Of a DNA stretch of 64,000 nucleotides, positions 1 through 64,000 are shown piece after piece. Source of the stretch: an uncultured virus (IMG/VR IMGVR_UViG_3300021425_003921) (lineage: Duplodnaviria > Heunggongvirae > Uroviricota > Caudoviricetes); IMG/VR virus record IMGVR_UViG_3300021425_003921; one strand, written 5' to 3'. The translations under genes and the position numbers were made by a program. The notes beneath the pieces are model-generated. The model was given only the letters and a program-made list of their open reading frames with translations. It ran no database searches and was not told the DNA's origin. Positions within the stretch are counted from its first letter, which is position 1. Each line of letters opens with the position of its first letter.

Positions 1-303
1 TCATTCTGAATCCTCCGAATTGAAGATTGATTCTCGATCGGTAGCAAATTCTTCGTAAAATCCTAATCCTAAAATTAAAAAGGGAACTCCCATAAGTAGA
101 TAATCAGAAACATAAAAAGAGCCATTGGGCCAACCGTGTTGTTTGTGAGTGCGAATAACACCTAACATAGTAGTAGTAAAAAATGCTGCTGAGCCGACAG
201 CAGGAATTAGAAGATTCCTCCAAGCCTTGCGACGAGCCGACATTTTGGCTTCTTCTTCTTCGGATCGCTTTTCCGTGATAATTTGTTTTTCAACTTTAGT
301 CAC
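1..303 (-). CDS. Small two-TM membrane protein
   Basis: 100-aa ORF with stop at 1-3; two hydrophobic stretches (LLIPAVGSAAFF; YLLMGVPFLILGLGFY); ends FNSEDSE. Confidence 0.8.
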   Translation of the reverse strand: MTKVEKQIITEKRSEEEEAKMSARRKAWRNLLIPAVGSAAFFTTTMLGVIRTHKQHGWPNGSFYVSDYLLMGVPFLILGLGFYEEFATDRESIFNSEDSE

Positions 304-859
304 GATTTCGACCTCCTAATAATTTGATTAAGCCTAAAGTTGCAATAGCACCGATAACAATTCCCTTGGGCTTAACAGTATCTTCAGCACCAAACCACTT
401 TTGATACCAAGAGGAATCTGTGGATTCTTCAGTAGGTGCGGTTTGTAATTTAGTGTTATCCGTAGGTTCAGTTCGACATCCCAAAGTAGGCCATAAAGGA
501 TTGCAAACTCGTTGGTTATACATTTTTCGAGAGTAAGAGCCGGGGGCGTGTTCCGTAATGTATTTCCAATCTTGAGGATCTGCACCCGAAGAAGGGGTGA
601 TTCCAAATAATCCTGCAATACCTGAAAGAGTAAAAGGAAGTCCGGCTGAACCATAGGGTTGGTAAGCATTACCATCTTGGTCTAAAACGGTAAGATTGGG
701 TTGCCAAGCGGTGCCAGCAGCCGAAGTGGTGCCTTTACTAATAGGATTGCCCGCAGAATCGTAACCGATAATTTCTTGTTTTTGTCCTGAACTGGTAGTA
801 ACATAACATTTACGATTATACAAATCGCCGGGGTCACAAGTAATGTTATAACCGACCAC
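296..859 (-). CDS. Hypothetical tail-anchored protein
   Basis: GTG start after GGAGGAG SD; C-terminal TM GIVIGAIATLGLIKLL followed by GGRNRD. Confidence 0.8.
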   Translation of the reverse strand: MVGYNITCDPGDLYNRKCYVTTSSGQKQEIIGYDSAGNPISKGTTSAAGTAWQPNLTVLDQDGNAYQPYGSAGLPFTLSGIAGLFGITPSSGADPQDWKYITEHAPGSYSRKMYNQRVCNPLWPTLGCRTEPTDNTKLQTAPTEESTDSSWYQKWFGAEDTVKPKGIVIGAIATLGLIKLLGGRNRD

Positions 860-861
860 TA

Positions 862-1689
862 TTACTCCTCCTTAGAAAATCGACGAAGTAAAATTAATGA
901 TGCGGCTAATCCTACTAATCCAAATCCTAAGGTGAGGGCTTTTGAATTAGAATTGGGGATTTCCATAGGTCCCACAGATTCATCAGCCGTAGCAATAATA
1001 AGTTCTAAAATGTCGTCAGCAGAAACTTGGGGACAAGTAATAATCCAATAATTTTGTTCTCGACTAACATTGACTTCGGGAGCCCATTCTTTCCATTCGG
1101 GATGTGCTTGAAGTCGTAACCAATGATCGGGTTCAATAGCATAATCCATGCCACCACCACCAACTTCAGCCGATTTTTCTTCTGAAGGTTTAATTCCATA
1201 ATCTGTGGGATTGATTTCTTCAGGCTCCTCGGTTTCAGAACCATAAGTAACACAAGGGTCTTGCCCACAACCACAGTTTTTCTTTTTGGATTCGGAAGCC
1301 ATACTCAGAGGTCCAATGTTATCGTCATCATCAGATTCTGCATGAAGGGGGGTTGTATTGCTGGTAACTGTATCTTCAGTTCCTTCGATAGCCGTTTCCA
1401 CACCAGCCGTGTTTTGACCAATAACTTTGCCATCGCCCTCAGGCATAAAATCGTCAGCAGGAACTACAGTTTCTGATGCTTTGGCTTCCACAACTTGTTG
1501 TTCAATAGTTAATCCTAATTTTTCGGCTACTTCTTCAGCCCGATCCTTACTGCAAGTTTTGGTGACTTTGTATTCTTTGCCACCTTCCTTGTAAAGACCC
1601 TTGAGAGAATATCCCTTTTTCTTAACTACACCGGTAACTTTAGTTTTTACCTTTTTCCGAAGAGCCAAACAATAAAATTCTTCTTTCAT
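862..1689 (-). CDS. Tail-anchored protein with basic N-terminal beta domain and acidic linker
   Basis: Lys-rich N-terminal ~60 aa (FYCLALRKKVK...), CGCGQDPC motif, several x-x-[AS]-E motifs, C-terminal TM ALTLGFGLVGLAASLILL+RR. Confidence 0.8.
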   Translation of the reverse strand: MKEEFYCLALRKKVKTKVTGVVKKKGYSLKGLYKEGGKEYKVTKTCSKDRAEEVAEKLGLTIEQQVVEAKASETVVPADDFMPEGDGKVIGQNTAGVETAIEGTEDTVTSNTTPLHAESDDDDNIGPLSMASESKKKNCGCGQDPCVTYGSETEEPEEINPTDYGIKPSEEKSAEVGGGGMDYAIEPDHWLRLQAHPEWKEWAPEVNVSREQNYWIITCPQVSADDILELIIATADESVGPMEIPNSNSKALTLGFGLVGLAASLILLRRFSKEE

Positions 1690-1693
1690 TTAA

Positions 1694-2257
1694 TCACCAT
1701 CCGAATGTTTGGGACTCAAAACTTTGTCGAGGGGAGAAAAGATCTTGATGAGCCTCGTAAGCAAAGATTTCTTGACCAATTGCATCGCCTTGGAGTCCAA
1801 CGGCTCCAAAGTTAAGATGGTCGGCAGAAACAGCAGGTTCAAAGAAATATTGAGCATCAGGATCTAAATATCCTAATTGTTCGGGTTGAGATTCTGTGTC
1901 TCCTTCAAATTCAGCCTCTTGTTCATCAAGGTCGGCATAAGCAGATTGAGTAGCCTCTAATAAGCGTTCATAGCGTTTCATTTCTTCATGGCTGGATAAT
2001 CCACGAGTAAGTCGTCCGACACCATAGGAAAGTGGAGCAATACCCATTAACATCATTAGGGGAATTTGAGCCTTGCCCAACATTTTTAATTTGAATTTAT
2101 CTAAACCAATAAAAGCCAAAGTGCTAAGGCCAACAAACAAAGGAATTCCTGTCGCCAATTTAAAGGATTCGGTTTCTACGGATGTGGGCTGACGCTCTGA
2201 AACTTCTTCTCCTTCGCCATGAAGGATTTGATTACGAAGAGCAACAAAATCTACCAT
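1694..2257 (-). CDS. Two-TM membrane protein
   Basis: 187-aa ORF with own TATA box; two hydrophobic helices then acidic tail. Confidence 0.8.
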   Translation of the reverse strand: MVDFVALRNQILHGEGEEVSERQPTSVETESFKLATGIPLFVGLSTLAFIGLDKFKLKMLGKAQIPLMMLMGIAPLSYGVGRLTRGLSSHEEMKRYERLLEATQSAYADLDEQEAEFEGDTESQPEQLGYLDPDAQYFFEPAVSADHLNFGAVGLQGDAIGQEIFAYEAHQDLFSPRQSFESQTFGW

Positions 2258-2278
2258 AAGAATAGATTGACTCTCCCA

Positions 2279-2287
2279 CTATATATA
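2279..2287 (-). promoter_or_regulatory. Archaeal-type TATA box (TATATATAG), leaderless transcript
   Basis: G is 22 nt from the ATG at 2257; same spacing recurs across the window. Confidence 0.85.
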
Positions 2288-2296
2288 TTTATCGTA

Positions 2297-2644
2297 TCAT
2301 TGAGATCCAATGGCACGACCAAAATAGTTTTGGGCAAAAGTAGGCTCAGTAGTCATAAGAGTATAACTGTAGGCGGTCCAATTTTCATTAACAGCATCGG
2401 CATTAGATTGTCCGACAGGTGTATTATAGTCAATAGTTTGACCTAAAGCACGGCCAGCCATGATATTTCTTTCGGTAGAAACACGCTCAATGCTTCCCCA
2501 ATTTCGAGCAAGGGCGGCTTGACGAGCCGGTTCAACATGGGCTTCTTTAACTTCTTCGGCAGGAGTATAGCGATTTAAAATTAATTTACTGCCCACAACC
2601 ACAGCCGCTAAAATACCGATTAATTTAAGGTCCATACTAATCAT
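2297..2644 (-). CDS. N-terminally anchored membrane protein
   Basis: 115 aa; N-terminal TM LIGILAAVVVG; GGAG SD upstream. Confidence 0.75.
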   Translation of the reverse strand: MISMDLKLIGILAAVVVGSKLILNRYTPAEEVKEAHVEPARQAALARNWGSIERVSTERNIMAGRALGQTIDYNTPVGQSNADAVNENWTAYSYTLMTTEPTFAQNYFGRAIGSQ

Positions 2645-2660
2645 TACTCCGTTTTACTAT

Positions 2661-3236
2661 TTATAGTTTCTTACCCAAAAAGTAAGCCAAACCGAAAGCA
2701 GATAAAATTGCAATTGGCTTTGCATAAGATTTTCGGAAACTCAATCGAGATAAATACTCTGAATCGAATTCGAATTCGGGCATAATTTTAATTTCGGTTT
2801 GTAGTTCATCAAGACGGTTTGACAAGTCAGATTGTTGTCTTTTAGCAGTAAGGTATCGCATGGTTTTTTGCATTCCTTGAGATTCCATGTCTTTAATTTC
2901 ATCACTAAGATCTAAATACAAATTAAAAAGAGTTTGGAAATCTTCTTCATCATCAATAGAAACCATTTCTTCAATATAATAGGAAGTTGCACCTGTGGTT
3001 TCTGCAGAATAATCATCTTCAATCCATGCGTTATCACAATCGCCACAAATCATTTGCTCAAAATAATCTTTACTGCTGACAATATTATCACAAGAGCATT
3101 GTTCGCCGGGAATTAAATCATCTTCGCCACATTGGGAACAATAATAAACTTTAGTATAATCTACATCGTCAGAACCACATTGGTTACAAGGTATGTTGGA
3201 ATGGTGCCATTCACCACCAAATTTATGATAAGCCAT
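2661..3236 (-). CDS. Zn-ribbon, coiled-coil, tail-anchored protein
   Basis: CNQC, CSQC, CSC, CGDC; YSAE boundary; helical middle; C-terminal TM IAILSAFGLAYFL+GKKL. Confidence 0.8.
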   Translation of the reverse strand: MAYHKFGGEWHHSNIPCNQCGSDDVDYTKVYYCSQCGEDDLIPGEQCSCDNIVSSKDYFEQMICGDCDNAWIEDDYSAETTGATSYYIEEMVSIDDEEDFQTLFNLYLDLSDEIKDMESQGMQKTMRYLTAKRQQSDLSNRLDELQTEIKIMPEFEFDSEYLSRLSFRKSYAKPIAILSAFGLAYFLGKKL

Positions 3237-3245
3237 ATTAATTCC

Positions 3246-5207
3246 TCAGTAAGTTTGATAACCTTTGTTTTGCTTTTGATTCATTTTCTTTTGAGCATCG
3301 TTAATGGCTCGTTGAAGATCAGCAGTTTGCGTGATGTTAAACAAGCGTGGGTTTTGGCCTAAGCCTCCATAAGCACCCATAGCGGTGTAAACTCCGGGGC
3401 TTCGTTCCCATACCCAAACGGAATAAAATTTATTGGAACTTTCATCAGTTAGTCGAAGGAAATGTGGGCCCCATGTGCAATCACCCCATTTAAAACTACC
3501 ATAGTTAGCAGAAACAGCGTTTTTTACATTGGTTTTTTCTCGACTTAGATTAGCAGGGGCGGTGCTACGAGCAGCAAAGGTTTCAGCACTCATTTTCTTA
3601 GCAGCACGGCGAGCATAATCGTCAGCATCATCATAATCTTCGCCCATATCTATGTATTCATCAGCAATTACATCTGCTACGGTATTATCTTTAACTGAAA
3701 CCCAATCTTTATCTTCCCACATTACTTCCGCATCATATTCCCACTCTTCGTAAGTTTCGTAATCAGGTTTAGGCGAAATAATATCAAACATAAGAACTTC
3801 GTATTCAAATTCAACATCGATTTCGGTGGAACCATCACGGGGGTAAAAAGAGTCTTGTAATACGCCCTTCGGTTTTTGGTGAATCATTTCTTCAAACTCA
3901 TCTTCTAAAGAATCGTTGCACCAATTGTGAGCCCATTTCTCAAACTCTGCTTCGTATTTGGGATTAAGGGGTTGCAAGGTTTTCCACTTAAAATCAACTT
4001 CGAAATAGTAATCTTCCATTTCCGTTGTGGTTCTTCGACGCGTTCCGGATTTATTCAAAACTCCAATATCGCCATCGGCGGAATAATCTTCGGCTCGCCA
4101 AGTTCCGCTGGGAACGCCCATAAGGTCTTTAATATAATCAGAGGCTTGAGAACGATTCATATTATTTTTGACGGTGCCACCCAAATCATTGATTTTCCAC
4201 TTTTGTCGTTGGGTAATAGGATCGGAGTAAGCATTAAACTCGGCACCATATTCCCAATATTCTTTATCTTCGTAATCAACATCACCGACTTCAGTTTTAT
4301 CATCGAGTTGCCAATTAAATATGACTGTAATTTCATCAGAACCATCAGAAGGATAAAACTCTTCTTCCCAACCTCCATCTTCTTCTTCATTTTCAAGGGC
4401 TTCATCGAGGTTATGATCCATCCATTCCTCAATTTCTTGTTCAGCCCATTGTTCAATCTCTTGACGATATTTAGTATCTGCTTTTTTATAAGTTTCCCAA
4501 TCAACATCAACTACAATATCAAATCTTTGAACTTGAGTAACTTGTCGCCTTCCCGTGGTTTCAAGATAATGTCTATTATCGCCATCTATAATTTCTTCGG
4601 CGTTAAAACTCCAAGGTCCAATTTGAGCGTTAAATCGACCATCATCTTCAGCATGATATTTAGCAGGAACATGGCTATGAAGTTTCTTAGGACACTTAAT
4701 ATCTCCATTAAGAAGAACAACTTCATATTCATCCTTTTTGCCCTTGATAGGTTCTAAAGCACCACCGAGACCACTACAACGAATAACTAAACTGGGAGTT
4801 TTAAGTGATTCTACATACTCTTGAACCATAAGTTTCATGCTTCCGGGCATACTCTTAGAAGGTTGGGTAGGGAATTCTACAATAGCACCATATTTGGTTT
4901 TGGTAACCATGTGAACTCCAGCACGGTTGGTAGCATCCCACTTAATTTCATCAATCTTGTAAGGCCCATCTTGATAGGTAGCATAAAGACCACCACGGAA
5001 AGTTTTGTGACGAGCAAGATATTGTTGTTCGGTATTGTTTTGAGCGTGGGAAGAAGGGAAGTGTGCTACCATAGCGAATTCTCCGACTTCTACTTTGCCA
5101 GTATGCTTTAGTTCGGTAGGTAGCATTCGTAGATCCATCATGGTTCCAAAAAGGAAGCCAATGTTTTGTCCACCCAATTCTGATACTTCTGGTCGAGTCT
5201 TAGCCAT
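3246..5207 (-). CDS. Modular 653-aa protein with an internally duplicated acidic domain and a C-terminal WGR-like domain
   Basis: Two repeats (FYPSDGSDEI / FYPRDGSTEI, ending EYGAE / EYDAE); C-terminus SNKFYSVWV...YGGLG...KQNKGY matches the WGR-domain pattern. Confidence 0.75.
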   Translation of the reverse strand: MAKTRPEVSELGGQNIGFLFGTMMDLRMLPTELKHTGKVEVGEFAMVAHFPSSHAQNNTEQQYLARHKTFRGGLYATYQDGPYKIDEIKWDATNRAGVHMVTKTKYGAIVEFPTQPSKSMPGSMKLMVQEYVESLKTPSLVIRCSGLGGALEPIKGKKDEYEVVLLNGDIKCPKKLHSHVPAKYHAEDDGRFNAQIGPWSFNAEEIIDGDNRHYLETTGRRQVTQVQRFDIVVDVDWETYKKADTKYRQEIEQWAEQEIEEWMDHNLDEALENEEEDGGWEEEFYPSDGSDEITVIFNWQLDDKTEVGDVDYEDKEYWEYGAEFNAYSDPITQRQKWKINDLGGTVKNNMNRSQASDYIKDLMGVPSGTWRAEDYSADGDIGVLNKSGTRRRTTTEMEDYYFEVDFKWKTLQPLNPKYEAEFEKWAHNWCNDSLEDEFEEMIHQKPKGVLQDSFYPRDGSTEIDVEFEYEVLMFDIISPKPDYETYEEWEYDAEVMWEDKDWVSVKDNTVADVIADEYIDMGEDYDDADDYARRAAKKMSAETFAARSTAPANLSREKTNVKNAVSANYGSFKWGDCTWGPHFLRLTDESSNKFYSVWVWERSPGVYTAMGAYGGLGQNPRLFNITQTADLQRAINDAQKKMNQKQNKGYQTY

Positions 5208-5228
5208 ACCATAATATCGCCCTTACGA

Positions 5229-5237
5229 CTATTTATA
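5229..5237 (-). promoter_or_regulatory. TATA box TATAAATAG
   Basis: 22 nt from ATG at 5207. Confidence 0.85.
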
Positions 5238-5245
5238 GTTTTTGA

Positions 5246-6592
5246 TTACAAATAATCTGGAGAATCATCATCATGACGAATCAAACGCTTTTCTTTAGCA
5301 ACAATTTGGCGTTGATTTTCCAACTCGTTAAAAGCCGTTTCAATAATTTTATTGGATAATTTGGCTTGCTTTTCAGAAGCAATCATAATAGAAAGATTGG
5401 CTAATTCTCTAAGATAGGCTCCGGAATAACCATCAGTCTTTTTAGCCCACTTAGAATAATCTATGGTTTCTTGAGCCACCGATTCTAAATACTTGGAAAA
5501 GATTTTTTGACGAGAATCTTTATCAGGATAACCAAAATTAATTCGCACATCGAAACGACCGGGACGGTCTGCTAACGCCCAATCAAGATTTTGGGGATAA
5601 TTGGTAGTAGCCAAAGTAATAACTCCGTCATTTTCTTCAACACCTGCTAAACAATTTAAAAACTCTCCTAATAAGGGATGGTCAGATTCTTCTCGATCGA
5701 TACCGCCAAGAGTATCAATATCTTCAAAGACTACTAAAGAAGGTGATAAGAAACGAGCCAATTTATACAATTCATCAATTTGACTTCTTTCGGTGACCGC
5801 ATTACGAGTGACATAAATTACGGTGACATCAGTTTGATTAATCAGAATACTACAACACAGGGTCTTGCCTGTGCCCGGGGGTCCGGTAAGCAAAACTCCA
5901 CGACTTAATCTCATGTTGTAGTTTTTATAAGTTTCCATATTGTCAATAAAATTAAGGACATTGCGATTGAGGTGTTGTAAAGGTTCGGAATCAATAATAA
6001 TATCATCCCAAGAAACATCTTGATAATCTAAAAATTCAAAATCAGCAGTAATGGCTCGATTTTTATAAATTCCATGTTGTGAAAAATAATCTTTTAATTC
6101 GTTTTTCCAATGCGTATAATCAAAATTGCTGTCAGAACAAAAATGATACATAATATCAATTTCATAAGTGTCATAAGGATAAAATGTAATTACCAATTTA
6201 TGATCTCCAGACTTGTGTTCTAAATACATAGTCATGCGGTGAGGCACTTTAATACGAGTTTCTCCTTCAGGACATTTAATGCGTTCATCTAACCAAATAG
6301 GTGAGGCTTCAGCAGACATACGATTATTATAATTAGTAATCTTTTCAATTTGGTAATCTCGATTAATAATTTCCATCATAGCGTTGCCCCAACCCACATA
6401 GGCTTTGTTGTGATAATAATCACGCTTAGTTTCTACGGATGGTCCTAACCATTCTTTTATATGTTCATCTTGAATATCCATGCTGGTGGCTTTAGCGACA
6501 TAACCATAAACATTTCTAAGATTATCGGCGTCTAATTCTAAGGGGCCCATGGGTGAAGTAATGGTTAGTGGTGGTGGAGCAATTTCAGGCAT
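5246..6592 (-). CDS. Classical AAA+ ATPase (single AAA domain)
   Basis: Walker A GPPGTGKT, Walker B LVVFEDID, SRH ATTNYPQNLDWALADRPGRFD, GYSGAYL. Confidence 0.92.
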   Translation of the reverse strand: MPEIAPPPLTITSPMGPLELDADNLRNVYGYVAKATSMDIQDEHIKEWLGPSVETKRDYYHNKAYVGWGNAMMEIINRDYQIEKITNYNNRMSAEASPIWLDERIKCPEGETRIKVPHRMTMYLEHKSGDHKLVITFYPYDTYEIDIMYHFCSDSNFDYTHWKNELKDYFSQHGIYKNRAITADFEFLDYQDVSWDDIIIDSEPLQHLNRNVLNFIDNMETYKNYNMRLSRGVLLTGPPGTGKTLCCSILINQTDVTVIYVTRNAVTERSQIDELYKLARFLSPSLVVFEDIDTLGGIDREESDHPLLGEFLNCLAGVEENDGVITLATTNYPQNLDWALADRPGRFDVRINFGYPDKDSRQKIFSKYLESVAQETIDYSKWAKKTDGYSGAYLRELANLSIMIASEKQAKLSNKIIETAFNELENQRQIVAKEKRLIRHDDDSPDYL

Positions 6593-6626
6593 AAGTTACG
6601 ATATGGCGATGACTAATAAATACTTA

Positions 6627-7526
6627 TCAGTTATCATAAACAATACCACTATAACCAAATATGTTGGTAGAACCACAAAGTTGTGTCCATTGTTCTTCAG
6701 TTACTCCCTTAGGAATAACTTCGGGATTTAAACTAATATATTTTTCACGAGCCATTAAATTTTGTTGAAATTTTTCTTCGGCTTCTGAACCCCAAAGATC
6801 TTGACAAGGGTTTTGTCCTTTGTTAAAGAAACCACGAACTCCACCATGGACATCGCCTTGTAAATCATGAAAAGCACCTACAAAGTCAGATTGAGCAGTT
6901 AGAAAAACCTGATTAGTTTGACGATTATCTCCTAACATTAAAACCCAACAAGTTGTATCTTCTCCGGCATAAAGGTCTTCTGGAAATCCACCGACTTCTA
7001 AAAATCGAGAACGGGCTACGGCTACGGAAGAAGGGAAAACCGCATTACGCATAATCCAAACTCCGTGGGCGGAAGCAGGCCACTCGGCATGGTCAGCAAA
7101 ATAATTACAATATTTGTGAGATTCAAATTTATTTTTTGTGGTTTCCATAACAATAATAGTATCCATGGGATTCCACCACATAACATAATTGTTAGCAATC
7201 GGACAACGATCGATTAAAAGAGATAGTTCGTGAAGATGTTCTGGATACCACCAATCATCGCCATCGAGAAAAGCAATATAAGGATTATTTCCTTCAGATA
7301 CACCTTGATTACGGGCTTGAGATACTCCAGTTCCAATTTGACGACAATAATTAAAATTATAATGGGCAACTAAATTTTGACATTCGGCAGTATGTGTCCA
7401 ATCCAATGGAGTTCCATCAACTACATAAACTTCGTAATCAAAAAAATCTTGGTTGCTGACCGATTCCAAACATCGATTAAGTAATTCGGGAGTAATTTTA
7501 TAAATTGGGATTACCACATCAAACAT
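6627..7526 (-). CDS. Glycosyltransferase family 2
   Basis: VVIPIY, VVDG, GVSQARNQG, AFLDGDD, GED motifs; start moved to MFDVV at 7526, overlapping the upstream stop. Confidence 0.9.
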   Translation of the reverse strand: MFDVVIPIYKITPELLNRCLESVSNQDFFDYEVYVVDGTPLDWTHTAECQNLVAHYNFNYCRQIGTGVSQARNQGVSEGNNPYIAFLDGDDWWYPEHLHELSLLIDRCPIANNYVMWWNPMDTIIVMETTKNKFESHKYCNYFADHAEWPASAHGVWIMRNAVFPSSVAVARSRFLEVGGFPEDLYAGEDTTCWVLMLGDNRQTNQVFLTAQSDFVGAFHDLQGDVHGGVRGFFNKGQNPCQDLWGSEAEEKFQQNLMAREKYISLNPEVIPKGVTEEQWTQLCGSTNIFGYSGIVYDN

Positions 7527-8334
7527 TCCATTCACCGCCATTGATTCTAAACATAGACCATTCGTATAACTCGGCCGGTAAATCTTCGGGACACTCTTCG
7601 GAAAAATATTTTTCCACTACTACTTTCCGACCTTCTAAATCAACTATTTCATCAAGATCGCCGGGGGTTTGGGAACTAATAAACCCGGTAGAAGAATTAT
7701 CATGAATGCGATAATACCATAACGAATCAGAAATAATTTCAGTTCGTGGGCGTTTACTAAATAAATGCAATAAAAACTCCGTATCTTCCCATAAACTTAA
7801 AGATTCCATAAAAGGACTAAAAAGCGTCTTTTTAAGCGTAATTCCTGATAACCATAAGGGGCGACGATACATAAACCACAACATATGATTTAGATCGGCA
7901 TAATCGGTAATTAATTCGTGGTGATTTACCCATACCGGCCATTTGTCATGCTTTCCGGTTTGAACTGATTTTAAGACTCGATGACAATCACCTTTAGTAA
8001 CTGTAACATCGGCTTCAGGATAAGCCAAATCTACTTCTTCAAGATATGTGGGATACCACCAATCATCGCCATCAAGAAAGGCTAAATAATCGCCTTGTGA
8101 AGCACTTACGCCTTGATTACGGGCTTGGCTAACGCCTCGTCCTGTTTGACGAAGGGGTGTAATTCCAAAAGAATCGTAAACTGCCGTTAAGCGTTGATAA
8201 TGTTCCCAATCTACAGGGGTAGCATCAACCACAATTAGTTCCCAATCGGTGTAAGTTTGGTTAAAAACCGAACTAATAGCCTCGTTTACTAAATCAGGAT
8301 GAACCTGATAAAGTGGCATAATGATAGAAAACAT
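7519..8334 (-). CDS. Glycosyltransferase family 2 (paralog of neighbour)
   Basis: SIIMPLY, ELIVVD, GVSQARNQG, AFLDGDDWWYP, WED, YYRIH. Confidence 0.9.
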   Translation of the reverse strand: MFSIIMPLYQVHPDLVNEAISSVFNQTYTDWELIVVDATPVDWEHYQRLTAVYDSFGITPLRQTGRGVSQARNQGVSASQGDYLAFLDGDDWWYPTYLEEVDLAYPEADVTVTKGDCHRVLKSVQTGKHDKWPVWVNHHELITDYADLNHMLWFMYRRPLWLSGITLKKTLFSPFMESLSLWEDTEFLLHLFSKRPRTEIISDSLWYYRIHDNSSTGFISSQTPGDLDEIVDLEGRKVVVEKYFSEECPEDLPAELYEWSMFRINGGEWNV

Positions 8335-8355
8335 ATTGAATCCTAAGATTCAATC

Positions 8356-8547
8356 CTATTTATACCTATCGTGTAACTCGTCGGCAAGCAAATTGTTGCC
8401 GATGTTGAAACAGATTAAACCACACAAGGCGTAAATCAAGTGCCATTTTCGTCGATCTTGAGTAATGTTCCACAACTTATTAGTGTGGTAAACTGTGGCA
8501 AGACCGCCGAGAACAACAAATCCGACACCGATTAAGGCTAACTTCAT
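8356..8547 (-). CDS. Small two-TM membrane protein
   Basis: 63 aa; GGAGATGA SD; two hydrophobic stretches. Confidence 0.7.
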   Translation of the reverse strand: MKLALIGVGFVVLGGLATVYHTNKLWNITQDRRKWHLIYALCGLICFNIGNNLLADELHDRYK

Positions 8548-8565
8548 GATATCATCTCCACTTTA

Positions 8566-8636
8566 AAGCCATCTTCAGCGTTCCGTGTAGTCGAGCCTTA
8601 CGGCTGTAGACCACTCAACGCCTCATCAGAGGGCTT
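8566..8636 (-). ncRNA. Structured RNA hairpin with canonical kink-turn and GNRA loop
   Basis: Minus strand: AAGCCCUCU-GAU-GA-G-GCGUU-GA-GUGGUC-UAC-AGCC-GUAA-GGCU-C-GACUAC-ACGG-AACGC-U-GA-AGAUGGCUU; nested stems, 3-nt bulge followed by tandem GA/AG pairs. Confidence 0.7.
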
Positions 8637-8664
8637 CAAGCAGGTTGGATAGCGTCAGTTATCT

Positions 8665-9315
8665 TCAGGCTTGGGCTTGAAGTAGGCTTCGCTTATACCA
8701 GTCTACATTTCCTGGGTTGATGGAGATACCCATTTCCAACAGTTTGTTGGCGATGAGGGCATCAGGACCATCGTAAAGCGTATACTTGACGAAACATTGT
8801 AGTTCGTCAGGAAGAGCGTTACCCGTGGTGTTGGTGAAAGCACCTTGGTTGTAGTAGGTTACGAGAGCGTCCCAAACTTGACCTGGAAGAACATATACAT
8901 CAGGGTATAGGTTGAAGGAAGGTTGGAAGTTGATGCTTCGTGGGTAAGGTGAACCTGAACCTGGGATACCATCGTTAGGAATGTTATCAGGGTCGAGGAA
9001 GTAGTCGGTGGTGTTAATTCGGACTTGCACATAGGCACGAGGTCCAGCGACACCAGCAACACCCGTGCTACCCGTAAAGGTAGTTAGACCACGGATCTCA
9101 GTTCCTGCAGCGACAGCGGAGTGAACACCGAGGGAAGGTGTTACAGCGATGTCTTCAATAACGACGAATTCGGTTGCAGTTGTTTCAGCAGGCTTGGTAA
9201 TGTTGTTACCGAAACCACCAACAAAGATAGAGGTTCTCTTACCTAAGTTAGTAGCAACAGTAAGTGCGGTTCCACGGCTTGCGTCCCATTCATATACTTG
9301 GCTTCTCATTGACAT
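8665..9315 (-). CDS. Candidate major capsid/structural protein, paralog B
   Basis: Paralog of 9353-10000; beta-rich and T/G/P-rich; NNC-biased codons; SD GGAGATGA supports start at 9315 (MSMRSQ). Capsid role is inference. Confidence 0.6.
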   Translation of the reverse strand: MSMRSQVYEWDASRGTALTVATNLGKRTSIFVGGFGNNITKPAETTATEFVVIEDIAVTPSLGVHSAVAAGTEIRGLTTFTGSTGVAGVAGPRAYVQVRINTTDYFLDPDNIPNDGIPGSGSPYPRSINFQPSFNLYPDVYVLPGQVWDALVTYYNQGAFTNTTGNALPDELQCFVKYTLYDGPDALIANKLLEMGISINPGNVDWYKRSLLQAQA

Positions 9316-9352
9316 ATTTTTCATCTCCTAAATTATTAATTCCGTGTCGGAA

Positions 9353-10000
9353 TCAGGCTTGACCTCCAGCGACACGGGAGCGTTGTTGTTGTTCGATAAG
9401 GCTTCGCTTATACCAATCAACATTGTTGGGGTTGATGGTGACACCAAGTTCGAGCAACTTGTTAGCGATAAGAGCATCTGGACCATCGTAAAGCGTATAC
9501 TTGAGGAAGCAAGATACTACTTGAGTGGTGGTGGCAGTTGTTCCATCTCGGGAAGTGTAGAGAATTTGGAAAGTTTGACCTGGAAGGACATAAACATCAG
9601 GGTAAAGATCGAAAGACTTTAGGATGTTTTCTGAACCTGCGGAGGTGGAATCGACAGCAGTAGTATCGATGGTTGAAGGAGCACCACGAGGGTATGGGCT
9701 TGCCAATCCTGGGATACCGACCATATCGGTAACATCAGGGTTTTGGAAGTAATCCGTCGTGTTGATTCGGATTTGCACAGCACTACCGATTACGGGTGAT
9801 GCAGCAATATCTTCAATTACGATGAATTGGGTGGCGGTCGTTTCTGCGGGCTTGGTAATGTTGTTACCTACACCACCAGTGAACAAGTCGTATTCACGGT
9901 TTGCCGTGAGTGCGACCGGTTGGTCGGTTGATGTGCGTCGTAGTTGATTACTACTTGCTTGTAGGTTACTCCATTCATATACTTGGCTTCTCATTGACAT
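9353..10000 (-). CDS. Candidate major capsid/structural protein, paralog A
   Basis: Shares MSMRSQVYEW, NNITKPAETTAT, RINTTDYF, LYPDVYVLPGQ and KYTLYDGPDALIANKLLE...VDWYKRSL with 8665-9315. Confidence 0.6.
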   Translation of the reverse strand: MSMRSQVYEWSNLQASSNQLRRTSTDQPVALTANREYDLFTGGVGNNITKPAETTATQFIVIEDIAASPVIGSAVQIRINTTDYFQNPDVTDMVGIPGLASPYPRGAPSTIDTTAVDSTSAGSENILKSFDLYPDVYVLPGQTFQILYTSRDGTTATTTQVVSCFLKYTLYDGPDALIANKLLELGVTINPNNVDWYKRSLIEQQQRSRVAGGQA

Positions 10001-10004
10001 ATTT
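9971..10004. repeat. 34-nt direct repeat identical to 9286-9319 (5' ends of the two paralogs)
   Basis: ccattcatatacttggcttctcattgacatattt at both loci. Confidence 0.9.
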
Positions 10005-10047
10005 ATCTATCCTGCCTTAATGGCTAAGGTAGAGTTGTATTTTTGAC

Positions 10048-10056
10048 TATATAAAC
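10048..10056 (-). promoter_or_regulatory. TATA box of the candidate capsid operon (leadered transcript)
   Basis: TTTATATAGTC, 48 nt from ATG at 10000 instead of the usual 22. Confidence 0.7.
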
Positions 10057-10076
10057 TTTTGCCTTGTGGGTAAGGG

Positions 10077-10307
10077 TCAATAGTTTTTATTAGCGATATC
10101 AAGACCTTTCTTGGCTCCATAAAGAGAACCAACAGTCATTAGACTAAAGGCAACAATTTGATTAAGTTTACCAAAACGAATTCCTTGAGCAATTCCAAGA
10201 AGTCCGCCTAAAGATCCGACAAGAGCCGTAGAGTAAACAATAGAATCAAGAGAAGTAAAGCCCATTTCTTGATAATAAGAAATCGGGTTGTTAATCAAGG
10301 GTATCAC
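10077..10307 (-). CDS. Small two-TM membrane protein
   Basis: 76 aa, GTG start, two hydrophobic Gly-rich helices. Confidence 0.7.
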   Translation of the reverse strand: MIPLINNPISYYQEMGFTSLDSIVYSTALVGSLGGLLGIAQGIRFGKLNQIVAFSLMTVGSLYGAKKGLDIANKNY

Positions 10308-10309
10308 CC

Positions 10310-10918
10310 TTAGTAACCCATGGCTTTATACATTTCTTTGGCTTTAGCCATGTCGCCCTTAGCATCTCGGACACAGGATCGCCATGCTTGTTGCTTAGGA
10401 GATCCCGAAGTTTTTTTGACTTCAGTTACTTCAGCAGCCTTAATTGTTTCCGAAGCCTTAGAACCACAGCCACAGGCAGCGTAATAATCATCATGTTCGG
10501 CACAGAAAAGTGCTTCTTCGGCAGCAAGGTCTTCAGCAGAAATATCTTGAGGTAGTGGGAAAGTTCCTGGATCGAGACCCGAGATGGGTCGAATATCGAT
10601 GTAATCCATGATATCATCGCTGGCATCGTCTACATATTGAACGACGGTTTTTACGACGGGAACTTCAATAACTTCGCTAACAACAGGAACTTCTCGGGCT
10701 TTTCGGAGTAGAACTGCCAATCCAAGAGTTGCGGGGACAACACCTAAAATGCGTCCAACAGTAACGGCTTTTCCACCAAGATAAGGAATCATAGAGGGAA
10801 CTGTGGCGACACGGTATGAAAGAATATCAGCAAAGCGAGTGCTAAAAAATCCAAATCCGACGAGGAGGAGAGATCCTCCGACTGTATATTCATTAACAAT
10901 AGTGCTTCGCAAATTCAT
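10310..10918 (-). CDS. Two-TM hairpin membrane protein with acidic/Cys-containing tail
   Basis: GGTGA SD supports ATG at 10918; resembles 10951-11277; clustered ISAE, LAAE, FCAE, KASE, KAAE. Confidence 0.75.
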   Translation of the reverse strand: MNLRSTIVNEYTVGGSLLLVGFGFFSTRFADILSYRVATVPSMIPYLGGKAVTVGRILGVVPATLGLAVLLRKAREVPVVSEVIEVPVVKTVVQYVDDASDDIMDYIDIRPISGLDPGTFPLPQDISAEDLAAEEALFCAEHDDYYAACGCGSKASETIKAAEVTEVKKTSGSPKQQAWRSCVRDAKGDMAKAKEMYKAMGY

Positions 10919-10950
10919 AGTATCACCAAATTTTGTAGTGGTTAGTAAAC

Positions 10951-11277
10951 TCAACTACCGTAGTAGGTTGGGACACCGTTTCCGCTGCCACCTGCTGAGT
11001 CTTCGCCCCAGTTGTAGCCGGTTTCTGCGGCTGCTTCTTGAGCGATGTCACCAAGGAAAGGAATGTCCATTCCAAGGTATCGGCGGCTTAGGGTTACAGC
11101 ACCAACGGCAAGAGGAACTACATACATAAGAGTTCCAAGGTTTACATTGATGACGGGAACGGTGTAGGACATAACATCCGTGAACATTCCGCCAACAAGT
11201 CCGGCTGCACCGACTACGAAGAGTGAGGCTCCGACAGTCGTTGGGTTTACAAGGGTATTCATAATTGTGTTTAACAT
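10951..11277 (-). CDS. Two-TM hairpin membrane protein
   Basis: 108 aa; TATA at 11324 (47 nt away) plus GGAGAG SD, i.e. leadered like the candidate capsid operon. Confidence 0.8.
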   Translation of the reverse strand: MLNTIMNTLVNPTTVGASLFVVGAAGLVGGMFTDVMSYTVPVINVNLGTLMYVVPLAVGAVTLSRRYLGMDIPFLGDIAQEAAAETGYNWGEDSAGGSGNGVPTYYGS

Positions 11278-11335
11278 TTTTTATCTCTCCATTTGGGGGG
11301 TTATATTTTATTTTGCTTTTCCACTATATATATTT

Positions 11336-12322
11336 TTACATTCCGAACACGGAGCCATTTCCTTCGGCACCACGAACATGGTTTCCAATAGTAGTGGAGA
11401 ATAAGCCTTCAGCACCATAGTATTGAATGGGCTGACCGGGATTGACGACACGGTGAGATCCGAGAATGTAGGATTCTCCTGAATCTGCCGTAGTTGGAGG
11501 TTTCATATGGGGAGAAACTTCCTGAACCATTGGGTTTGGAGTTCCCATTCCCATAGTGGGTTCTTCGGCATTATAATTTACCGGGGGTTGATTAGGGGTA
11601 TAAGTAGACATAGTTAGAGGGTTGCTACGACCAAGGTTTTGAGCGTTAAGACCCATGGTGTCGGCAGCAGAAACATAATCTGACATTTCCATTTCGACAG
11701 GATTCATAACGGTGGTAGATTCAATCATGCTACCACCAAAGTTTTGGTCTACTCCACCCGTAGGAGTAACTACATCTTGAGCACCAAAGTCTTGAAAGAC
11801 TCCGTGACCAAGTGGTGCATCTTCGTGAACAGAAGACATAGGAAGGTTATCCATACCTCGTTGCTTGAGGCGTTCTGTGGAGGCTTCAGTATCCCAATCT
11901 TCAGCATTTTTGATATCAGAATAAGAGTGAGTAGCAGTTTCTTGACCAATAACAGATCCACTACCGGATTGAGGTAGTTCTTCAGCAGAATATTGTCCCA
12001 AAAATCCACCGATTCGTGGAGATACCATACCGGCTACTTGAACTACTGAGGAAAGGATAAGAGCCGTTCCTGCAAAGTTGAGGGCTTTTCCATAGCCTGT
12101 GGGTCGAGCACGAGAAGTAACAATTAGGTAACCACCTGTGAGAGCAGTAAGAGCAGTTCGACCTACTTCAGCCCCACGACCTAAGCGGTAAAAGGGAAGC
12201 ATAGTAAGAAGACCGCCGATAAAAGCACCTGCGACTAATCCAAATGCACCTGCGTAAGTTGATTCTTCAGTAAGGACATCAAAAGATTCGTCCAATGTTG
12301 ATGGAGCCATGTTATAATCCAT
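11336..12322 (-). CDS. Three-TM membrane protein with long low-complexity C-terminus
   Basis: Three N-terminal hydrophobic helices; tail with YSAE, KNAE, FGAQ, YNAE, YGAE, RGAE; TATA at 12344. Confidence 0.8.
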   Translation of the reverse strand: MDYNMAPSTLDESFDVLTEESTYAGAFGLVAGAFIGGLLTMLPFYRLGRGAEVGRTALTALTGGYLIVTSRARPTGYGKALNFAGTALILSSVVQVAGMVSPRIGGFLGQYSAEELPQSGSGSVIGQETATHSYSDIKNAEDWDTEASTERLKQRGMDNLPMSSVHEDAPLGHGVFQDFGAQDVVTPTGGVDQNFGGSMIESTTVMNPVEMEMSDYVSAADTMGLNAQNLGRSNPLTMSTYTPNQPPVNYNAEEPTMGMGTPNPMVQEVSPHMKPPTTADSGESYILGSHRVVNPGQPIQYYGAEGLFSTTIGNHVRGAEGNGSVFGM

Positions 12323-12357
12323 ATTATCACCTTTTCCTTTCGACTATTTATAGTTTA

Positions 12358-13191
12358 TCATAGTGAGCGACTATTTTTTCGCTGTGTATCGCCTGCCATT
12401 TTGGTAGGTGGGGCGATGTGTTGTCCAACTGGGTTTTGGTTAAAACCTTCTGCGTTTCGGAAAGCACCGCCATGAATGTGAGAGAGAGGAGTAGGAATAA
12501 CAGTATCGCCCATAAAGTGATCGGAACGAAGTTTCTTAACTCCGGAATATTCGGCGGCTAAATCCATTTCCATAACATTGCTTTGATTAAAAGTTTGAGC
12601 AGAAACCGGGGTTGTGCCCGCAAGGTCAGGAGCATCGTCGAATCGATTGGTTTCTAAAGTTTTTTGGTGTGCTCGGGCATCAATAGGGGCCAAAGCGGCA
12701 ACTCCTAAAGAAGCGACCATTCGCTTAACGGCTTCAGGAACAGGAGAAGTTTCAACTTCGGTAAGGAATCGGTGAGTAGCAGAAGTTCCAATTTTAGTAA
12801 CTACCACAGATTTTCGACCCCCGTTAGGACGACCCAAAAGTTTGTTAAAGAAACCTGAAAGACCTTCTTCGGGAATAAATTCGATTAAAGTCCATCGTTG
12901 AGGTCCGGGTTCATAGGTAACTTCGAAAGCACGACCATCAGCCGTAATAGATTCAGAAAGAGGTCCCAAATCAGGAACCATAACTTCTTGATGAACTGGT
13001 TTTGCCAAAGTCATATCAGAAATAGGGGCTGTAACTCCGACGGAATCTCCGAAAAGGCGTTGTTGAAGAGATCCGTTTTCAGTATAACTCTTGAGTTCGT
13101 ATTGAGCACCAAATGTGGAGGCAACGCCGTGCATAGCCGAGTCCATAGGACTACGCTTCAGGGTGTTTTGAATGGCAAGGTCCAAATTCAT
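12358..13191 (-). CDS. Hypothetical protein
   Basis: 277 aa; TATA at 13213 (22 nt) overlapping the upstream stop codon. Confidence 0.8.
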   Translation of the reverse strand: MNLDLAIQNTLKRSPMDSAMHGVASTFGAQYELKSYTENGSLQQRLFGDSVGVTAPISDMTLAKPVHQEVMVPDLGPLSESITADGRAFEVTYEPGPQRWTLIEFIPEEGLSGFFNKLLGRPNGGRKSVVVTKIGTSATHRFLTEVETSPVPEAVKRMVASLGVAALAPIDARAHQKTLETNRFDDAPDLAGTTPVSAQTFNQSNVMEMDLAAEYSGVKKLRSDHFMGDTVIPTPLSHIHGGAFRNAEGFNQNPVGQHIAPPTKMAGDTQRKNSRSL

Positions 13192-13216
13192 AATATTATC
13201 TCCGTGTCTCTACTAT

Positions 13217-14068
13217 TTATACTTTTGTCCATCTACGCATAAGAAGAATCGGAATCACAACTGAGGAAATTCCCGAAATACCTACTACAACAGGAGTGGC
13301 CCAAGAATTACCTTTAGAAATGGTGATAACTTCTGGAGTATCAGGAACCATAGGAGGATAAGGTGAAGAAACCAAATCGGTAGTAATCATGTCAGTAGCA
13401 GGAACCAAATTAACAATTTCGGCAGCCGGAGCCATGGTTAAATCTTGACGAGTGGCTTCTAAATCTAATCCTCGATAATGGGTTTGTGACCAAGTAGCCG
13501 CCGCAATTTGAATTTTTCGAGGAAAAACAACGGCATCTTCATCTAAGGAAACGGTGTTATATCCTGCCGAAGCCAAATTAGCGATAACTCGGGCTAAACA
13601 TAGTTGGCCTTGATGATATCCGGGGTGTCCGAGGGCAGGGAATAACCATGCTTCATATTCAGCAGGCAACATTTGGGCTACTTTAGATGATAAGCCATAG
13701 GCTTCCTGAGCCGCCATAATTTCCTCGGCTTCAAATTGGGGAACTTCGGGTTGTGGTGCCAAGGGGGTGTCCACAGCAGATTCAAAGTTAATACTTTCCC
13801 CTGCCGGTTCAGAGTCTAATGCTGAAGCATCCGTCATTTCTTCTAAAGAAACTTCTTCCATAGATTCATCGGTGACACCATCTTCTCGATCTTCTAAACC
13901 AGCCATCACGGCTTTGGCTTTAGACATAGCACCCATAGCCATATCGGTAGCAGGAGTAGATTCATCAGCCTCGGTAGAAGGCACAGATTCTTTGACATCT
14001 GCATCAACATTAGCAGCGTCTTCAATCTCTTCTTTGAGACCGGCTAATTCAGGACTCAGATCTTCCAT
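13217..14068 (-). CDS. Tail-anchored protein with acidic N-terminal region
   Basis: Acidic ~115-aa N-terminus ending FEAE; C-terminal TM VVVGISGISSVVIPILLM+RRWTKV; TATA at 14090. Confidence 0.8.
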   Translation of the reverse strand: MEDLSPELAGLKEEIEDAANVDADVKESVPSTEADESTPATDMAMGAMSKAKAVMAGLEDREDGVTDESMEEVSLEEMTDASALDSEPAGESINFESAVDTPLAPQPEVPQFEAEEIMAAQEAYGLSSKVAQMLPAEYEAWLFPALGHPGYHQGQLCLARVIANLASAGYNTVSLDEDAVVFPRKIQIAAATWSQTHYRGLDLEATRQDLTMAPAAEIVNLVPATDMITTDLVSSPYPPMVPDTPEVITISKGNSWATPVVVGISGISSVVIPILLMRRWTKV

Positions 14069-14099
14069 AGAAGATAATTAGTCATTCTGCTATTTATAT

Positions 14100-14597
14100 T
14101 TATCCATGGATAGTCCAAATCGCCCCTTCAGAAATTTTATCAAAATCAACGGTGTGAAGAGGCACGGGGCCAAAAGAAGATGATAACAGATTGGCTAAGG
14201 GTTCAAGAGATTGAAAAACATGAACATAAGGGGCTACCTTGGCTTCGATAGGATCGTGGTCGGAATTAATAGGTTCTAATCCGACGATAACAATTTCTAC
14301 GCCATTTAAATCTACGGAAGATAGTAAGCGAGTAACTTGATAATTTTCATTTCGTGGGTCGGGTTGCCCCACGACTAATTGAGCCGCCGTGACACGGACA
14401 CCTTCGGGGCCGTGAAAACCAGAATAAACATATCCAGTAATTTCTGATAATTCTTTGACATCAAAGAAAGAAGGAAAGGCTACGGAATTGTTGCCCCAAT
14501 AAACATAATCTAAGGAATCGATATCAAAGGATTCCGTAAGATCGTCGGCTACGCCTTGCTCGGCATAGTATTTTCTAAACTTATCATTGATATCCAT
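14100..14597 (-). CDS. Hypothetical protein
   Basis: 165 aa; TATA at 14620 with inverted repeat 14598-14616. Confidence 0.8.
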   Translation of the reverse strand: MDINDKFRKYYAEQGVADDLTESFDIDSLDYVYWGNNSVAFPSFFDVKELSEITGYVYSGFHGPEGVRVTAAQLVVGQPDPRNENYQVTRLLSSVDLNGVEIVIVGLEPINSDHDPIEAKVAPYVHVFQSLEPLANLLSSSFGPVPLHTVDFDKISEGAIWTIHG

Positions 14598-14616
14598 ACC
14601 GAAACTATGTTTCGGT
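14598..14616. promoter_or_regulatory. Inverted repeat between TATA box and start codon (candidate operator)
   Basis: accgaaac-tat-gtttcggt; near-identical copy with a compensatory change at 25803-25821. Confidence 0.7.
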
Positions 14617-14629
14617 CACCTATTTATAA

Positions 14630-15361
14630 TTATTGTTTCCAATACCAATAATCTTCAGCCCTTTTAGTGGATTTAGTATCCCGAGCCCAACGGTGAACAC
14701 CATTTTTATTCTTTTTGACTTCCCACATGAAACCATCATTACCACGCTTTCGAGTTCCTACTTTGGTAGCCGCAGCCGATTGGCTGGGGCTGGGGCGAGC
14801 CTTTTGAGTGGCTTTAGCCTTTGGTTTCTTTGGCTTAGCGATAGGTTTAGAAGCATTAGATTTGAAAGCGATTTGGGTAACGGGTTTAGACCAATAACCT
14901 GCTTCATCATCATTACTACCAGTAGTAAAAATAAGACGATACTCGTTTCCTTTATTCATTAAAGCCGCACAACCTCCCAATTCGCCCAATGAAAGTGATT
15001 CTAAGTTATAGTCCCAATTCCAATTACCAAGCAAGAAATATTCAGAAGCGTTTGTGGTATTCCACATCTTTACTTTCTTTTGACCCCACTTCTTTCTGAT
15101 GTCAGCATCATGGGATTTGAAGGCTTTCTTGAGTTGGCTGGAATGTTCTTTCAGAATCTTGGTGGATTTGGCTAAACCGACATTTTGGTAACCGTATCCT
15201 GAAAATCCTATTTCTTTCCAACCCTGTTTTTCCATCTTGCCAATAATATCAAAGGCTTTTTGAATCTGTTCCATCTGTCTTTTTTCACAGCCTTGTGAAT
15301 CATCAGAGTCTTTGTTTGACCAATCGCTGATCCACATACCGTTTTTCTTATGGAGTGTCAT
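14630..15361 (-). CDS. Basic protein, paralog of 51169-52191 (candidate DNA-binding/core protein)
   Basis: DDEAGY motif, K/A/P-rich linker, C-terminal GTRxRGNDGFMWEVK...RWxRDTKSTKRAEDYWYWKQ; TATA at 15383. Confidence 0.8.
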   Translation of the reverse strand: MTLHKKNGMWISDWSNKDSDDSQGCEKRQMEQIQKAFDIIGKMEKQGWKEIGFSGYGYQNVGLAKSTKILKEHSSQLKKAFKSHDADIRKKWGQKKVKMWNTTNASEYFLLGNWNWDYNLESLSLGELGGCAALMNKGNEYRLIFTTGSNDDEAGYWSKPVTQIAFKSNASKPIAKPKKPKAKATQKARPSPSQSAAATKVGTRKRGNDGFMWEVKKNKNGVHRWARDTKSTKRAEDYWYWKQ

Positions 15362-15402
15362 GCAAGGATGTTGTCCTTATGACTATTTATATTTTTCTAT
15401 AA

Positions 15403-16791
15403 TTACTTTTTAAGCAATTTCATACCAATAACTGCGAGAACGGCTCCGGCACCAGCCATAGCAAGAGGGCTACGATACATTGGTGGTCGGTATCGGAGAG
15501 ACATTCCATCAACCGTATCGGCAAGAAGCATCATAAAGTCGTCAGAAGAGATGTATTCTCCGGAATCCATTTCGTCAATAAATTCGTAAGGTTGGTAATC
15601 CATAGGCTCTGCCGCATCTACCACAGATGGTGTGGCTTCGGCACGGCGAACCATAGCATCGCCTTGGTTTCGGAAACCGACAGGTTGTTGAGTTTTAGCA
15701 CTATTTCGAAGGTCGGCCTTGATAGAATTGCTAACTCCAACATTGCTAATGAATTGTCCTTTAGCGTTGCGAGCCACATATCGAGAGTTGCCCTTGATGT
15801 GATCGAAGCGTTGTCGCTTTCCGTATTTTCGCTTGCGGCCTTGAGCAGCGAAATTGGTTGGGAAATCTTCGGATTCCAATTCAGCACGATAATGGATTTC
15901 GTGATCATAATCAGCACCGGCTTGACCGACGGCTTGAGTAGTCATAAGTTGTGAATCAGCACCGAAGTGAATATCAGTAGGTGGCACGGAAGCAGAAGAA
16001 TAACCATTTTCTTCAAATTGAATAATAGCGTTAGAAGTTTCAGATTCCATCTTCATCTTTTTACGAGAAGGTCGGCGTTTAATAGCACGAAGTTTAGATT
16101 CCATACGACGCTTTCGCTTAAGAGCAAGTTTATCAGCAGGAGTCATATCACCTTCTGCAAAGAGATTAAGAGAAGTATCCAATTGGTCGGTAATTAGTTC
16201 GGAGCCTGAGGCTGCTTCAGTAGTAGGATTCATCATAAGAGGTTCGGAAGCATCAAGAGCGACATCAGCCGGGGCTTCGGAAGCATAAGATTCAGCAGCA
16301 TTAATTTGTCCCAATTCAGATTGAAGTTCTTCAACCTTGGTTTTGATAGCAGATTCATTATCGAAAATAAATTCGTTAATCATGAATTCGCCGGGGGAAG
16401 AAGTTGCCATATCTTTAAGTTCCTCAAATGTGGTAGCAGCGGGATCGGCTTGTCGCATAACATCGCCACCCGTTTCGTAACCAGACTTTTGGCCTTTGGT
16501 ATACATACGACGAATAACTGTTCCTGCGGAAACTTGTCCTACAATAACGACATCGTTTTGAGATTGAATAGCCACAGGGGTAAAACCGTGATTATCAGTT
16601 TTATCAGTTACATAGAATAAAGCACAGCGATATAGTTTAGCACGGTCGGTTTCGTCGCCCATGGAATCGTATTGTGATTTGGGTAGCGTCCAAGTGTTTT
16701 TGTAGAACCCTGTGGAATCATCTTTAGTGCTGTTATCAAAGCCCCAATAATCTTCTGAAAGGATGTATACCATCTTGTGATTTGTTGCCAT
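15403..16791 (-). CDS. Modular tail-anchored protein with basic modules
   Basis: Alternating acidic and Arg/Lys-rich modules separated by LFAE, MESE, FGAD, YRAE, FAAQ, RRAE; C-terminal TM LAMAGAGAVLAVIGM+KLLKK; TATA at 16813. Confidence 0.8.
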   Translation of the reverse strand: MATNHKMVYILSEDYWGFDNSTKDDSTGFYKNTWTLPKSQYDSMGDETDRAKLYRCALFYVTDKTDNHGFTPVAIQSQNDVVIVGQVSAGTVIRRMYTKGQKSGYETGGDVMRQADPAATTFEELKDMATSSPGEFMINEFIFDNESAIKTKVEELQSELGQINAAESYASEAPADVALDASEPLMMNPTTEAASGSELITDQLDTSLNLFAEGDMTPADKLALKRKRRMESKLRAIKRRPSRKKMKMESETSNAIIQFEENGYSSASVPPTDIHFGADSQLMTTQAVGQAGADYDHEIHYRAELESEDFPTNFAAQGRKRKYGKRQRFDHIKGNSRYVARNAKGQFISNVGVSNSIKADLRNSAKTQQPVGFRNQGDAMVRRAEATPSVVDAAEPMDYQPYEFIDEMDSGEYISSDDFMMLLADTVDGMSLRYRPPMYRSPLAMAGAGAVLAVIGMKLLKK

Positions 16792-16823
16792 ACTATTTAC
16801 TCTCCTGCTTTACTATATATATT

Positions 16824-18818
16824 TTACTGTCGTAAACGATTTCGGAATCTTTCTAATAACGACGGAGAACCATCTCCTTGGTCACGGAAACCGGGTGGGG
16901 CCCATGTTTGAGATTTTCGGCGTCGGTCCATAGCAATACTACGACCTACATCTACATTTTTCATATAAGTTCCATCTCGTCGTCGGCGGATAAATCGGCG
17001 GTTACCCCATCGATCGATAGCAATTTTTCGTGGATTGCCGTAGAAAGGTCGAGGACCTAATTCATTATATCCTGTTTCAGCACCAAACTTTTCTCGGATG
17101 TGTTTGGGGGTAGAGTTGAGTATGGACTTTAGTTTAAGACGAGTTCCAGAAGTTAAGTATTCTCCTTCACCATCTTCGTCTACAAATAGACTATCATACC
17201 AAAATTGATGTTCGTGATGAGGTTCGGCATCATTTCCTGTATGATATTTCCACATTTCAATAATTGTGGTTTCATCAGGATTGCCCAAAAGCCAAGCCTT
17301 TTCTTGATTCTGTAGTAACTTAGCACCACCAGATTCGGCCCGCTTTCGCTTAGATAATCCGGGTGTGCCATCCATAGGTCGCCAATTAGCCATTTCTCCA
17401 AACTCCATAGGATCCATAACAGGGGTGTTACCTTCTTCGGAGGCTAACTTGTAAAAAGCAGAAGTTTCGTATTTTTTAGAACAGGGCTCACAATAAAAAT
17501 CATTTTGCATTTGTCCACCATATTCAGAAACCTTGGGATTTTCAAAATCATCATCGATAATTTCCCATCGAATAACACTATCTTGGAAGTTATACTTGGC
17601 AGGCTTGCCACAATAATCGCAGGGATATTCGGGTTCGTCTTCTTCCTCAGCAGACTTTACGGGAGCACAGTCACGGCAGATTGGTTCCTCATCATCTTTT
17701 GTGCGAGTCATGTTTTCGGATTGGTCAGAACACCAATCACAGTAAGGGACTCCACATTCTACACAAGACACGGTATCATAATTGTCAATATAATTTTGAC
17801 AGGCTTCGCAACTGTTCATATCTTCCGCACAACTATTACAGATTTCATGAGCCGCCATTCCTTCAGGATGTTGGCGGTTGGAACATTTAAAGCAATAAAC
17901 ATAACAACCACGACAAACATTACCTTCTTTGGTGTCGGTCATTTGCCAATCTTTATCGCCACAAACACTACATTTACATAAGCAACAATCATCGCAACGG
18001 TCACAATCGCTACAATAACAGGCTCCGCAACCGTCTTCAGCACAGTCAGAACATTGAATTGGGTCATAATCTTCTAAGTTTTCACCACAAGAAGAACAAC
18101 CTTCATCTTCAGCGTTAGCGAAAACCGTCATATGTCCTGAAGAATTAAGTGAGGATTTGTCAAAATCTCCTGAGCCCCAAGTAGAAGTGAGTTGATCTGT
18201 AGACAAACCGATACCAGAAAGAGCACCGCTACCCGCATACGGGGCTTCTTTGACTTCGGAATAAACGGAGACACGATAATAGCCTTCTCCTTCGGGACCA
18301 TCTTCATCATAAATCCACTTAGAACTGCAAGCCTCACAAATGTTATCTTCGCCCTCAATGTCGCCATCGGGATTGGGTAATCCTGTAATATAGCAATCGG
18401 GGCCTTCGGCTTCTTCTGACCACTCTAAAAAGTCAATACCATCTAAATGGCTGTCTTCACAAGTTTCGCCTTCAGCACCGTAAGATTCTGCTTTATATTT
18501 TCGATTATAAATGGAATAGGCTACAGCAATTGCCATTTTTTGTGCGTCTTTTCGAGTAGGTGGTCGGTTTTTTCCGATCTTACCGGTCTTTTCCCAAGTG
18601 TGCATAATATCGCTAATGATTTTGGAAATTTGGGTGTTTTTCTTTCGCTTGCTGGCGGAAACTGTTTTACGAGGTGCCTCAAAAGAATCAGCACTCATTT
18701 CCTTTCGCTTTTGAGCAATCTTTTGTTGGCGAGCCTTTTTCTTTCCTCGCAACACACGAGTTCGAGGACCTGTGCTTACCCATGGAGGTTTGCTATAATT
18801 ACTCCACTTGTCAGCCAT
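16824..18818 (-). CDS. Modular Cys-rich (multiple CxxC) protein with basic terminal modules
   Basis: More than a dozen CxxC pairs; basic N- and C-terminal modules; boundaries at YKAE/YGAE, ANAE, KSAE, LASE, KRAE, FGAE. Confidence 0.8.
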   Translation of the reverse strand: MADKWSNYSKPPWVSTGPRTRVLRGKKKARQQKIAQKRKEMSADSFEAPRKTVSASKRKKNTQISKIISDIMHTWEKTGKIGKNRPPTRKDAQKMAIAVAYSIYNRKYKAESYGAEGETCEDSHLDGIDFLEWSEEAEGPDCYITGLPNPDGDIEGEDNICEACSSKWIYDEDGPEGEGYYRVSVYSEVKEAPYAGSGALSGIGLSTDQLTSTWGSGDFDKSSLNSSGHMTVFANAEDEGCSSCGENLEDYDPIQCSDCAEDGCGACYCSDCDRCDDCCLCKCSVCGDKDWQMTDTKEGNVCRGCYVYCFKCSNRQHPEGMAAHEICNSCAEDMNSCEACQNYIDNYDTVSCVECGVPYCDWCSDQSENMTRTKDDEEPICRDCAPVKSAEEEDEPEYPCDYCGKPAKYNFQDSVIRWEIIDDDFENPKVSEYGGQMQNDFYCEPCSKKYETSAFYKLASEEGNTPVMDPMEFGEMANWRPMDGTPGLSKRKRAESGGAKLLQNQEKAWLLGNPDETTIIEMWKYHTGNDAEPHHEHQFWYDSLFVDEDGEGEYLTSGTRLKLKSILNSTPKHIREKFGAETGYNELGPRPFYGNPRKIAIDRWGNRRFIRRRRDGTYMKNVDVGRSIAMDRRRKSQTWAPPGFRDQGDGSPSLLERFRNRLRQ

Positions 18819-18819
18819 A

Positions 18820-19659
18820 TCAAACTCTCCTTAGTAATAGTTCTTCTCCGCCAGACATAGGAATGGCTCTAACCATAGTATCAGAAATTCGGAGAAGGTT
18901 ATAAGATTGTCGCCATCCATCCAAAGATTTAGTAGAAGCACCATCGGTGTATCCTGAATTGACGGAAGGGTCTAAAGATAATTGTCCAAAGCGGCCATTA
19001 AGATCGCCATCAGTAGAGTTACGAGCCATATCGCCAAAACGATTGTCGCCATCAACTACTGAAGCAACTTCTTTAAAAGGAGCATTAACATAAGATACCA
19101 TATAAGGGAAATCTCGATTTACTTCAGGAGGTAATTTATTATATCCACTAACATTAGGTCCATAGCCCCAACTTCCAAATCCGGGAAGGGTTCCAACAGG
19201 AGTAATAGAATTAGTTTCTTTTAGTTTACCGTAAACTGCACCTTGGCCGGGGGCTTCGGCTGACATTTCTCGGGGAGCATATTCTTGAAGAGGGTGAGTA
19301 GTCCTATTCATGTCAGCAATAAGAGCGTCATCATCATAACCCATATCGTATCCATTTTCGTAAACCGCTTGATGGTCGATAACACCGGGTCCGAAAGGAA
19401 GGTCATTTGCTACCATGGTAGTGTGTTCTAAATCTAAATACTGATATCCCATAAAGGCTTCAGAAAGGGCTTGGGGAACAAAGTCTAAAGTAGTGCCCGA
19501 TCTTTCGATGTGCATTTCCTCGTAATCAGCAGGTGTTAATTCATCAGCGTTAAAAACTTGATTAAGCGGTCCCAAAGATAATTTTCCTCGGGAAACTGCC
19601 CATGCCAAGCCACCAACTACGGCTACGCCACTAAAAAAGTAATAAAGTGGAGACTTCAT
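18820..19659 (-). CDS. N-terminally anchored membrane protein
   Basis: TATA at 19682 places start at 19659 (MKSPLYYFFSGVAVVGGLAWAV) rather than 19713. Confidence 0.8.
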   Translation of the reverse strand: MKSPLYYFFSGVAVVGGLAWAVSRGKLSLGPLNQVFNADELTPADYEEMHIERSGTTLDFVPQALSEAFMGYQYLDLEHTTMVANDLPFGPGVIDHQAVYENGYDMGYDDDALIADMNRTTHPLQEYAPREMSAEAPGQGAVYGKLKETNSITPVGTLPGFGSWGYGPNVSGYNKLPPEVNRDFPYMVSYVNAPFKEVASVVDGDNRFGDMARNSTDGDLNGRFGQLSLDPSVNSGYTDGASTKSLDGWRQSYNLLRISDTMVRAIPMSGGEELLLRRV

Positions 19660-19703
19660 AGTAGCAAAGTTGGCATCCCTACTATATATATTTTGCCTTC
19701 TTA

Positions 19704-20639
19704 TTATCGCCATAGATAATCAGCAAATCTTTCAAATCCGTGAAAAGGATTAAAGGTAGTTACCACTCCACCGTATTGTAATTCCTTTAAATTATATTCT
19801 GATAATTCATTATCTCCTATTTTGTGTTGTTGCGTTTTGTTCCAAGTATAATCCCGAACTCGTTTTTCTTGAAACCGAAGTTCATACATAAGAGGGTCGG
19901 GAATTAATTGCGTGGGATATCCAATATCATTAAAACCATAAAAATCAGTCGTATCTAAGCCAATGGCTTCGGCTTCTAAGCGTTGCGTTTTTTCTTTATT
20001 AGCCCTCCAAGCCGCATCATGACGAACAAAAATTAAATTAGAAATAGATTCCCGAGTTTCGATTTCTTGTTTAGTAAGTGGGTCTACCCAAATAAGATCG
20101 GCTTCATAGGGAGTAACTCGTAAAATGTGAGCGGTGGCTAATTTACCAGCATTTTTTCCGGGTCGTGAAACTGAAACAATATCTCCCGGTTCCCAATCTT
20201 TTCTTTCAGAACCAATCTTACGATGTCCAAATGGTGTTTCTACTTCCGATAAACTTGGTTTGTTGGTTAGCAAACTTTTAGCAATTTGCTGTTCTTCAAA
20301 GCGTTGTTTAGCATCCCAAAAAGCACGAAGAGTTATGTTATCATGAATTTGTATTCCTTCAGAATTGTATAATTTTTGGTCTACTAAAAGTTGTTGATAC
20401 TCTTTAGGAATATCCTCATCGTGAATTTTAGGACCTTCAAATAATCCCAAAAACTTAGGGTGGGAAGATCCTCGTTTAGTGACAATAACTAAATCTTGAT
20501 ATTTTTCCGTAGAATTAGTTCCATCAGGCCAAGCCACTCGGGCTTTTTCTAATCCGGTGTATACTACGGTTCCTACTAAAAAATCATCTTCGATAGCATT
20601 AGATACTACTCGATCGCCAACACGAAAATTAGACAACAT
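19704..20639 (-). CDS. Protein with two SH3/Tudor/KOW-like beta domains
   Basis: FRVGDRVV...GTVV...ARVAW...DLVIV and WEPGDIVSV...HILRV...DLIWVD...NLIFV. Confidence 0.6.
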   Translation of the reverse strand: MLSNFRVGDRVVSNAIEDDFLVGTVVYTGLEKARVAWPDGTNSTEKYQDLVIVTKRGSSHPKFLGLFEGPKIHDEDIPKEYQQLLVDQKLYNSEGIQIHDNITLRAFWDAKQRFEEQQIAKSLLTNKPSLSEVETPFGHRKIGSERKDWEPGDIVSVSRPGKNAGKLATAHILRVTPYEADLIWVDPLTKQEIETRESISNLIFVRHDAAWRANKEKTQRLEAEAIGLDTTDFYGFNDIGYPTQLIPDPLMYELRFQEKRVRDYTWNKTQQHKIGDNELSEYNLKELQYGGVVTTFNPFHGFERFADYLWR

Positions 20640-20640
20640 A

Positions 20641-21048
20641 TTATCGCCTACCGATAAAATATCCTCCTACGGCAGCAACACCTACAAGCACTAAAAGACC
20701 CCAATATTCTTTTACCATGTTATTAATAGACATCAAACCCGTGGGGAAAGAAGGTTTTATATTTACAAATTTTTCTTCAGCATGGTGATGAACTTCAACA
20801 GGATTAACCGTAGTATCGACCACAGTTTCATCAACAGTAAGGGCTTCAACATAAGGCGAAGCCGCCATGTCAATTCCCAATTCTTGAAGGGTGTATTGAG
20901 TTTGAGGAACGGAATTTTTAAAGGCTTTGGAAGACATAATAATGCCTTCGGGAAGAACTAAGGCTTCTTCTTGACCAGCCAACGAATCAAATTTATTTTT
21001 GGCATTCGCATCTCGACGAACATAAGCGTCTACCATATGCTTAACCAT
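20641..21048 (-). CDS. Tail-anchored protein
   Basis: C-terminal TM YWGLLVLVGVAAVGGYFI+GRR; TATA at 21070. Confidence 0.8.
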   Translation of the reverse strand: MVKHMVDAYVRRDANAKNKFDSLAGQEEALVLPEGIIMSSKAFKNSVPQTQYTLQELGIDMAASPYVEALTVDETVVDTTVNPVEVHHHAEEKFVNIKPSFPTGLMSINNMVKEYWGLLVLVGVAAVGGYFIGRR

Positions 21049-21081
21049 ACAGAATCATTCTTCATTCTGCTATTTATAGTT

Positions 21082-21612
21082 TTACAACGGGCGACGACCC
21101 GTAGAAACTTGTTGCACTTGGTAATCAGCAGGGCGACCAGACCATCGAGGGTGATAAGCAGGACTCCAAGGGCGAGGGAAACGATATTCGGGAAGAGTAT
21201 CATTCCAATTATCCCAAACAGCACCGTAAGCCGGGCGAAGATCGCCATTATAATCCATCATATAAGTATCATGATATAGTCCGGACGGGGTTTGATAACT
21301 TCGAGGGTTGGGAGGAACTGCAAAAGCAGGAGAACCCACAGGAACATTGTAATTATAAGCCCCAATTCGGGAACCAAAAACACGGCCATGGGCTGATTCA
21401 GCACCCATAATATCTTGAGCACCGTGAACTTCGGTGGGGTTGAGATGATTTACTGAGGAACCACCACCCGACAAATTTTCTTGGTCTTCAGCATTTTTAG
21501 TAGAACCACAATCACAATTTTCGCAATCATCAGAACATTGACAACTGCCATCATCGCAACAAGGGCAACCTTCTTTTAATCCTAAGAAAATTAAAATTTT
21601 ATCCAAAATCAT
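21082..21612 (-). CDS. Hypothetical protein with N-terminal Cys cluster
   Basis: CPCCDDGSCQCSDDCENCDC followed by KNAE; ATGA overlap with upstream gene. Confidence 0.75.
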   Translation of the reverse strand: MILDKILIFLGLKEGCPCCDDGSCQCSDDCENCDCGSTKNAEDQENLSGGGSSVNHLNPTEVHGAQDIMGAESAHGRVFGSRIGAYNYNVPVGSPAFAVPPNPRSYQTPSGLYHDTYMMDYNGDLRPAYGAVWDNWNDTLPEYRFPRPWSPAYHPRWSGRPADYQVQQVSTGRRPL

Positions 21613-21866
21613 AGGGTAACCCCCGAATCATAATCATTTTGAATCGGAGTTCCAGTAATCATTTTAATAACATCCATGTTGGTGACATCAGGAAGTCCAC
21701 CGTATTTCATTTCTGCGGTGATAATAGATCGGTGTCGTTCAGTCATGTTATCAACAGCAACATCACGGAAAGGAATTTCCATGTTTTCAGTAGCAAAAGA
21801 GCGTTGTGATAGCACGGCGGCTACGCCTAAAATACCAAGTCCTAAGAAAAGATTCTTACTTAGCAT
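21609..21866 (-). CDS. Small N-terminally anchored protein
   Basis: GGAGGT SD; N-terminal TM. Confidence 0.75.
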   Translation of the reverse strand: MLSKNLFLGLGILGVAAVLSQRSFATENMEIPFRDVAVDNMTERHRSIITAEMKYGGLPDVTNMDVIKMITGTPIQNDYDSGVTL

Positions 21867-21882
21867 TTTAAGACCTCCAATT

Positions 21883-22389
21883 TCAGAGGTCGTAATCCTC
21901 GGCTTCCATACCTACAAATTCCTTGAGGCGGCCTTCCCAATCTTGGGAAGGAACACGGACTTCACCAGTTACCTTAAGATCGGTTTTACCAGCAATACCG
22001 AGTTTGCGAGCAAGAGGAGTATCAGGAACAGGCTTTCCAGGCTTTCCGTAACCACGGTCAGTAAACCATGATAGACCACGGGAAGCGTTAGCCTTAGTCA
22101 TACCACCAGATTTGGTCCATGAACCTACACGGTCACCATCTTTGTAAAGTTGGGAACGGCCATGTCCGCCTGTGCGTCCTTCAGAAATTCGTCGAGGGCC
22201 TGAAGCGGTGTTGGAAACTTGGTAACGACCCTTGGAAGAAGCCTTCTTTTGCTTCCATCCGTCTTGCTTGTATCGCTTGACACCTTCTTTGACACCGTAT
22301 TTAGATACATATCGTTGAACGACAGTTAGCATTCCGGCTTTCTTAGTTGATTTCTTAGCACCTTGTAGGCTTCGTGAACTTTTGGTCAT
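21883..22389 (-). CDS. Highly basic protein (candidate nucleic-acid-binding core protein)
   Basis: K/R/G-rich 168 aa ending MEAEDYDL; TATA at 22411. Confidence 0.75.
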   Translation of the reverse strand: MTKSSRSLQGAKKSTKKAGMLTVVQRYVSKYGVKEGVKRYKQDGWKQKKASSKGRYQVSNTASGPRRISEGRTGGHGRSQLYKDGDRVGSWTKSGGMTKANASRGLSWFTDRGYGKPGKPVPDTPLARKLGIAGKTDLKVTGEVRVPSQDWEGRLKEFVGMEAEDYDL

Positions 22390-22424
22390 ATTATCACCTT
22401 TGCATTTCGACTATATATATTTAT

Positions 22425-22772
22425 CTATTGTTGTTCTGGTAAATCAGAATCATCTTGTTCTTCTTCGGTAGGATTTAGAGTTTCGCAAACGGTGGTAAAT
22501 TCCATTTCGTGAATGGGGTCTTCTCGATCTGAAGTAATAGTTCCGTAACCAAATCCAGTAACTAAACCTAATCCTACGGGTGCCAAAGCCCATAATTTAT
22601 TGATAGGCATAAAAGCAGAAGAAATAAGAACTAAGGAAGCAGGGATAATTCCACCTACTACACCGTAGGCTAAAGAACGATTAAGGTAAACTGAATGACG
22701 GTCAGAAATATAGGCAGCCATACCACGCTCACAAATACGGCGGGCTTCGGCTTCTGTCCGACGAGAAATCAT
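22425..22772 (-). CDS. Two-TM membrane protein
   Basis: Two hydrophobic helices; TATA at 22794. Confidence 0.8.
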   Translation of the reverse strand: MISRRTEAEARRICERGMAAYISDRHSVYLNRSLAYGVVGGIIPASLVLISSAFMPINKLWALAPVGLGLVTGFGYGTITSDREDPIHEMEFTTVCETLNPTEEEQDDSDLPEQQ

Positions 22773-22811
22773 AGAGTTACCTCAGAGTAACGACTATTTA
22801 TACTTTTCGTA

Positions 22812-23102
22812 TCAATGACCCCAAGCCTTAGCACCTTCGTGCATTTCAGCAGAAAGGGATACGAATTGGTTAGGAGTCATAAAGTCGCTACGGCCTGAAA
22901 GAACAAGAGCACCTGAAGCGACGGCTACAACGCCGAGAACTGCAAGAGGAGTAACAGTCATGTTGATTACTGGGATAGTAAACTTCATGGATCCAAATTC
23001 AGACTTGTTAAAGAATGGTAGTAGGTTAAATTGATGAAGGCCGATAAGGACCATAGTTCCACCAATTACGAGCGGGCTGGTTAAAGTTTGGGTAATCGTC
23101 AT
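22812..23102 (-). CDS. Two-TM hairpin membrane protein
   Basis: Similar to 10951-11277 (FTIPVIN vs YTVPVIN); GGAAGTGA SD. Confidence 0.8.
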   Translation of the reverse strand: MTITQTLTSPLVIGGTMVLIGLHQFNLLPFFNKSEFGSMKFTIPVINMTVTPLAVLGVVAVASGALVLSGRSDFMTPNQFVSLSAEMHEGAKAWGH

Positions 23103-23118
23103 AATTTCACTTCCTAAT

Positions 23119-23382
23119 TTACTCCGTATCTTCTACCTCCGAGGTATCAGATGGGAGACAGCAAGCACCGAAAGCACAAAGACCGCAAACGGTGAGGGTA
23201 AGTCCGACTAATTGTTGAGCACCAATGGTGCGTCCCATAATAGTCGTGGAAAAGGCTGGTAGGAGACCAAGAACCTTTTGAGGTGGTGTAAGTAGAAGAT
23301 GTAGACCACCAACAGTAGCCACAAGACTACAAATTAAAGATCCTTTTGAGGTTTCGGTCCAATCACACATTTTTGCTAACAT
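23119..23382 (-). CDS. Two-TM membrane protein
   Basis: 87 aa hydrophobic, Cys-containing; TGATG coupling to upstream gene. Confidence 0.75.
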   Translation of the reverse strand: MLAKMCDWTETSKGSLICSLVATVGGLHLLLTPPQKVLGLLPAFSTTIMGRTIGAQQLVGLTLTVCGLCAFGACCLPSDTSEVEDTE

Positions 23383-23729
23383 CAGTAAACACCTTCCGCT
23401 TCTTCTTCATCGTAATAATCATCATAATCGCCACCGTGAACTAAATCAGTATAAAGTTCACCGAGGTCTTCAGTAACCAACTGATAACCTTCTTCTAAAT
23501 CGATGTAATTAATTCCGTTGTTAAGGGTTCTTTCGCTAAGAATGTAAGTTCCCAAGAGGAAAGGAACGCCGATAATTGGCAGAGTATTCCATTCACGACC
23601 CCTAAGGGCTTCGTAAATAGGCTTTACGCTGAAAGCGACAATGCCAACAGCAGTAGCATCAGCAAGCAAACGGACAATGTTTCCTGTTGTCAGGTTTAGT
23701 CGGTCAAATATTTCACTCATTGTTTTCAT
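23382..23729 (-). CDS. Two-TM membrane protein
   Basis: 115 aa; GGAGATGA SD suggests the start may be 23720. Confidence 0.75.
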   Translation of the reverse strand: MKTMSEIFDRLNLTTGNIVRLLADATAVGIVAFSVKPIYEALRGREWNTLPIIGVPFLLGTYILSERTLNNGINYIDLEEGYQLVTEDLGELYTDLVHGGDYDDYYDEEEAEGVY

Positions 23730-23735
23730 CTCCTA

Positions 23736-24584
23736 TCAAAATGGGGTTCTTAGGTGGGCGTCAGCACCAAACATTCTTCCGTTTCCTGTTCCAAAGGAGG
23801 TGCTAAGACCCTTCATGTCAGAATTTCGGACAGGTGGGGCTACACGCTCGGCTTCCATACGGATTTTCTTAGCAGGGGCAAGATTCTTGGCCCATGAGTT
23901 TGAAATCATTGGTTGGGTAGAAGCAGGAATAACAGGTCGTTCTCGGATTGGAATTCGTTGTTCAGTTCGTGGAACATTGACTTGTGGGGCACCACTACTT
24001 AGTAGACGAGGGTTGGTAGGTCGAATAGCGTTGCGGTCTACTTCGAAAGCAGGAGAACCACCGAAAACTTCGGTAGGTTGGTGAGCATCAAAAGAAGGCA
24101 TCATGGTTTCTGGCTTAACACGGCTAAGTCCTGAGACATCAGGTGTGTGGTCCATATCGCCATAGATTTCTTGCATATGTGAAGGTCGTAGATATTGTCC
24201 TTCAGGAGTAAGTCTTTGACCCATCAAACCATAAGCATTAACATCGAAATCAGAGTTTCGGCCTGATTGAATAGCAGAAAGATCTAATTTAGGCATTCCA
24301 ATCTTGGTAGGGGCAGGGCGAGGAGCGTTAGGAACAACACCTTGTCCGAAACCACCGCCCATAAGAATTTCTTCAAGAGAAAGTCCTTCACCTTCAGGAA
24401 CTGCAAAGTTAGGGGTGTTGATAATTGGTGCTGCTGGGCGAGGTGCTGCAACAGTCAAAGATTGTCCCATAGCGTTGCGAGCCGACAAAGTATCACGAGT
24501 TAGAGAAACTTGTGGTAGGGTCGGCAAATTAGGTTGGTAAGGTCCGTCAGGCAATACTGTGGATTTTCCGATAACTCGTGCCAT
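23736..24584 (-). CDS. Pro-rich, probably disordered protein
   Basis: 282 aa; TATA at 24606. Confidence 0.8.
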   Translation of the reverse strand: MARVIGKSTVLPDGPYQPNLPTLPQVSLTRDTLSARNAMGQSLTVAAPRPAAPIINTPNFAVPEGEGLSLEEILMGGGFGQGVVPNAPRPAPTKIGMPKLDLSAIQSGRNSDFDVNAYGLMGQRLTPEGQYLRPSHMQEIYGDMDHTPDVSGLSRVKPETMMPSFDAHQPTEVFGGSPAFEVDRNAIRPTNPRLLSSGAPQVNVPRTEQRIPIRERPVIPASTQPMISNSWAKNLAPAKKIRMEAERVAPPVRNSDMKGLSTSFGTGNGRMFGADAHLRTPF

Positions 24585-24621
24585 AATAATTACTCCTTGC
24601 TTCTACTATTTATACTTTTAC

Positions 24622-24975
24622 TCAATATCGGTTTAGAATTAGGCTGACGACGGAGTAGGCTCCGATGCCAACTAAAGCCATAACACCCAACTTTTTGAAA
24701 TCCATACCAAAGTTCATACCTTCAGCAGCCTTGGTTTCGAGATCTGATTCAGATTCGCCTTGACCATCATCTTGTTGAACGGATTCTTCATCTTCTTTTA
24801 CAACATTGGCTTCAGTCATAGTATCTTCTTTAGCAACCATGCCCAAAGTAGAATCGGTCATAGCAGAGGCGTTGTTTAGGTTATAGGAGTGCAGGGCACC
24901 CGCTTCAGTTTCCCACGGGAAGCAAGAAACTCCGGTGTTTGTATCTTGAATTACAGGCACATCGTTTAGTAGCAT
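24622..24975 (-). CDS. Tail-anchored protein
   Basis: Acidic region ending KAAE; C-terminal TM LGVMALVGIGAYSVVSLIL+NRY; TATA at 24997. Confidence 0.8.
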   Translation of the reverse strand: MLLNDVPVIQDTNTGVSCFPWETEAGALHSYNLNNASAMTDSTLGMVAKEDTMTEANVVKEDEESVQQDDGQGESESDLETKAAEGMNFGMDFKKLGVMALVGIGAYSVVSLILNRY

Positions 24976-25013
24976 GAAGATAAATAATCATCACGACTAT
25001 TTATAGTTTACTA

Positions 25014-25802
25014 CTATTTATTGATTGAATAATCAGGATAATAAGTAGTGGGCAAACGGTCTAAAAGCCCTAAAGAGTCTAAAAACCCGGTAACAGGATA
25101 GTTAATAGTAATTCCAAGAATTTTATTATCATCCCAAAGTGGATAAGGATTAAGATAATTGACTGGAAGATAAAAATCTCCGGGTTTATTTTGTAGATCA
25201 GCAAGGTTTTTGTGATGATGATTATCATATTCTCGTTCATTGTAAGTTACATTATCTGCTGAAACGATAAATCCGGCTCCTAACTTGGGTTTAGATTTTC
25301 CTTTAAACTTATAATTGCGATTGGTAAAACCGGGGGTTCCGACAACAAACTTAGGATCGTAATCAGAAAAATTTTTTAAATCAGGAACAATAAAATTGGC
25401 AGTAGTTTGCCAACGAACTGAAATAGCATAAGTTTGTTCTTCGGCAGCAAAAAGTAATTGTTGCGAGGAGCCTTCAGGTTTGAGAGGTTTTACCGATTCT
25501 GAAGATTTGGTAAGAGGAATCCACCTTTTAGGAGTAGTTTTAGTAGACCATGCTACGGGACCCCATAACAACGCATCATAAACTGCAATTTGCATTCCGT
25601 TGCGAGAATTAATCATTAAAGAGCGAGGCTGTCCGTCTTTTTTAGTAGTTTTTCGAGCATAAAAATAAAGAGGATATTCGGCAAACAATTCTAATTTGGT
25701 GGTAGAATAAAGAGCCAACCATTCTTCATCAGATAATTCATTAAAATCTTCAAAAGGTATTTTTAGATCTGAGGGTATAATATAAGCCTCACCGACATTC
25801 AT
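25014..25802 (-). CDS. Hypothetical two-domain protein
   Basis: 262 aa, FAAE near midpoint; TATA at 25825 with inverted repeat. Confidence 0.8.
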   Translation of the reverse strand: MNVGEAYIIPSDLKIPFEDFNELSDEEWLALYSTTKLELFAEYPLYFYARKTTKKDGQPRSLMINSRNGMQIAVYDALLWGPVAWSTKTTPKRWIPLTKSSESVKPLKPEGSSQQLLFAAEEQTYAISVRWQTTANFIVPDLKNFSDYDPKFVVGTPGFTNRNYKFKGKSKPKLGAGFIVSADNVTYNEREYDNHHHKNLADLQNKPGDFYLPVNYLNPYPLWDDNKILGITINYPVTGFLDSLGLLDRLPTTYYPDYSINK

Positions 25803-25821
25803 ATCGAAATTATGTTTCGAT
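25803..25821. promoter_or_regulatory. Inverted repeat (candidate operator), same family as 14598-14616
   Basis: atcgaaa-ttatg-tttcgat followed by cacctatttata, as at 14617-14628. Confidence 0.7.
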
Positions 25822-25842
25822 CACCTATTTATACATTTACAA

Positions 25843-27000
25843 TTAGGCAGAATTGAGTCCTCGATACACCAAAAAGCCTAAAGTTCCAGTTAATACCACG
25901 CCTCCGACGACGGCGGCGACAACTAATCCGGAAGCAGAATCTGTGGATTCTTCTTCTTCCGCTTCTAAATCATATTCAAATTCGGGTTCTTCAGGAATTT
26001 CAGACCATCCCACAGAAGGCTCGGGTTTGACAGAAACGGGTAAAGAGGCCATAACTTCGGCTTTGGCAGTAGAAAAAGTAGGTTTGGAAACCGGGGGTTT
26101 GTTGATTTCTAAAGGACGGTCTAAAGAAGATAAAGAACGGTGGTCATCAACTTCTTCTTGAGAAAATCGTTCCCGAGCATCTTTGACTTCAATGTTATGA
26201 CCTTTGTGTTCAGTTTTTCGGTCACCACGGATTTTTCCGACAACCACATATCCTCGATCTCGATAAAACTCGGGGGCATAAGCAATAACTTCTCCTTTTT
26301 TGGCTTTGGCAATTCCATCTAACATTCGCTTAATGGTTTTTTTATCGGTTCCGAATGATAATTGGTCGTCAAGGGCTTTGAGATCCCGAGCGTTAATAAC
26401 ATTGTGAACCAAATAAATCGAGGCTTGGGATAAGGCTTCTTTACCGACACCGGCAGGTCGTTGAGAGATTAGAGTGGCTCCATAACCGAGAGCCCGACCT
26501 AATTTACAAAGTCTAACGATAGCATCAGCCGAATTAGGTTTACCCATTTGAGGAATAAAGTCTTGACATTCTTCAAACACCGTCATAATTCCTTTCCCCA
26601 AGGTGCCTTCGAGAAGAGCCTCACAATACTCGGTAATCATTTCTTGTTGTTTGGCTAACGGCATACCGGCCATAGAAATAATAACTGATTTAGGAGTATT
26701 TCGTAGAGTTTCTACTAATTCTTTCATATTAATAGTTTCGGCAGGTCCGGGACGAAGGGGAACTACATTAGTTAATTGGTCACCAATATGTCCGTGAGCG
26801 TCAAGAGCATCGAAACACACAAATTGAAGTCCTAAGCGATGATACTCTTCCATAATTACGGCAGCAGTCCAAGATTTCCCAGAGCCACGCTTTCCGGTGA
26901 CGAAAAGCACCTGTGAAATAATAGAATCGCTGCCATAGGCAGGAAAGTGAATGTCTTTACCCAAAACCACACGGTCAGGTAAATCAATTACTTCAGACAT
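25843..27000 (-). CDS. HerA/FtsK-superfamily ATPase with C-terminal membrane anchor (candidate genome-packaging ATPase)
   Basis: Walker A TGKRGSGKS, Walker B MTVFEECQ, arginine finger KLGRALG, motif LISQRP; C-terminal TM VVAAVVGGVVLTGTLGFLVY. Confidence 0.85.
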   Translation of the reverse strand: MSEVIDLPDRVVLGKDIHFPAYGSDSIISQVLFVTGKRGSGKSWTAAVIMEEYHRLGLQFVCFDALDAHGHIGDQLTNVVPLRPGPAETINMKELVETLRNTPKSVIISMAGMPLAKQQEMITEYCEALLEGTLGKGIMTVFEECQDFIPQMGKPNSADAIVRLCKLGRALGYGATLISQRPAGVGKEALSQASIYLVHNVINARDLKALDDQLSFGTDKKTIKRMLDGIAKAKKGEVIAYAPEFYRDRGYVVVGKIRGDRKTEHKGHNIEVKDARERFSQEEVDDHRSLSSLDRPLEINKPPVSKPTFSTAKAEVMASLPVSVKPEPSVGWSEIPEEPEFEYDLEAEEEESTDSASGLVVAAVVGGVVLTGTLGFLVYRGLNSA

Positions 27001-27039
27001 AGTTATCGTTGAGCGTTTCTACTATATGTAATTTTCTGA

Positions 27040-28077
27040 TTAATCATGTTCTGCCAATTCAATCATCAATTGGGCCATATCACGAGCAGCATTGGGATTA
27101 GCAGGATCTAAGGGGAAGAAATGGGCTGATTTTGGTTTTTGTGGTTTACCATAATGGGTGTCAATTAGTTGATTCAATTGTTCGGCAGTTTTTATACAAG
27201 TCGGAGCAGAACCTAAGTTATCAATTCCGAAATAATAAACGGAAGAATCGCCACGACGAAGAAGAGTATCACGAGGAATTCCGGTAACTGGGTCGGGAGA
27301 AAAGAATCCTGAAAACATGGCGGAAGCACCGCTACTACCATAATCAGCAAAAGCATCGGTGACAACAAAGGAAACTACGGATTCCATACCCGCACTTCGG
27401 ATTTTTTCGACTAAAGATTCCGTAGCAAAACTAAAAGTAGTTCCATCGGTGCAAGGAATGGGTGGATAAGGACAGTTGCCTCCGGATTCATATTGTCGGA
27501 AGTATTCTAAGGCTTCATCATAATTAGTCGATAAAGGCATAGTCCATGAATCTGTGCTTCCGGGCGGGTTTTGAGGCCACTCGGTATAAATTCCCGAACC
27601 CCAAGATAAGACGGCAAAGTGATCGCCTTGATTTTGGGCTAATCTAATAAGAGCACACACAATTCCACGGGCCACTTCGATACGACTAAGACTTCTTCCT
27701 TTGACTGGGAAAGCATCAGCCCCCATAGAACCTGAACGGTCGATAGTAATTATAATAGCAGTATTTTTTCCTTCGGTGCCTTTAGGAATGGGTTGGTCTA
27801 CTAACATAGCAGGTCCTGTTCCGGGGAATGGGAAAGGCACTAAAGTTGATTTAATGGCTGGTTTGGTTCCTTGACTAATATCCCAATCAGTTGTGCGAAT
27901 AGGAACTTCGGGATATCTTTGAGCCTTAGGAGAATCAACATAAGGTGGGGCAATTTCTTCAATAAAATAATCTAAAGGATTAACAAAATCATTATCATCA
28001 TCTTCAAAGTCTATATCAAATTCATTACCGGTAAAGTTACAAGGTCCGCCAGAAGCACTACTACTAATTCCACTCAT
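27040..28077 (-). CDS. von Willebrand factor A (vWA) domain protein
   Basis: MIDAS IIITIDRSGSM, DGTTF, FVVTDA, YYFGI. Confidence 0.85.
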   Translation of the reverse strand: MSGISSSASGGPCNFTGNEFDIDFEDDDNDFVNPLDYFIEEIAPPYVDSPKAQRYPEVPIRTTDWDISQGTKPAIKSTLVPFPFPGTGPAMLVDQPIPKGTEGKNTAIIITIDRSGSMGADAFPVKGRSLSRIEVARGIVCALIRLAQNQGDHFAVLSWGSGIYTEWPQNPPGSTDSWTMPLSTNYDEALEYFRQYESGGNCPYPPIPCTDGTTFSFATESLVEKIRSAGMESVVSFVVTDAFADYGSSGASAMFSGFFSPDPVTGIPRDTLLRRGDSSVYYFGIDNLGSAPTCIKTAEQLNQLIDTHYGKPQKPKSAHFFPLDPANPNAARDMAQLMIELAEHD

Positions 28078-28088
28078 TGTTATCCATC

Positions 28089-30704
28089 CTAAATAATATA
28101 CGCTCCGGGTGAGGTTGCCATAGCCTTAATGGTGGGGTCGTGAATCCAATACCACCATCCATTTTCTCGTTGAGTTTCTTTAATTTCCTCTTGCAAAATT
28201 CTTTCAGAATAAACATCTAATCTACGAGCAAGGAAAGTAGGGGTGTTGTCATCAACCCATCCGGTGTAAGTTCCCATTCGTCGTCGTTCCCACATAACTT
28301 CTACTCCGGGATAATATTTTTCAGGAGAACCATTATTCCATGCTTCTCGTAAATTAGCGGCTCCACCAATACTCGTCCATGGTTTACTATATGGATTACC
28401 CGCACCTGAAGGATCATTTTTAAAGGCTAAATCACGGCCATAAGTCATCATACTTAGACAAGTTCGACAACGGTAAAGTGGGGCTGCCGTAGAAGCACTC
28501 GTGTCTACATAACCCAAGGCTTTGGGTCGGTGAGTAGGATTAGCAAAAGCAGAATCGGGTGATTTACCTCGTAGATTAATAGAACAATGATTGAAAATAT
28601 CCATCATCATGTGCGATTTGGGATTCATCCATAAATATTTACTTCGACGCTGCAATTCTCCGGTTTTAGTCCGTGGATCGTAAGATGGACCTTCTGAAAA
28701 TCGTGGGAAGGTTCTAAGAGTTCCAGAGTTTCCGGTTTGTGGATTTCGGTAAACTTGATTGGGAACTGACATATCTACCCACTTACGACGGTCATTTCGA
28801 TAAGCCGATTGAGCACGACCTTCACAAACTAACCAAGTAAATGCTGGGAAAGTAACTCCTGATGCGGGATATGTTGCGGCTGTTGCACGAGCAGTAACAT
28901 AATCTGTAACATTGGTGTTATCGCCTTTATAATCTCCACTAAGAGCCAAACATCCTAATTCTGTGGTGTTGATAAGATCTCCATTGGGTAATTCACAAAC
29001 ACCTTCTGGATCTGCTGTGGGCCCACCCTTTCCAGAATCTTCACTTAAAGGATTTCCTAATAAATCACATAATAAATCTTTAGGACACGAAGCAGATTTA
29101 GAGCCACCCTCTCCATCACCAATTCCTAATAAGGCTTGTGCCTCTTGGATATCTCGGGGTATTGGAATAGTGGTAAATAAAGTTTTGAGGTGCAATTCAT
29201 AAGAATACCCGTCTTCGGCATCATCAGTTACTAAAAGTAGGGTTCTTTCTTTAAGTAGAACAGGTTTTTCTCCAATTTTTTTAAGAGGAACTACTTTATC
29301 ATCGGCTTTGACAAATAATTTTTTCCGAGGATAAATTAATTTTCCACGAACTCCTGAAGAAACAGATCTAATATTAAATGGGTCTGTTTTTTTTCCACAT
29401 TCGGGACAAAGGGTAAGTGGGCGGGCTGAAGAAAACGGGGTTAAATTGCTAACATCAAAACTGCAATAACGACAAGTAATATTAACGGTTCCACTACGAC
29501 TTCTATCATAAGGAGTTCCAGTTTTTTGACAGTTAGGACAAGTAATTTGACCGGCCGAACCCCATAATAATATACTTCCATCACGACCTCGATATCCAGG
29601 GTGGTTAAAACATCGTTGTTGCGGTTCCATAGTAAAGGCATATCTCATTTTACTGATAGGATATCGACTGGGTTCATTATTCCAAGTAAGTAAATCATCT
29701 CTAAGTTTGCGTTGGGAACTACGATAACCAGAACCATCTTGGTATTCTAAATCAGCAATTTCGGAATCTAATTGCCATGCTTCTCCGGTAGAAGTCCGTT
29801 GTGAAGACATAATATCTGTGGTAGAAGTTGGATTTAAAGAGGGTGTGCCAAAGAAAGTTTCTTCTTTACCATCAGGAGAAACTAATTTGTTGGGCCGATA
29901 AAAAGTATGACCATCAGAAGTGACTTGGTATCCTACTTCTAAATTGGGAATGTGTTCACAAGCCTGTTTAAAAGTATCAATTCTTTTATCATAGGGAACT
30001 CCGCCATAAGTTAAACGAAAAGCGAATGGTTTGGTATTACTTAATTGGGCTGGTTTTTGTCTCACAGTTCCTAAAACATAGTTAGTAGGTTTAATAGCCG
30101 TCAAAGTTTGGGCTTCAATATTATCAACGGTAGTTTCTCTAACCATGTGAACTGCCATATGTTCATGACCACATCCACCACCTTTGGTGTTATTACTACC
30201 ACAATAAATACAACTACGACCTTTAGTTCGAGTAGCAAAAGTAGCATTACAATCTTGACAATGGTTATAATCATTACAACGAACTCGGGCAATAACAGGA
30301 TATCCTTTTTGAGACCAAATTTTTTCTCTTTTTAGTTCTAAAGATCCCATCCAATTTTTAGCATCGTAAACACCCATGTCTACAAATTCAAAGTTATACA
30401 TTTGGTCTACTCTTCCACAGCCACCAAAATTAGGATCACAAATGTAAATACCGGAATCTTGGGAATCTCCACGATCGACAGGAATATATCCACCTAAAAA
30501 TCGTCGCATAAGATTAACCATGGATGCTTTATGAGAATTAAAATAATTTCGATTTTCATTTACCCCTTCAGCCAATTTAAGTGGGTCGCTTTTGTCAGGT
30601 CTAAAAATAGCCGTAAACATATCTTTTAAAACTTGAGTTCCAGTAGCGGAGGGAAAAGGATTTTCTTCATACATAATTATCACAACCGTGGGAAATCCTG
30701 ACAA
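28089..30704 (-). CDS. Large multi-Zn-ribbon protein
   Basis: 871 aa; CQDC, CIYC, CPNC, CRYC, CPEC, CRTC. Confidence 0.75.
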   Translation of the reverse strand: MSGFPTVVIIMYEENPFPSATGTQVLKDMFTAIFRPDKSDPLKLAEGVNENRNYFNSHKASMVNLMRRFLGGYIPVDRGDSQDSGIYICDPNFGGCGRVDQMYNFEFVDMGVYDAKNWMGSLELKREKIWSQKGYPVIARVRCNDYNHCQDCNATFATRTKGRSCIYCGSNNTKGGGCGHEHMAVHMVRETTVDNIEAQTLTAIKPTNYVLGTVRQKPAQLSNTKPFAFRLTYGGVPYDKRIDTFKQACEHIPNLEVGYQVTSDGHTFYRPNKLVSPDGKEETFFGTPSLNPTSTTDIMSSQRTSTGEAWQLDSEIADLEYQDGSGYRSSQRKLRDDLLTWNNEPSRYPISKMRYAFTMEPQQRCFNHPGYRGRDGSILLWGSAGQITCPNCQKTGTPYDRSRSGTVNITCRYCSFDVSNLTPFSSARPLTLCPECGKKTDPFNIRSVSSGVRGKLIYPRKKLFVKADDKVVPLKKIGEKPVLLKERTLLLVTDDAEDGYSYELHLKTLFTTIPIPRDIQEAQALLGIGDGEGGSKSASCPKDLLCDLLGNPLSEDSGKGGPTADPEGVCELPNGDLINTTELGCLALSGDYKGDNTNVTDYVTARATAATYPASGVTFPAFTWLVCEGRAQSAYRNDRRKWVDMSVPNQVYRNPQTGNSGTLRTFPRFSEGPSYDPRTKTGELQRRSKYLWMNPKSHMMMDIFNHCSINLRGKSPDSAFANPTHRPKALGYVDTSASTAAPLYRCRTCLSMMTYGRDLAFKNDPSGAGNPYSKPWTSIGGAANLREAWNNGSPEKYYPGVEVMWERRRMGTYTGWVDDNTPTFLARRLDVYSERILQEEIKETQRENGWWYWIHDPTIKAMATSPGAYII

Positions 30705-31930
30705 CGCATTTCAGCAAAATGGGCAACAATTCCAATGGCTTCTAAAAATTTGTGACCGGCTTCAATATCAGTCGAACCTCTAAATCCATCTTGTAAAGCA
30801 CGGAATCCTGCAAATTCTTGCATAACTAAAACCCGCCAAAGGGTTGATTGTTCTGAACAAGCCGATAAACTGGGGTCTGCCGTAACGGTGGAAAATCCTT
30901 CAGTAAGATCGCACGATGCCGTTAAACCACAATCGGGACAAAGTTCTTGAGTTAGATAAAATGGAATCCATTTACCACCTACTTCGTAATACCATGGGAA
31001 GGTAGGATTATCAGGATTAATTTCTTGATTAAGATCTTGCGTTTTAGTAACTGTATAAGTTCCTGCAGAAATGTTGTGATAAGGGTTACAGGCAGTTCGA
31101 CAACGAGGACATTTACTGCCAATCAAAATTTTATCTGGCATAATTTCATCACAGGAACTACATTGCACTAAAGTATAACTTTTATCTAATTTAATTTGTC
31201 GCCAAGAATCGGGTTTAGACATACAATTAGAAAGGGGTGGATAAACTTGGAATCCTCTGCCGTGCCCGGTTTTGACTTGGTAAAGTGGAGTAAGAGCCTC
31301 ATCGGGTTTAAAAACATCATCGGGATCAGAAGGGTCGTAAGCACCACGAGCCATTCCCGGGGGTTGATATCGATTATCTGGAAGGGTGCCAGCGGCTCGA
31401 AGCATATCGTGTTTATTAGTATTTTTGCAAATACGAGATTTAAGGTGCCATCGCTGAGACCAAGGCATTAAATCAATAATTTTTTGAACTTCGGGGTCAT
31501 TAGAAGATCTTTTCCAATCCCGAGCACCCATAATGTGTGTATTTACCAAAACATCTGAAAAAACATTGCTCCACTTAGGTTGTCGAGCATAATCAATCGG
31601 CCATTCGCCAATATCTTTACCCCATGAAGTTTGCCATCCCGGTTGCACCGAAAGATGTCCAACTTCGTGAGCAATAACGAATTGATTCATAGCAATAACT
31701 TCATCAAGGTTATCGAAACCATGAAAGTTTTCGGGAATGGCAGAATCAACCCATTCGGCACCAAAACAAACTTGTTTAGAATTGGTATAAGCATTGTGAA
31801 GCGAAGTAGACAAAACCATTTGTGTTTCTTGGGGAATACCTGTCATTTTCTTGAAAACCTTGTAAGTATCAATAAAATTGGCTGGCAAGTGGGCTGAGGC
31901 ACGAACCGAAGTAGTGGGTGCTTTTGCCAT
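30680..31930 (-). CDS. Zincin-like metallopeptidase of the type associated with vWA/MoxR loci, with Zn ribbons
   Basis: IAHEVGH followed by NVFSDVLVN; CSSC, CPRC, CPDC; TATA-like box at 31952. Confidence 0.75.
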   Translation of the reverse strand: MAKAPTTSVRASAHLPANFIDTYKVFKKMTGIPQETQMVLSTSLHNAYTNSKQVCFGAEWVDSAIPENFHGFDNLDEVIAMNQFVIAHEVGHLSVQPGWQTSWGKDIGEWPIDYARQPKWSNVFSDVLVNTHIMGARDWKRSSNDPEVQKIIDLMPWSQRWHLKSRICKNTNKHDMLRAAGTLPDNRYQPPGMARGAYDPSDPDDVFKPDEALTPLYQVKTGHGRGFQVYPPLSNCMSKPDSWRQIKLDKSYTLVQCSSCDEIMPDKILIGSKCPRCRTACNPYHNISAGTYTVTKTQDLNQEINPDNPTFPWYYEVGGKWIPFYLTQELCPDCGLTASCDLTEGFSTVTADPSLSACSEQSTLWRVLVMQEFAGFRALQDGFRGSTDIEAGHKFLEAIGIVAHFAEMRCQDFPRL

Positions 31931-31968
31931 GTGATGAGTTTATCATCACTACTATATTAAGTTTTTGG

Positions 31969-34900
31969 TCACCGTAGCGACTCGCCAAACAGATTATTAT
32001 AATAATTTCGGTCGGAAGCCATCATGTTTCCAGAATCAACTAAAGCCGTATTAGTTTTGAATCCTGGTTGTGAGTTTCCATTATTATAGTATCTTTGAAC
32101 GAATTGCTTGTCTTCAGTAATTGGAACGATAGTAAAGTCTTGACCTTCAGCAGTTACTCCCACATTGGTTTTAGCGGTGGTTGCCATAGCAGAGGTGATA
32201 CCTGCAGTAAAGAGAATATCTACCAAATCGGCGGAAGTTTCAGTAACATTTTTACCAACATAACTTAAGCGGAGCCACAATCGAAGTTTGTCTTTTCCAC
32301 TAATTGCTCGAAGTGCAGCCTGTGGAACCGTAATCGGAGCGTGGTCTAATTCGAAACAAGCGTAAATATCGTTGTAGGGGTCGGCATCAGGATCTCGGAT
32401 TTTTCGCTTAAGGAATTCTTGAGCCTTTTTAATCCATTCATCGATAGTAATTGGTTTAGCAGCCTTGCCTACCTTGATATCTGCATTGGGGAAATCATCA
32501 CCCATATCCATACCATCTCCAATATAAGGCTTAAAGTTGTCGTAGAACTTTTTGAGGGTGGTATTGACATCATATTTAGAAAGTGAAGTGTTGCCACCAC
32601 TTTGAAGATATCTTCCTGAAACTCGTAGAGATTGGTTAGCCGCAGCCTTGCTCAAATCATTATTGATGGTAAGTGGGTTGGAAACATCGTTGTTGTCATA
32701 AGTTTGAGCAGCACCGAATCCAATAAGAGTTCCCCAACCACCTTGAGCGTCATCGTAGGTAGGCCAATAAATTTGGTCAGGTCGAGGCCAAGGAGATTCA
32801 TCTCCCGGCTCTAAGTAACGCATACGACTTTCGGAAATTGCTTGTGGGAAGGGAATAACCGCAATTGAACCCGTATCGGGTTGAATTTGTAGACCTTCAG
32901 CACCCACAGTAGATCTCATTTCGCCCGAAATCATAGACAACAATCGGTCACGGTCATGAGTAAACAAGTTAGGTTCACGAGCGACAAATCCACGCAATCG
33001 GTAATAATCCCATGCTGTTGGTTCACCATTAGAAGCAGGATTCAAAATCATGTTTTCGTAGTTACTATACATTTCTTGATAGTTGCTTGGTGGGGTAGTG
33101 ATAAGTGGAGTTCCACGAGGACCAGCAAAAGACTTGGAGTAATCTCGCATAACTGTGCGTCCACGACCTTTGCGTTCTTCTTCGACAACCATGGTGGCAA
33201 TGTGCCAGTGAATTGGAGTAATATCTTCAACTTCACCTTCCATGATACTTCGATAAAGTGGGTCCAAAATCATAGATTCGTATTCCCAAACATTAGGCAC
33301 GGAATCCATCATGGTTCGGCAATGGTTATAGAAGTAATCTACATTGTCCAAAAGATTGGAGTTTTCTTCATCAGAAGGACTGACCTCAGAGATTTTACCT
33401 TCAAGGTATCCCTTAACAATAAATTCTCGAATAAACTCTTGTTCATTGACATAACCTAATCGGTTGCCGTCAAGACCTTTGTTGTTTCCTTCCATGTCTT
33501 TAGCACCGGCTTTAGCACGACCCATTCGGTGTGCAATAACATAAGGCACAGCATCCAAAATTTCTTGTCGGGAAACGAAGTCTTTGCCTCGCAAGAAAGC
33601 AAAGGCTTGAGATAGTTTTACCAAAGAGTTGGTGAAACGGAAACCAAGAACACGAGTAAAGACAATTGGAAGTTGTCCTTGACCAGCATCCATACTACCG
33701 AAAATTAGGTTAGCATCATCAGTTAGCACAGGTGAAGTAGTTCCTTTATCGGAAGTGCTGGTGTTGGTAGTGGTAGAGTAATCCAAGAGTGGTGATTCGT
33801 AAAGATTGATAGAATCTTCGTCAGCAAAAGTGTAGTTGTAATCGTTATCACCAAAAGTGATAGAAGATGGTCGCTTGGCGAAAATCTGTGAGAAGAGAAC
33901 TGAGATAACAGAAATATCACGCAGACCATCGAAACTTGAGCCGGGGGCTGTGAACTTCATATCTTTGCCAACAGTCTTCCAAAGAGAGAACAAATTGCTA
34001 ATTCTCATAGGGCGGAAAGAGTTGGAATCATTAGGATCCATGGTAAGATAATCTACTAAAATCATGTTAGGTTCTTTTCCACCAGCACCACCGTATTTGT
34101 TAGATAGTTGGTCGTATCGACCACCAAGAGAAACCGATTTAAACAATAGTTCCATGTCGATACGGTCGGTAAACGCCAAGTCGTTACCTTTTTGGTGAGG
34201 GTTGGTATCCATCCATGCTACGAAATCAGGTGATTTGAAAGTTTTACCACGGTATTCAACTAATTTTTCAGCAATTAGACCAAGAACAGCGTCTTCAACA
34301 CCTGATTGAGAACGGTTGGCTTCGTTGAAGAACTTAACAGGTTGAGTAACAATTTCACGAGGCACTGGTTCGAACTCGTAAGTGCTAACAGTTTCTCCGG
34401 CTTGGTTTACGGCTTCAACAGCACGAATTTCAAGACCATAAAGAACTTCATCAGGTCGCTTGTCGAAGTCAATTTTAGCCACACCGATTTCTCGAAGCAT
34501 TTCTACACCAATGTCGAATAATCCAGCACCCGAAACATCGTTGGTTCGATCGTCTACAAACCAATGGCACATAAGATGTCGTAGGAAGAAACCTTCGTTT
34601 CGTCCGGTATCAGTATAAAGTCCTCGTTGTTGGGTAGCCGAAACATATTCACCAAGTCCAGTAATGTGGTCACAAGATTCCTTAATGGCTTCTCCGTTGA
34701 TTTCAGGATATCGAAGTCGCATAGTATAAGGTCCGTATCGAGGTCCTAAAGCGTTATTGTAATCCACAAATTCTCCAGCAGCATCAACGACTTGAATAGG
34801 TTTAATTAGCATTCGAGTTCGACCTGCGTTTTTGGCTTCTTTGAAGGCTTCTCGATTGTTAGGATCCCAATGTGGTTGGGCACGACCGGCATTCCATTCA

Positions 34901-36321
34901 GCAAGATCGAAATCTTCAGCAACTTCTACTTGCCAACAATTATTCAATACTTTGTAAAACTTTTCAGGAGTCATACCTTTTTTGCTAATTTGGTCGCCAT
35001 CGATAGCAGGAAGTCCCATGCTGTGTTCCCATGAATCTTGAGGATAATCTACTGAGGCTCTTTCGAACTCACGAAGGAAGTTGAAATCAAAAGTATAAGC
35101 ACCTGATTTACGAACTGTTCCGGGAATGGTAGGCTCCCAATCTCGGAATCGCCATCCATTCCAATTACGATAAATGGATTCGTTGCGTTGGTCGTTATAT
35201 AAAACATTGTATTGTTGTCCTGTGGGGGCAACATCAACCATGTGGACATTGCTAATAAAATCGTTAGGGGCATAAACCATTTTAAGTTCTGGTAGGGTGT
35301 GAATGTTGTTGTAATCAAGAGGATATTTTTCCATAGTGGCGTCGTTAGCCAAATAAGTTTTGTTGATATGGAATCCGTAGGAGTTACCCATAAGAGTAGC
35401 CGCAGAGTTGATAACCGTAGTTTTACCTGTTCCCGGAATACCTGATAGACGAGTAGTAGAGTTCTTCATTAGCCAAGCAGCAATAAAGGCTTCTAATTGT
35501 TGGTAATCGTCGAAACCGAAAACTGAGTTAAGTCGCTTGATAAGTTTTCGCAACCATTGAAGAGTTTTGACTCGCTTTTGGCGGGCTTTGCGTTGAGAAA
35601 TAAGAGTGTAATATTCTTTGAATGGTCCTTCCACAGCACGACCCATGTTATCAGGAGAATATTGTTTTGCTCCATTGGTGAGAGCAGTCATAGTAGAACC
35701 TTTAAAGACTTTATCGACCTTTACTTCTCCAACAGCATCTACATCAATTCCCAAAATTGAAGTAATATCTTGTCCTGCATCATCGAAAATTTGGATAGAT
35801 CCTGCACCACCCAAAGCGTTGTTAAGAACATCAATACGATTTAATGATTCTGGAAGTTCTACTACTCGAACCATATCTGATAATTCCATGTTTCGGGCGT
35901 CGGCTACTTTACTCAACAAGTCGGCAGTTTTCTTGCCCAAAATACTACGAACAAACTTAATATCGGAGGGTGCTTGTGCCGTAGTTACTAAAGGTGTAAT
36001 CATTTCGCCATCAGCATCATATTGAGGAGCAATTAAATCGGCTACTACTGATAATTCATCGGTGCCGACGAAATCAGACAATTCTTGCATAATGTCGGGA
36101 TGAACAGGAATGTTAGCCGCCATATCTTCAGAAATTTCTTCTTCTGTAATTTCTTCCATAGTTTGATCTTCTTCAGAAACGACCTCATCTTCAGTAGTTT
36201 CCATTTCTTCGGAAACGGCTTCAGGCATATCTAAATCATCTTCTAAGTTTTCAGGGTCACTAAAAAGGTCAGTCAATTCGTCCATTTCATCTTGAATTTC
36301 GTCTTCATCCATAATAATCAC
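31969..36321 (-). CDS. Very large MoxR-like AAA+ ATPase with long insertion
   Basis: Walker A GIPGTGKT; KRPDEVLYG; Walker B variant KFFNEANR; WMDTNP...DLAFTDR; lid SQAFAFLRGKDFV...VIAHR; acidic N-terminus. Start may be the ATG at 36312. Confidence 0.85.
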   Translation of the reverse strand: MIIMDEDEIQDEMDELTDLFSDPENLEDDLDMPEAVSEEMETTEDEVVSEEDQTMEEITEEEISEDMAANIPVHPDIMQELSDFVGTDELSVVADLIAPQYDADGEMITPLVTTAQAPSDIKFVRSILGKKTADLLSKVADARNMELSDMVRVVELPESLNRIDVLNNALGGAGSIQIFDDAGQDITSILGIDVDAVGEVKVDKVFKGSTMTALTNGAKQYSPDNMGRAVEGPFKEYYTLISQRKARQKRVKTLQWLRKLIKRLNSVFGFDDYQQLEAFIAAWLMKNSTTRLSGIPGTGKTTVINSAATLMGNSYGFHINKTYLANDATMEKYPLDYNNIHTLPELKMVYAPNDFISNVHMVDVAPTGQQYNVLYNDQRNESIYRNWNGWRFRDWEPTIPGTVRKSGAYTFDFNFLREFERASVDYPQDSWEHSMGLPAIDGDQISKKGMTPEKFYKVLNNCWQVEVAEDFDLAEWNAGRAQPHWDPNNREAFKEAKNAGRTRMLIKPIQVVDAAGEFVDYNNALGPRYGPYTMRLRYPEINGEAIKESCDHITGLGEYVSATQQRGLYTDTGRNEGFFLRHLMCHWFVDDRTNDVSGAGLFDIGVEMLREIGVAKIDFDKRPDEVLYGLEIRAVEAVNQAGETVSTYEFEPVPREIVTQPVKFFNEANRSQSGVEDAVLGLIAEKLVEYRGKTFKSPDFVAWMDTNPHQKGNDLAFTDRIDMELLFKSVSLGGRYDQLSNKYGGAGGKEPNMILVDYLTMDPNDSNSFRPMRISNLFSLWKTVGKDMKFTAPGSSFDGLRDISVISVLFSQIFAKRPSSITFGDNDYNYTFADEDSINLYESPLLDYSTTTNTSTSDKGTTSPVLTDDANLIFGSMDAGQGQLPIVFTRVLGFRFTNSLVKLSQAFAFLRGKDFVSRQEILDAVPYVIAHRMGRAKAGAKDMEGNNKGLDGNRLGYVNEQEFIREFIVKGYLEGKISEVSPSDEENSNLLDNVDYFYNHCRTMMDSVPNVWEYESMILDPLYRSIMEGEVEDITPIHWHIATMVVEEERKGRGRTVMRDYSKSFAGPRGTPLITTPPSNYQEMYSNYENMILNPASNGEPTAWDYYRLRGFVAREPNLFTHDRDRLLSMISGEMRSTVGAEGLQIQPDTGSIAVIPFPQAISESRMRYLEPGDESPWPRPDQIYWPTYDDAQGGWGTLIGFGAAQTYDNNDVSNPLTINNDLSKAAANQSLRVSGRYLQSGGNTSLSKYDVNTTLKKFYDNFKPYIGDGMDMGDDFPNADIKVGKAAKPITIDEWIKKAQEFLKRKIRDPDADPYNDIYACFELDHAPITVPQAALRAISGKDKLRLWLRLSYVGKNVTETSADLVDILFTAGITSAMATTAKTNVGVTAEGQDFTIVPITEDKQFVQRYYNNGNSQPGFKTNTALVDSGNMMASDRNYYNNLFGESLR

Positions 36322-36322
36322 C

Positions 36323-38449
36323 TCAGAACTCCAATTCCAACTCCAATAGGATTGGTTTGTCCTTGTGTCGCCCTACTATATAGTATTTTCGGCCTTTTTC
36401 AAAAGCGACGGTGCTGGTAGCGTTTTGATCTGTTTTACTACCATTTCGAACATTCCAATTATCTGACATACGCTCTTGGCGTCGAATAAGTTTTTGTTTT
36501 TCGTGAGCCGCAGCAGGATCTCCTTGTTTGAGTTCAATAGATTCTACTTTACCACGAATAGTTGTTCCCAACAAATCCACGGCTGCAAATTCATCATCAG
36601 GATTGGGAATGTTGATAGTTAGACTTTTATTGTTCATCATATTTTCAAACATTAGAGAAACATCACTAATAAGAGTTTCTCCCGTAGGATTGCCTTCATC
36701 ATCCATAACTTGTTGAGGGGCAGAAGTTTTAATTTCGGCAAGCATTAACTGTCGTAGACCTGCGGAATCAATTTCCAATTCTCCCATAACAGTTTTATTG
36801 TCAATAAAGGGTGTTAATAGTAAATCTAATTCTTGCTCATCGCCGGGGAAAATCAAAGTTTCTTGACGCATTTCTCCTGTGCCAACAAACAAATCAGAGT
36901 TTCGACCCGTATCTCCGGACATAATAATATTTACTGCAAGATAAGTTTGAGTAGTATCTAACTCTTCATCAATATCTCCGACAACACGAGATAACCAATA
37001 ATTTTCTTCTCGGAAAGTGCCGTCAAGATCTTCGATGCCTCCCAAGTAGGATTCTAAAGAGGCTTGTATATTGGATGCGGGAACTGCCTTAGAATAATAT
37101 CCAAAGACAGCACCTTTATCTCGAAGTTCATTAAGGGCTTCATTATAATCATCTTTGCTACTACTAACAGTAGTAATTCCATAATCACTATCTCGGGATG
37201 GGCCAAAATAAATAAATGGGAAATTGATTTCTCCAGCATCTGCAATTAAATCAGGAGCACACCAAATGTTATTAAAAGAGTTTACAAGAAAATCAAAATC
37301 TACAATTTGATTGTTTTCCATTCTAAAAATTTCATCAGAGCCATTTCTAACTACTAAAGCATCAATTTCTTCGGTTCCTCTAACCCATCTAACCTCCAAA
37401 GAAGTATAGTCGTCTTGATAAACCAATTCACCAAGACTATTTACCTTGAGAGTTCCATCACAGATATCGATAGAAACTGCTGGCGAGGCATCAGCACTTG
37501 TAGATTGAGTAGAAGTATCAGCAAAAAGATCTAACATCACATTTGTAGAAGTAACCGGGGGTTGAAGCATATCATTTTGTGAATCTTGTTGTAAAGAAAT
37601 TTTAATTGTGCCACCATAAGGATAAAATCCATTGTAGTTGGTAGCACGAGCCGCATAAGTAGCATCATTTAAAGATCTACCTGTGAACATTGGTGTAAGA
37701 CATTTGCTTTCTGGTTCTTGAGGAGGATTGTCGGGATAAAATCTTTTATCTGCCTCGGGTTTTGGAGTTTCTTCGATTTCGACTACTTCTTCCATATCTT
37801 CATCTTCATCATCAGAAGTTACTGGAGCGGGTGTTGGTGTCGCTGTCGGCGTTGGTGTTGGAGTAGGTGTGGCCGTAGCAAGATTAGGGTGAACTAAATT
37901 GTTTCCCATAACATAAGTATCACCTAATTGAGCGGGGAATGCTGAAAGATAGTTGGTTCCAGCAGCCACATTTTTAGCAGCAATAATCCATGTTGGGTCA
38001 GGTAATCCCGTAGAGGCGATAGAAAGAATATTGCGGGCCATCATACCATTGTGGTCAAAATATTCGGGACCTAAGTTGCGAGAAGGAAGTGGGTCGCCTG
38101 CAGAATTGACTTTTGTGCTGGCAGAAGTTCCGGTGTTAGTAGCCGGAGGAGCAGAAATATTACGAGTATAATTATCAGCCTCTCCCTCACCGTTAAGACC
38201 TAAAAAGGTCATAATATTGGAATCGTTCCAAAACTTTTTTGCAGACATCATAGCAGAGTATTGAGAACCACCACCAATAACGGGATTATTAGCACCTCGA
38301 CCTTTTCCATAGACGGGAACAGTATATCCATTAGCCGCCAAGAAATTTACAATTTCATCATCGAGGGCAGTTAGTGTTTTCTTGGAAAATCCTTCAGTAT
38401 TTAGATAACCCATGATTGTCATACATTGGTCAATCGTAAGTTGAGGCAT
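36323..38449 (-). CDS. Acidic hypothetical protein with Thr-Pro linker
   Basis: 708 aa; ATATPTPTPTPTATPTPAP; TATA at 38472; translationally coupled to the AAA gene. Confidence 0.8.
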   Translation of the reverse strand: MPQLTIDQCMTIMGYLNTEGFSKKTLTALDDEIVNFLAANGYTVPVYGKGRGANNPVIGGGSQYSAMMSAKKFWNDSNIMTFLGLNGEGEADNYTRNISAPPATNTGTSASTKVNSAGDPLPSRNLGPEYFDHNGMMARNILSIASTGLPDPTWIIAAKNVAAGTNYLSAFPAQLGDTYVMGNNLVHPNLATATPTPTPTPTATPTPAPVTSDDEDEDMEEVVEIEETPKPEADKRFYPDNPPQEPESKCLTPMFTGRSLNDATYAARATNYNGFYPYGGTIKISLQQDSQNDMLQPPVTSTNVMLDLFADTSTQSTSADASPAVSIDICDGTLKVNSLGELVYQDDYTSLEVRWVRGTEEIDALVVRNGSDEIFRMENNQIVDFDFLVNSFNNIWCAPDLIADAGEINFPFIYFGPSRDSDYGITTVSSSKDDYNEALNELRDKGAVFGYYSKAVPASNIQASLESYLGGIEDLDGTFREENYWLSRVVGDIDEELDTTQTYLAVNIIMSGDTGRNSDLFVGTGEMRQETLIFPGDEQELDLLLTPFIDNKTVMGELEIDSAGLRQLMLAEIKTSAPQQVMDDEGNPTGETLISDVSLMFENMMNNKSLTINIPNPDDEFAAVDLLGTTIRGKVESIELKQGDPAAAHEKQKLIRRQERMSDNWNVRNGSKTDQNATSTVAFEKGRKYYIVGRHKDKPILLELELEF

Positions 38450-38489
38450 AATTATTATTGGGTGAGTCCAACTATATAAAACTTCGCAC

Positions 38490-38909
38490 CTAAATGGATC
38501 TTCCTTGTTGTCTTAAGTCCATAATTAATTCTGCACGAAAAAACTGATAGACTCTTCTAAACCAAGTAAGATGAGTTTCAAAATAAGAAACGATATGTGA
38601 AATTTCGGGATATATTTTACCATAGGGTCTGAGGGCTTCAATAAAATCTTGGAAACCTGAATTAGCCCAAACCAAAATACCTTTGTCTGATAAAGAGTTA
38701 ATAAATTCTTCGTTAATCATTAATCTGTTAAAAATAGGTAGGACTTCTGCCTCGGCTTCTGTGGGAAAATAATAAGGATTCATAGTGATAAATCGATCTC
38801 CTAAATCAAAATAAGAGCGTAGGTGAATACCTTTTAACCATTCCACCCAAGTTTCTAATTGGATAGCACAAAAACGACTCCAAACAGGATTAATTTCAGT
38901 CGTCATCAC
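38490..38909 (-). CDS. Hypothetical helical protein
   Basis: 139 aa; GGTGA SD. Confidence 0.75.
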   Translation of the reverse strand: MMTTEINPVWSRFCAIQLETWVEWLKGIHLRSYFDLGDRFITMNPYYFPTEAEAEVLPIFNRLMINEEFINSLSDKGILVWANSGFQDFIEALRPYGKIYPEISHIVSYFETHLTWFRRVYQFFRAELIMDLRQQGRSI

Positions 38910-39960
38910 CTAAAACCTCCTCGTCGATAACAGGCAAATCATAACCGATATCATCATCAGAGGGGTCATAATCTTCTTCGTTCCAAGGAGCATCCAACTC
39001 TACTCCTGCTGATTCGGCTAATTCATCAACTGACTCTAAAGTCCCGGTAAATGCCGGGGTGGTGTAGTTAGGAGTATCTACAGGATTAAAGGCGTTAGCA
39101 GAATCGGGAACAGGAACTGATTCATCAAATTGAATTTTGGAAGAAGATTGTAATTTATTTTTTTCTTGACTCATAGCCGCATTAATCTTTTCTAAACCTA
39201 AATCAATATTAAAAGCATTAGAATAATCAATTTCTTTTTCTACTCGACCATGATTATTGGTTTTGGCTTGACGGTCACCCCTTTTGAGGTCATCCATAGT
39301 CATACCAGAATCAGCAGCCAATCTTTCTAATCCTTGAATATAGGCTTCATTAGGTTCCGATTCAGGAATAACTTGTTGAGGTGCTGGTGCTCCAATAACT
39401 TTAGTCCAATCAACACCATCTCTAAAAGGATCGACATCTAAAGGAATTTCACCTTCTTTTTGTTGGGGTTGTGGTGGGGCTTGAGGTTGCGGTTGTGCCA
39501 CAGGTTCTTCCATGGTTTCTCCAATAAAAAGACCATCCATGTCTCCGGTTTGGGCTTCTTTGATTTGGTTTAAGAAATCAAGGTCTTGTTGGCTTAACTC
39601 ATTTTGTCGTCCGGCAAAATAATCCATACCTTGTTTAATAACGGGAGTAATATCTCCTAAAAATTCAAATAATCCTGAAGCGGCTTGAGCCGTAGGTGAT
39701 TCGGATACTGCCCCACCAACACCATATTTATCCAAAAAATTCAAAAGTGGGACTAAAACCTTTTCTGACATATCGGGGTCTACATTTAATCGACGGGCTA
39801 AAGCAGCAGCATCGTTAGAACCAGCCACCATTTCCATAAGAGTTTTCTTAGGTGGTGCTTTGGCCGAGGCTTTTTTACCTTTTTCGGCTCTTTCTTTGGC
39901 TAATAAACGCTCGACCTCATCAAAATCATCGGAGCGAATGAGGTTATCGAAATCGGACAT
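38896..39960 (-). CDS. Hypothetical acidic protein
   Basis: 354 aa; variant promoter TATAAATATGATGGAT at 39975-39990. Confidence 0.8.
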   Translation of the reverse strand: MSDFDNLIRSDDFDEVERLLAKERAEKGKKASAKAPPKKTLMEMVAGSNDAAALARRLNVDPDMSEKVLVPLLNFLDKYGVGGAVSESPTAQAASGLFEFLGDITPVIKQGMDYFAGRQNELSQQDLDFLNQIKEAQTGDMDGLFIGETMEEPVAQPQPQAPPQPQQKEGEIPLDVDPFRDGVDWTKVIGAPAPQQVIPESEPNEAYIQGLERLAADSGMTMDDLKRGDRQAKTNNHGRVEKEIDYSNAFNIDLGLEKINAAMSQEKNKLQSSSKIQFDESVPVPDSANAFNPVDTPNYTTPAFTGTLESVDELAESAGVELDAPWNEEDYDPSDDDIGYDLPVIDEEVLGDDD

Positions 39961-39985
39961 AACAATTCCTTATTATCCATCATAT

Positions 39986-40477
39986 TTATAACTTTCGGCC
40001 AATAAAGATGTCGTATCCCAATCGTAAAGCATCAATCCAAGCCTCATTAACTGATTGTTCACTATTTCGATCGGTTTCCAAAGCATCAGCAGCAGTTCGC
40101 AGGGTATCGGCTAATATATTTTGCAAAAATTGTTCGTCTGAGGTAGAGTTATCGGCTGATTTTTGAATAAATTGTGATAACAAAGTGGTAATTTTACGAA
40201 GTTCTCGTTCACGATTGCTGGTTTTAGCAGTTAAAACTTGATAAAAGAAATCCGATTCAATGCATCCTTTTAACTTTTCGTGAAGCGAGGATTCGGAATG
40301 ATCGATTTCAGATAACATAGATTGAAAAGAATCAAAATAAGAATTTGTTTCTTCAGAATCTGTGATTCCGATTTGAGTCATAAAATGGGTAAATTGTTCT
40401 TTAAGAACAACATCTCGTTCTTTTTCTAATAACTTTCGATAAGAGTCTAACATAGAAGCCATTTTTTCCATATCCAC
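39986..40477 (-). CDS. Hypothetical helical protein
   Basis: 163 aa; GAGGTGA SD. Confidence 0.75.
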   Translation of the reverse strand: MDMEKMASMLDSYRKLLEKERDVVLKEQFTHFMTQIGITDSEETNSYFDSFQSMLSEIDHSESSLHEKLKGCIESDFFYQVLTAKTSNRERELRKITTLLSQFIQKSADNSTSDEQFLQNILADTLRTAADALETDRNSEQSVNEAWIDALRLGYDIFIGRKL

Positions 40478-40488
40478 ACTAATTCACC

Positions 40489-41280
40489 TCAGAATCCGGG
40501 TTTGGTGCGACTTTGATAATTGCTTAATAACGACATATCAAAAAATTTGTTTTGGTCAAATTCGCTAACCTTTTGGGCGGTTTGGGCTGCCTTTTCAGCA
40601 TTACTTTCGGCTCGCTTAATAGCGACTTCTGCTTCAGACAACATCTTTTTGACCGACTCCATTTCTGCACCTAAGTTATCGATTTTACTTCGATAGTAAA
40701 ACGCTGTGGCTAAAACACCACCCAAGCCACCAACTACGGCTCCGATAGCACCAGCAGTCATCGGACTAACACCAAACATGGCAGAAGCCACAGGCATTTT
40801 AGCAGTAGTAGGTCCTGTAAAAGCGTTTTCGGCTGCTGAAGTTTCAGTAGTGGTCATACGACGACGCATTTCTCGATTAACGGCGGCAAGGTCTTTTCGG
40901 AACTTAGCAAATTCAGCATCAGAAGAAATAGAAGCAGATTCCATAGAGGCCATGAGATCCATAAGTTCTTCATTACTCATTTCTGCTAATCGAAGATTGC
41001 GTTTAACTGATACGGAGTTTTCAGCAGCGAATGTAAGTTCTTCAGGTTCATAATAATCATTAACTACGGTGTCAATAACCGGGGGTTCGATAACGCAATC
41101 CGTGATTTTACGAAATCCTCTGATACCGGGTCCTCGCTCACAAAGTAAATACTTACCGGGTCCCGTAGATTCAGCCAACATAACAAAAGTTGGAACTGGA
41201 ATTTCTACTTCAGAAGTAAGAATATCTTGTGTGCCTGAATTTTTGACGCCTGATTGATAACGACGAATAAAATAGGCCAT
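40489..41280 (-). CDS. Membrane protein with internal TM and coiled coil
   Basis: TATA at 41302 places start at 41280 (MAYFIRR); FAAE, SAAE; TM AGAIGAVVGGLGGVLATAFYY. Confidence 0.8.
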   Translation of the reverse strand: MAYFIRRYQSGVKNSGTQDILTSEVEIPVPTFVMLAESTGPGKYLLCERGPGIRGFRKITDCVIEPPVIDTVVNDYYEPEELTFAAENSVSVKRNLRLAEMSNEELMDLMASMESASISSDAEFAKFRKDLAAVNREMRRRMTTTETSAAENAFTGPTTAKMPVASAMFGVSPMTAGAIGAVVGGLGGVLATAFYYRSKIDNLGAEMESVKKMLSEAEVAIKRAESNAEKAAQTAQKVSEFDQNKFFDMSLLSNYQSRTKPGF

Positions 41281-41311
41281 ATACTTTTTTAATCGCTTCA
41301 ACTATTTATAT

Positions 41312-42088
41312 CTATCGGATAAGGTATTCGGATATGTCCGAAGGAAAAGCCTTAACCAAAGTATCTAAATCAATTTGATTGCCGGCTTGATAATACTCAG
41401 CAGAATCAATTTTTTCAATTGAATCAATAGATGTTATAGGTCGGTTTTGAGATAACAAATAATCTCGGAATTTTAAATCTCCTTTGTGTCCTACTAAACT
41501 ACCAACATTTAACCAAATGTTTGGACGAGAATAACTATCGGCTACAATTAAACCATGTAAGGAAGATGAAACTACGGCTTTAGCAGAAGCAATTTGATTA
41601 ACTACGGTTTGCCAATCATCAGTAGGATTAATAACAACAGCATCATAAAAAATTTCTAATTCTTCAGAAAGATCTTGTAATTCATCATATTGGGACCAAT
41701 GCGGAACGACGACAATTTTATCTTGTAAATCTGAAATAATTTTGGGTTGATAATAACGATTAAGAAGTAAGGCAGGGTCGCCATAAACTTCAGGACAAGG
41801 AATTTCACAACCTAATAAAAATTGTCGGGTAAGGGGTCCTCTAACAGCAACTACTTGAGGTTTGTTATGAATAATATGATGCATAATTCCAGAGCCCCAA
41901 ACAAGATCTTGGTCTTTAATCCAATTATTGTGAAGTAAAGAACCTATGGCTACAATTTTGGGATGATTAGCATCAGCAGGAAGGGCTGTTTTCATGCCGG
42001 AAACCTGTGACACAATAAATGATGAAATTTCATCACCAAAATTACCTTGACCGTCGGCATGGGTATAATATCCAATGGATAATACCAT
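41312..42088 (-). CDS. Polysaccharide pyruvyl transferase family protein
   Basis: GNFGD, IGSLL, WGSG, AVRGPLTR, GDPALL, SSSLHGLIVADSY, KFRDY. Confidence 0.85.
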   Translation of the reverse strand: MVLSIGYYTHADGQGNFGDEISSFIVSQVSGMKTALPADANHPKIVAIGSLLHNNWIKDQDLVWGSGIMHHIIHNKPQVVAVRGPLTRQFLLGCEIPCPEVYGDPALLLNRYYQPKIISDLQDKIVVVPHWSQYDELQDLSEELEIFYDAVVINPTDDWQTVVNQIASAKAVVSSSLHGLIVADSYSRPNIWLNVGSLVGHKGDLKFRDYLLSQNRPITSIDSIEKIDSAEYYQAGNQIDLDTLVKAFPSDISEYLIR

Positions 42089-42092
42089 GGTA

Positions 42093-42530
42093 TCACGACC
42101 AAAGATTTGCTAAAGTTTCGTAACAATCATCAATGGTTTCAGGTTGTGGGTTTTGGATTTCGGGTAATAAAAGTTCCATAGCCGCCACGGTGCGAATTAA
42201 TTGTTTCCACTTTAATTCTCGAACTCGGTCGTAAATGTTTCGGTCTTCAGCCCGTTCTACATAATTTTTATTTTCAAAATATTTGACTAAAGATAAGAGG
42301 TCTAATCGCCAACGAATTCCTCCTCGACGGTCTTTAGATTGAGCGTGTTTAAACATAGGTCGGTTGCGGAGGACTCCAATAACTTCACGAGAAGTATATC
42401 TGCGTGGTTTGTTAGCCACCATAGTTTCAGAAATTTGGGTGCTAAAACCATAACCGTCATTTTCTAATAAATATTCAACAATATCGAATACTAAAGATTC
42501 GGTTAGAGGAAGTGGTTTCGAGGATCCCAT
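42093..42530 (-). CDS. Putative winged-helix DNA-binding protein
   Basis: IVEYLLEN...STQISE...TSREVIGVLRNRPMF...WRL pattern. Confidence 0.55.
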   Translation of the reverse strand: MGSSKPLPLTESLVFDIVEYLLENDGYGFSTQISETMVANKPRRYTSREVIGVLRNRPMFKHAQSKDRRGGIRWRLDLLSLVKYFENKNYVERAEDRNIYDRVRELKWKQLIRTVAAMELLLPEIQNPQPETIDDCYETLANLWS

Positions 42531-42546
42531 AGTAATTACTCCGCAA

Positions 42547-42936
42547 TTACTCTTCTTCAGAGGGTTCAGGAAGTCCTAATGATTCTCTAACTAAACGGGC
42601 TTTTTCAAATTCGTAGGCTTGTTTGGCATCAGCCAATTCCATGCCTTCAGCCTTTTTAGCCTTGATAAAAGATTTTTTATTATTTTCAAAATTCATAAGA
42701 GCCAAAATGGCTTGATTATCTTCACTAAGAGTAACTGAAGTTTCCGGGGGACTGTTGAAGAGAGTATCGATTTCAGTAAATACTTGGTTAATATCTACTC
42801 GGGCTTCAATAAATTCTTCAATATCTTCGTCTAAGGTTTTACCTGACACAGAATTCATTCGTCCGGCAATGTCTTCGGCTTGCTCACGGGTTACTAAAAA
42901 CCCAACTCTATCCCAATATCGTAGTTCGGTGGACAT
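42547..42936 (-). CDS. Hypothetical helical protein
   Basis: Variant promoter at 42951-42966 places start at 42936. Confidence 0.75.
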   Translation of the reverse strand: MSTELRYWDRVGFLVTREQAEDIAGRMNSVSGKTLDEDIEEFIEARVDINQVFTEIDTLFNSPPETSVTLSEDNQAILALMNFENNKKSFIKAKKAEGMELADAKQAYEFEKARLVRESLGLPEPSEEE

Positions 42937-42971
42937 AATCATAGGTTTCCATCCATCATATTTATATCTTT

Positions 42972-43121
42972 CTATTTTTTAGGCACCGAAATAATTTTTT
43001 TATGCGATAACATAGCGGTGACTACTTCTTGAGGATCTTGAGTGGGTTTACCCTCGATAAAGAAGTTGTTAGAAATCATTAAGTGTGAAATCATTAAAGC
43101 GGTGGCATTAGAAAGATTCAT
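42972..43121 (-). CDS. Small hypothetical protein (49 aa, below ORF-track cutoff)
   Basis: MNLSNATALM...SVPKK; ATGA overlap with the 43118 stop; fills the gap. Confidence 0.55.
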   Translation of the reverse strand: MNLSNATALMISHLMISNNFFIEGKPTQDPQEVVTAMLSHKKIISVPKK

Positions 43122-43483
43122 AGCGATTCCTCACAAAATAATTGCCAAGGGCCGGATTCTAAACTATTTTTAGTAGAAAAGATCCGACCAATTCGGAAAC
43201 CGTGAGCGAATCGTTCTTGGTCAGCCTTTAGTCTGCCCGAACACTCCAAACCATAGGGTTTGGCGGATAACTTTTGTCGCCATTGGAATACAAAATCATC
43301 ATCAAAAGTAAGAGGTAATAAAGTTAAATTAGGGGCAACATCAGCAATAATAACATGAAGTCCCGTTCCGGAAGAGGAAATTCGATACCAAACTCGACCT
43401 GAACCAAATTCGGAATTTAATTCTGATAACGCCCTAATTACTTGAGGGTGGTCAAGAGAAACATCATCCCAATCGAAGTTCAT
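43118..43483 (-). CDS. Minimal archaeo-eukaryotic primase (AEP)-like protein
   Basis: hDxD (FDWDD) and SSSGTGLH motifs in 121 aa. Confidence 0.6.
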   Translation of the reverse strand: MNFDWDDVSLDHPQVIRALSELNSEFGSGRVWYRISSSGTGLHVIIADVAPNLTLLPLTFDDDFVFQWRQKLSAKPYGLECSGRLKADQERFAHGFRIGRIFSTKNSLESGPWQLFCEESL

Positions 43484-43520
43484 AAGTGGTCTTGAGGATA
43501 CCTCTTATTTATACTTTTGG

Positions 43521-43706
43521 TTAATAAAAGTGGTATCTTCGGTCTAACCATTCGGTAGTATACCAAGCCAATACTCCGGCTCCGAGGAGTCCACCGTAAT
43601 AAACAACAGGTTGTTGATTCTTTAATAATTTATCAGCAGTAAGCAACATAACTGCCATAGGTGCGGCACCGATAAGAACCGAAGTCCAAATCACGATGAC
43701 CGCCAC
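43521..43706 (-). CDS. Small two-TM protein
   Basis: 61 aa, hydrophobic. Confidence 0.65.
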   Translation of the reverse strand: MAVIVIWTSVLIGAAPMAVMLLTADKLLKNQQPVVYYGGLLGAGVLAWYTTEWLDRRYHFY

Positions 43707-43873
43707 TTATTTAATCCCCAATAAATTAGGTAAAGATTGATAACTTGCCAAGATAGTTTAAAAAAGGTTAATTGAGATACAAAACCTTGAGTAATAGAAT
43801 TACTAATAAATCCAGCAACTCCGAGACCACCAAAGATAATAGCAATTGTGCCCCAAACCTGCATAGGTATCAC
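43691..43873 (-). CDS. Small two-TM protein
   Basis: 60 aa, hydrophobic, GTGA overlap with upstream gene. Confidence 0.65.
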   Translation of the reverse strand: MIPMQVWGTIAIIFGGLGVAGFISNSITQGFVSQLTFFKLSWQVINLYLIYWGLNKWRSS

Positions 43874-44367
43874 CGACGGCTAAGAACAATTCCTACAAGA
43901 GCCAAAGCGACAGCACCAATACCGATAGCCATGGCGTTTTCCTTAACAAAACTTTCTTCTTCGGCTTCACAAAGTCCAGTATCGGAGTTGAGAAGGTATC
44001 CTTCGTTACAATCACACTTGTTAGTAGATTGGTTGTAAGTAGCATTAGGATCGGAACATTCGCCAACAAGATTATCGAATTCAGCCGTAGCAGCATCTTC
44101 GGTTTCGAACTCGCCATAGTGCTTTAGTAATTTGTAATCCGTAGCACCTGTGCCTTCAAGAGCAATCAAATCGTAGACATCACCGTTTTTGTAAACTGCC
44201 AACTTAGCAGTTTTTCCTTCTGAAACAGCAAAATCAGTATAGATTTCGTGTTGTTCTCCCAAAGCCCTTTCAAAACCAGAAATTAATTCTGCGTTAGCAG
44301 GAAGAGCATCAGTATAATCGGCTTCGGCTTGGAACTTACCAAATGAGTTGTATTCGTAGAATCCCAT
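43870..44367 (-). CDS. Tail-anchored protein with EGF-like Cys motif
   Basis: CSDPNATYNQSTNKCDCNEGYLLNSDTGLC; C-terminal TM AMAIGIGAVALALVGIVL+SRR; TATA at 44389. Confidence 0.8.
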   Translation of the reverse strand: MGFYEYNSFGKFQAEADYTDALPANAELISGFERALGEQHEIYTDFAVSEGKTAKLAVYKNGDVYDLIALEGTGATDYKLLKHYGEFETEDAATAEFDNLVGECSDPNATYNQSTNKCDCNEGYLLNSDTGLCEAEEESFVKENAMAIGIGAVALALVGIVLSRR

Positions 44368-44404
44368 GACGAATAATTCTTGGTTCTACTATATATATTT
44401 TTGC

Positions 44405-44701
44405 TTAATCATCCTCAAGAACTAATTTAACAGGCTCTATGTTAAGTTGAGAAATATTAAATTCTTTTTGGGTGCAATCAGCAGTTTTGTGATCTTCGGA
44501 TTGACACCAATCACATTTGGGAACTGAAATCTTAAAACGAGAGGCTAAAATATCTAATTTTTTACCATTAAGATGTTTCCAAGAAATTAAATCTGTTAAT
44601 TGTTGGTTACGCCAAAGAACCCATCGGACAAACCAAAGTGATAACCCTCCTTGGGCAACAATAAAAGCGGCTAAAATCCACACAATAATTTCTAAATCCA
44701 T
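44405..44701 (-). CDS. N-anchored protein with CxxC-H-C zinc knuckle
   Basis: N-terminal TM; CDWCQSEDHKTADC. Confidence 0.7.
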   Translation of the reverse strand: MDLEIIVWILAAFIVAQGGLSLWFVRWVLWRNQQLTDLISWKHLNGKKLDILASRFKISVPKCDWCQSEDHKTADCTQKEFNISQLNIEPVKLVLEDD

Positions 44702-44703
44702 GA

Positions 44704-45702
44704 TTATTCCTCCGGCGGACAGACTTTTTCAGGGCCACAAATTAAGTCGGCAAAATCTTTGAGATGGTCTGTAGATTTAACTCCTTTAGGTTCATAAGGC
44801 AATCGAACAGAACCTACTAAGGTGATATTGTTTTCAGCACAAAGTTTTTGATATCGAGCAATCCAAGGTTGCTGATTAAGATATTCATGATAAATCATAG
44901 TAGCCGCTGGATTAGTGGTAGCAGTATCCCAAACCTCAGAACCCATATCAGGAATAAGGTGATTAAGGACCAAAGTATGTGGTTGAAGATTTAAGGATTG
45001 TAAATATTTGACAGTTCGGAAAAATTCCATAAATCCGGCTTCGGTAGGAATGCTAACCAAAATTACTTTAGATTTTTTAGAATCTGATAAGTTGGCTCGC
45101 AAATCATCAATTTCTTCACAGAATCTTCCTAAAGCCAATTCTAATTCATCAATTTCATTACGATTTTTAAACAGCATTAATTTTCCTAAAACTTTAGATT
45201 TGAGTCGTCGAAGTTGCAAGATAAATTGTTTAACATGGGCGGGTGCAGCCAAAGCCTTAAGGGTGTGTCCTGTGGGTGCCGTATCAAAAATAACAAGATC
45301 GTATTCTCCCGAAATAAATTGTTGAGACATAACTTCGGCAGCACCCCATTCGTCGATACCGGGAATAGCGTTGTTAATAGAAAAGACTTTTGACATTCCG
45401 GAATCATCATCGGAAAGCGAAGGAATAAACTTGCCAAAAGTTTTAATAAATGCCGTTTGCATTTCTTGTTGCCGACTTTGAGTAACTACGGAGGCGTTGA
45501 TATTCATCGCCCACAGATTTGGGCTAATTTCTCGGGGAGTATCTCCAATTTTAGTGCCGACAGTATCATCGGTGCTGTGAGCAGGATCTGAGGAAACCAA
45601 AAGGGTTTTTTTACCTTGATTGGCATAATAAAGAGCCGTAGCAGCAGAAGAAGTAGATTTTCCAACACCACCTTTACCGGTAAACAACAAAAGTTGCGTC
45701 AT
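44704..45702 (-). CDS. arsA: ArsA/Get3(TRC40)-family ATPase, single domain
   Basis: GKGGVGKS, SSDPAHS, PGIDE, FDTAPTGHT, VSIPTE; 332 aa; no arsenic-resistance genes nearby; TATA at 45724. Confidence 0.9.
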   Translation of the reverse strand: MTQLLLFTGKGGVGKSTSSAATALYYANQGKKTLLVSSDPAHSTDDTVGTKIGDTPREISPNLWAMNINASVVTQSRQQEMQTAFIKTFGKFIPSLSDDDSGMSKVFSINNAIPGIDEWGAAEVMSQQFISGEYDLVIFDTAPTGHTLKALAAPAHVKQFILQLRRLKSKVLGKLMLFKNRNEIDELELALGRFCEEIDDLRANLSDSKKSKVILVSIPTEAGFMEFFRTVKYLQSLNLQPHTLVLNHLIPDMGSEVWDTATTNPAATMIYHEYLNQQPWIARYQKLCAENNITLVGSVRLPYEPKGVKSTDHLKDFADLICGPEKVCPPEE

Positions 45703-45735
45703 AATAAGAAATAACGCTCCTTCCTATTTATAAGT

Positions 45736-46155
45736 TTAGGACCAAAGGGCTTGAAAACCAGCATCGAATTCATCAATTTCTTGCATAGCAACTTGGTTGT
45801 CGATAAACATAAGACTAAACTTACACCAATAAGTTTCAACATCTATGGTGGAAGATTCACCCGTTAAAGCCGCCCACAAAGAATTGCACTCGACGGAAAC
45901 TTGGATTTCAGAAACTTTTTCATCAGTCATAAGACATTGTTCTAATTCAATAACCATGCCGTCGGCTACTAATTCTCCTCGATATAATTCGTGGTCTCCA
46001 TGAGTAATAGTCATAGTAGCATAATCATTGGCACTAAATCCGGGGATTGGATGCACGATAATTTGTTCTAAACAATTTTGTTCTGATAATTCAATGGTGG
46101 CAATTACAGTTGATGACTTGTTTAGTGGCATTTCAAATTCTTTTTTGAATCTCAT
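45736..46155 (-). CDS. Hypothetical beta-rich protein
   Basis: 139 aa; TATA at 46186. Confidence 0.7.
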   Translation of the reverse strand: MRFKKEFEMPLNKSSTVIATIELSEQNCLEQIIVHPIPGFSANDYATMTITHGDHELYRGELVADGMVIELEQCLMTDEKVSEIQVSVECNSLWAALTGESSTIDVETYWCKFSLMFIDNQVAMQEIDEFDAGFQALWS

Positions 46156-46246
46156 ATCGATCCCAAGTTATAATTTGGTTTTCGACTATTTATAATTATA
46201 GGCTTGCTGCATCATGTTTTTTACCTAATGTGGAAAATAATTTCCA

Positions 46247-49200
46247 TTAATTATCGGTTTCTCGGCGTTTTTCTTCCTCATCCTTAATATATCCCGAAAG
46301 ATCGTTACCTAAGAAATCGGCATCAGAATCATCAGAATCAGGATTGGGTGGCAATCGAGTTAATTCGGGAAGTAGGTCTTCAATAGATTCGTCATCAAGA
46401 ATAAAGTCTTTAACGGTGGCTTTGCCGCCATCATCGAAACTAATTGGTTTGCGATTACGCTTTAACTCTTCATATTGGGCTCGTTGTTGTGCCATCCAAC
46501 TATTAATTTCTTCTAAAGTTACTTCCACATCAGCATTTTGACCCAAAATATGTGTTTTATACCATAAAACATTTTCGGGAGTTACTCGGAGTCCTAAATT
46601 AGCCACTTCGACGGCAATAAGAGCGTCTAATTCATCATAAAGCATATAATTGAGGAATACTTTGACATTTCGACCTGTGGTTCCGGTAACTATGTATCCG
46701 GTATCATTGCTAACACCGTGAGGGTTATGATATGTTCCTCCAAATCCGACACCATCTAAAAAGAATGTTTGTTGGCGATTGGCAAATAATAATCCTTCGG
46801 GAAGTGTTCCTTTAAAATTATCAGTTTGGTCAAGAATTTCAGAATAATCAGTCGTAGCGGCGACCACAGAAAAACCACCACCAACTAAGGCAAAAGTAAA
46901 AATCCATTGGTCTCGATCAGTATCATAATCACCACTAATCGGGCGACGAGTAGTAGACGAATCTCCAATAGCATCATTAAATTGTTCTCCTAATTCTAAG
47001 AAAGAACCAATAGCGTTGGTAACTCTAAGGGGTTCGACATCAACGGCTTGTGTTCCGATAAAAGGATAATTGATACCAACCGCTCCTTGATAGGGATAAT
47101 TGGTAGGAGATCCAAAAAAGGTTGGCTCATTAATTTGTAATCCGTAACCGTATCCGGTAGGGTCTAAACCACCATTAGCAACTAAAATAGCATTGTCTAC
47201 TTTAATGTATATTCCTAATCCGTCAGATGTGGCTGCAAAACGAAGACCATTAACTCCTTGGGGCGTATTTTGATTAAAGGGTGGACCTGCCGAAATAACA
47301 TAAGAAAGAGCCGCATTAAGTTCCGAAACTAAGGAGGCAATAGTAGTATAAGTATAGGTGGGTGGCGGTGAGGTGGCACCGGGATAAATTGCCGAAAGAT
47401 CGAATCCATTAAGTTCTACTCCTGACCAAGTGAATCCCCCAAAAGGAACTGGGTCGGGATAACATCCCTCAGAATTAATAATGTGATAATAAACTTGATT
47501 AGAATTACTTCCGGGGGAAATCCATGTTGCTAATTCCGGAGGTCCGGGACCTCCTGTGCCTCCGTTGGAACCTTGTTTAAACATGGATTGTCCCTGAAAC
47601 AATTCGGGTTGTCCGAAATTATTGAATGAGGGATTAATATCTTGATCAATAGAACCGGGGTCATAAGCCAACATATATGGTCCGGTGCGAGTGCGGTCAA
47701 TAAAACCTAAGGCTACTTGGGATCTGCCGGTGGGAACGCCTGTGGTTCCAGTATAGCGTTTATAATTTTGAAGCCATAATCCGTTGGCAACTTCATCATC
47801 TGTAAAATCTCGTGGTTGGGCTAAAATATTAGTCCATTCTTCAGGGAGTTCTAATCCGGTAGTGGTTTCCCAAATACCGTCCCAAGAAGCATAAGGTCCA
47901 ATAACTTTAAAATCATTAACATAGACGGCAGGAGAATCATAAGGATTGGTAAGCCAAGGTTGAAAATCTAAAATCTCGGCACGATTTTCGGGATTGGTGG
48001 CTTCTAAGCCTAATAAAATGTGATAAATGGATGTTTCTTCAGGAACAGGAATTTCAAAAGAAGGGGCTACCCATTTAATTGTGGCACCTACCAAAGAAGT
48101 GTTGGTTCCTCCGGAATAAGTGGCTACATCTTCTAAAGAGATATTATCCGAAGAATATCCATAAATAACTCCTTGATTCCAAGAAAAATCATCCGAATAA
48201 CCATTGGTAGCATAACCCACCAAAGGTTCATATTCTGTGGCGGGGTCATTAGCCATATTACAAGTTGATTTGGTAAGGCAATCACCCACGAAAACTAAAG
48301 TTCCTAAAAAATTCTGATTTGACTGGAAAGGAAAAGCAGAATCATTGGGAACAAGTAAAGAGGGAACTGAAGTTGCCATGGCAACATCATGAAGTCTCCG
48401 AGGAATAGTTCCTCGTCGCCAAAAATGGGCATCAGAATGAACTTCATCGCCTATAGAAACTGATTCGGGATTAAATAAATCTGCAGCAACATTCCCAATG
48501 CGGCTGGCTTGATAGCCGGGGTGAGTCCACAGGAATTCCATGGGTTTAATTATGGGAAACATTCCCTCATAAGCCGTAGGACAAAAAAATCCATAAAAAG
48601 AACGACCATAAGGATCGACATTAATATATGCTGAAGCGGGTGTAAATAAAATACCGATTTCGTGTCCTCGATAAGTAAATTGTTCCATCGGAAATACGGC
48701 AATACCGCCCCAAAGGTTATAAGCGTTGTCCAAATCAATACTATTGGGCCCGGAATCTGGGTTTGAGGTCAAACCGGCAAGGTGAAATCCTTTCCCCAAC
48801 TGGTCGATAGCCCTTAAATCAACAAAATCAGGATTAGTGATAGATTCGGGAGTCATATCAGAAACTAAAGCAGGGTCAGAACTAATTTTAAAAGTGTAAA
48901 TATAAGGATAAAAATCTTGATTGTCGTAAATAGAATTCATATAGGGAAGATATTGGAATGGTGGTGGGAAGAAATTTCCATTAAAATTACAATTTTCGAC
49001 TCCTGCATATCCGACAGCAGTAATATAAACCGAACCCTCACTAATTCCTAAAGAGGTGGTTCTACGGTCGATAACCATTGATTTTAATCCGGTTTCCGTC
49101 GATAAGGCATTAGTGCCATTATCAACATTAATTTGTTCTATTAGATTTCGACAAGGAATGATATGCCATGCCTCAGGATTAGCCAAATTATCAAAAGCCA

Positions 49201-49501
49201 CCGCAGCAAAAAAACCATCTCTCCAAGAATACTCCGATAACAAAATGCTGTTAGGTAGATATCCCGAGCCTACGCCGGGATCAGAATCGGAAAAAGACCA
49301 ATCGGCTTGGTAAGATCCACAAAGAAAAACCATGTTATTGGCTACTTGCAGGTCGTTAATAATCCAAGATTCTTCAGTAACGGTGATTCCGTCCCAACGG
49401 GCTACAGAAAAAGTATCTCCCAAATGATAGCCACCAGCAATAACTCGGTCTAAAATTCCGGTCGGCAAATCTTCTACCGTAAGGTCAAAAGAAATACCCA
49501 T
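46247..49501 (-). CDS. Large beta-rich acidic protein (candidate spike/vertex) carrying the C-terminal motif of the candidate capsid proteins
   Basis: 1084 aa; near C-terminus VFLNYMLYDELDALIAVEVANLGLRVTPENVLWYKTHIL aligns with CFLKYTLYDGPDALIANKLLELGVTINPNNVDWYKRSLI. Confidence 0.7.
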   Translation of the reverse strand: MGISFDLTVEDLPTGILDRVIAGGYHLGDTFSVARWDGITVTEESWIINDLQVANNMVFLCGSYQADWSFSDSDPGVGSGYLPNSILLSEYSWRDGFFAAVAFDNLANPEAWHIIPCRNLIEQINVDNGTNALSTETGLKSMVIDRRTTSLGISEGSVYITAVGYAGVENCNFNGNFFPPPFQYLPYMNSIYDNQDFYPYIYTFKISSDPALVSDMTPESITNPDFVDLRAIDQLGKGFHLAGLTSNPDSGPNSIDLDNAYNLWGGIAVFPMEQFTYRGHEIGILFTPASAYINVDPYGRSFYGFFCPTAYEGMFPIIKPMEFLWTHPGYQASRIGNVAADLFNPESVSIGDEVHSDAHFWRRGTIPRRLHDVAMATSVPSLLVPNDSAFPFQSNQNFLGTLVFVGDCLTKSTCNMANDPATEYEPLVGYATNGYSDDFSWNQGVIYGYSSDNISLEDVATYSGGTNTSLVGATIKWVAPSFEIPVPEETSIYHILLGLEATNPENRAEILDFQPWLTNPYDSPAVYVNDFKVIGPYASWDGIWETTTGLELPEEWTNILAQPRDFTDDEVANGLWLQNYKRYTGTTGVPTGRSQVALGFIDRTRTGPYMLAYDPGSIDQDINPSFNNFGQPELFQGQSMFKQGSNGGTGGPGPPELATWISPGSNSNQVYYHIINSEGCYPDPVPFGGFTWSGVELNGFDLSAIYPGATSPPPTYTYTTIASLVSELNAALSYVISAGPPFNQNTPQGVNGLRFAATSDGLGIYIKVDNAILVANGGLDPTGYGYGLQINEPTFFGSPTNYPYQGAVGINYPFIGTQAVDVEPLRVTNAIGSFLELGEQFNDAIGDSSTTRRPISGDYDTDRDQWIFTFALVGGGFSVVAATTDYSEILDQTDNFKGTLPEGLLFANRQQTFFLDGVGFGGTYHNPHGVSNDTGYIVTGTTGRNVKVFLNYMLYDELDALIAVEVANLGLRVTPENVLWYKTHILGQNADVEVTLEEINSWMAQQRAQYEELKRNRKPISFDDGGKATVKDFILDDESIEDLLPELTRLPPNPDSDDSDADFLGNDLSGYIKDEEEKRRETDN

Positions 49502-49554
49502 GCGATGATTTTATCATCGCTTCTATTTATATCTAACGATGATTTTATCATCGT
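49502..49554 (-). promoter_or_regulatory. TATA box flanked by two perfect palindromes
   Basis: gcgatgat-ttt-atcatcgc (49502-49520), ctatttata (49523-49531), acgatgat-ttt-atcatcgt (49536-49554). Confidence 0.8.
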
Positions 49555-50057
49555 GTATCGGTCGGTGTCCATTCCGAAGTAACTCCTGCAAAGGTAGTAG
49601 GAATATCAATAACACGATTATAAGCCCGATATCTGATATCCCACCAAGTTCCGGGTGGGACTTCAATGGGAATTTTAGTTTTGTAAGCCGGCTGGTAAGC
49701 CGTAGAAATAGGATAGGGAGCACCAATACCTGACATTCCATCATAATCTCTCCCATCAAGAGTTTGATAATATCCAGTATCATCAATAATTACATTTACA
49801 AAACCACGGGGACCCCAATCTTGACCTGTTAATTGGTCGGCTTGAAATCCGCCGGGGGTTGAGCCAATATAATCAAGAACAATATATTCATCGGCTTCGG
49901 TATAGAGGGATTTGGTTAAAACCCCGAAACCATCTTCAATGTCAGCACCTACTAAAACCGATTGTTGTCGTTCTGAAAGAAGGTCTAATCGTTTTTGAGG
50001 TAGATTACCAAGATCGGTAAATTCGAATTCATATCCTTGTCGGCGGATAGACATCAA
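49548..50057 (-). CDS. Third, C-terminally truncated paralog of the candidate capsid proteins
   Basis: MSIRRQGYEF, EYIVLDYIGSTP, FVNVIIDDTGYY, GMSGIGAPYP, YQPAY...IEVPPGTWWD align with the 8665-9315 product. Confidence 0.7.
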   Translation of the reverse strand: MMSIRRQGYEFEFTDLGNLPQKRLDLLSERQQSVLVGADIEDGFGVLTKSLYTEADEYIVLDYIGSTPGGFQADQLTGQDWGPRGFVNVIIDDTGYYQTLDGRDYDGMSGIGAPYPISTAYQPAYKTKIPIEVPPGTWWDIRYRAYNRVIDIPTTFAGVTSEWTPTDTR

Positions 50058-50069
50058 TTTTTAATTGAG

Positions 50070-50594
50070 TCATTCATCTATATTAATCTTTCCTAAAGAA
50101 ATTTCGTAGGTGCCGTCTATGGTTTCTAACCACCACCCGTCAAGAAAAGTAATTTGTGATGAAGTATTAAAATAATGTGCTTCTTCATCTTTAATTTGTT
50201 GAGGTAGGTATCCTCTTCCTCTCCAAATCCCAATATAATCACGATAATTGGGACCTTTTATTTTACTATCATTATAAGGAGGTTCTAATTGTCCAGAATA
50301 GTCAATCCAAGTTGTTGCGGTGGTAGGTTTTGCAAAATCTCCGGTAATAAATTCTATTTGTGAATCAAAATGGCGAATTTTTAAAGTCGAAAAATCAGAG
50401 TTTCGGGGTTGATAAAGACTACCCATCATTTCTTCATCAGAACTGTGGTGAACTCCAATAAACAAAATTAGAGTATTAAAAAAATCGGTAGCGGCCTGTA
50501 AATCATTAAAATATAAATTATTGGGTTTAAAGGCGGAGTTGTGAACAATGTAAATATCAGATCTATTTCGCAACCAATTGATAATTTCGGTCAT
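50070..50594 (-). CDS. Hypothetical protein, EIINWLR N-terminal family
   Basis: GGTGA SD; begins MTEIINWLRN. Confidence 0.7.
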   Translation of the reverse strand: MTEIINWLRNRSDIYIVHNSAFKPNNLYFNDLQAATDFFNTLILFIGVHHSSDEEMMGSLYQPRNSDFSTLKIRHFDSQIEFITGDFAKPTTATTWIDYSGQLEPPYNDSKIKGPNYRDYIGIWRGRGYLPQQIKDEEAHYFNTSSQITFLDGWWLETIDGTYEISLGKINIDE

Positions 50595-50599
50595 CGAAA

Positions 50600-50947
50600 T
50601 CACCTATCATCATGGTGGTTTAATCGTCGAAGGGCACGACGAGTTAATAATTGTTTAAGAGAAACTCTTTGTTTTTGTCCGTAAAGAGTAGAGTTAATAT
50701 GTTCTCGGCGTTGTTCTCGATCTAATTCGGCTTTAATTTCTGGAAAGTCCATATGATGATTAACTTGGTTAATCCATGAAGGCTTTTGATTTTGGGGGTG
50801 AAAGGGGGTGGGGTCTGAGGGGAGGGGGAGTAAACGAGTATCAGGAGCCTCTTGGTGTTTTTGGTCTAATCCTAAAACGGCTTGTTGGCGAAGTTCTTTT
50901 TGGCGTTGTTCACGAAGAGCCGCCATAAACTCAGCGTAATTACTCAT
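50600..50947 (-). CDS. Hypothetical protein
   Basis: 115 aa, Q/R-rich. Confidence 0.7.
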   Translation of the reverse strand: MSNYAEFMAALREQRQKELRQQAVLGLDQKHQEAPDTRLLPLPSDPTPFHPQNQKPSWINQVNHHMDFPEIKAELDREQRREHINSTLYGQKQRVSLKQLLTRRALRRLNHHDDR

Positions 50948-51137
50948 CCGAAGAAGCCTCCTTAGCAGGAGTCTTGATTTGAACTAAACGAAGTCCGAGA
51001 TAGATGGCTCCAACAGAACCTACTAATACGGTGGCGGGGCGATGACAGCCCATGCCATAAAGAGCACGAAGATTAGCAATGGCAAAGTATCCTCCGCCGA
51101 CAATAGTGGCGATACCAGCAACTTGTTTCCAATTCAT
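50940..51137 (-). CDS. Small two-TM protein
   Basis: 65 aa; TATA at 51159 with 8-bp inverted repeat. Confidence 0.75.
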   Translation of the reverse strand: MNWKQVAGIATIVGGGYFAIANLRALYGMGCHRPATVLVGSVGAIYLGLRLVQIKTPAKEASSDE

Positions 51138-51168
51138 GCAGAATGGTTATACATTCTGCTATTTATAG

Positions 51169-52191
51169 TTATTGTTTCCAATACCAATAATCTTCAGCCC
51201 GTTTGGTGGATTTAGTATCTCGAACCCATCGTTGGCTTTTGCCCGCAGGTTTGACTTCCCACATGAAACCGTCGTTGCCACGCATTCGAGTTCCAATCTT
51301 TCGCTTGGTGGCTGAAATATCTGGACTCTTGCGATCAGTTTTCTTAGCCGGGGCTTTTGCTCGTGGCTTGGGCTTGGCTTTAGCCTTTGGTTTCTTTGCC
51401 GCAGGCTTACGAGCAGGTGTTTTTGCTTTTGGTTTACGGGCAGGGGCTTTTGCTTTGGGTTTAGCCACAGGTTTTTTCATAGCCGCCAACAATTTGGGAT
51501 TTAATTTCCATTCGAAAGCCACGGGGCCCATGGCATAATATCCGGCTTCATCGTCATCTCCCCCACATTCGGTAACTACGGCAACTTTACCAGTTTGATA
51601 ATTATGTAATACTACCGTATGAGAACCATAACTCCTCGGAATTAAACTATGCCAACCATCCTTGAAATCGAGGGGCCGACCCCAACCCCAAAAGAAACTT
51701 GCGGGACTATTTGGCAGATATTTATGGGGCTTTTTACCACCCCAAGTCATCGATTTTTGAAACTTGTTGTAAACTGAATTAACAGAAGTTTTGTCATAAA
51801 TCAAATCCATCGGGGCATAAGATTCAACCCATTGGCTTCCATCCTTAATAAAATTGTATTGGGATTTAGGATTGATTTTTTTGGATCTGAGGGCAGCAGC
51901 ATAAGATCTGGGAACATAATCCTTAAAAAGTTTCACCATATCTTTTGTTTTTACTTCAACGAATCCCTTTTTCTTGTAGGCAGCCACGGTTGATTTGAAA
52001 TTGTTGCGTGGAAACTTAAAATCTTTCCATTTCTTTTTTTGTGTGGCAGTCATAACTTCCTTAAAATCCGATTGCGTCCAATCCTCGTAAATAAATGCGA
52101 CGGGTTTTGTAGCCGTGGCTTTTTGAACCCAAAGCCAATTATATTCACCCGTGTATAATTTATCTTCTTGGGGTGGTAGAATATAAGGCAT
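51169..52191 (-). CDS. Basic protein with histone-H1-like K/A/P linker, paralog of 14630-15361
   Basis: DDDEAGYY; KPKAKAPARKPKAKTPARK; identical C-terminal RDTKSTKRAEDYWYWKQ; TATA at 52213. Confidence 0.8.
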   Translation of the reverse strand: MPYILPPQEDKLYTGEYNWLWVQKATATKPVAFIYEDWTQSDFKEVMTATQKKKWKDFKFPRNNFKSTVAAYKKKGFVEVKTKDMVKLFKDYVPRSYAAALRSKKINPKSQYNFIKDGSQWVESYAPMDLIYDKTSVNSVYNKFQKSMTWGGKKPHKYLPNSPASFFWGWGRPLDFKDGWHSLIPRSYGSHTVVLHNYQTGKVAVVTECGGDDDEAGYYAMGPVAFEWKLNPKLLAAMKKPVAKPKAKAPARKPKAKTPARKPAAKKPKAKAKPKPRAKAPAKKTDRKSPDISATKRKIGTRMRGNDGFMWEVKPAGKSQRWVRDTKSTKRAEDYWYWKQ

Positions 52192-52222
52192 AGAAGGATT
52201 TAATCCCTCTAACTATTTATAT

Positions 52223-52486
52223 TTATCGTCGGCGGGTAGGGCTTAATCGAGGTTGGCGTCCACCACTAAGCCAACGAATCATGGATAAGACTCCTACACA
52301 GTAGCCTAATCTTTCTCGATAAACGGCTACTTGTGCGGAATATCTTAGGGCTGATTTAAGATTTTTGGCTTTTCCAGCCTGAACTACTTTTTTAGATAGG
52401 TCCGAAACCATGGTTTCGTATTCTCGACGAAGAGTTTCAAACTCAGCAAATAATTGAGTGAGGTCGTTCTGTTGAAGAGATCTCAT
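52223..52486 (-). CDS. Small helical basic protein
   Basis: 87 aa; TATA at 52508 with 8-bp inverted repeat. Confidence 0.75.
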   Translation of the reverse strand: MRSLQQNDLTQLFAEFETLRREYETMVSDLSKKVVQAGKAKNLKSALRYSAQVAVYRERLGYCVGVLSMIRWLSGGRQPRLSPTRRR

Positions 52487-52519
52487 GTCGTTTGGTTCGT
52501 CAAACGACTATTTATAATT

Positions 52520-53404
52520 TTAGTTCAAGAAATCATAATAACGATAATCATAATTGATGGTGGGAATTGGTTGGAGGTTTGCAGTAGTAACTCTCACAGT
52601 GGAAACTAATTTATTAAAAATTGGTATTTGGGCGTTTGCATAAGTTATCCAACCTTGAGACTTATTATTAACCATTTCATCAATCCAATCTTGAAAAGGT
52701 AATTTGGGGGTGGGAACTGAACTGTAAATTTGGCTTATATCATAAGGCTGTCCTCGCCAACCGGGTGCGGCTTTATACTTAGCGTAATCTTTGACTACTG
52801 TTGTTGGAGAGGCAATTAACATGGTGTTGGTGACAGCATTTTTTCGGCCTGCGTTATAAGTGTATTGAATAACCGGGCCTTTAGGATTATATTGATTAGG
52901 AGCATTACCTTTTGCATCAATCATCAATAAACCGGGATAATATTTAGCAGGTCCAAGAGGGGCTTTCCAACCGGAGGGTCTGGTGGCAGGATACCAATCG
53001 TAAACTTCTTGGGTGGCATCTTGAGATTGACTTTTTAGCCAAGTAAAGAAATCCTTAAAAGAAAAAGTAGTATCGTTTTTATATCTTCGGGTATTGACAT
53101 TATCCATGTTAAAATACATTTTTTGTTGTTCCGATGCCCAATTAGATAACCATTGATTATCATCGGTCCAATTTGGATCTTGATTGGATAATTTAAACCA
53201 AGCCATTAAGGCTGAAAAATGTCCCCAAACTGTGCTCGAAGTAAGTTCTAAAGCCTGTTGTTCTTGGTTTGATCCTTGGGCATAGGTCCCTCGCCTATAA
53301 CCCCAATTAAAAAAACCGTAGGCTCGATAACCGCTGGTGGAAAAACAACTGGTAATATATGCCCATAAATCATCGGGAGAATTGATATTGTCGGCAATAC
53401 CCAT
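52520..53404 (-). CDS. Hypothetical W/Y/N-rich protein
   Basis: 294 aa; TATA-like box at 53426. Confidence 0.8.
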   Translation of the reverse strand: MGIADNINSPDDLWAYITSCFSTSGYRAYGFFNWGYRRGTYAQGSNQEQQALELTSSTVWGHFSALMAWFKLSNQDPNWTDDNQWLSNWASEQQKMYFNMDNVNTRRYKNDTTFSFKDFFTWLKSQSQDATQEVYDWYPATRPSGWKAPLGPAKYYPGLLMIDAKGNAPNQYNPKGPVIQYTYNAGRKNAVTNTMLIASPTTVVKDYAKYKAAPGWRGQPYDISQIYSSVPTPKLPFQDWIDEMVNNKSQGWITYANAQIPIFNKLVSTVRVTTANLQPIPTINYDYRYYDFLN

Positions 53405-53442
53405 ACTGACTAATTAATCATTCTACTATTTATTACTTTTGG

Positions 53443-53817
53443 TTAAGAAAATGATTCTCCACAACCACAAGAAGCAGAAGCATTAGGATTATTGATTTTG
53501 AATCCACCACCCATTAGTTTCTCGACATAATCGATTTCAATACCATGTAGTAAATGCGAAGCCACATCAGGTATCAAAACTCGAACTCCTGAAACGGTTA
53601 GTTCTTGACATTGGGGGTCATTACCCTCAATGACCTGAAGGTCATACATATAGCCAGAACAACCTCCTGAAAGGACGCCGACTAAAAGGGCATCTTGGGG
53701 TCCCATGGCCTCAGAGAGTCGCTCTAAGGCTACAGGAGTGATAGAAACCTCGGCTTCCACCTTTTCGGGTTGAATTAGGTTTAAGGGACTACTAATTTCA
53801 CAAGTTCCGCAATCCAT
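53443..53817 (-). CDS. iscA: HesB/IscA family Fe-S cluster assembly (A-type carrier) protein
   Basis: ITPVA, GGCSGYMY, IEIDY, GFKINNPNA, SCGCGESF; GGAAGTGA SD favours ATG at 53817. Confidence 0.9.
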   Translation of the reverse strand: MDCGTCEISSPLNLIQPEKVEAEVSITPVALERLSEAMGPQDALLVGVLSGGCSGYMYDLQVIEGNDPQCQELTVSGVRVLIPDVASHLLHGIEIDYVEKLMGGGFKINNPNASASCGCGESFS

Positions 53818-53847
53818 ATTATTCACTTCCAAACATCCATATGTAGT

Positions 53848-53952
53848 TTACCTTTGTTTAGGAACACGCCAACTGTGAATAAACAACCAAGAAAACATTG
53901 TAAGAAATACTCCGATCACAAAAAGTGCTGCAAACCAATCGGCATTATTCAT
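53848..53952 (-). CDS. 34-aa single-TM microprotein
   Basis: MNNADWFAALFVIGVFLTMFSWLFIHSWRVPKQR with GGAGATGA SD. Confidence 0.5.
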   Translation of the reverse strand: MNNADWFAALFVIGVFLTMFSWLFIHSWRVPKQR

Positions 53953-54081
53953 GGTAATTCATCTCCAAATAAATGACTCCACGGCCACATAAGCAACCAC
54001 ACAACCGCACGAAACAAGTTCAAGAAGAGATTCCACATAGAATCTCATCCATCATTACTTGCCGTGTAGTGTAGTGGAAAC

Positions 54082-55776
54082 TCACAGTTCAAACTCATCA
54101 AGGATGCCGTCGTTATCGTCGTCGGAATCCATGTAGTCTTCTACGCCATCGTTATCATGATCGAACTGTCCGGTAAGGTCGTTACCATCATTGTTCTCGA
54201 ACCAATCGCTGAGTCCGTCGTTGTCGTCATCAAGGTCAGTCATGTCCCAAATACCGTCGTTATCGTGGTCGTAGCGGTAGTTTCCTACCATACCATCAAC
54301 TTCATCAACATCGAGGATGTTGTCGTTGTCGTCGTCGGTGTCTACGCCATCATTGAGTCCATCGTTATCGTGGTCACGCATAGCCGAGGTTCCATTGTCG
54401 TAAAGGTCTTTGTAATTGTCGATTCCATCGTTGTCGATATCAAGATCTACATTATCAGGAATGTTATCATTGTCGTGGTCGTAAATGTTGGTGTTGGGGT
54501 TGCCGTCATTGACTTCCTCACGGTCGTCTATGCCGTCGCCGTCATCGTCGTCGTCTTCGGCATCATTGATACCGTCGTTGTCGTGGTCCATTGGGTTGTC
54601 GTCGAGGACATCGGGGATTCCATCGTTATCGTCGTCGTTATCAATTTCGTTAGGGATGCCGTCGCCGTCGTTGTCATTGTCGCCATTCTGAGCCTGATTG
54701 TCTAACTGTTGGCCTTGTTGTTGGTCGGATTGTTGTCCTTGTTGGCCTTGTTGTCCATTTTGGGTTTGACCTTGCTGTTGCTCGTTTTGCCCATTTTGGT
54801 TTTGTCCATTTTGGTCTCCGGCTTGTTGATCAGTTTGCTGACCTCCCTGTTGTCCACCTTGTTGTTGTTGGCCTTGACCATTATCTTGTTGCTGGCCTTG
54901 TTGGCCTTGTTGTCCTGATTGTTGTGAACCTTGGCCTTGTTGGCCTTGTTGTCCCTGTTGGCCTTGCTGACCTTGCTGACCTTGCTGGCCTTGTTGTCCT
55001 TGTTGGCCTTGTTGTCCAGACTGTCCTTGGCCCTGTCCTTGACCTTGACCTTGGCCTTGGCCTTGGCCTTGACCCTGACCCTGACCTTGCCCCTGTCCTT
55101 GACCTTGGCCCTGCCCTTGTCCTTGTCCTTGTCCTTGTCCTTGACCTTGGCCTTGTCCCTGACCTTGACCTTGGCCTTGGCCTTGGCCTTGTCCTTGGCC
55201 TTGCCCTTGCCCTTGGCCTTGGCCCTGTCCTTGACCTTGGCCTTGACCTTCGCCTTGTCCACCTGCGTCGGATTCGCCGCCGCCTTCGGTGCCACCATCG
55301 CCGCTACCGGCTTGGGACTCTTGGAAATCAGGGTCGTAAGCATCAGGAATGCCATCGCCATCAGAATCGGAGTATTCACCATCATTAGGATCTGTAGGGA
55401 ATTGGTCCGTAGCATCGGACTTTCCATCACCGTCTGTATCAGCGTTGTTTGGATTTGTGCCCTTGGCATACTCTTGAGCGTTAGTCAATCCATCGTTATC
55501 GGGGTCGGCGTTGCCGTCGCCACCGTTAGTGGGATTGAGACCGTTGGAGACTTCCCAACCATCTGGGAGTCCATCGCCATCAGAATCAGCGTTGTTCATG
55601 TTAGTGCCTTGAGATTGTTCTTCAGCGTTGGTGAGACCATCGCCATCCCAATCGGCTCCACCGTCGGAGGGGTCGAGAGGGTCAGAACCATCGGCGGCTC
55701 CAATACCTGCACTCATAGCGAGCATTAGGGCAGTTAAAATTGTAAGCATCGTATTTTTGAATTTATTTGTCTTCAT
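54082..55776 (-). CDS. Secreted Ca-binding (thrombospondin type 3-like DxDxDG) repeat protein with central GQ/GQQ tract
   Basis: Signal peptide; many DxDxDG/DHDNDG repeats; (GQ)n; visibly higher GC than flanks. Confidence 0.85.
   Translation of the reverse strand: MKTNKFKNTMLTILTALMLAMSAGIGAADGSDPLDPSDGGADWDGDGLTNAEEQSQGTNMNNADSDGDGLPDGWEVSNGLNPTNGGDGNADPDNDGLTNAQEYAKGTNPNNADTDGDGKSDATDQFPTDPNDGEYSDSDGDGIPDAYDPDFQESQAGSGDGGTEGGGESDAGGQGEGQGQGQGQGQGQGQGQGQGQGQGQGQGQGQGQGQGQGQGQGQGQGQGQGQGQGQGQGQGQGQGQGQGQGQGQGQGQSGQQGQQGQQGQQGQQGQQGQQGQQGQQGQGSQQSGQQGQQGQQQDNGQGQQQQGGQQGGQQTDQQAGDQNGQNQNGQNEQQQGQTQNGQQGQQGQQSDQQQGQQLDNQAQNGDNDNDGDGIPNEIDNDDDNDGIPDVLDDNPMDHDNDGINDAEDDDDDGDGIDDREEVNDGNPNTNIYDHDNDNIPDNVDLDIDNDGIDNYKDLYDNGTSAMRDHDNDGLNDGVDTDDDNDNILDVDEVDGMVGNYRYDHDNDGIWDMTDLDDDNDGLSDWFENNDGNDLTGQFDHDNDGVEDYMDSDDDNDGILDEFEL
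54931..55260 (-). repeat. Coding microsatellite: about 40 GGN-CAR hexamers (55021-55260) followed by GGN-CAR-CAR nonamers
   Basis: Plus-strand ttggcc/ttgacc/ttgtcc arrays; variation mostly at third codon positions. Confidence 0.9.
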
Positions 55777-55877
55777 AGTAATCTTTTTCCTATATATAGT
55801 TATTCATAGGGAAACCGCTTTTCCCTCTAATCTAATATTAGATGTTTTCTCCTATATATAGTTTGTGGTGATATGTA

Positions 55878-56279
55878 TCACTCTTCAGAATCGTCAGATT
55901 CGGCATGATGTTCACGATGACAATTAGCACACAACAATTCTAAAGTATGGATTTTGGCTTTGAGATCTTGCCAAGAATAATCGGTAATTCCTTTTTGTCT
56001 AATTACTCCACTACCACCTTGTTGGCCCGGACGAACCAAACCCCACTTTTGTTTTAGGGTTGAATCGGTATGATGAATATCTAATCCGGCGGGGTTATCG
56101 TAGCCACATTTTTGGCAGACACCACCCAATTGAGAATGCAACCAATCTTTCTTTTCTTGTCGGCGTTGTCTTTTATTTTTTACCGAGCGTTGAATAAACG
56201 CATCTTTGTTATTAAGATAATACTTGCGTTGATACTGCTTTTGATAGGCTTTTCGTTTAGCAGGATCTTTGAAAGGCAT
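55878..56279 (-). CDS. HNH endonuclease
   Basis: CQKCG...LDIHH...LLCANCHREHH; AAGGTGA SD supports start at 56279. Confidence 0.85.
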   Translation of the reverse strand: MPFKDPAKRKAYQKQYQRKYYLNNKDAFIQRSVKNKRQRRQEKKDWLHSQLGGVCQKCGYDNPAGLDIHHTDSTLKQKWGLVRPGQQGGSGVIRQKGITDYSWQDLKAKIHTLELLCANCHREHHAESDDSEE

Positions 56280-56290
56280 TATATCACCTT

Positions 56291-56608
56291 TCAAGCCATG
56301 TCTTGCTTAGTATCCTCGTCAAAATCTTCGGCAGATTCATCAATGTGAATTTCCGGGGTATCGTCGTCAGAAGTTTCTGATTCCGAAAGTTTTTCAACGG
56401 TAACTCGATAAGTGTTACCATTTCGTTTGACGGTTTTAGTAGATACTACCTTGAACTCCATTTTGGGTTCAGGTTTGGGTGCTACTTCATCCATGGCTTC
56501 TTCCATCATGCGATAAAGATCTTGATAGAAATTGCTAAATCTTCGGCTGGTCAAAGGTCGGCTATAATAGTTACTATATCTAAAAATGTCATCCCACATA
56601 ATTATCAA
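56291..56608 (-). CDS. Hypothetical protein
   Basis: 105 aa; start codon uncertain. Confidence 0.65.
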   Translation of the reverse strand: MIIMWDDIFRYSNYYSRPLTSRRFSNFYQDLYRMMEEAMDEVAPKPEPKMEFKVVSTKTVKRNGNTYRVTVEKLSESETSDDDTPEIHIDESAEDFDEDTKQDMA

Positions 56609-56636
56609 CTAAAAAAGTTTGTAGGCGACCACCTAC

Positions 56637-57041
56637 TTATATCTTTCTTTTGTTAATAGCATCGTATCTTATTGTTAATCCAATGGCTTCCTTAATAATA
56701 TTATTGGGCCAATCATTAGATTCATCAATGCCGTGTTTTAGATATATATAGGCGGGGTCCATTTGGTTCCACCCACCGGCAATGTCCACCAGTCTAAAAC
56801 CAAGATATTCATCAATTACCTCAAGTTCGGTCATCACGCTATCTTGAAAACGGTTATTAATTTTAATATTTTGCAACAACAAATCTATTCTTTGTTGGGT
56901 CCATACTCCTTCGTCAATTTGAAAATACCAACCTTGAGAATATAATTCTCGAAGAACTTCCTTAAGCGGAGTATCATACCTCTCCCATTGTTCCAAATAT
57001 TCAGCAATATTTTCTTGGGCTGTTCTAAGATCAACTATCAT
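56637..57041 (-). CDS. Hypothetical protein
   Basis: GAAGGTGA SD supports ATG at 57041 and removes the overlap with 57046-57318. Confidence 0.7.
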   Translation of the reverse strand: MIVDLRTAQENIAEYLEQWERYDTPLKEVLRELYSQGWYFQIDEGVWTQQRIDLLLQNIKINNRFQDSVMTELEVIDEYLGFRLVDIAGGWNQMDPAYIYLKHGIDESNDWPNNIIKEAIGLTIRYDAINKRKI

Positions 57042-57045
57042 GATA

Positions 57046-57318
57046 TCACCTTCGGTCTTTTTTGAGCATATCTCTAATTCCGGGGATTTCGAAATCGACA
57101 TTAGGTGCTTTGGTAATATCGGTAGCAGGTTTGGGTGCTCCCAATTTACTATCAGAACCAATCTTTTGACCACCTTTACCGGGGCGGGTGGCTTCATAAT
57201 GGGCATTAACAATATCTTGGGCAGTTAGGTTGGGTTGTAGTTGTGGTTTAACGCTGGAAGACATGATTTTATGTTTTTCTGCTTCCATAGCCTTTAAAAT
57301 ATCTTCTTTAGTAGTCAT
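57046..57318 (-). CDS. Small basic hypothetical protein
   Basis: 90 aa; GAGGTGA SD. Confidence 0.75.
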   Translation of the reverse strand: MTTKEDILKAMEAEKHKIMSSSVKPQLQPNLTAQDIVNAHYEATRPGKGGQKIGSDSKLGAPKPATDITKAPNVDFEIPGIRDMLKKDRR

Positions 57319-57658
57319 GTGCTTTCACCTCGAATAAATATGCAGTCGTAAGATAACGATCTCCTTTTTTGCCTCGGTAGCGTTGAAAACTAAGAATTTG
57401 TTCTCTTGGGTCACCACCATCATAAAGAAACTTTTGCAAAAAGGAATCGGTCAATTCATTTAGGTAGGTCTTTACTTTAACCATGTCATAATCTTCAGGA
57501 AGTGAAAATTGCTCTATTTGCCAAGCCACAAAATCATCAGCGTGTTTTTGGGTTAAAATAACTCGAAGATTCAAAATTGGACCTTCATATTGATTTTGAC
57601 CAATATCTACCCATAACCAATATCGATCGGGTTGTCGTAGCCAATTAATTAGATTCAT
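57308..57658 (-). CDS. Hypothetical protein, EIINWLR N-terminal family
   Basis: Begins MNLINWLRQ; ATGA overlap. Confidence 0.75.
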   Translation of the reverse strand: MNLINWLRQPDRYWLWVDIGQNQYEGPILNLRVILTQKHADDFVAWQIEQFSLPEDYDMVKVKTYLNELTDSFLQKFLYDGGDPREQILSFQRYRGKKGDRYLTTAYLFEVKAHDY

Positions 57659-58074
57659 GATTTGACAACTCCGGTATTAAAAGCAAAATATTGGTCATCA
57701 GAACAAACAAAACTAATTTGTTCAGTTTCTCCTAATAAAATTTGTTGAAATAGTTTTTCTAAAATGGTTTGAACCTCTCCTGTTGTGGAAAGATAATTTT
57801 GTTCATCCGAATCCATATTTTGATATGTTTCTGCCCACAAAGGACTGCGAGCATCAATTTGTGGCCTCCATTTTAATTCTAATATTCTACAATCACCGGT
57901 ATTCCAATAATCGATAAGATATGACCAATTCGATAAAACTTTTTGATAAACTTCTCGTGAATAAAATTTAACGGTCAAATCTTGGTCATAAGATCCGTAA
58001 GAAGCCGTAAAAAAGGTTTCAGATTGACGGTGGCGAGATGGAGAATCTCGAATCCAATTAATGATTTCAGACAT
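57655..58074 (-). CDS. Hypothetical protein, EIINWLR N-terminal family
   Basis: TAATG coupling gives start MSEIINWIRD at 58074. Confidence 0.75.
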   Translation of the reverse strand: MSEIINWIRDSPSRHRQSETFFTASYGSYDQDLTVKFYSREVYQKVLSNWSYLIDYWNTGDCRILELKWRPQIDARSPLWAETYQNMDSDEQNYLSTTGEVQTILEKLFQQILLGETEQISFVCSDDQYFAFNTGVVKS

Positions 58075-58472
58075 TAGTTCCAACTCCCAATAGTATTGGT
58101 TGAATCAAGACGATAAGTAGCATATTTCAAATCGTCAATATCATCGCCTGAACTCATACTAATATTTACAATATCAAAATTCTCTTGGGCTAAAAGAGTA
58201 TCTCGCAAGGCAAAAACATAACTATAATCCTCATGATAAGAGTCTCTGCCTGTTCCAATCCTTATAGAAAGATGTTCAGTGTGGCCGTCAAGAAGATAAT
58301 CGTTATCTACCTCAAAAAAATCCATAACTTTTTCAATAAGACTTTTCCAAGTGTCTTGGACATTTGTAACTTGAACTAATGAAACCGTGAGATCTTGATT
58401 CCCAGCATCATAATTAGAAGAAGTCAATATCCAAATAGGTTTTCGGTCATGGAGCCAATTAATGATTTCCAT
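58074..58472 (-). CDS. Hypothetical protein, EIINWLR N-terminal family
   Basis: TATA variant at 58494 gives start MEIINWLHD at 58472. Confidence 0.75.
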   Translation of the reverse strand: MEIINWLHDRKPIWILTSSNYDAGNQDLTVSLVQVTNVQDTWKSLIEKVMDFFEVDNDYLLDGHTEHLSIRIGTGRDSYHEDYSYVFALRDTLLAQENFDIVNISMSSGDDIDDLKYATYRLDSTNTIGSWN

Positions 58473-58506
58473 AAGTGTATCTATGATACACAACTACTTA
58501 TAGTTT

Positions 58507-59658
58507 TCACTCGTAATTACGAATCGTTAATCCCACAGGGAATCGAGGAATTCCTGCAGAAGTGTAGTCTTGGAACTTCACCGTTAATTTTTTGCCCACA
58601 TATTTTTTGCCATCTTTGAGTAATTTGGCTCTCTCGGCACGAGTGCCTTTAGGACGAACCGTAAAGCGTTTCTTGGTTTTGGGAACTTCACAAGTCCAAA
58701 TAACAGTTCCGGCATCATTGCCTTTTCCTTCCTGATAACCTACAATTTTAAATTCGGCATCATCGAATTTTTTATATTTTTGAAGATTATAAGAACGCTT
58801 TCCTTCGTAGGGGCTGGCAACATTTCGAATCATAACTCCTTCGTATCCAGCCTGTAGATTTTTAGTAAGAAGAGTTTCAATATCTTGAAGATTTTTAACT
58901 TGATAAATTGGAACCATAGTTAATCGCTTAGAAGTATCTTTTTTAACCAATTTGGTGGCTTCTGCATATCTCTTAGCAAAGGTTTTTCCGGGGTCTTTGG
59001 TATCGATTAGATCGAAAACATTAAGTTTTACTTTTTTAGAATCGGCCACATCTTGAGGCTTTAATTTTTGCTTTCTTACTAAGCCTACAACTCGTTGAAA
59101 GTTTTCGGCTTGGTCTTTTCCAAGTTCGGTAGAATATAATTCTCCATCCAAAATAATGCCTTCGGGGAGTTTAATCTTTTTAAGAGCATCTCTGATTCCA
59201 GGAAGTTCTGGGAAGGGTTTATTGTTTCGAGACAGTAAAATAACATTACCTTTATGAATTTGAGCCAAACATCGAACACCATCTAATTTGGGTTGGGCAA
59301 TAGCAGGCAATTGAATTTTTTTAGCGTGTTTTTCGTAGTTTTGAGCCAACATGGCTTTAACTCTAATAGATCCGACAGCACCCTTTCCAGAAGTATTGGT
59401 GGTATAACCAGCATCCTTTTTCTTGGTGATTAAAGAATCAAATTGTGATTTGGATTGTTCTGCAAGTGAACGACCGGCTTTGCCTTTAGTGATTACCACT
59501 CCTTTGGTAGTAACCATTTTTCCTCCCTTGACACCGGTAGAAACTTTAATAACATGGTTGGAACCAACTTGTTCAACCCACCCTTTCCAATGACGGATTT
59601 TTCCAGTAGTATCAATTTTATAAAGATTGGTGGGGCCCAAAACAATAATGTTTGCCAT
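58507..59658 (-). CDS. lig: ATP-dependent DNA ligase
   Basis: QPKLDGVR, ILDGELY, VFD, YEGVMIR, LQKYK, PRFP; TATA at 59680 gives start 59658. Confidence 0.93.
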   Translation of the reverse strand: MANIIVLGPTNLYKIDTTGKIRHWKGWVEQVGSNHVIKVSTGVKGGKMVTTKGVVITKGKAGRSLAEQSKSQFDSLITKKKDAGYTTNTSGKGAVGSIRVKAMLAQNYEKHAKKIQLPAIAQPKLDGVRCLAQIHKGNVILLSRNNKPFPELPGIRDALKKIKLPEGIILDGELYSTELGKDQAENFQRVVGLVRKQKLKPQDVADSKKVKLNVFDLIDTKDPGKTFAKRYAEATKLVKKDTSKRLTMVPIYQVKNLQDIETLLTKNLQAGYEGVMIRNVASPYEGKRSYNLQKYKKFDDAEFKIVGYQEGKGNDAGTVIWTCEVPKTKKRFTVRPKGTRAERAKLLKDGKKYVGKKLTVKFQDYTSAGIPRFPVGLTIRNYE

Positions 59659-59690
59659 AATATTTATTAGGGGTATCATCTATATAAAGT

Positions 59691-60026
59691 TTACGGAGTT
59701 TTTCTTTTTAGATCTAATTCACAAACGGTGCAAATTAAACGAGCCTCTGAAGTGTGAGTTCTAATTTTATCCCATGATTGATCTTCTACAGGCATAGGTA
59801 ACACAGATTCATCAAGAGATCTAATTCGTAGATATTGCCAAATAGTTGAATTACAATGTGGACAAGCCCCACCTAAAGCCGAAACTAACCAATCGTGTTT
59901 TTCTTGACGAAGTGATTTTTTATTGGCTTTAGCCCGAGGTTTGATATCTTCAGCATTGGCACGATAATATTTTTTATTATATTGAGCCATATATTGCTTC
60001 TTCTTTTCGGGATTGGAATAGGGCAT
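59691..60026 (-). CDS. Degenerate HNH-like protein (paralog of 55878-56279)
   Basis: Same N-terminus and LGGxCxxC...ICTVC, but catalytic His residues are absent; TATA at 60048. Confidence 0.7.
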   Translation of the reverse strand: MPYSNPEKKKQYMAQYNKKYYRANAEDIKPRAKANKKSLRQEKHDWLVSALGGACPHCNSTIWQYLRIRSLDESVLPMPVEDQSWDKIRTHTSEARLICTVCELDLKRKTP

Positions 60027-60072
60027 AAGATGATTTTATCATCTCGACTATATATATTTTGTCTTCAAGACC

Positions 60073-60387
60073 CTACATCATGTTTTGCAAAAAGGCTAAA
60101 AATCCTGGAACGGCGGCTACTAATAAAGCCCACCAACGATTTAGTTTTCGATCGGCCTCAGCCACCTTTTCTTCGATAACTGCCAACCGGGTAGTTAGCG
60201 GGGGTTGTCCGTTACCATCACGGACGGTTTTCAATAATCCGGAAAGGTCTTCTTTGAGATCTCCAACCGTGTGTTCTAAATTACTAAGAGAATGAGAATA
60301 AGAATCAGAATCGGCAATAAAACCTTGCATCATATCTGCAAAGTCACGAAGGGCTTCTTCAACTCCGATTAAATCATCACGAGGCAT
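60073..60387 (-). CDS. Coiled-coil tail-anchored protein
   Basis: Coiled coil, GNGQP, C-terminal WWALLVAAVPGFLAFL; GGAGTGA SD. Confidence 0.75.
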   Translation of the reverse strand: MPRDDLIGVEEALRDFADMMQGFIADSDSYSHSLSNLEHTVGDLKEDLSGLLKTVRDGNGQPPLTTRLAVIEEKVAEADRKLNRWWALLVAAVPGFLAFLQNMM

Positions 60388-60392
60388 TTAAT

Positions 60393-60539
60393 TCACTCCT
60401 TAAGAAAACGAAGTGATTTAGCAAGTAAAACTTGGGCACAATGATTCAAATGTTGCAATCGATGAGCAACATTATTACAATGAACTTGCGTCATAATGGC
60501 GGAGTGTTCGGCTTTTTGAACTGCTAATTCAAACTCCAT
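60393..60539 (-). CDS. 48-aa hypothetical protein (below ORF-track cutoff)
   Basis: MEFELAVQKAEH...FLKE; TATA at 60561 exactly 22 nt from the ATG. Confidence 0.6.
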   Translation of the reverse strand: MEFELAVQKAEHSAIMTQVHCNNVAHRLQHLNHCAQVLLAKSLRFLKE

Positions 60540-60580
60540 GGACTGATTTTATCAGCCTTGCTATATATAGTTTAGGGTTA

Positions 60581-60835
60581 TTAATAACCATTTCGCTTTA
60601 ATCCCCATAGATTGACTTGATGGCTACGAGTTCGGCTAAGAGAACTGGTATCTACTTTATCTAATAACACAAATTCTGAATTGCCTCGCAAGGCAAAGGT
60701 AATTTCCCGGGGTGTGGGAACATGGCGGCGACCGGAAGTAACAATGGCTTGTCGAATTTGTTCAGCAGTAGCGGGATGTCGAGCCAAAAGGGTTTTGGCA
60801 TGATCGATGATTACTTGTTGTTTTGAGCGGCCCAT
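60581..60835 (-). CDS. Putative small winged-helix protein
   Basis: TAEQIRQAI...PTPREITFALRGNSEF...VNLWGL; resembles the N-terminus of 42093-42530. Confidence 0.55.
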   Translation of the reverse strand: MGRSKQQVIIDHAKTLLARHPATAEQIRQAIVTSGRRHVPTPREITFALRGNSEFVLLDKVDTSSLSRTRSHQVNLWGLKRNGY

Positions 60836-60892
60836 ATAATCCTTTGGGATATACTACTATTTGTAGGTTTCGGTTATACCAAACAAGGCAAT

Positions 60893-62914
60893 TTATTCCT
60901 CAGCAACCAAATCAACCCCATCAGAAGATACGGATACAAAGTCAATATCACAGACATCGTTATCACAGAATCGCTCGGCTACAATTTCTTCACCCTTAAC
61001 ACGACCAAAGTTGAGTTTGCCAAGTCCAGATTTCATGTCGTTGTAAGTAGATAAATCGATAGCCTCATATGGCATTTGTGGGAAAGCCCCGAAGTCAAGT
61101 TTCGGAAGGAAAGAAATTCCTTTTAATTGATATTGGAAAACATCAAGGGCGGAAGCAATTTGCGAACCTTCAGTTTCGGGTTGGAAAGTCACGGTGCAAG
61201 AAACTTGATTATCGGCCCAATAGCGTTGAGCGACGGCAGCCAACGATAATTGTTCCCACATAGAAACTTGGTCTACGGTGCGAACTCCTTCACCAACATC
61301 TACGGGAATTTCGACGACGACGGTATCTTCTTCAGCACCGACACAAGGTTCGACCTTGTATCCGGCCTTAACTAATGAGGGAACCAAATTGGAGATTTTG
61401 CCTAATCGCATTCGACGAATATAATATCGGCTCTCGGGAAAGTGAATTCCGGGGGTTGCACCCGCCAATAATGATACGGTGCCGGACGGCTTAATACTGG
61501 TAGTTTTAATAGATTTAGGAATGGCGAACCAATCAGAATATTCGGTGTCTAATTTTTGAATGTGGTCATATCCCGTATCCATCCAATTAATTAGATTACT
61601 CATTCCTCGATCTGCGAGGAATTGGGCAATTCCAGACATACTACAACCAATTCGTCGGTTGCGTAGCATTACTCGGTTGGTTTCCGGCCAATGGGTTTTA
61701 CCAAGAGTCACAGTTTTGGCATACAGATAAGCGTATTTGAGAGTCTTGAGATAATCTTCGATGGTTTCGTGATTGTTGGGAAAAGTTTCCACAAGGCAAC
61801 ACAATTCATAAGATTCTAAAGTTTGTTCCAAACACGGATTACCGCCTTTGGCTCGGTGGTCTTTGTTATTAATAGGGTCTTTCATTCGGCCATAAGCCTT
61901 CATGTTATCCAACCACGCATAGCCGGGTTCACCATTGAGGTTCACTCTTTCAGCCGTTGGGCCATAATCCATACCTACGGTTGCGAAAACGGAGTTATTA
62001 GAAGTCCATCCGTATTCGGCACGATGGGGATTTACTTCGTAATTTTTAAGGTCAATGTATTCTTCTGAGTCGGCAGGACCAAACACAATTTCGGCGGTGC
62101 GTCGGACATTGCCAGCGACTACACACTTGCCAATCAAATTCATGATATCTACAATAGCAGTTTGACTGATAGGAGATCCGATTTCTTGAGATAGCACGGA
62201 ATCGATTTGAGTGTGAAGATCAATAAGGGGTCGAGGTCCGGAAGATTCGCCTCCAAAACCACGAATGGGTTCTCCAGCCGCTCGAATTTCAGAATAATCA
62301 AAAGTAATTGGGGCGGTGCCGAGGAAATAAGATTCAATTTGCATTCTAACAGAATCTACCCATCCTTCTCGGGTATCGGGAATAACAAATTGTTCGGGGC
62401 GACGAGTAGTTGAGGGGCCTTTGATTAATACCTTTCCAGCACCTTTGACATCGAATCCAACGCCAACACCCAACATAGAAGCATCCATCAGGAAGGTAAA
62501 GGGAGCCGAAAGATCTTCTTTAAGATTTTCGGTGGACACGAAAGCACAGTTATTGAGAGCAGCAAAAAGTCCTTTTTCTTCCGTGATGGGTGTTCCCATG
62601 GCCCAAAGCCCTCTTCCCGGCGGTAAGAATTTCATGTTGAAAATACGGTCATACATTTCTTGAGCAGAATGTTGGGCTTTCCAAGCATTCCAACCTAAGC
62701 CATGTGTTTCAATATGTCGCTTTTGCATATTATAAGTTCCTTCGACAACACGGCGAACAGTTTCCCACCATTGTTCGTTTTTTCCATCGTCCTTAAGGCG
62801 ACTGTAAGTGCGGTTGTAAACCAATTCTCCAAGACCGTTAAATCCGAAAGGAGCCTTTTTGCGACGGTATTTTTCGACGAATGAATCGGTGAGGTAGAAC
62901 TTGTTTTCAGACAT
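60893..62914 (-). CDS. nrdJ: Class II (B12-dependent, monomeric type) ribonucleotide reductase
   Basis: RTYSR, PPGRGLW, LNNCAF, AGNVRRTAE, NPCLEQ, ELCCLVE, IKPSGTVS, C-terminal CDNDVC; TATA at 62937. Confidence 0.95.
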   Translation of the reverse strand: MSENKFYLTDSFVEKYRRKKAPFGFNGLGELVYNRTYSRLKDDGKNEQWWETVRRVVEGTYNMQKRHIETHGLGWNAWKAQHSAQEMYDRIFNMKFLPPGRGLWAMGTPITEEKGLFAALNNCAFVSTENLKEDLSAPFTFLMDASMLGVGVGFDVKGAGKVLIKGPSTTRRPEQFVIPDTREGWVDSVRMQIESYFLGTAPITFDYSEIRAAGEPIRGFGGESSGPRPLIDLHTQIDSVLSQEIGSPISQTAIVDIMNLIGKCVVAGNVRRTAEIVFGPADSEEYIDLKNYEVNPHRAEYGWTSNNSVFATVGMDYGPTAERVNLNGEPGYAWLDNMKAYGRMKDPINNKDHRAKGGNPCLEQTLESYELCCLVETFPNNHETIEDYLKTLKYAYLYAKTVTLGKTHWPETNRVMLRNRRIGCSMSGIAQFLADRGMSNLINWMDTGYDHIQKLDTEYSDWFAIPKSIKTTSIKPSGTVSLLAGATPGIHFPESRYYIRRMRLGKISNLVPSLVKAGYKVEPCVGAEEDTVVVEIPVDVGEGVRTVDQVSMWEQLSLAAVAQRYWADNQVSCTVTFQPETEGSQIASALDVFQYQLKGISFLPKLDFGAFPQMPYEAIDLSTYNDMKSGLGKLNFGRVKGEEIVAERFCDNDVCDIDFVSVSSDGVDLVAEE

Positions 62915-63053
62915 GAAATAAAAGTCTTGCTTCCTCCTATTTATAGTTTGACACGAAGGTTTCTAAACCCTCTTTATTTTTGTTTAGTTTTATTTGGCTT
63001 GATTATAGTTGTTTGGTATTAGGCGGACTCAAGACCCATTTTCTGGAGATACC

Positions 63054-63062
63054 TATAAATAG
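63054..63062 (+). promoter_or_regulatory. TATA box TATAAATAG (divergent from the nrdJ promoter)
   Basis: 23 nt from ATG at 63085. Confidence 0.8.
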
Positions 63063-63084
63063 GTGACAACGGTAAGATGGTGTC

Positions 63085-63273
63085 ATGAAGATTCCAGAAA
63101 TTTTCGTTGCCAAGGTTCGTGATTATCTGTTAAACCGACATAATACTCGATTAAAGGCGGTGTTATTGACTATGATTGAGGAGTTAGAAGCCGAAGACAT
63201 TGATAAAGCCGCTCTTAGAGAAATGTTGGATGAGATTGAAGATGGAAAAATTACGGGTGATTTCGGTGCCTGA
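63085..63273 (+). CDS. Small helical hypothetical protein
   Basis: 62 aa with own TATA box. Confidence 0.75.
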   Translation: MKIPEIFVAKVRDYLLNRHNTRLKAVLLTMIEELEAEDIDKAALREMLDEIEDGKITGDFGA

Positions 63274-63511
63274 TTTAGTTTATAATGCCTTAATCCAACT
63301 AACACGGATTATGTTATACAACTCTTCGGAAAGGTATGTAGACTTATGTATTCAACTGCTTAATGAAAATCAAAATCATCGTCAATATGACGCTTTAGAA
63401 AAAATCTTTAATGATTTTATGCAGTTTTTAGATGAAGAACCCAATGAAGAAGATCGACAACATATGGATGAACATCTTGAAAAAATTCTCAATAATGAAT
63501 TTGATTGGTAA
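63200..63511 (+). CDS. Hypothetical acidic helical protein
   Basis: ORF in the plus-strand unit; true start probably downstream of 63200. Confidence 0.6.
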   Translation: MIKPLLEKCWMRLKMEKLRVISVPDLVYNALIQLTRIMLYNSSERYVDLCIQLLNENQNHRQYDALEKIFNDFMQFLDEEPNEEDRQHMDEHLEKILNNEFDW

Positions 63512-63543
63512 TCTATAAATAGTAGAGGGCATAAAATAATTTT

Positions 63544-63951
63544 ATGATTCTTACTTGGAATCCTGCTTTTAGAATGCTGTTAGAAGCATTCAATGATGGA
63601 AACGAAAGAGTTTGGTTATTATATGGTTTAAATAATGCAAGTTTTTTAGAATCGGATTTTTGGCAAAGAATTAAAAACGCTAATCCTTATTTAGCCTCTT
63701 CGACCATTATAGAAGAGTATGAAAAAATGGAAGACTCTTACGAATTCCCGGGTGGCGATTTAGAAGATTACAAAACAAACTTTAAAAAAATATTAATGAG
63801 TCCTAATTATCGTGAAGCAGAATTTGAGGGTATATGGGATGAAAGAGAAGAATGTTGGTATATCAACAATAATTGGTATTTGGCTCCTTTTGTTTTGACC
63901 CCCAAATATTTATTACAACAATCTATTAATTATAATAAATTAAAGTTGTGA
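63544..63951 (+). CDS. Hypothetical protein
   Basis: TATAAATAG at 63514-63522, 22 nt from ATG. Confidence 0.75.
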   Translation: MILTWNPAFRMLLEAFNDGNERVWLLYGLNNASFLESDFWQRIKNANPYLASSTIIEEYEKMEDSYEFPGGDLEDYKTNFKKILMSPNYREAEFEGIWDEREECWYINNNWYLAPFVLTPKYLLQQSINYNKLKL

Positions 63952-64000
63952 TGCGGGGAAAATAGTGTAAATGTTTTCCCATTGACCTTCGCCCTGATTT

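Follow-up and report, generated by a model that had tools for sequence, protein, structure and literature searches.

Tailed phages and, among eukaryotic viruses, those with jelly-roll capsids are known to cleave proteins across the proteome during maturation. Among the phages, T4 gp21 and phiKZ gp175 are prohead proteases comparable to gp245 of SPN3US; these phages are of the HK97-fold head-tail type, and cleavage acts on their portal and capsid proteins, in most cases by taking off an N-terminal propeptide. Among the eukaryotic viruses, pp220 and pp62 of African swine fever virus (ASFV) are processed by pS273R, to which vaccinia I7L and adenain are comparable. In ASFV, poxviruses and adenoviruses, all dsDNA jelly-roll viruses, membrane-associated core polyproteins are cut at a short motif. 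ASFV, vaccinia and adenovirus have double jelly rolls, Ulp1-like cysteine proteases, Gly-rich sites and a fixed product order, and adenain reads a hydrophobic P4 and a small P2. SPV1 (Sulfolobus polyhedral virus 1), a virus of archaea in the Portogloboviridae, has a circular genome of roughly 20 kb. According to the excerpted text of PMC10052503, gp245 of SPN3US cleaves behind AXE and also takes off the propeptide at its own C-terminus. SPV1 is described as lacking a packaging ATPase in the excerpt of PMC8812541, and the Poseidoniales viruses Magrovirales and Adrikavirales are classified as head-tailed Caudoviricetes in the excerpts of PMC12451623 and PMC11706807. The literature search gave no report of proteome-wide maturation cleavage for single-jelly-roll archaeal viruses.

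The window analysed here is a stretch of 64,000 nucleotides from an uncultured virus (IMGVR_UViG_3300021425_003921), and the genes whose products are characterised below by coordinates lie on the minus strand. The model of the major capsid protein (9353-10000) is a single jelly roll, with SPV1 as its nearest match. The alignment-based model (pLDDT 93.4) was used instead of the single-sequence one (pLDDT 31.6). Its best Foldseek match was 6oj0_A (E 7e-4), and the comparison with SPV1 resulted in Z 8.7, rmsd 3.1 and 134 aligned residues, the next row having Z 6.7. This was the only match with Z >= 8 among 48,161 chains, at a Z modestly above the common range. The model places the capsid protein among SPV1-related single jelly rolls. 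A capsid paralogue (8665-9324) is 62% identical to it, and the paired jelly-roll genes together with a HerA/FtsK-like ATPase resemble those of helvetiaviruses as given in the excerpt of PMC8812541. Pfam and PHROG scans, which covered the window and, in the relatives G001 and G002, most ORFs (some short ones excepted), detected no HK97 capsid, portal or prohead protease. The window is part of an archaeal virus whose modelled capsid protein is a single jelly roll, and not of one with a T4/phiKZ-type head.

The ATPase (25843-27000; Pfam DUF87, NCBIfam HerA-like below cut-offs) has a C-terminal anchor and is likely the genome-packaging ATPase. It is conserved in 6/6 records, which, given the inferred packaging role, differs from Portogloboviridae. 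The five related records are, unlike SPV1, 120-166 kb long; two have inverted terminal repeats, the jelly-roll paralogues number as many as four or more, and TBP, TFB, PCNA, MCM and PolD subunits are encoded by the viruses themselves. A Get3/TRC40-family ATPase (44704-45702; TIGR00345 188.6 bits with a cut-off of 135, ArsA equivalog far below cut-off) is also present in 6/6 records and is possibly an insertase for tail-anchored precursors. Many window proteins have predicted membrane anchors, which is suggestive of an internal lipid membrane. Marine origin, large genomes, archaeal replication genes and a probably related host group are shared with Magrovirales and Adrikavirales, whereas the capsid protein of this lineage is a single jelly roll. 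Neither the capsid protein nor the JAB-like protein described below matched GenBank phage records, and no description of the lineage or of the motif was found in the literature searched, outside which lay subscription papers and preprint supplements. At least 541 confirmed capsid-gene matches were obtained in one metagenome scan. The virus is apparently a large, undescribed marine archaeal virus.

The sequence-only reading had described a pattern [FYLMKRH]-x-[AS]-[EDQ] as pervasive in about 30 proteins. The 12 quoted motif strings that were checked were all present in the window ORFs. Counted over the 37 ORFs lying in 1-27 kb, the pattern occurred 122 times, against 62.8 +/- 7.4 expected from 1000 within-protein shuffles (shuffle maximum 87). 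The enrichment was real, but the signal was narrower than described and sat in [FYM]-x-[AS]-[ED], with [FYM]-small-A-E as its core. The [FYM]xAE form was concentrated in 1-27 kb, with 24 occurrences vs 4.7 expected (z 8.8), and between 27 and 64 kb, where there are 40 ORFs, it was not enriched (6 vs 5.1). Read in reverse, as the dipeptide EA, the signal had no enrichment either (50 vs 45). Regions named earlier as sparse, the 27-38 kb cluster, the 1084-aa protein and the enzymes, were indeed so. A set of 17 proteins, made up of enzymes, capsid proteins and those of 27-38 kb, had [FYM]xAE at chance (3 vs 3.6), compared with 23 vs 4.0 in the remaining 31 proteins of 1-27 kb. The count of about 30 proteins was too high, as 33/37 ORFs match the loose pattern where shuffled ORFs average 26.3 with a maximum of 33; many of the single matches are therefore chance, and the motif carriers number about 15-20 proteins. 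The match of the loose pattern to 26/37 shuffled proteins would suit an origin by chance or by the composition of acidic, Ala-rich proteins. For the core motif this origin is refuted by within-protein shuffles (z 9-13 over six records, reversed-order controls flat), and its probability is negligible.

The excess of the core motif was replicated in the five related records (z 11-13), which had not been used for defining the pattern. The observed and expected numbers of core sites were 46/10.1, 51/10.9, 48/10.3 and 49/8.2 in four of them, the last being G004, and 38/7.4 in the fifth. Cellular archaeal contigs, used as a control, had no excess (6 vs 10.0). In de novo pattern discovery F.AE, M.AE or AE.F were among the top non-Cys patterns of G001, G002 and G004; the motif was not singled out from the window alone, and collagen-like repeats dominated in G003. 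The sequence logo of the motif is partly circular. Sites were spaced by exactly 5 residues in 20/175 cases and by 4 in none. Pro at P1' was found in 2/253 sites with a background of 25/899, and was not used as evidence because it is not clearly below background. Internal initiation at M-x-A-E was rejected, since F and Y are as frequent at P4 as M.

The motif is constrained at the protein level and closes modules which relatives swap, insert and duplicate at it. The module-boundary position claimed earlier held up: 34/83 junctions of window proteins were at most 5 residues from a site (11.7 expected; the pattern of this test was widened after inspection), and 62/301 ends of shared segments lay near sites (18.4 expected), 22 C-ends falling precisely on the Glu. 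The junction test of the window alone against G001-G004 was not significant (5/38 vs 1.7, maximum 6). Alignment ends tend to halt at any conserved word, and the junction test is thus partly self-fulfilling. Module content differs even among close relatives. Since the breakpoints of insertions and swaps coincide with the motif exactly, it could be no more than a scar, left in translation by a site of DNA recombination at which cassettes are shuffled, and have no function in the protein. Such a scar is very improbable, being largely refuted by the synonymous codons inside the motif, which vary: every Ala codon and both codons for Glu are used, and P4 is taken by three amino acids unrelated to one another. 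Moreover, single-domain core proteins retain the motif across about 50% divergence.

Three of the window's proteins are cassette polyproteins. The 653-aa protein at 3246-5207 consists of a conserved N-terminal domain, variable internal modules and a C-terminal WGR domain, with eight motif matches (P1 at residues 187, 204, 288, 323, 378, 421, 494 and 542); the internal modules between sites differ in locus L047, the capsid protein of which is 95% identical. The 462-aa protein at 15403-16791 has a C-terminal membrane anchor and sites at 172, 213, 251, 279, 304, 317 and 385. All 10/10 of its junction ends versus orthologues were at most 6 residues from a site, and L047 and L078 carry module insertions exactly at sites. 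Basic, Cys-rich and acidic modules make up the 664-aa protein at 16824-18818 (tandem site 108-116), and they match different G001/G002 proteins piecemeal. The candidate cargo modules include WGR domains and basic and Cys-rich peptides, with PolX, Cu/Zn SOD, GNAT, LigD phosphoesterase and DUF5872 in addition in relatives. DUF5872 has sites on both sides in 3/3 internal copies and is N-terminal in G004. The WGR module has a stop at its end in the window, and the orthologues run on into a site.

Of the window sites testable against orthologues, 30/48 kept the motif in at least half of them, compared with a background of 95/6040 positions. The expected conservation in homologues was accordingly confirmed for these 30 sites, spread over 13 proteins, but not for the other 18/48. 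The 16824-18818 protein (six sites) and other carriers had too few full-length orthologues for this count. Identity at P1 was above that of the same residues elsewhere (0.57 vs 0.44, p 0.009), while P4 and P2 were not (0.46 vs 0.51 and 0.48 vs 0.43). The matches in the AAA ATPase, the glycosyltransferase, the HerA ATPase and 19704-20639 were mostly not retained and look like chance.

Sites are retained in 11336-12322, N-terminally membrane-anchored with a low-complexity tail (sites 114, 141, 253 and 305 in 16, 15, 10 and 10 of 18 orthologues), the membrane protein 10310-10954 (sites 146, 153 and 175 in 21, 13 and 12 of 23) and the conserved protein 12358-13191 (sites 214 and 248 in 19/22 and 13/22). 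The modular protein 862-1689, with a C-terminal anchor, has a small Cys-rich module between sites 133 and 152; site 133 is retained in 12/13 orthologues. Both sites (79 and 160) of the three-module protein 2661-3236 are kept in 3/3 orthologues, as is the tandem site around 66-72 of 21082-21612. Further sites are retained in 14100-14597 (N-terminal site 13, 11/14), in 18820-19713 with its hydrophobic N-terminus (sites 57 and 153, 5/10 and 8/10), in the Pro-rich conserved protein 23736-24584 (sites 246 and 275, 2/4 and 3/4) and in 296-859, where site 159 stands between a conserved domain and a C-terminal anchor (7/11). The 13217-14068 protein is composed of an acidic N-terminal region, site 115, a conserved domain and a C-terminal anchor; automated retention was 6/20, and in the four alignment rows shown the site is at the same junction. 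The acidic protein 24622-24975, with site 85 ahead of its C-terminal anchor, had too few orthologues to be counted. The occurrence proposed earlier for the core protein at 40489-41301 was borne out, as site 94, directly behind a conserved N-terminal domain, is kept in all 4/4 relatives aligned (G001-G004); the next stretch varies in length.

The comparative evidence is best explained by a virus-wide protease site, as the sequence-only reading had proposed, with a putative cut after Glu, and the motif is probably the cleavage site of cassette polyproteins. The alternative is that it serves docking or packaging, as a short linear signal through which a capsid, scaffold or chaperone surface recruits intact precursors as cargo. 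Period-5 tandem copies and the placement in acidic linkers fit such multivalent binding, and no known protease family was detected among the ORFs scanned with Pfam and PHROG. However, recruitment of a fusion would need no more than one copy, whereas the modules have a site on either side and are exchanged between sites. It is the upstream module with which the motif moves, and homology ends at the Glu. Two modules begin at Met in one genome and directly after the motif Glu in another; the Cys-rich module of 862-1689 is one with a Met start in G002 and a start after the site in G001 and G003. Docking is considered unlikely, and cleavage is preferred.

As a cleavage system, the motif would be a functional analogue of the prohead-protease sites with which it had been compared: a putative cut after Glu in a short motif, many substrates and repeated sites, which the excerpted PMC10052503 gives for SPN3US, with the repeats there in propeptides. 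The structural part of that comparison did not hold, as here a single jelly-roll shell has no sites, P4 is aromatic or Met, the precursors are shuffled and multi-module, and no such protease family was detected. The hydrophobic P4 and small P2 are adenain-like. In contrast to ASFV, vaccinia and adenain, the P1 residue here is an acidic one, the host belongs to the archaea and the modules vary; the enriched motif is [FYM]-x-A-E and not a Gly-Gly or Ala-Gly type site. That the motif defines the virion proteome was contradicted, since both window capsid proteins have 0 core sites, 28/29 jelly-roll-family proteins of the six records have none (1 site in total), and 150 homologues have 2.

The search for a protease, suggested earlier, yielded two candidates. 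The first is a membrane-anchored JAB/MPN-like metalloprotein (G001:123193-123999), encoded outside the window's syntenic region and found in 5/5 relatives' records searched. The JAB/MPN+ consensus of the excerpted PMC300881, Glu, His-x-His and Ser-x-x-Asp, is present in 119-120 of 120 homologues (Glu34, His83, His85 and Ser100/101 invariant, Asp103 in 119/120), as in JAMM and Tox-JAB-2/DUF4329 domains. The JAB identity is weakly supported. The His-to-Ser spacing is 14, not seven, and hhalign needs a 7-residue insert, giving 4% vs Prok-JAB and 0.2% vs three DUF4329 domains. Pfam DUF4329 was below cut-off (17/75 members at E 0.004-1), searches of the five records with PF14220 and PF14464 reached only E 0.07, and PDB sequence searches with the JAB-like alignments gave nothing meaningful. 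The language-model features were nearest DUF4329, Toxin-JAB1 and Prok-JAB (Atlas 0.92). The membrane anchor, the longer spacing, the weak profile match and the lack of a visible ubiquitin-like partner distinguish it from known JAB/MPN proteins. In the excerpts of PMC3482391 and PMC3239186, a nuclease role is proposed for DUF4329/Tox-JAB-2, and the peptidase activity of JAB proteins is said to be confined to ubiquitin-like tails. A complex predicted for the domain, zinc and a motif peptide of 33 residues scored 0.01, which counts neither way.

The JAB-like protein has its own motif site between the domain and the predicted membrane helix in 94/114 homologues, after the helix in 91/114 and on both sides in 71. 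A single protease confined to one face of the membrane would have no access to both, which also favours docking over a single-sided protease. By cutting its own site the protein would release its catalytic domain, and the loss of its own C-terminal tail would be like that of SPN3US gp245 in the excerpted PMC10052503. On present sequence comparisons it is the most likely enzyme for the motif, at slightly less than an even chance.

The sites may be cut by another enzyme, namely an unrecognised viral fold, a host protease or the second candidate, an HExxH metallopeptidase-like protein (30680-31930) in a MoxR-like vWA/AAA cluster; this is rather unlikely. The weak JAB assignment speaks for it, as does the conservation of HExxH in four aligned copies (window, G001, G002 and G003), the gene being found in 4/5 records, G005 included. 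In G004 no such gene was found, and there is no vWA/AAA cluster at the syntenic place, yet it has the 49 core sites given above, although this record may be incomplete. Further against another enzyme, cellular archaeal proteins have no motif enrichment, and the JAB-like protein is, by eye, the most conserved unannotated family with a catalytic-type pattern among 67 core families. As to cysteine proteases, the N-terminal domain of 15403-16791 was rejected because G004 has other residues in place of its Cys and His, and no Ulp1/adenain-clan enzyme was found in Pfam scans of window, G001 and G002 ORFs, which remote homologues may escape. The N-terminal domain of 3246-5207 was also considered; it lies outside the core families common to G001 and G002.

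In the preferred cleavage reading, [FYM]-x-[AS]-[ED] would be what a maturation protease encoded by the virus recognises as P4-P1, cutting behind the acidic residue. The large, linear archaeal virus would combine single jelly-roll capsid proteins with, probably, a membrane inside. Much of what is internal or membrane-associated among the virion proteins would be made as precursors, in which small modules are strung together and a membrane helix often serves as tether; one precursor would be loaded at assembly and then cut into separate proteins, and the capsid shell would stay uncut. With its own C-terminal site, each module can be gained, lost, duplicated or moved among precursors. A more extended version, possible but doubtful, is that in an abundant, undescribed lineage of 120-170 kb archaeal viruses with single-jelly-roll capsids the membrane-anchored JAB metalloprotease cuts after [FYM]-x-A-E and the viral Get3 ATPase anchors precursors in the nascent membrane. 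Shuffled DNA repair, redox and DNA-binding modules, each with a C-terminal cut tag, would be delivered with the genome.

On the protease reading, polyprotein processing like that of African swine fever virus or jumbo phages would also be found in viruses of archaea. The motif allows mature proteins and probable virion cargo to be predicted from sequence in an uncultured, widespread marine group, and tag-bounded cassettes inside polyproteins are a route to fast change of gene content. If the JAB-like protein is the enzyme, DUF4329-like domains would gain a direct peptidase function and a Glu-specific tag protease may become available; in the extended version above, it would be the first JAB member acting as a viral polyprotein endopeptidase. 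The lineage connects SPV1-like capsids with giant genomes carrying their own PolD and basal transcription factors.

The sequence-only reading had described a loose pattern, [FYLMKRH]-x-[AS]-[EDQ], in about 30 proteins of the first 27 kb of the window. The motif counts were determined in 77 non-overlapping minus-strand ORFs translated from the window and compared with 1000 within-protein shuffles. The loose pattern exceeded these composition-shuffled controls in the 37 ORFs of 1-27 kb (122 vs 62.8 ± 7.4, maximum 87), and the corresponding values in the 40 ORFs past 27 kb were 104 and 78.9. The number of carriers said little, as on average 26.3 of the 37 proteins still matched the pattern after shuffling. 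The enrichment resided in [FYM]xAE, which was detected 24 times vs 4.7 in 1-27 kb but was not enriched past 27 kb (6 vs 5.1); EA, SE, AD and AQ alone were flat against the shuffles of the window ORFs. With 17 enzyme, capsid and 27-38 kb proteins the [FYM]xAE count was 3 vs 3.6, whereas the remaining 31 proteins of 1-27 kb gave 23 vs 4.0.

The core pattern [FYM][SGNADE]AE was defined on the window (21 vs 3.9 shuffled) and then counted in the related records, with 60 shuffles per record for the window and G001-G004. The relatives comprised four IMG/VR records of 123-166 kb (G001-G004) and a 136 kb MAG contig (G005:C16). The observed/shuffled counts were 46/10.1, 51/10.9, 48/10.3 and 49/8.2 for G001 to G004, respectively, and 38/7.4 for G005. 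Reversed-order motif controls were flat, and the core pattern was not enriched (6 vs 10.0) in the cellular control of 146 ORFs (50,383 aa), taken from ten contigs of two archaeal MAGs; a check of a sample confirmed cellular archaeal genes. Unguided three-letter discovery ranked F.AE, M.AE or AE.F among the leading patterns of G001, G002 and G004. Codons varied synonymously inside the motif, which indicates that the constraint acts on the protein.

Conservation of the sites, written as [FYM]-x-[AS]-[ED] (P4-P1), was determined by comparison with orthologues at 80 metagenome loci and in G001-G004. At 30 of 48 window sites, half or more of the orthologues retained a motif (background 95/6040 positions), but by residue identity only P1 exceeded the same residues elsewhere (0.57 vs 0.44, p 0.009); P4 and P2 did not, and P4 interchanged among F, Y, M, L and K. 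The sites in the AAA ATPase, the glycosyltransferase, the HerA ATPase and 19704-20639 were mostly lost in orthologues and are probably chance occurrences.

The proposal that the motif marks domain boundaries held in the larger comparisons. Of 301 internal ends of local matches, 62 lay no more than 3 residues from a site (18.4 expected), and the C-terminal ends peaked at the Glu itself (22); the window-only subset (5/38) was not significant. In a comparison of window proteins with metagenome orthologues that gave 83 junction ends, 34 were within 5 residues of a site (11.7 expected) and 20 within 2 residues (5.8 expected), using a pattern that was widened after inspection and applied equally to the null. 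At locus L047, where the capsid protein is 95% identical to that of the window, the orthologue of 15403-16791 had gained a Cys-rich module between two of its sites, and the internal cassettes lying between sites in 3246-5207 were exchanged for others; more insertions at sites were detected at locus L078. The DUF5872 module had sites on both sides in three different precursors (motif-bearing multi-module proteins) and was N-terminal in a fourth. Two modules started at Met in one genome and right after Glu in another, and the WGR module ended with a stop in the window and ran on into a site in orthologues. The site spacing was exactly five residues in 20 of 175 cases. The cargo modules of the relatives included PolX, Cu/Zn SOD, GNAT, LigD phosphoesterase, HTH, DUF5754 and DUF5872, and the 29 capsid-family proteins contained one core site. 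These results show that a protein-level tag closes the C-terminus of exchangeable modules.

The paralogues 14630-15361 and 51169-52191 both terminate in the same basic module followed by 11 identical residues, which include a motif variant. A Pro/Gly-rich peptide module of ~25-30 aa, ending in a Trp-Tyr-Gly motif variant, was present in many copies in precursors of several relatives (G001:74163-75833, G001:90734-92245, L078).

The capsid paralogues 8665-9324 and 9353-10000 had 239 relatives (E <=0.001) among 50%-identity representatives. The capsid model (pLDDT 93.4, 66-row alignment) gave SPV1 capsid chains as the best matches in two structure searches, with E 7e-4 in Foldseek and Z 8.7, rmsd 3.1 and 134 aligned residues in the other, where the next row had Z 6.7. 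Scans that covered 73 proteins of the window and the majority of G001 and G002 ORFs revealed no HK97 capsid, portal or prohead-protease families. The HerA-like ATPase also matched a PHROG labelled terminase large subunit, read here as a shared ATPase domain. According to PMC8812541, SPV1 lacks a packaging ATPase and helvetiaviruses have paired capsid genes together with one. The relatives carry a second capsid-gene pair. The 1084-aa protein (46247-49501) ends in the helical segment of the capsid proteins, and its neighbour 49548-50057 is another jelly-roll-family member; both are likely vertex or spike proteins.

The gene order of the window was matched by G001 and G002, whose ends carry exact inverted repeats of 99 bp and 30 bp, respectively. 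G001 encodes TBP, TFB, PCNA, MCM, primase, an archaeal-type resolvase and a PolD small-subunit-like protein. A full DP2 was observed at G002:54782-58351 (L017:782-4351 +) and a DP1-like protein at G001:19254-20588; to our knowledge, PolD together with TBP and TFB is unusual in a virus. Among the 120 TFB matches listed, the sole organism-named one was a Thermoplasmatota TFB (54%), which together with the archaeal gene set indicates an archaeal host, probably Poseidoniia. Family contigs L124-L127 were binned in four MAGs whose labels name several different archaea as well as a Rickettsiales bacterium; such labels are therefore not host evidence. Classified Poseidoniales viruses are head-tailed (PMC12451623, PMC11706807).

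Several other window genes were recorded. The TSP3-repeat protein 54082-55776 contains a long tract rich in GQ/Q, shows a strong AT skew, and its repeat length differs among relatives. The small core protein 43118-43483 had no family match; its DxD and SGxGxH pattern resembles an archaeo-eukaryotic primase domain. Short ORFs of 56637-58493 and 50070-50603 share a similar 'IINW(L/I)' start and possibly form a small paralogue family.

Judged by eye, the most conserved unannotated family with a catalytic-type pattern among 67 core families was G001:123193-123999, a JAB-like protein with a catalytic domain at about residues 7-216. Its gene lies beyond the part of G001 that is syntenic with the window. 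The protein was present in all five searchable records and had 329 homologues. Glu34, His83, His85, Ser100 and Ser101 were invariant in the 120 homologues listed and Asp103 in 119 of them, a pattern that resembles the JAMM consensus (PMC300881). Of the 114 homologues that have a membrane helix, 94 carried a site after the catalytic domain, and the same held for 46 of 53 clusters below 80% identity. The JAB-family identity is weakly supported: Atlas features gave 0.92, the DUF4329 profile match was below cut-off, and hhalign resulted in 4% against archaeal Prok-JAB and 0.2% against DUF4329. In PMC3482391 and PMC3239186, DUF4329 is proposed to be a nuclease and JAB peptidases are limited to ubiquitin-like tails, and a pocket that would take extended peptides made of small residues is also described. 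The second candidate, the HExxH protein 30680-31930, was missing from G004, a record that may be incomplete and in which the motif was equally strong. G004 also lacks, at the syntenic position, the surrounding fast-evolving cluster 27040-38449 (vWA, Zn-finger-rich, HExxH and a large MoxR-like AAA).

The proposed system would work like the polyprotein processing of African swine fever virus (ASFV) and like that by SPN3US gp245, which has an AXE site and auto-cleavage (PMC10052503), but it belongs to neither. Neither the lineage nor the motif was found among GenBank phage records or in the literature searched, with subscription papers outside the scope. The motif system is a real feature, and the lineage is apparently undescribed.

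The Get3/TRC40-family ATPase (44704-45702), conserved in all six records, is possibly a viral membrane-insertion factor; each of these genomes has 9-20 proteins predicted to be tail-anchored. A second site followed the membrane helix of the JAB-like protein in 91 of 114 homologues, an arrangement that requires the membrane sheet to be open, cleavage to precede insertion, the helix not to span the membrane, or the site to serve in docking. That the motif is a docking signal throughout, with no cleavage, is unlikely. Judged from the sequence patterns, the precursors are probably cleaved after Glu, and the JAB-like protein is the most likely enzyme, although our confidence in it falls slightly short of even. 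Before cleavage, the precursors would be anchored in a viral membrane, possibly with the help of the Get3-family ATPase, and enclosed by the jelly-roll shell, which would itself stay uncut.

Follow-up and report, generated by a model that had tools for sequence, protein, structure and literature searches.

A conserved K-turn hairpin behind the capsid-like genes of a marine virus group with a likely archaeal host

The closest described counterparts of the RNA element presented here are the K-turns of archaeal mRNAs, which are bound by L7Ae, a protein universal in archaea that represses its own leader (Daume 2017, PMC5539422). Until now, natural control of mRNAs by L7Ae has been documented mainly for the 5' leaders of cellular genes. 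L7Ae binds standard K-turns whatever the sequence at the -1b:-1n and 3b:3n positions. In the passages of Huang 2019 (PMC6298567) devoted to them, the l7ae leaders are described as weakly structured and of both polarities, none of the six carrying C:G at -1b:-1n, and folding with L7Ae was seen for all K-turns tested; a U:A pair at -1b:-1n is reported elsewhere to weaken ion-induced folding (PMC8191799). In addition, snoRNP proteins have been described as blocking RNA end trimming (PMC10557570), the protein-protected excision of C/D sRNAs from mRNAs has been discussed for archaea (PMC6009581), and the exosome has been reported as absent from Halobacteria, Methanomicrobiales and Methanococci (10.1101/699629), Poseidoniales not being among the groups named there, according to the parts of these sources that touch on the matter.

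The DNA analysed here, termed the window, is a stretch of 64,000 nucleotides that forms part of a 74-kb virus record (G000). On its minus strand, the spacer behind the second of two tandem capsid-like genes holds a hairpin, designated as site 1 (Table 1), the parts of which had been named in an earlier note; each of them is present on the minus strand at 8636-8566, and the surrounding gap, which the same note had called one of the longest between genes of the window, measures 117 nt and ranks fifth by length (78 minus-strand ORFs of at least 60 aa). The C-stem (8636-8628/8574-8566) is interrupted by a single C.U mismatch and leads through the bulge to the tandem pairs G8624.A8575 and A8623.G8576 and then to G8622.U8577, above which stand the stem GCGUU/AACGC, the 2x4 loop, the stem GUGGUC/GACUAC and the AGCC-GUAA-GGCU hairpin. 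With its C-helix, 3-nt bulge, tandem G.A/A.G pairs and NC helix, the element is, as judged from its sequence, a standard simple K-turn, in which -1b:-1n is U:A and 3b:3n is G:U. The coding strand is predicted to fold at -29.7 kcal/mol with the MFE identical to the centroid (z -3.76, 1 of 200 shuffles as good), a structure with which the K-turn is compatible at a cost of 0.0 kcal/mol; the plus strand folds more weakly (-22.1 kcal/mol, z -2.28). G1b lies 41 nt behind the stop codon of capsid-like gene 2, and the base stem of the hairpin pairs the first two G in the GGAG of the next gene. A second, inverted K-turn inside the 2x4 loop was considered and rejected, because relatives keep only purines there.

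Table 1. Positions of the features discussed in the text, numbered along the window.
Feature	Position	Strand	Remarks
Paralogous capsid-like protein 1 (215 aa)	9353..10000	-	60% identity to protein 2
Single-jelly-roll capsid-like protein 2 (219 aa)	8665..9324	-	Fold match to SPV1 capsid protein
Site 1 hairpin including extended base stem	about 8558..8643	-	Stem base reaches the next gene's ribosome-binding site
K-turn hairpin core, site 1	8566..8636	-	Forward polarity: C-helix basal, terminal loop on the NC side
Bulged strand, site 1 K-turn	8622..8627	-	L1-L3 = GAU (8627-8625), G1b 8624, A2b 8623, G3b 8622
Non-bulged strand, site 1 K-turn	8574..8577	-	U3n 8577, G2n 8576, A1n 8575, A-1n 8574
Inner part, site 1 hairpin	8583..8616	-	2x4 purine-rich internal loop (8615-8616 / 8583-8586), inner helix, apical hairpin
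Apical AGCC-GUAA-GGCU hairpin, site 1	8594-8605	-	Of the RGYC-tetraloop-GRCY kind
Likely Shine-Dalgarno site of the 63-aa gene	8551..8559	-	GGUGAU-like in relatives
63-aa protein, two hydrophobic segments (read from sequence)	8356..8547	-	Directly downstream of the hairpin
Two family-2 glycosyltransferase genes	7519-8334, 6627-7541 (span 6627..8334)	-	Downstream of the 63-aa gene
Second canonical K-turn hairpin (site 2)	53993..54081	-	G1b 54053, bulge AAU, 3b:3n U.U

The two genes upstream of the hairpin had been guessed to encode capsid proteins, a guess that is supported by their predicted fold. A model of the capsid-like protein built from an 87-sequence alignment (pLDDT 91) is a single jelly roll, and an earlier model (10 sequences, pLDDT 55) was left out of the fold search. 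Among 48,161 chains its best match is the SPV1 capsid protein (Z 8.6, rmsd 3.3, 138 aligned), the next rows standing at 6.6, and Foldseek places the capsid proteins of SPV1, P23-77, SH1 and HCIV-1 in the first seven rows (E 0.007-0.02). The protein has no match in the phage collection and no significant PHROG match. On the strength of the model, the upstream genes likely encode capsid proteins, a shared fold alone being no proof of role. Some homologues of about 400-450 aa contain two matching stretches and may be fused pairs. A third capsid-like paralogue follows the pair in L004, L078, L083 and L090, which by the scan described below are K-turn-free where distinct.

Four IMG/VR relatives (G001-G004) are 123-166 kb in length, two of them with inverted terminal repeats. 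The virus group encodes a HerA-like ATPase, Get3, IscA and a class II RNR, with PolD DP2 in G001 and MCM in another relative, and G001 and G002 share 36 genes that are absent from G003 and G004. Most of the nearest Atlas clusters are archaeal, and the three organism-named entries among the 120 listed homologues of the viral IscA are Poseidoniales, Poseidonia and Euryarchaeota. The archaeal setting that the mention of L7Ae had implied is thus supported by gene content, from which the host is likely a member of the Poseidoniales. The PF01248 (L7Ae) profile finds no match in G000 or G001-G004, and therefore any binding protein of that family would be the host's. Magrovirus group D, which the relevant passages of PMC5434244 define by a family B polymerase and a thermosome, was rejected as a home for these viruses, since PF00136 (PolB) and PF00118 (thermosome) match in 0/4 relatives and G001 carries PolD DP2. 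The Poseidoniales viruses named in the passages concerned of PMC13108676, PMC11706807 and PMC10160649 are head-tail viruses or the capsid-less group D. No description of the present group was found among the open-access papers listed, and it is apparently an undescribed, large archaeal virus group with tandem single-jelly-roll proteins. Contigs of the group also occur within bacterial MAGs (L089, L090 and L091; Rickettsiales, Acidiferrobacteraceae), probably through mis-binning. Many ORFs in the window between 296 and 25802 carry repeated (F/Y/W/M)-x-A-E motifs in proteins with hydrophobic C-termini, which we take to resemble protease processing sites of the phiKZ-type consensus.

Conservation was assessed in slots of 140 nt that follow the second capsid-like gene, taken from 88 sequences (the window, L001-L004, L009-L088 and L089-L091) and reduced to 70 distinct ones; L005-L008 were left out as duplicates and L092 as a weak paralogue hit. 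The metagenome loci are the best 80 of 550 relatives, a sample that leans to close kin, and since the relatives share kinship, the slot counts are not independent. The strict scan was based on U-GA and (G/A)A on opposite strands, a bulge of 3-4 nt, two C-helix pairs, three or four NC-helix pairs and a structure within 2 kcal/mol of the local MFE. K-turns were found in 40/70 slots, or in 42/70 when an irregular NC helix was allowed, against 0/70 reverse strands, 0/70 upstream coding stretches and 0/65 downstream ones; the shuffles yielded 4/700 and 2/700 for two variants of the scan, and it is 2/700 against which 42/70 is quoted. A relaxed cut-off of 4.5 kcal/mol, picked post hoc after one clade had scored 2.7-4.3 kcal/mol, gave 55/70 slots versus 1/70 and 14/350 in the controls.

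The 55 K-turns agree in two features that the scan did not require: L1 and L2 are purines in all 55, and 3b:3n is never Watson-Crick. Their bulges are AAU (19), AGU (19), GAU (12) and AGAU (5). Among the aligned window-type relatives, UGA on the bulged strand and GA on the non-bulged strand are invariant (17/17), and an apical RGYC-tetraloop-GRCY hairpin occurs in 51/70 slots. The K-turn is absent from 15/70 slots under the relaxed scan and is therefore dispensable in some lineages. The spacers of L003, L055, L067, L080 and L088 show tandem G.A pairs without a bulge, either a decayed or a precursor K-turn. A small hairpin begins no more than 5 nt after the stop codon in 45/70 slots (raw count).

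The K-turn hairpins fall into three types that cannot be aligned with one another and share little sequence, namely 17 window-like forward, 14 short forward and 24 reverse ones with the loop on the C-helix, which makes 31 forward and 24 reverse K-turns in total. Covariation across homologous loci, a check proposed by the earlier note, was found in two of these types, with shuffles that ignore relatedness and structures derived from the sequences under test. For the 17 rows of the window-like set, 93% of the cells are paired, 7/13 pairs change on both sides and the 23 two-sided cells were reached by 0/500 shuffles; -1b:-1n is C:G in 14 rows and U:A in 3. The reverse set (16/24, 15 distinct rows) pairs in 96% of cells, with two-sided changes at 8/13 pairs and 31 such cells, likewise reached by 0/500 shuffles. 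Both flanking helices covary, and the structural conservation on which that note had staked its reading is thereby present in the relatives. A covariance model of the reverse type found reverse-type hairpins alone (E <= 1e-4) in 37 sources and did not find the window's, and the polarities are therefore not alignable as a whole. In the capsid tree the forms cluster above an unresolved base, with one origin or two, and L064 and L069, which carry a reverse K-turn, nest in an otherwise K-turn-free clade. What is conserved is thus the K-turn together with an apical tetraloop stem, not one overall shape; the 31 forward and 24 reverse cases imply that a binding motif has been kept rather than a single architecture, as in the l7ae leaders (PMC6298567, in the passages on their polarity). 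In some reverse-type spacers (L001, L002, L051, L056, L066 and L071), the 5' segment either forms a small hairpin or pairs with the 3' side and extends the stem; both pairings seem kept, and a conformational switch is possible.

A role at the level of the DNA (a cruciform, a packaging or a replication signal), or a pattern due to chance or mere inheritance, would draw on the facts that the other strand also forms hairpins and that kin share traits by descent. It is largely refuted and very improbable, as the motif is confined to the coding strand (0/70 reverse strands in the strict scan), retains G.U and G.A pairs, shows covariation and is found again at unrelated loci, and the background in flanking sequence amounts to 12 weak matches in 318,480 bases. 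The site 1 hairpin is, with high confidence, a selected RNA K-turn.

The variation among the 55 K-turns also bears on the question of whether a protein takes part. A purely architectural kink, folded by Mg2+ into a compact 3' structure or serving, independently of L7Ae, as the site of a viral protein or nuclease, would suit the C:G found at -1b:-1n in 30/55 (the others being G:C in 17, U:A in 5 and U:G in 3) and the 3b = C or 3n = G found in 22/55, both of which favour ion-induced folding, as well as the hairpins that remain in the K-turn-free relatives (7/15 at z <= -2). We nevertheless hold it to be improbable: poor folding in the absence of protein is predicted both for the hairpin of the window and for the 14 short forward ones (G:C with U:U), opposite polarities lead to different overall shapes, and L7Ae bound every K-turn tested in the passages of PMC6298567 that report such tests. 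The U:A and G:U positions of the window, for which weak folding without protein is predicted (PMC8191799, PMC6298567), count for the L7Ae reading, and binding of host L7Ae to the site 1 K-turn is predicted with considerable confidence.

K-turns are not restricted to the spacer behind the capsid-like genes. The hairpin of site 2 (-32.1 kcal/mol, z -4.86, 0/200 shuffles in the genome scan) lies directly behind the gene of a TSP3-repeat protein (54082-55776) and ahead of a 34-aa hydrophobic ORF (53848-53952). It is common to G000, G001 and G002, G1b being 23-29 nt past the TSP3-repeat stop codon (29 in G001, 23 in G002), and G002 is devoid of the small ORF that follows in G000 and G001; in L106 and L107 the site 2 K-turn is absent. 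A second hairpin after site 2 holds the likely Shine-Dalgarno sequence of the 34-aa ORF in its loop. A third site was found in G003, where sites 1 and 2 both lack a K-turn: a canonical reverse K-turn, separated by about 60 nt from a 150-aa gene upstream and by about 240 nt from the next start. This gene, upstream of MCM, is putatively SSB-like, a name given only from its position and acidic tail, and has no significant Pfam match; the homologous spacers of G001, G002 and G004 contain no such K-turn. The spacers between the SSB-like gene and MCM are highly structured over 300-400 nt (G001:43380-43770, G002:117828-118126, G003:26338-26654), and those of G001 and G002 share a stem motif. They have no Rfam match, with two chance hits in the three 20-kb stretches holding them, and are possibly viral non-coding RNAs.

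In G004, which has no site 1 K-turn, an identical 33-nt UUCG hairpin stands behind both the capsid-like gene (L004, about 25 nt after the stop codon) and the SSB-like gene (G004:13937-13969), and through this repetition the slot looks like a generic 3' element. Across five genomes, 7 of 248 post-stop gaps of at least 60 nt contain a K-turn, 6 of these behind capsid-like, TSP3-repeat or SSB-like genes, and the post-capsid gap has z <= -2.5 in 4/5 genomes. The common factor is a position 20-60 nt behind the stop codon of a gene for which strong expression would be expected in a virus; for the genes of sites 2 and 3 such expression is an assumption.

The locus is also represented in transcript data. 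Eighteen metatranscriptome runs contain 24-47% of the sampled words of 8000-10100, and in 4/4 RNA runs one contig, of a kind that gives no strand, ends or level and may include DNA carry-over, covers the end of the capsid gene, crosses the hairpin and enters the small gene; a single difference inside the hairpin is listed, at 8584 in the inner loop. Since the contigs cross the hairpin, it is not an absolute stop. Contig depth over the hairpin is 8.2, 8.5, 10.8 and 25.7 against 24.9, 17.4, 12.5 and 80.1 for near-identical capsid contigs, a direction that fits a step-down, but contig depth can rank neither the parts nor their expression.

Known RNA classes do not account for the hairpin. The Rfam search that had been proposed as a further check returned no family for it (no match at E <= 10, with three chance C/D hits elsewhere), and at the gathering score there was none in the window and a tRNA alone in 12 relatives. 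A box C/D sRNA was rejected, RUGAUGA occurring in 0/70 slots (first 120 nt) and 3n being variable, and so was one with C'/D' boxes and guides, as the interior is paired and covarying, the 2x4 loop keeps no G.A/A.G and Rfam is silent. Archaeal H/ACA sRNAs are built with a K-turn above a pseudouridylation pocket and with an ACA box at the 3' end; by inspection, there is no conserved pocket and no ACA tail. The hammerhead core consists of CUGANGA...GAAA with stems I and III, and CUGANGA occurs in 3/17 window-type slots, 2 of them on the 5' strand, again with no Rfam match. A SECIS element was dismissed because the stop codon is TAA in 45 and TGA in 25 of 70 slots and read-through would add 1-17 residues. 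An intrinsic terminator was set aside, with five T in 0/70 slots (first 110 nt) and no minus-strand site. Low intrinsic stability, the trait of the l7ae switch, was likewise not seen at site 1, according to the predicted fold of -29.7 kcal/mol in which MFE and centroid coincide.

The hairpin might instead be cut out and accumulate as a small RNA bound by L7Ae, serving as a decoy or acting in trans, a reading that we rate as unlikely. For archaea, PMC6009581 discusses the release of C/D sRNAs from mRNAs under L7Ae protection, and the hairpin unit is compact and stable; against such a fate, it has no guide segments and no box C, the hairpin types have little sequence in common, and in 4/4 RNA runs the listed contigs over the hairpin include the end of the capsid gene, though libraries may lose short RNAs.

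Among the functions suggested in the earlier note, that of a 3' end element with a step-down fits best, because K-turns or strong hairpins follow the upstream gene at three loci, and we give a protective step-down at the 3' end an even chance of being the main role of the hairpin. The capsid operon would be transcribed through the spacer, host L7Ae would bind the K-turn on the capsid mRNA, and, once the transcript had been cleaved or terminated downstream, the L7Ae-stiffened hairpin would arrest 3'-5' decay. The outcome would be a long-lived capsid mRNA and lower expression of the small membrane gene and the glycosyltransferases. We infer that L7Ae would bind in infected cells, that the upstream genes would be the abundant ones and that the hairpin would act as a protective step-down. 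The earlier note had named downstream glycosyltransferase genes as those to be stepped down; two family-2 genes are indeed found downstream, but the gene directly downstream is that of the 63-aa membrane protein (8356-8547), on which the step-down would act first. This protein is conserved in relatives, with G, H and N residues kept. Its Shine-Dalgarno site was called on what we take to be the archaeal consensus.

The proximity of this small gene gives rise to the other leading reading, a damper in its 5' leader: L7Ae would lock a hairpin that covers the ribosome-binding site and keep the level of a possibly toxic, holin-like protein encoded on the capsid transcript low. The small gene follows 53/55 K-turn slots (51 recognised with a profile, 2 on truncated loci from their N-termini) versus 1/15 K-turn-free ones, its start lies 26-34 nt past the end of each of the 31 forward K-turns, and the base stem pairs part of the Shine-Dalgarno sequence in the window and, by inspection, in L031-type relatives. 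In G004 the small gene is about 24 kb away with no K-turn ahead of it, and a precedent exists in l7ae autoregulation (PMC5539422, in the part devoted to it). On the other side, the co-occurrence with the small gene rests on few independent events, and K-turns persist without the small gene or far from a start, as in L064 and L069, where the K-turn is 105 nt from the next start, at site 2 in G002 and at site 3 in G003. Partial overlap with or abutment on the Shine-Dalgarno sequence is seen in the window and the forward clades, and none in L064/L069 or at site 3. Moreover, the hairpin is stable without protein in the predicted fold, unlike the weak l7ae leaders; 30/55 K-turns have the C:G that occurs in none of the six l7ae leaders, as these are described in PMC6298567; and the holin match of the 63-aa protein is not significant (E 0.12). 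We thus consider the damper a possible but rather doubtful main role. In the forward clades, translation of the small gene may also be impeded at initiation by the hairpin, so that the damper and the 3' protective step-down are not exclusive.

Beyond the single hairpin, it is conceivable, and we propose it only tentatively, that the virus lineage placed K-turns at several loci time and again, in one polarity or the other, and so capped its most abundant mRNAs with a host ribosomal protein. If true, this would amount to a general L7Ae-based post-transcriptional programme for an archaeal virus, which at capsid-mRNA levels could draw L7Ae from the assembly of the host ribosome, RNase P and sRNPs. 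The element bears on how archaeal viruses set the ratio of capsid to minor proteins on one transcript and on the protection of archaeal mRNA 3' ends. Meanwhile, this marine virus family, which is widespread and transcribed, offers in its conserved and covarying post-capsid K-turn a test object of 70 nt, and more than 50 natural K-turn variants of both polarities are at hand for testing published folding rules.

None of the open-access papers listed describes a K-turn of this kind in archaeal virus RNAs, the terms k-turn, archaeal virus and L7Ae being mentioned separately in the portion concerned of PMC3432209. With the l7ae leaders the viral element shares a standard K-turn with a GAU-type bulge, placed in an mRNA stem-loop, the occurrence of both polarities and, in the forward clades, a position near the ribosome-binding site; it differs in being viral, behind a stop codon, stable alone, not engaged in regulating l7ae and, at other loci, far from starts. 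The terminal K-turn of box C/D RNAs, as treated in parts of PMC6009581 and PMC10557570, is the same L7Ae-type motif, and the non-bulged strand of the window reads CUGA, whereas the viral slots contain no RUGAUGA (first 120 nt, 70 slots), second box pair, guides or Rfam match. RAGATH-18, drum, HOLDH and Actinomyces-1, in the sections of PMC8191799 that present them, are likewise RNA motifs from comparative genomics with K-turns, and HOLDH has U:A at -1b:-1n just as the window does. In contrast with those orphan RNAs, the viral element matches no Rfam family at the gathering score, either in the window or in 12 relatives. REP-like hairpins are stable 3' stem-loops behind the upstream gene in bacterial operons. 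The viral hairpin resembles them as a stem-loop behind the upstream gene of a polycistronic unit, one of which G004 repeats behind two genes, and departs from them in carrying a K-turn, in belonging to an archaeal virus and in not being a high-copy repeat. As for the viruses themselves, SPV1 (Portogloboviridae), SH1, HCIV-1, HHIV-2 and P23-77 have in common with the present group the single-jelly-roll fold, tandem paralogues and a HerA-like ATPase, whereas the relatives described here are set apart by their genomes of 123-166 kb, inverted terminal repeats in two of them, PolD in one and a likely Poseidoniales host.

What the first reader, a model, noticed from the sequence alone, without database searches (positions are those of the whole stretch)
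8665..10000. Two tandem paralogous ~215-aa proteins as candidate paired single jelly-roll major capsid proteins
Seen: identical blocks alternate with divergent loops, the sequence is beta-strand-like, codons are NNC-biased, and the mRNA is leadered with SD sites while most units here are leaderless. A 34-nt identical 5' segment suggests recent duplication or gene conversion. Established: membrane-containing icosahedral viruses such as SH1, HCIV-1 and P23-77 use two single jelly-roll capsid proteins plus an FtsK/HerA-type packaging ATPase. Inference: the same architecture, but in a much larger genome.
Basis: inference. Interest (0 to 1): 0.8.

Follow-up and report, generated by a model that had tools for sequence, protein, structure and literature searches.

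The report
Paired jelly-roll capsids, giant archaeal virus
Two neighbouring sister genes encode proteins predicted to fold like the shell protein of a small membrane-containing archaeal virus, and they likely build the capsid of a widespread tail-less marine archaeal virus whose relatives are about 160 kb, roughly eight times that virus's genome.

The parts
9353..10000 (-). Capsid protein A, 215 aa: predicted single jelly roll (residues 1-172) plus two C-terminal helices; long FG loop, short DE loop
8665..9315 (-). Capsid protein B, 216 aa: paralog of A; long DE loop, short FG loop; fold inferred by homology (B was a row of the folded alignment but was not modelled on its own)
9316..9352 (-). 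A-B spacer with the AGGAG Shine-Dalgarno-like site of B
   Evidence: sequence
10001..10060 (-). Putative TATA-like promoter (ATAGT about 50 nt upstream of the ATG) and inferred leader of about 25 nt with a weak SD
   Evidence: inference from spacing in other genes
25843..27000 (-). HerA/FtsK-family ATPase, 385 aa, with a C-terminal membrane anchor; candidate genome-packaging motor
49548..50054 (-). Distant paralog E (168 aa) of A/B with low codon bias; candidate minor capsid component
46247..49501 (-). 1084-aa protein whose C-terminus matches the A/B C-terminal block; candidate spike or vertex protein

Best explanation
A and B are old, strictly paired paralogs predicted to fold as single jelly rolls, and they likely serve as the two major capsid proteins of a tail-less icosahedral virus of marine archaea whose ITR-ended relatives are 160-166 kb long. 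Inferred mechanism: the barrels stand upright on an internal membrane. The near-invariant CD/EF/GH turns, the N-terminal strand and the C-terminal helices form the shared base and lattice contacts, and the variable BC/DE/FG/HI loops face outward. A and B most likely alternate in (pseudo)hexameric capsomers, with A's FG insertion and B's DE insertion interlocking. The four low-bias paralogs and a separate 159-aa jelly roll would fill special positions (vertices, spikes). The membrane-anchored HerA/FtsK ATPase would pump the linear genome into a preformed procapsid. Shown here: genes, conservation, synteny, codon bias, ATPase family, archaeal replication and transcription genes in G001. Predicted: the fold of A. 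Inferred and untested: orientation, hetero-capsomers (about 55:45 over separate homo-capsomers), membrane, packaging, particles.
Confidence: 0.75

Rival explanations
1. A and B are abundant structural jelly rolls but not the shell (turret, spike, cement or surface fibre proteins), and the particle is enveloped or built from a protein not yet recognised.
For: Lower-ranked fold matches include a phage cement protein, Ena endospore fibres and turrets. The genome has many acidic tail-anchored proteins and an ArsA/Get3-type ATPase. One family member is fused to a protein of about 1000 aa.
Against: Conservation is unusually high for spikes: about 75-80% between G001 and G002, among the most conserved genes. 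Both genes have top codon bias, the base of the barrel is invariant, and the best match is a major capsid protein. No other capsid family was detected.
Confidence: 0.14
2. The element is a Borg-like linear extrachromosomal element whose capsid-like jelly rolls make vesicle coats or compartments rather than infectious virions.
For: Linear ITR-ended genomes, multiple jelly-roll paralogs and cell-like genes (PolD, TBP, TFB, PCNA) parallel Borgs and mini-Borgs, whose capsid-like clusters are highly expressed but whose particles are not shown (PMC12660748 section 8).
Against: A HerA/FtsK ATPase is conserved in 4 of 4 related records, the records are held in a viral collection, and the gene set has a full replication module. 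Borg jelly rolls are reported nearest HCIV-1, while these are nearest SPV1.
Confidence: 0.08
3. The pair is a recent duplication of one capsid gene, so B is redundant.
For: 34 identical nt at the 5' end, and slightly higher synonymous identity between A and B here (0.63) than in most cross-genome pairs (0.40-0.65).
Against: A orthologs are 62-100% (median 85%) and B orthologs median 81% identical to the window's genes, while A versus B is 51-58% in all 70 pairs. The 14 A and 14 B rows outside L004 form separate groups (support 93/83 and 90/75).
Confidence: 0.03

Closest known systems
Portogloboviridae: SPV1 capsid protein VP4 (PDB 6oj0)
   Different: SPV1 has a circular 20,222-bp genome, one hexamer protein and no identifiable polymerase, and no packaging ATPase (PMC8812541 passages). 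Here the relatives are linear, 160-166 kb, with two co-dominant paralogs plus four more, a HerA/FtsK ATPase and PolD.
Realm Singelaviria / kingdom Helvetiavirae (SH1, HCIV-1, HHIV-2 VP4/VP7; P23-77 VP16/VP17)
   Same: Two single jelly-roll major capsid proteins plus an FtsK-HerA packaging ATPase (PMC8812541 and PMC8328091 passages). Paralogs differ in their outer loops (turret analogy recalled).
Borgs and mini-Borgs (capsid-like jelly-roll clusters)
   Same: Large linear archaeal elements with several jelly-roll capsid-like paralogs (PMC12660748 section 8) and inverted repeat ends.
   Different: Borg proteins are reported nearest HCIV-1 and Borgs are tied to Methanoperedens. No Borg sequence was compared here.
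Magrovirales (Poseidoniales head-tail viruses)
   Same: Marine archaeal viruses with large dsDNA genomes of about 100 kb (PMC11706807 passages).
   Different: They are Caudoviricetes with major capsid protein, portal, terminase and PolB. None of these head-tail hallmarks was detected here.

Membership tests
Singelaviria / Helvetiavirae | Two paralogous single jelly-roll major capsid proteins | tested here: met
   A predicted as a jelly roll; B by 47% identity; 'major' rests on codon bias and conservation only
Singelaviria / Helvetiavirae | FtsK-HerA packaging ATPase | tested here: met
   25843-27000 matches HerA structures and DUF87 and is conserved in 4 of 4 related records; the packaging role itself is inferred
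Singelaviria / Helvetiavirae | Capsid proteins specifically related to VP4/VP7 or VP16/VP17 | tested here: inconclusive
Singelaviria / Helvetiavirae | Heterohexameric capsomers of vertical barrels | not tested
   The complex predictor was not available; the loop polarity is suggestive only
Singelaviria / Helvetiavirae | Icosahedral particle with internal membrane | not testable with these tools
   22 of 98 ORFs have a hydrophobic segment; no particle data
Portogloboviridae | VP4-like single jelly-roll capsid protein | tested here: met
   Top hit in three PDB fold searches
Portogloboviridae | Circular genome of about 20 kb without a DNA polymerase | tested here: not met
   74-kb fragment; relatives of 160-166 kb with ITRs; PolD DP1 and DP2 in G001
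Caudoviricetes (Magrovirales) | HK97 capsid, portal, terminase large subunit | tested here: not met
   PF05065 and PF04860 0 of 5 records, PF03237 0 of 4, controls ring. No head-tail hallmark in Pfam for 140 of 144 G001 ORFs of 120 aa or more or in PHROGs for 94 of 144, apart from phrog_2666 on the HerA ATPase, a weak tail-fibre hit and a holin hit. Very divergent homologs could be missed.
Varidnaviria (double jelly-roll capsid) | [quoted passage not shown] | tested here: inconclusive
   PF18628 found in 0 of 5 records, but the control rang nowhere; A and B are separate single-barrel ORFs
Borgs / mini-Borgs | Methanoperedens host and Borg marker genes | not tested
   No Borg sequence was compared; ITR ends are seen in G001 and G002

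The most novel reading that the evidence does not exclude
These genes mark an undescribed high-rank lineage of 'giant' single jelly-roll viruses of ocean archaea. It duplicated an SPV1-like capsid gene independently of SH1/P23-77-type viruses and scaled the two-protein lattice up to package about 160 kb. It carries its own PolD replisome, TBP and TFB: an archaeal counterpart of the genome expansion of eukaryotic giant viruses, abundant in the sea but invisible to marker surveys, and a possible bridge between known icosahedral archaeal viruses and Borgs.
Probability: 0.5. Interest if true: 0.9.

Novelty: new variant of a known kind. Interest (0 to 1): 0.76.

Why it matters
Known viruses with single jelly-roll capsids and a membrane are small and come mostly from hot or hypersaline habitats. 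If A and B are the shell proteins, this architecture also builds particles for about 160-kb genomes in ordinary seawater. The family is large: 1,563 protein clusters at 90% identity and about 710 metagenome stretches by the tool's estimate, yet it has no Pfam or PHROG model. The pair is still alignable by eye, with reciprocal loop insertions, so it is a natural test of the proposed step from one SPV1-like capsid protein to two-protein capsomers (PMC8812541). It also gives a specific marker for finding particles and the host, and a tractable comparison for whether Borg-like elements make virions.

Tried and rejected
Complex prediction of an A3B3 hexamer was not available, so nothing is known about oligomers. 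Sequence searches against the PDB gave nothing meaningful; nor did Pfam, PHROGs or GenBank phages (no match). The ESM Atlas placed PM2 P2_N/P2_C clusters nearest among named families at 0.77-0.78; this is below the lead threshold and not counted. BFVD Foldseek gave unnamed small jelly rolls, with SPV1 VP4 at rank 6. P23-77 VP16/VP17 were not listed for A, which excludes nothing. RNA depth: in four metatranscriptomes the summed contig depth was highest over A/B (21-649, against at most 36 in any other bin), but the tool states that contig depth cannot rank genes, so I count presence only. Host: three GTDB hits are contigs in bacterial MAGs (two Rickettsiales, one Acidiferrobacteraceae), which I read as misbinned because the relatives carry archaeal TBP, TFB, PolD and PCNA. 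One A homolog is from a 'Euryarchaeota archaeon' MAG. TBP homolog names (Thorarchaeota, Bathyarchaeota MAG labels) did not resolve a host, so Poseidoniales is not shown by my calls. 'Recent duplication' was rejected. Charybdis elements (10.1101/2025.08.03.668216) are about 4.6 kb and a different thing. Four long metagenome contigs were not held as searchable records. The 159-aa jelly roll is not detectably related to A/B by profile (probability 0.5%), and its vertex role is a guess. Loci L110-L112 were fetched but not analysed.

Full report
Observation. The window is bases 1-64000 of G000, a 74,005-bp virus record without end repeats. Two minus-strand ORFs lie at the stated place: A, 9353-10000 (215 aa), and B, 8665-9315 (216 aa from the shared MSMRSQ start). 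They align at 47% identity, E 6e-67, in blocks separated by indels. The 34-nt identity is real (4 nt upstream plus 30 coding). The C-ending codon share is 0.70 (B) and 0.61 (A) against a mean of 0.29 (SD 0.14), ranks 2 and 3 of 78 ORFs. B has a clear SD-like site and A a weak one. A's TATA-like box sits about 25 nt further upstream than in leaderless-type genes. The strict leaderless motif was found in 23 of 78 ORFs, so 'most' is not shown.

Family and age. A has 1,563 relatives at E<=0.001 among 1,757 candidates, and the profile finds 279 representatives at 50% clustering. There is no Pfam, PHROG, PDB-sequence or GenBank-phage match. B follows A directly in 4 of 4 IMG/VR loci and in 67 of 67 further loci with at least 800 nt downstream; among all 83 examined, 79 show B and 4 end within 63 nt of A. 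These loci are the best-scoring 80 of 555 metagenome hits plus 3 MAG contigs, so they favour close relatives. Over 70 complete pairs, orthologs are about 81-85% identical (median) to the window's genes, while A versus B is 51-58%. A tree of 34 selected rows separates 14 A from 14 B rows (support 93/83 and 90/75), with the L004 pair unresolved. The duplication is therefore old. The same 30 coding nt also begin gene A of L002, and L004 has an 80-nt A/B tract, so constraint plus occasional gene conversion explains the identity.

Anatomy. I assigned strands B-I from the DSSP string using standard jelly-roll topology (my assignment) and scored 118 A and B sequences. The N-terminal strand, the CD, EF and GH turns and both helices are 0.90-1.00 conserved without indels. 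All length variation is in the BC, DE, FG and HI loops and the tail. In a jelly roll these four loops lie at one end (established knowledge). This is the pattern expected of upright barrels with a fixed membrane-side base and a variable outer face. The variation is reciprocal: the DE loop is 5 aa in every A and 27-39 aa in B, and the distal FG loop is 14-26 aa in A and 6 aa in every B. I take this, with the strict pairing, as a hint that A and B alternate within capsomers. The test could not be run because the complex predictor was unavailable.

The virus. G001 (160,342 bp) and G002 (166,176 bp) end in inverted repeats of 99 bp and about 3.46 kb. G000 is largely colinear with their middle (G001 about 29-95 kb). 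CheckV calls them only 65% and 61% complete. G001-G003 each encode six family members: A, B, a second tandem pair 13-17 kb downstream (beyond this contig's left end), a protein of about 170 aa, and one of about 1000 aa with the family's C-terminal block. The last two are at 49548-50054 and 46247-49501 here. A and B rank 8 and 2 of 144 in G001 and 2 and 1 of 150 in G002 for codon bias, while three G001 paralogs rank 88-117 and the two here score 0.18-0.21, which fits major versus minor components. The 385-aa protein at 25843-27000 has Walker A/B, arginine-finger and sensor-type motifs, matches HerA structures, ends in a hydrophobic anchor and is conserved in 4 of 4 related records. A 159-aa protein beside the second pair folds as a separate jelly roll (pLDDT 81.8; ties among SPMV 9.1, HDT1 8.7 and SPV1 8.6) and occurs in 4 of 4 related records: a vertex candidate. 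G001 encodes PolD DP1 and DP2, PCNA, TBP, TFB, a primase, an MCM-like ATPase and a class II reductase, which points to an archaeal host; my calls did not resolve which one. No HK97 capsid, portal or Terminase_6N was detected. The Pfam scans covered 140 of 144 and the PHROG scans 94 of 144 G001 ORFs of 120 aa or more. Against this reading, the ATPase hits a PHROG labelled terminase, and most conserved ORFs remain unfolded.

Occurrence and expression. The stretch 5000-14000 is held in part by 20 of 22 listed runs from 19 studies labelled seawater, marine, salt-marsh or freshwater metagenome, one of which may be the source of this DNA. Contigs of four metatranscriptomes cover A and B; their depth is not used as evidence.

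Literature. Searches found no description of this virus group; most subscription papers are outside the library. I read: PMC8459092 (whole text); PMC12660748 (passages and section 8); PMC8812541, PMC8328091, PMC12451622, PMC11706807 and 10.1101/2025.02.15.638363 (passages); 10.1101/2025.08.03.668216 (abstract and passages); PMC13465236 (abstract start and one irrelevant passage). No supplements were read. The last paper catalogues archaeal viral genomes of up to 188 kb, and its tables may list these records. Borgs are the nearest precedent for large linear archaeal elements with several jelly-roll capsid-like genes, which keeps this from being categorically new. Earlier notes of this scan describe the same pair and the PolD on other DNA. 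I read each only after obtaining the matching result myself, and they are not independent evidence.

Verdict. A real feature, likely the paired major capsid proteins (0.75) of a large tail-less archaeal virus. It is built like Singelaviria but is nearest in fold to SPV1; membership of either group is not established. New variant of a known kind; interest 0.76.

Noticed in passing
window 2661-18818 and 25014-44367; also G001 and G002: A [FYW]xAE motif is enriched in ORFs: 24 against a shuffle mean of 9.5 (max 19 of 100) here, 52 against 22.8 in G001, 48 against 21.8 in G002. It is concentrated in acidic, often tail-anchored proteins. The pattern was chosen after seeing the data; it could be a maturation cleavage or docking motif.
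   Followed up: partly
L010:6627-10190, L113:254-1585, L005:15740-16378, L119:127-1107, L006:11072-11806 (G001): The relative encodes PolD DP2 and DP1, TBP, TFB and PCNA.
   Followed up: partly
L009:17797-18273 (G001 97797-98276); three copies in G004: A conserved 159-aa single jelly roll unrelated in sequence to A/B, with high codon bias; vertex (penton) candidate.
   Followed up: yes
L004:11499-13453: G004 has further paralogs directly behind A and B, one with a long N-terminal extension (431 aa), and an 80-nt identical tract between its A and B.
   Followed up: partly
window 44704-45702: ArsA/Get3-type ATPase in a genome where 22 of 98 ORFs have a hydrophobic segment, many at the C-terminus.
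   Followed up: no
window 10310-11277: Two small paralogous membrane proteins upstream of A; 10951-11277 has the highest codon bias in G000, and a homolog ranks 1 in G001 and 3 in G002. Candidate abundant virion membrane protein.
   Followed up: no
window 5246-8334 and 41312-42088: An AAA ATPase and one or two GT2 glycosyltransferases follow the capsid pair in all four IMG/VR loci; a pyruvyl transferase is also encoded. Possible capsid glycosylation and assembly chaperone.
   Followed up: no
window 27040-38449: A conserved block beside the HerA ATPase: a vWA-domain protein, a 1447-aa protein with an AAA lid domain and three large unknown proteins.
   Followed up: no
window 54082-55776: A secreted or anchored, Asp-rich TSP3-repeat protein with high codon bias, 83% identical over its N-terminal 155 aa to the G001 copy.
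   Followed up: no
L023, L024, L025: Contigs of this virus group (up to 136 kb) are binned into bacterial MAGs in GTDB, probably as contamination.
   Followed up: no
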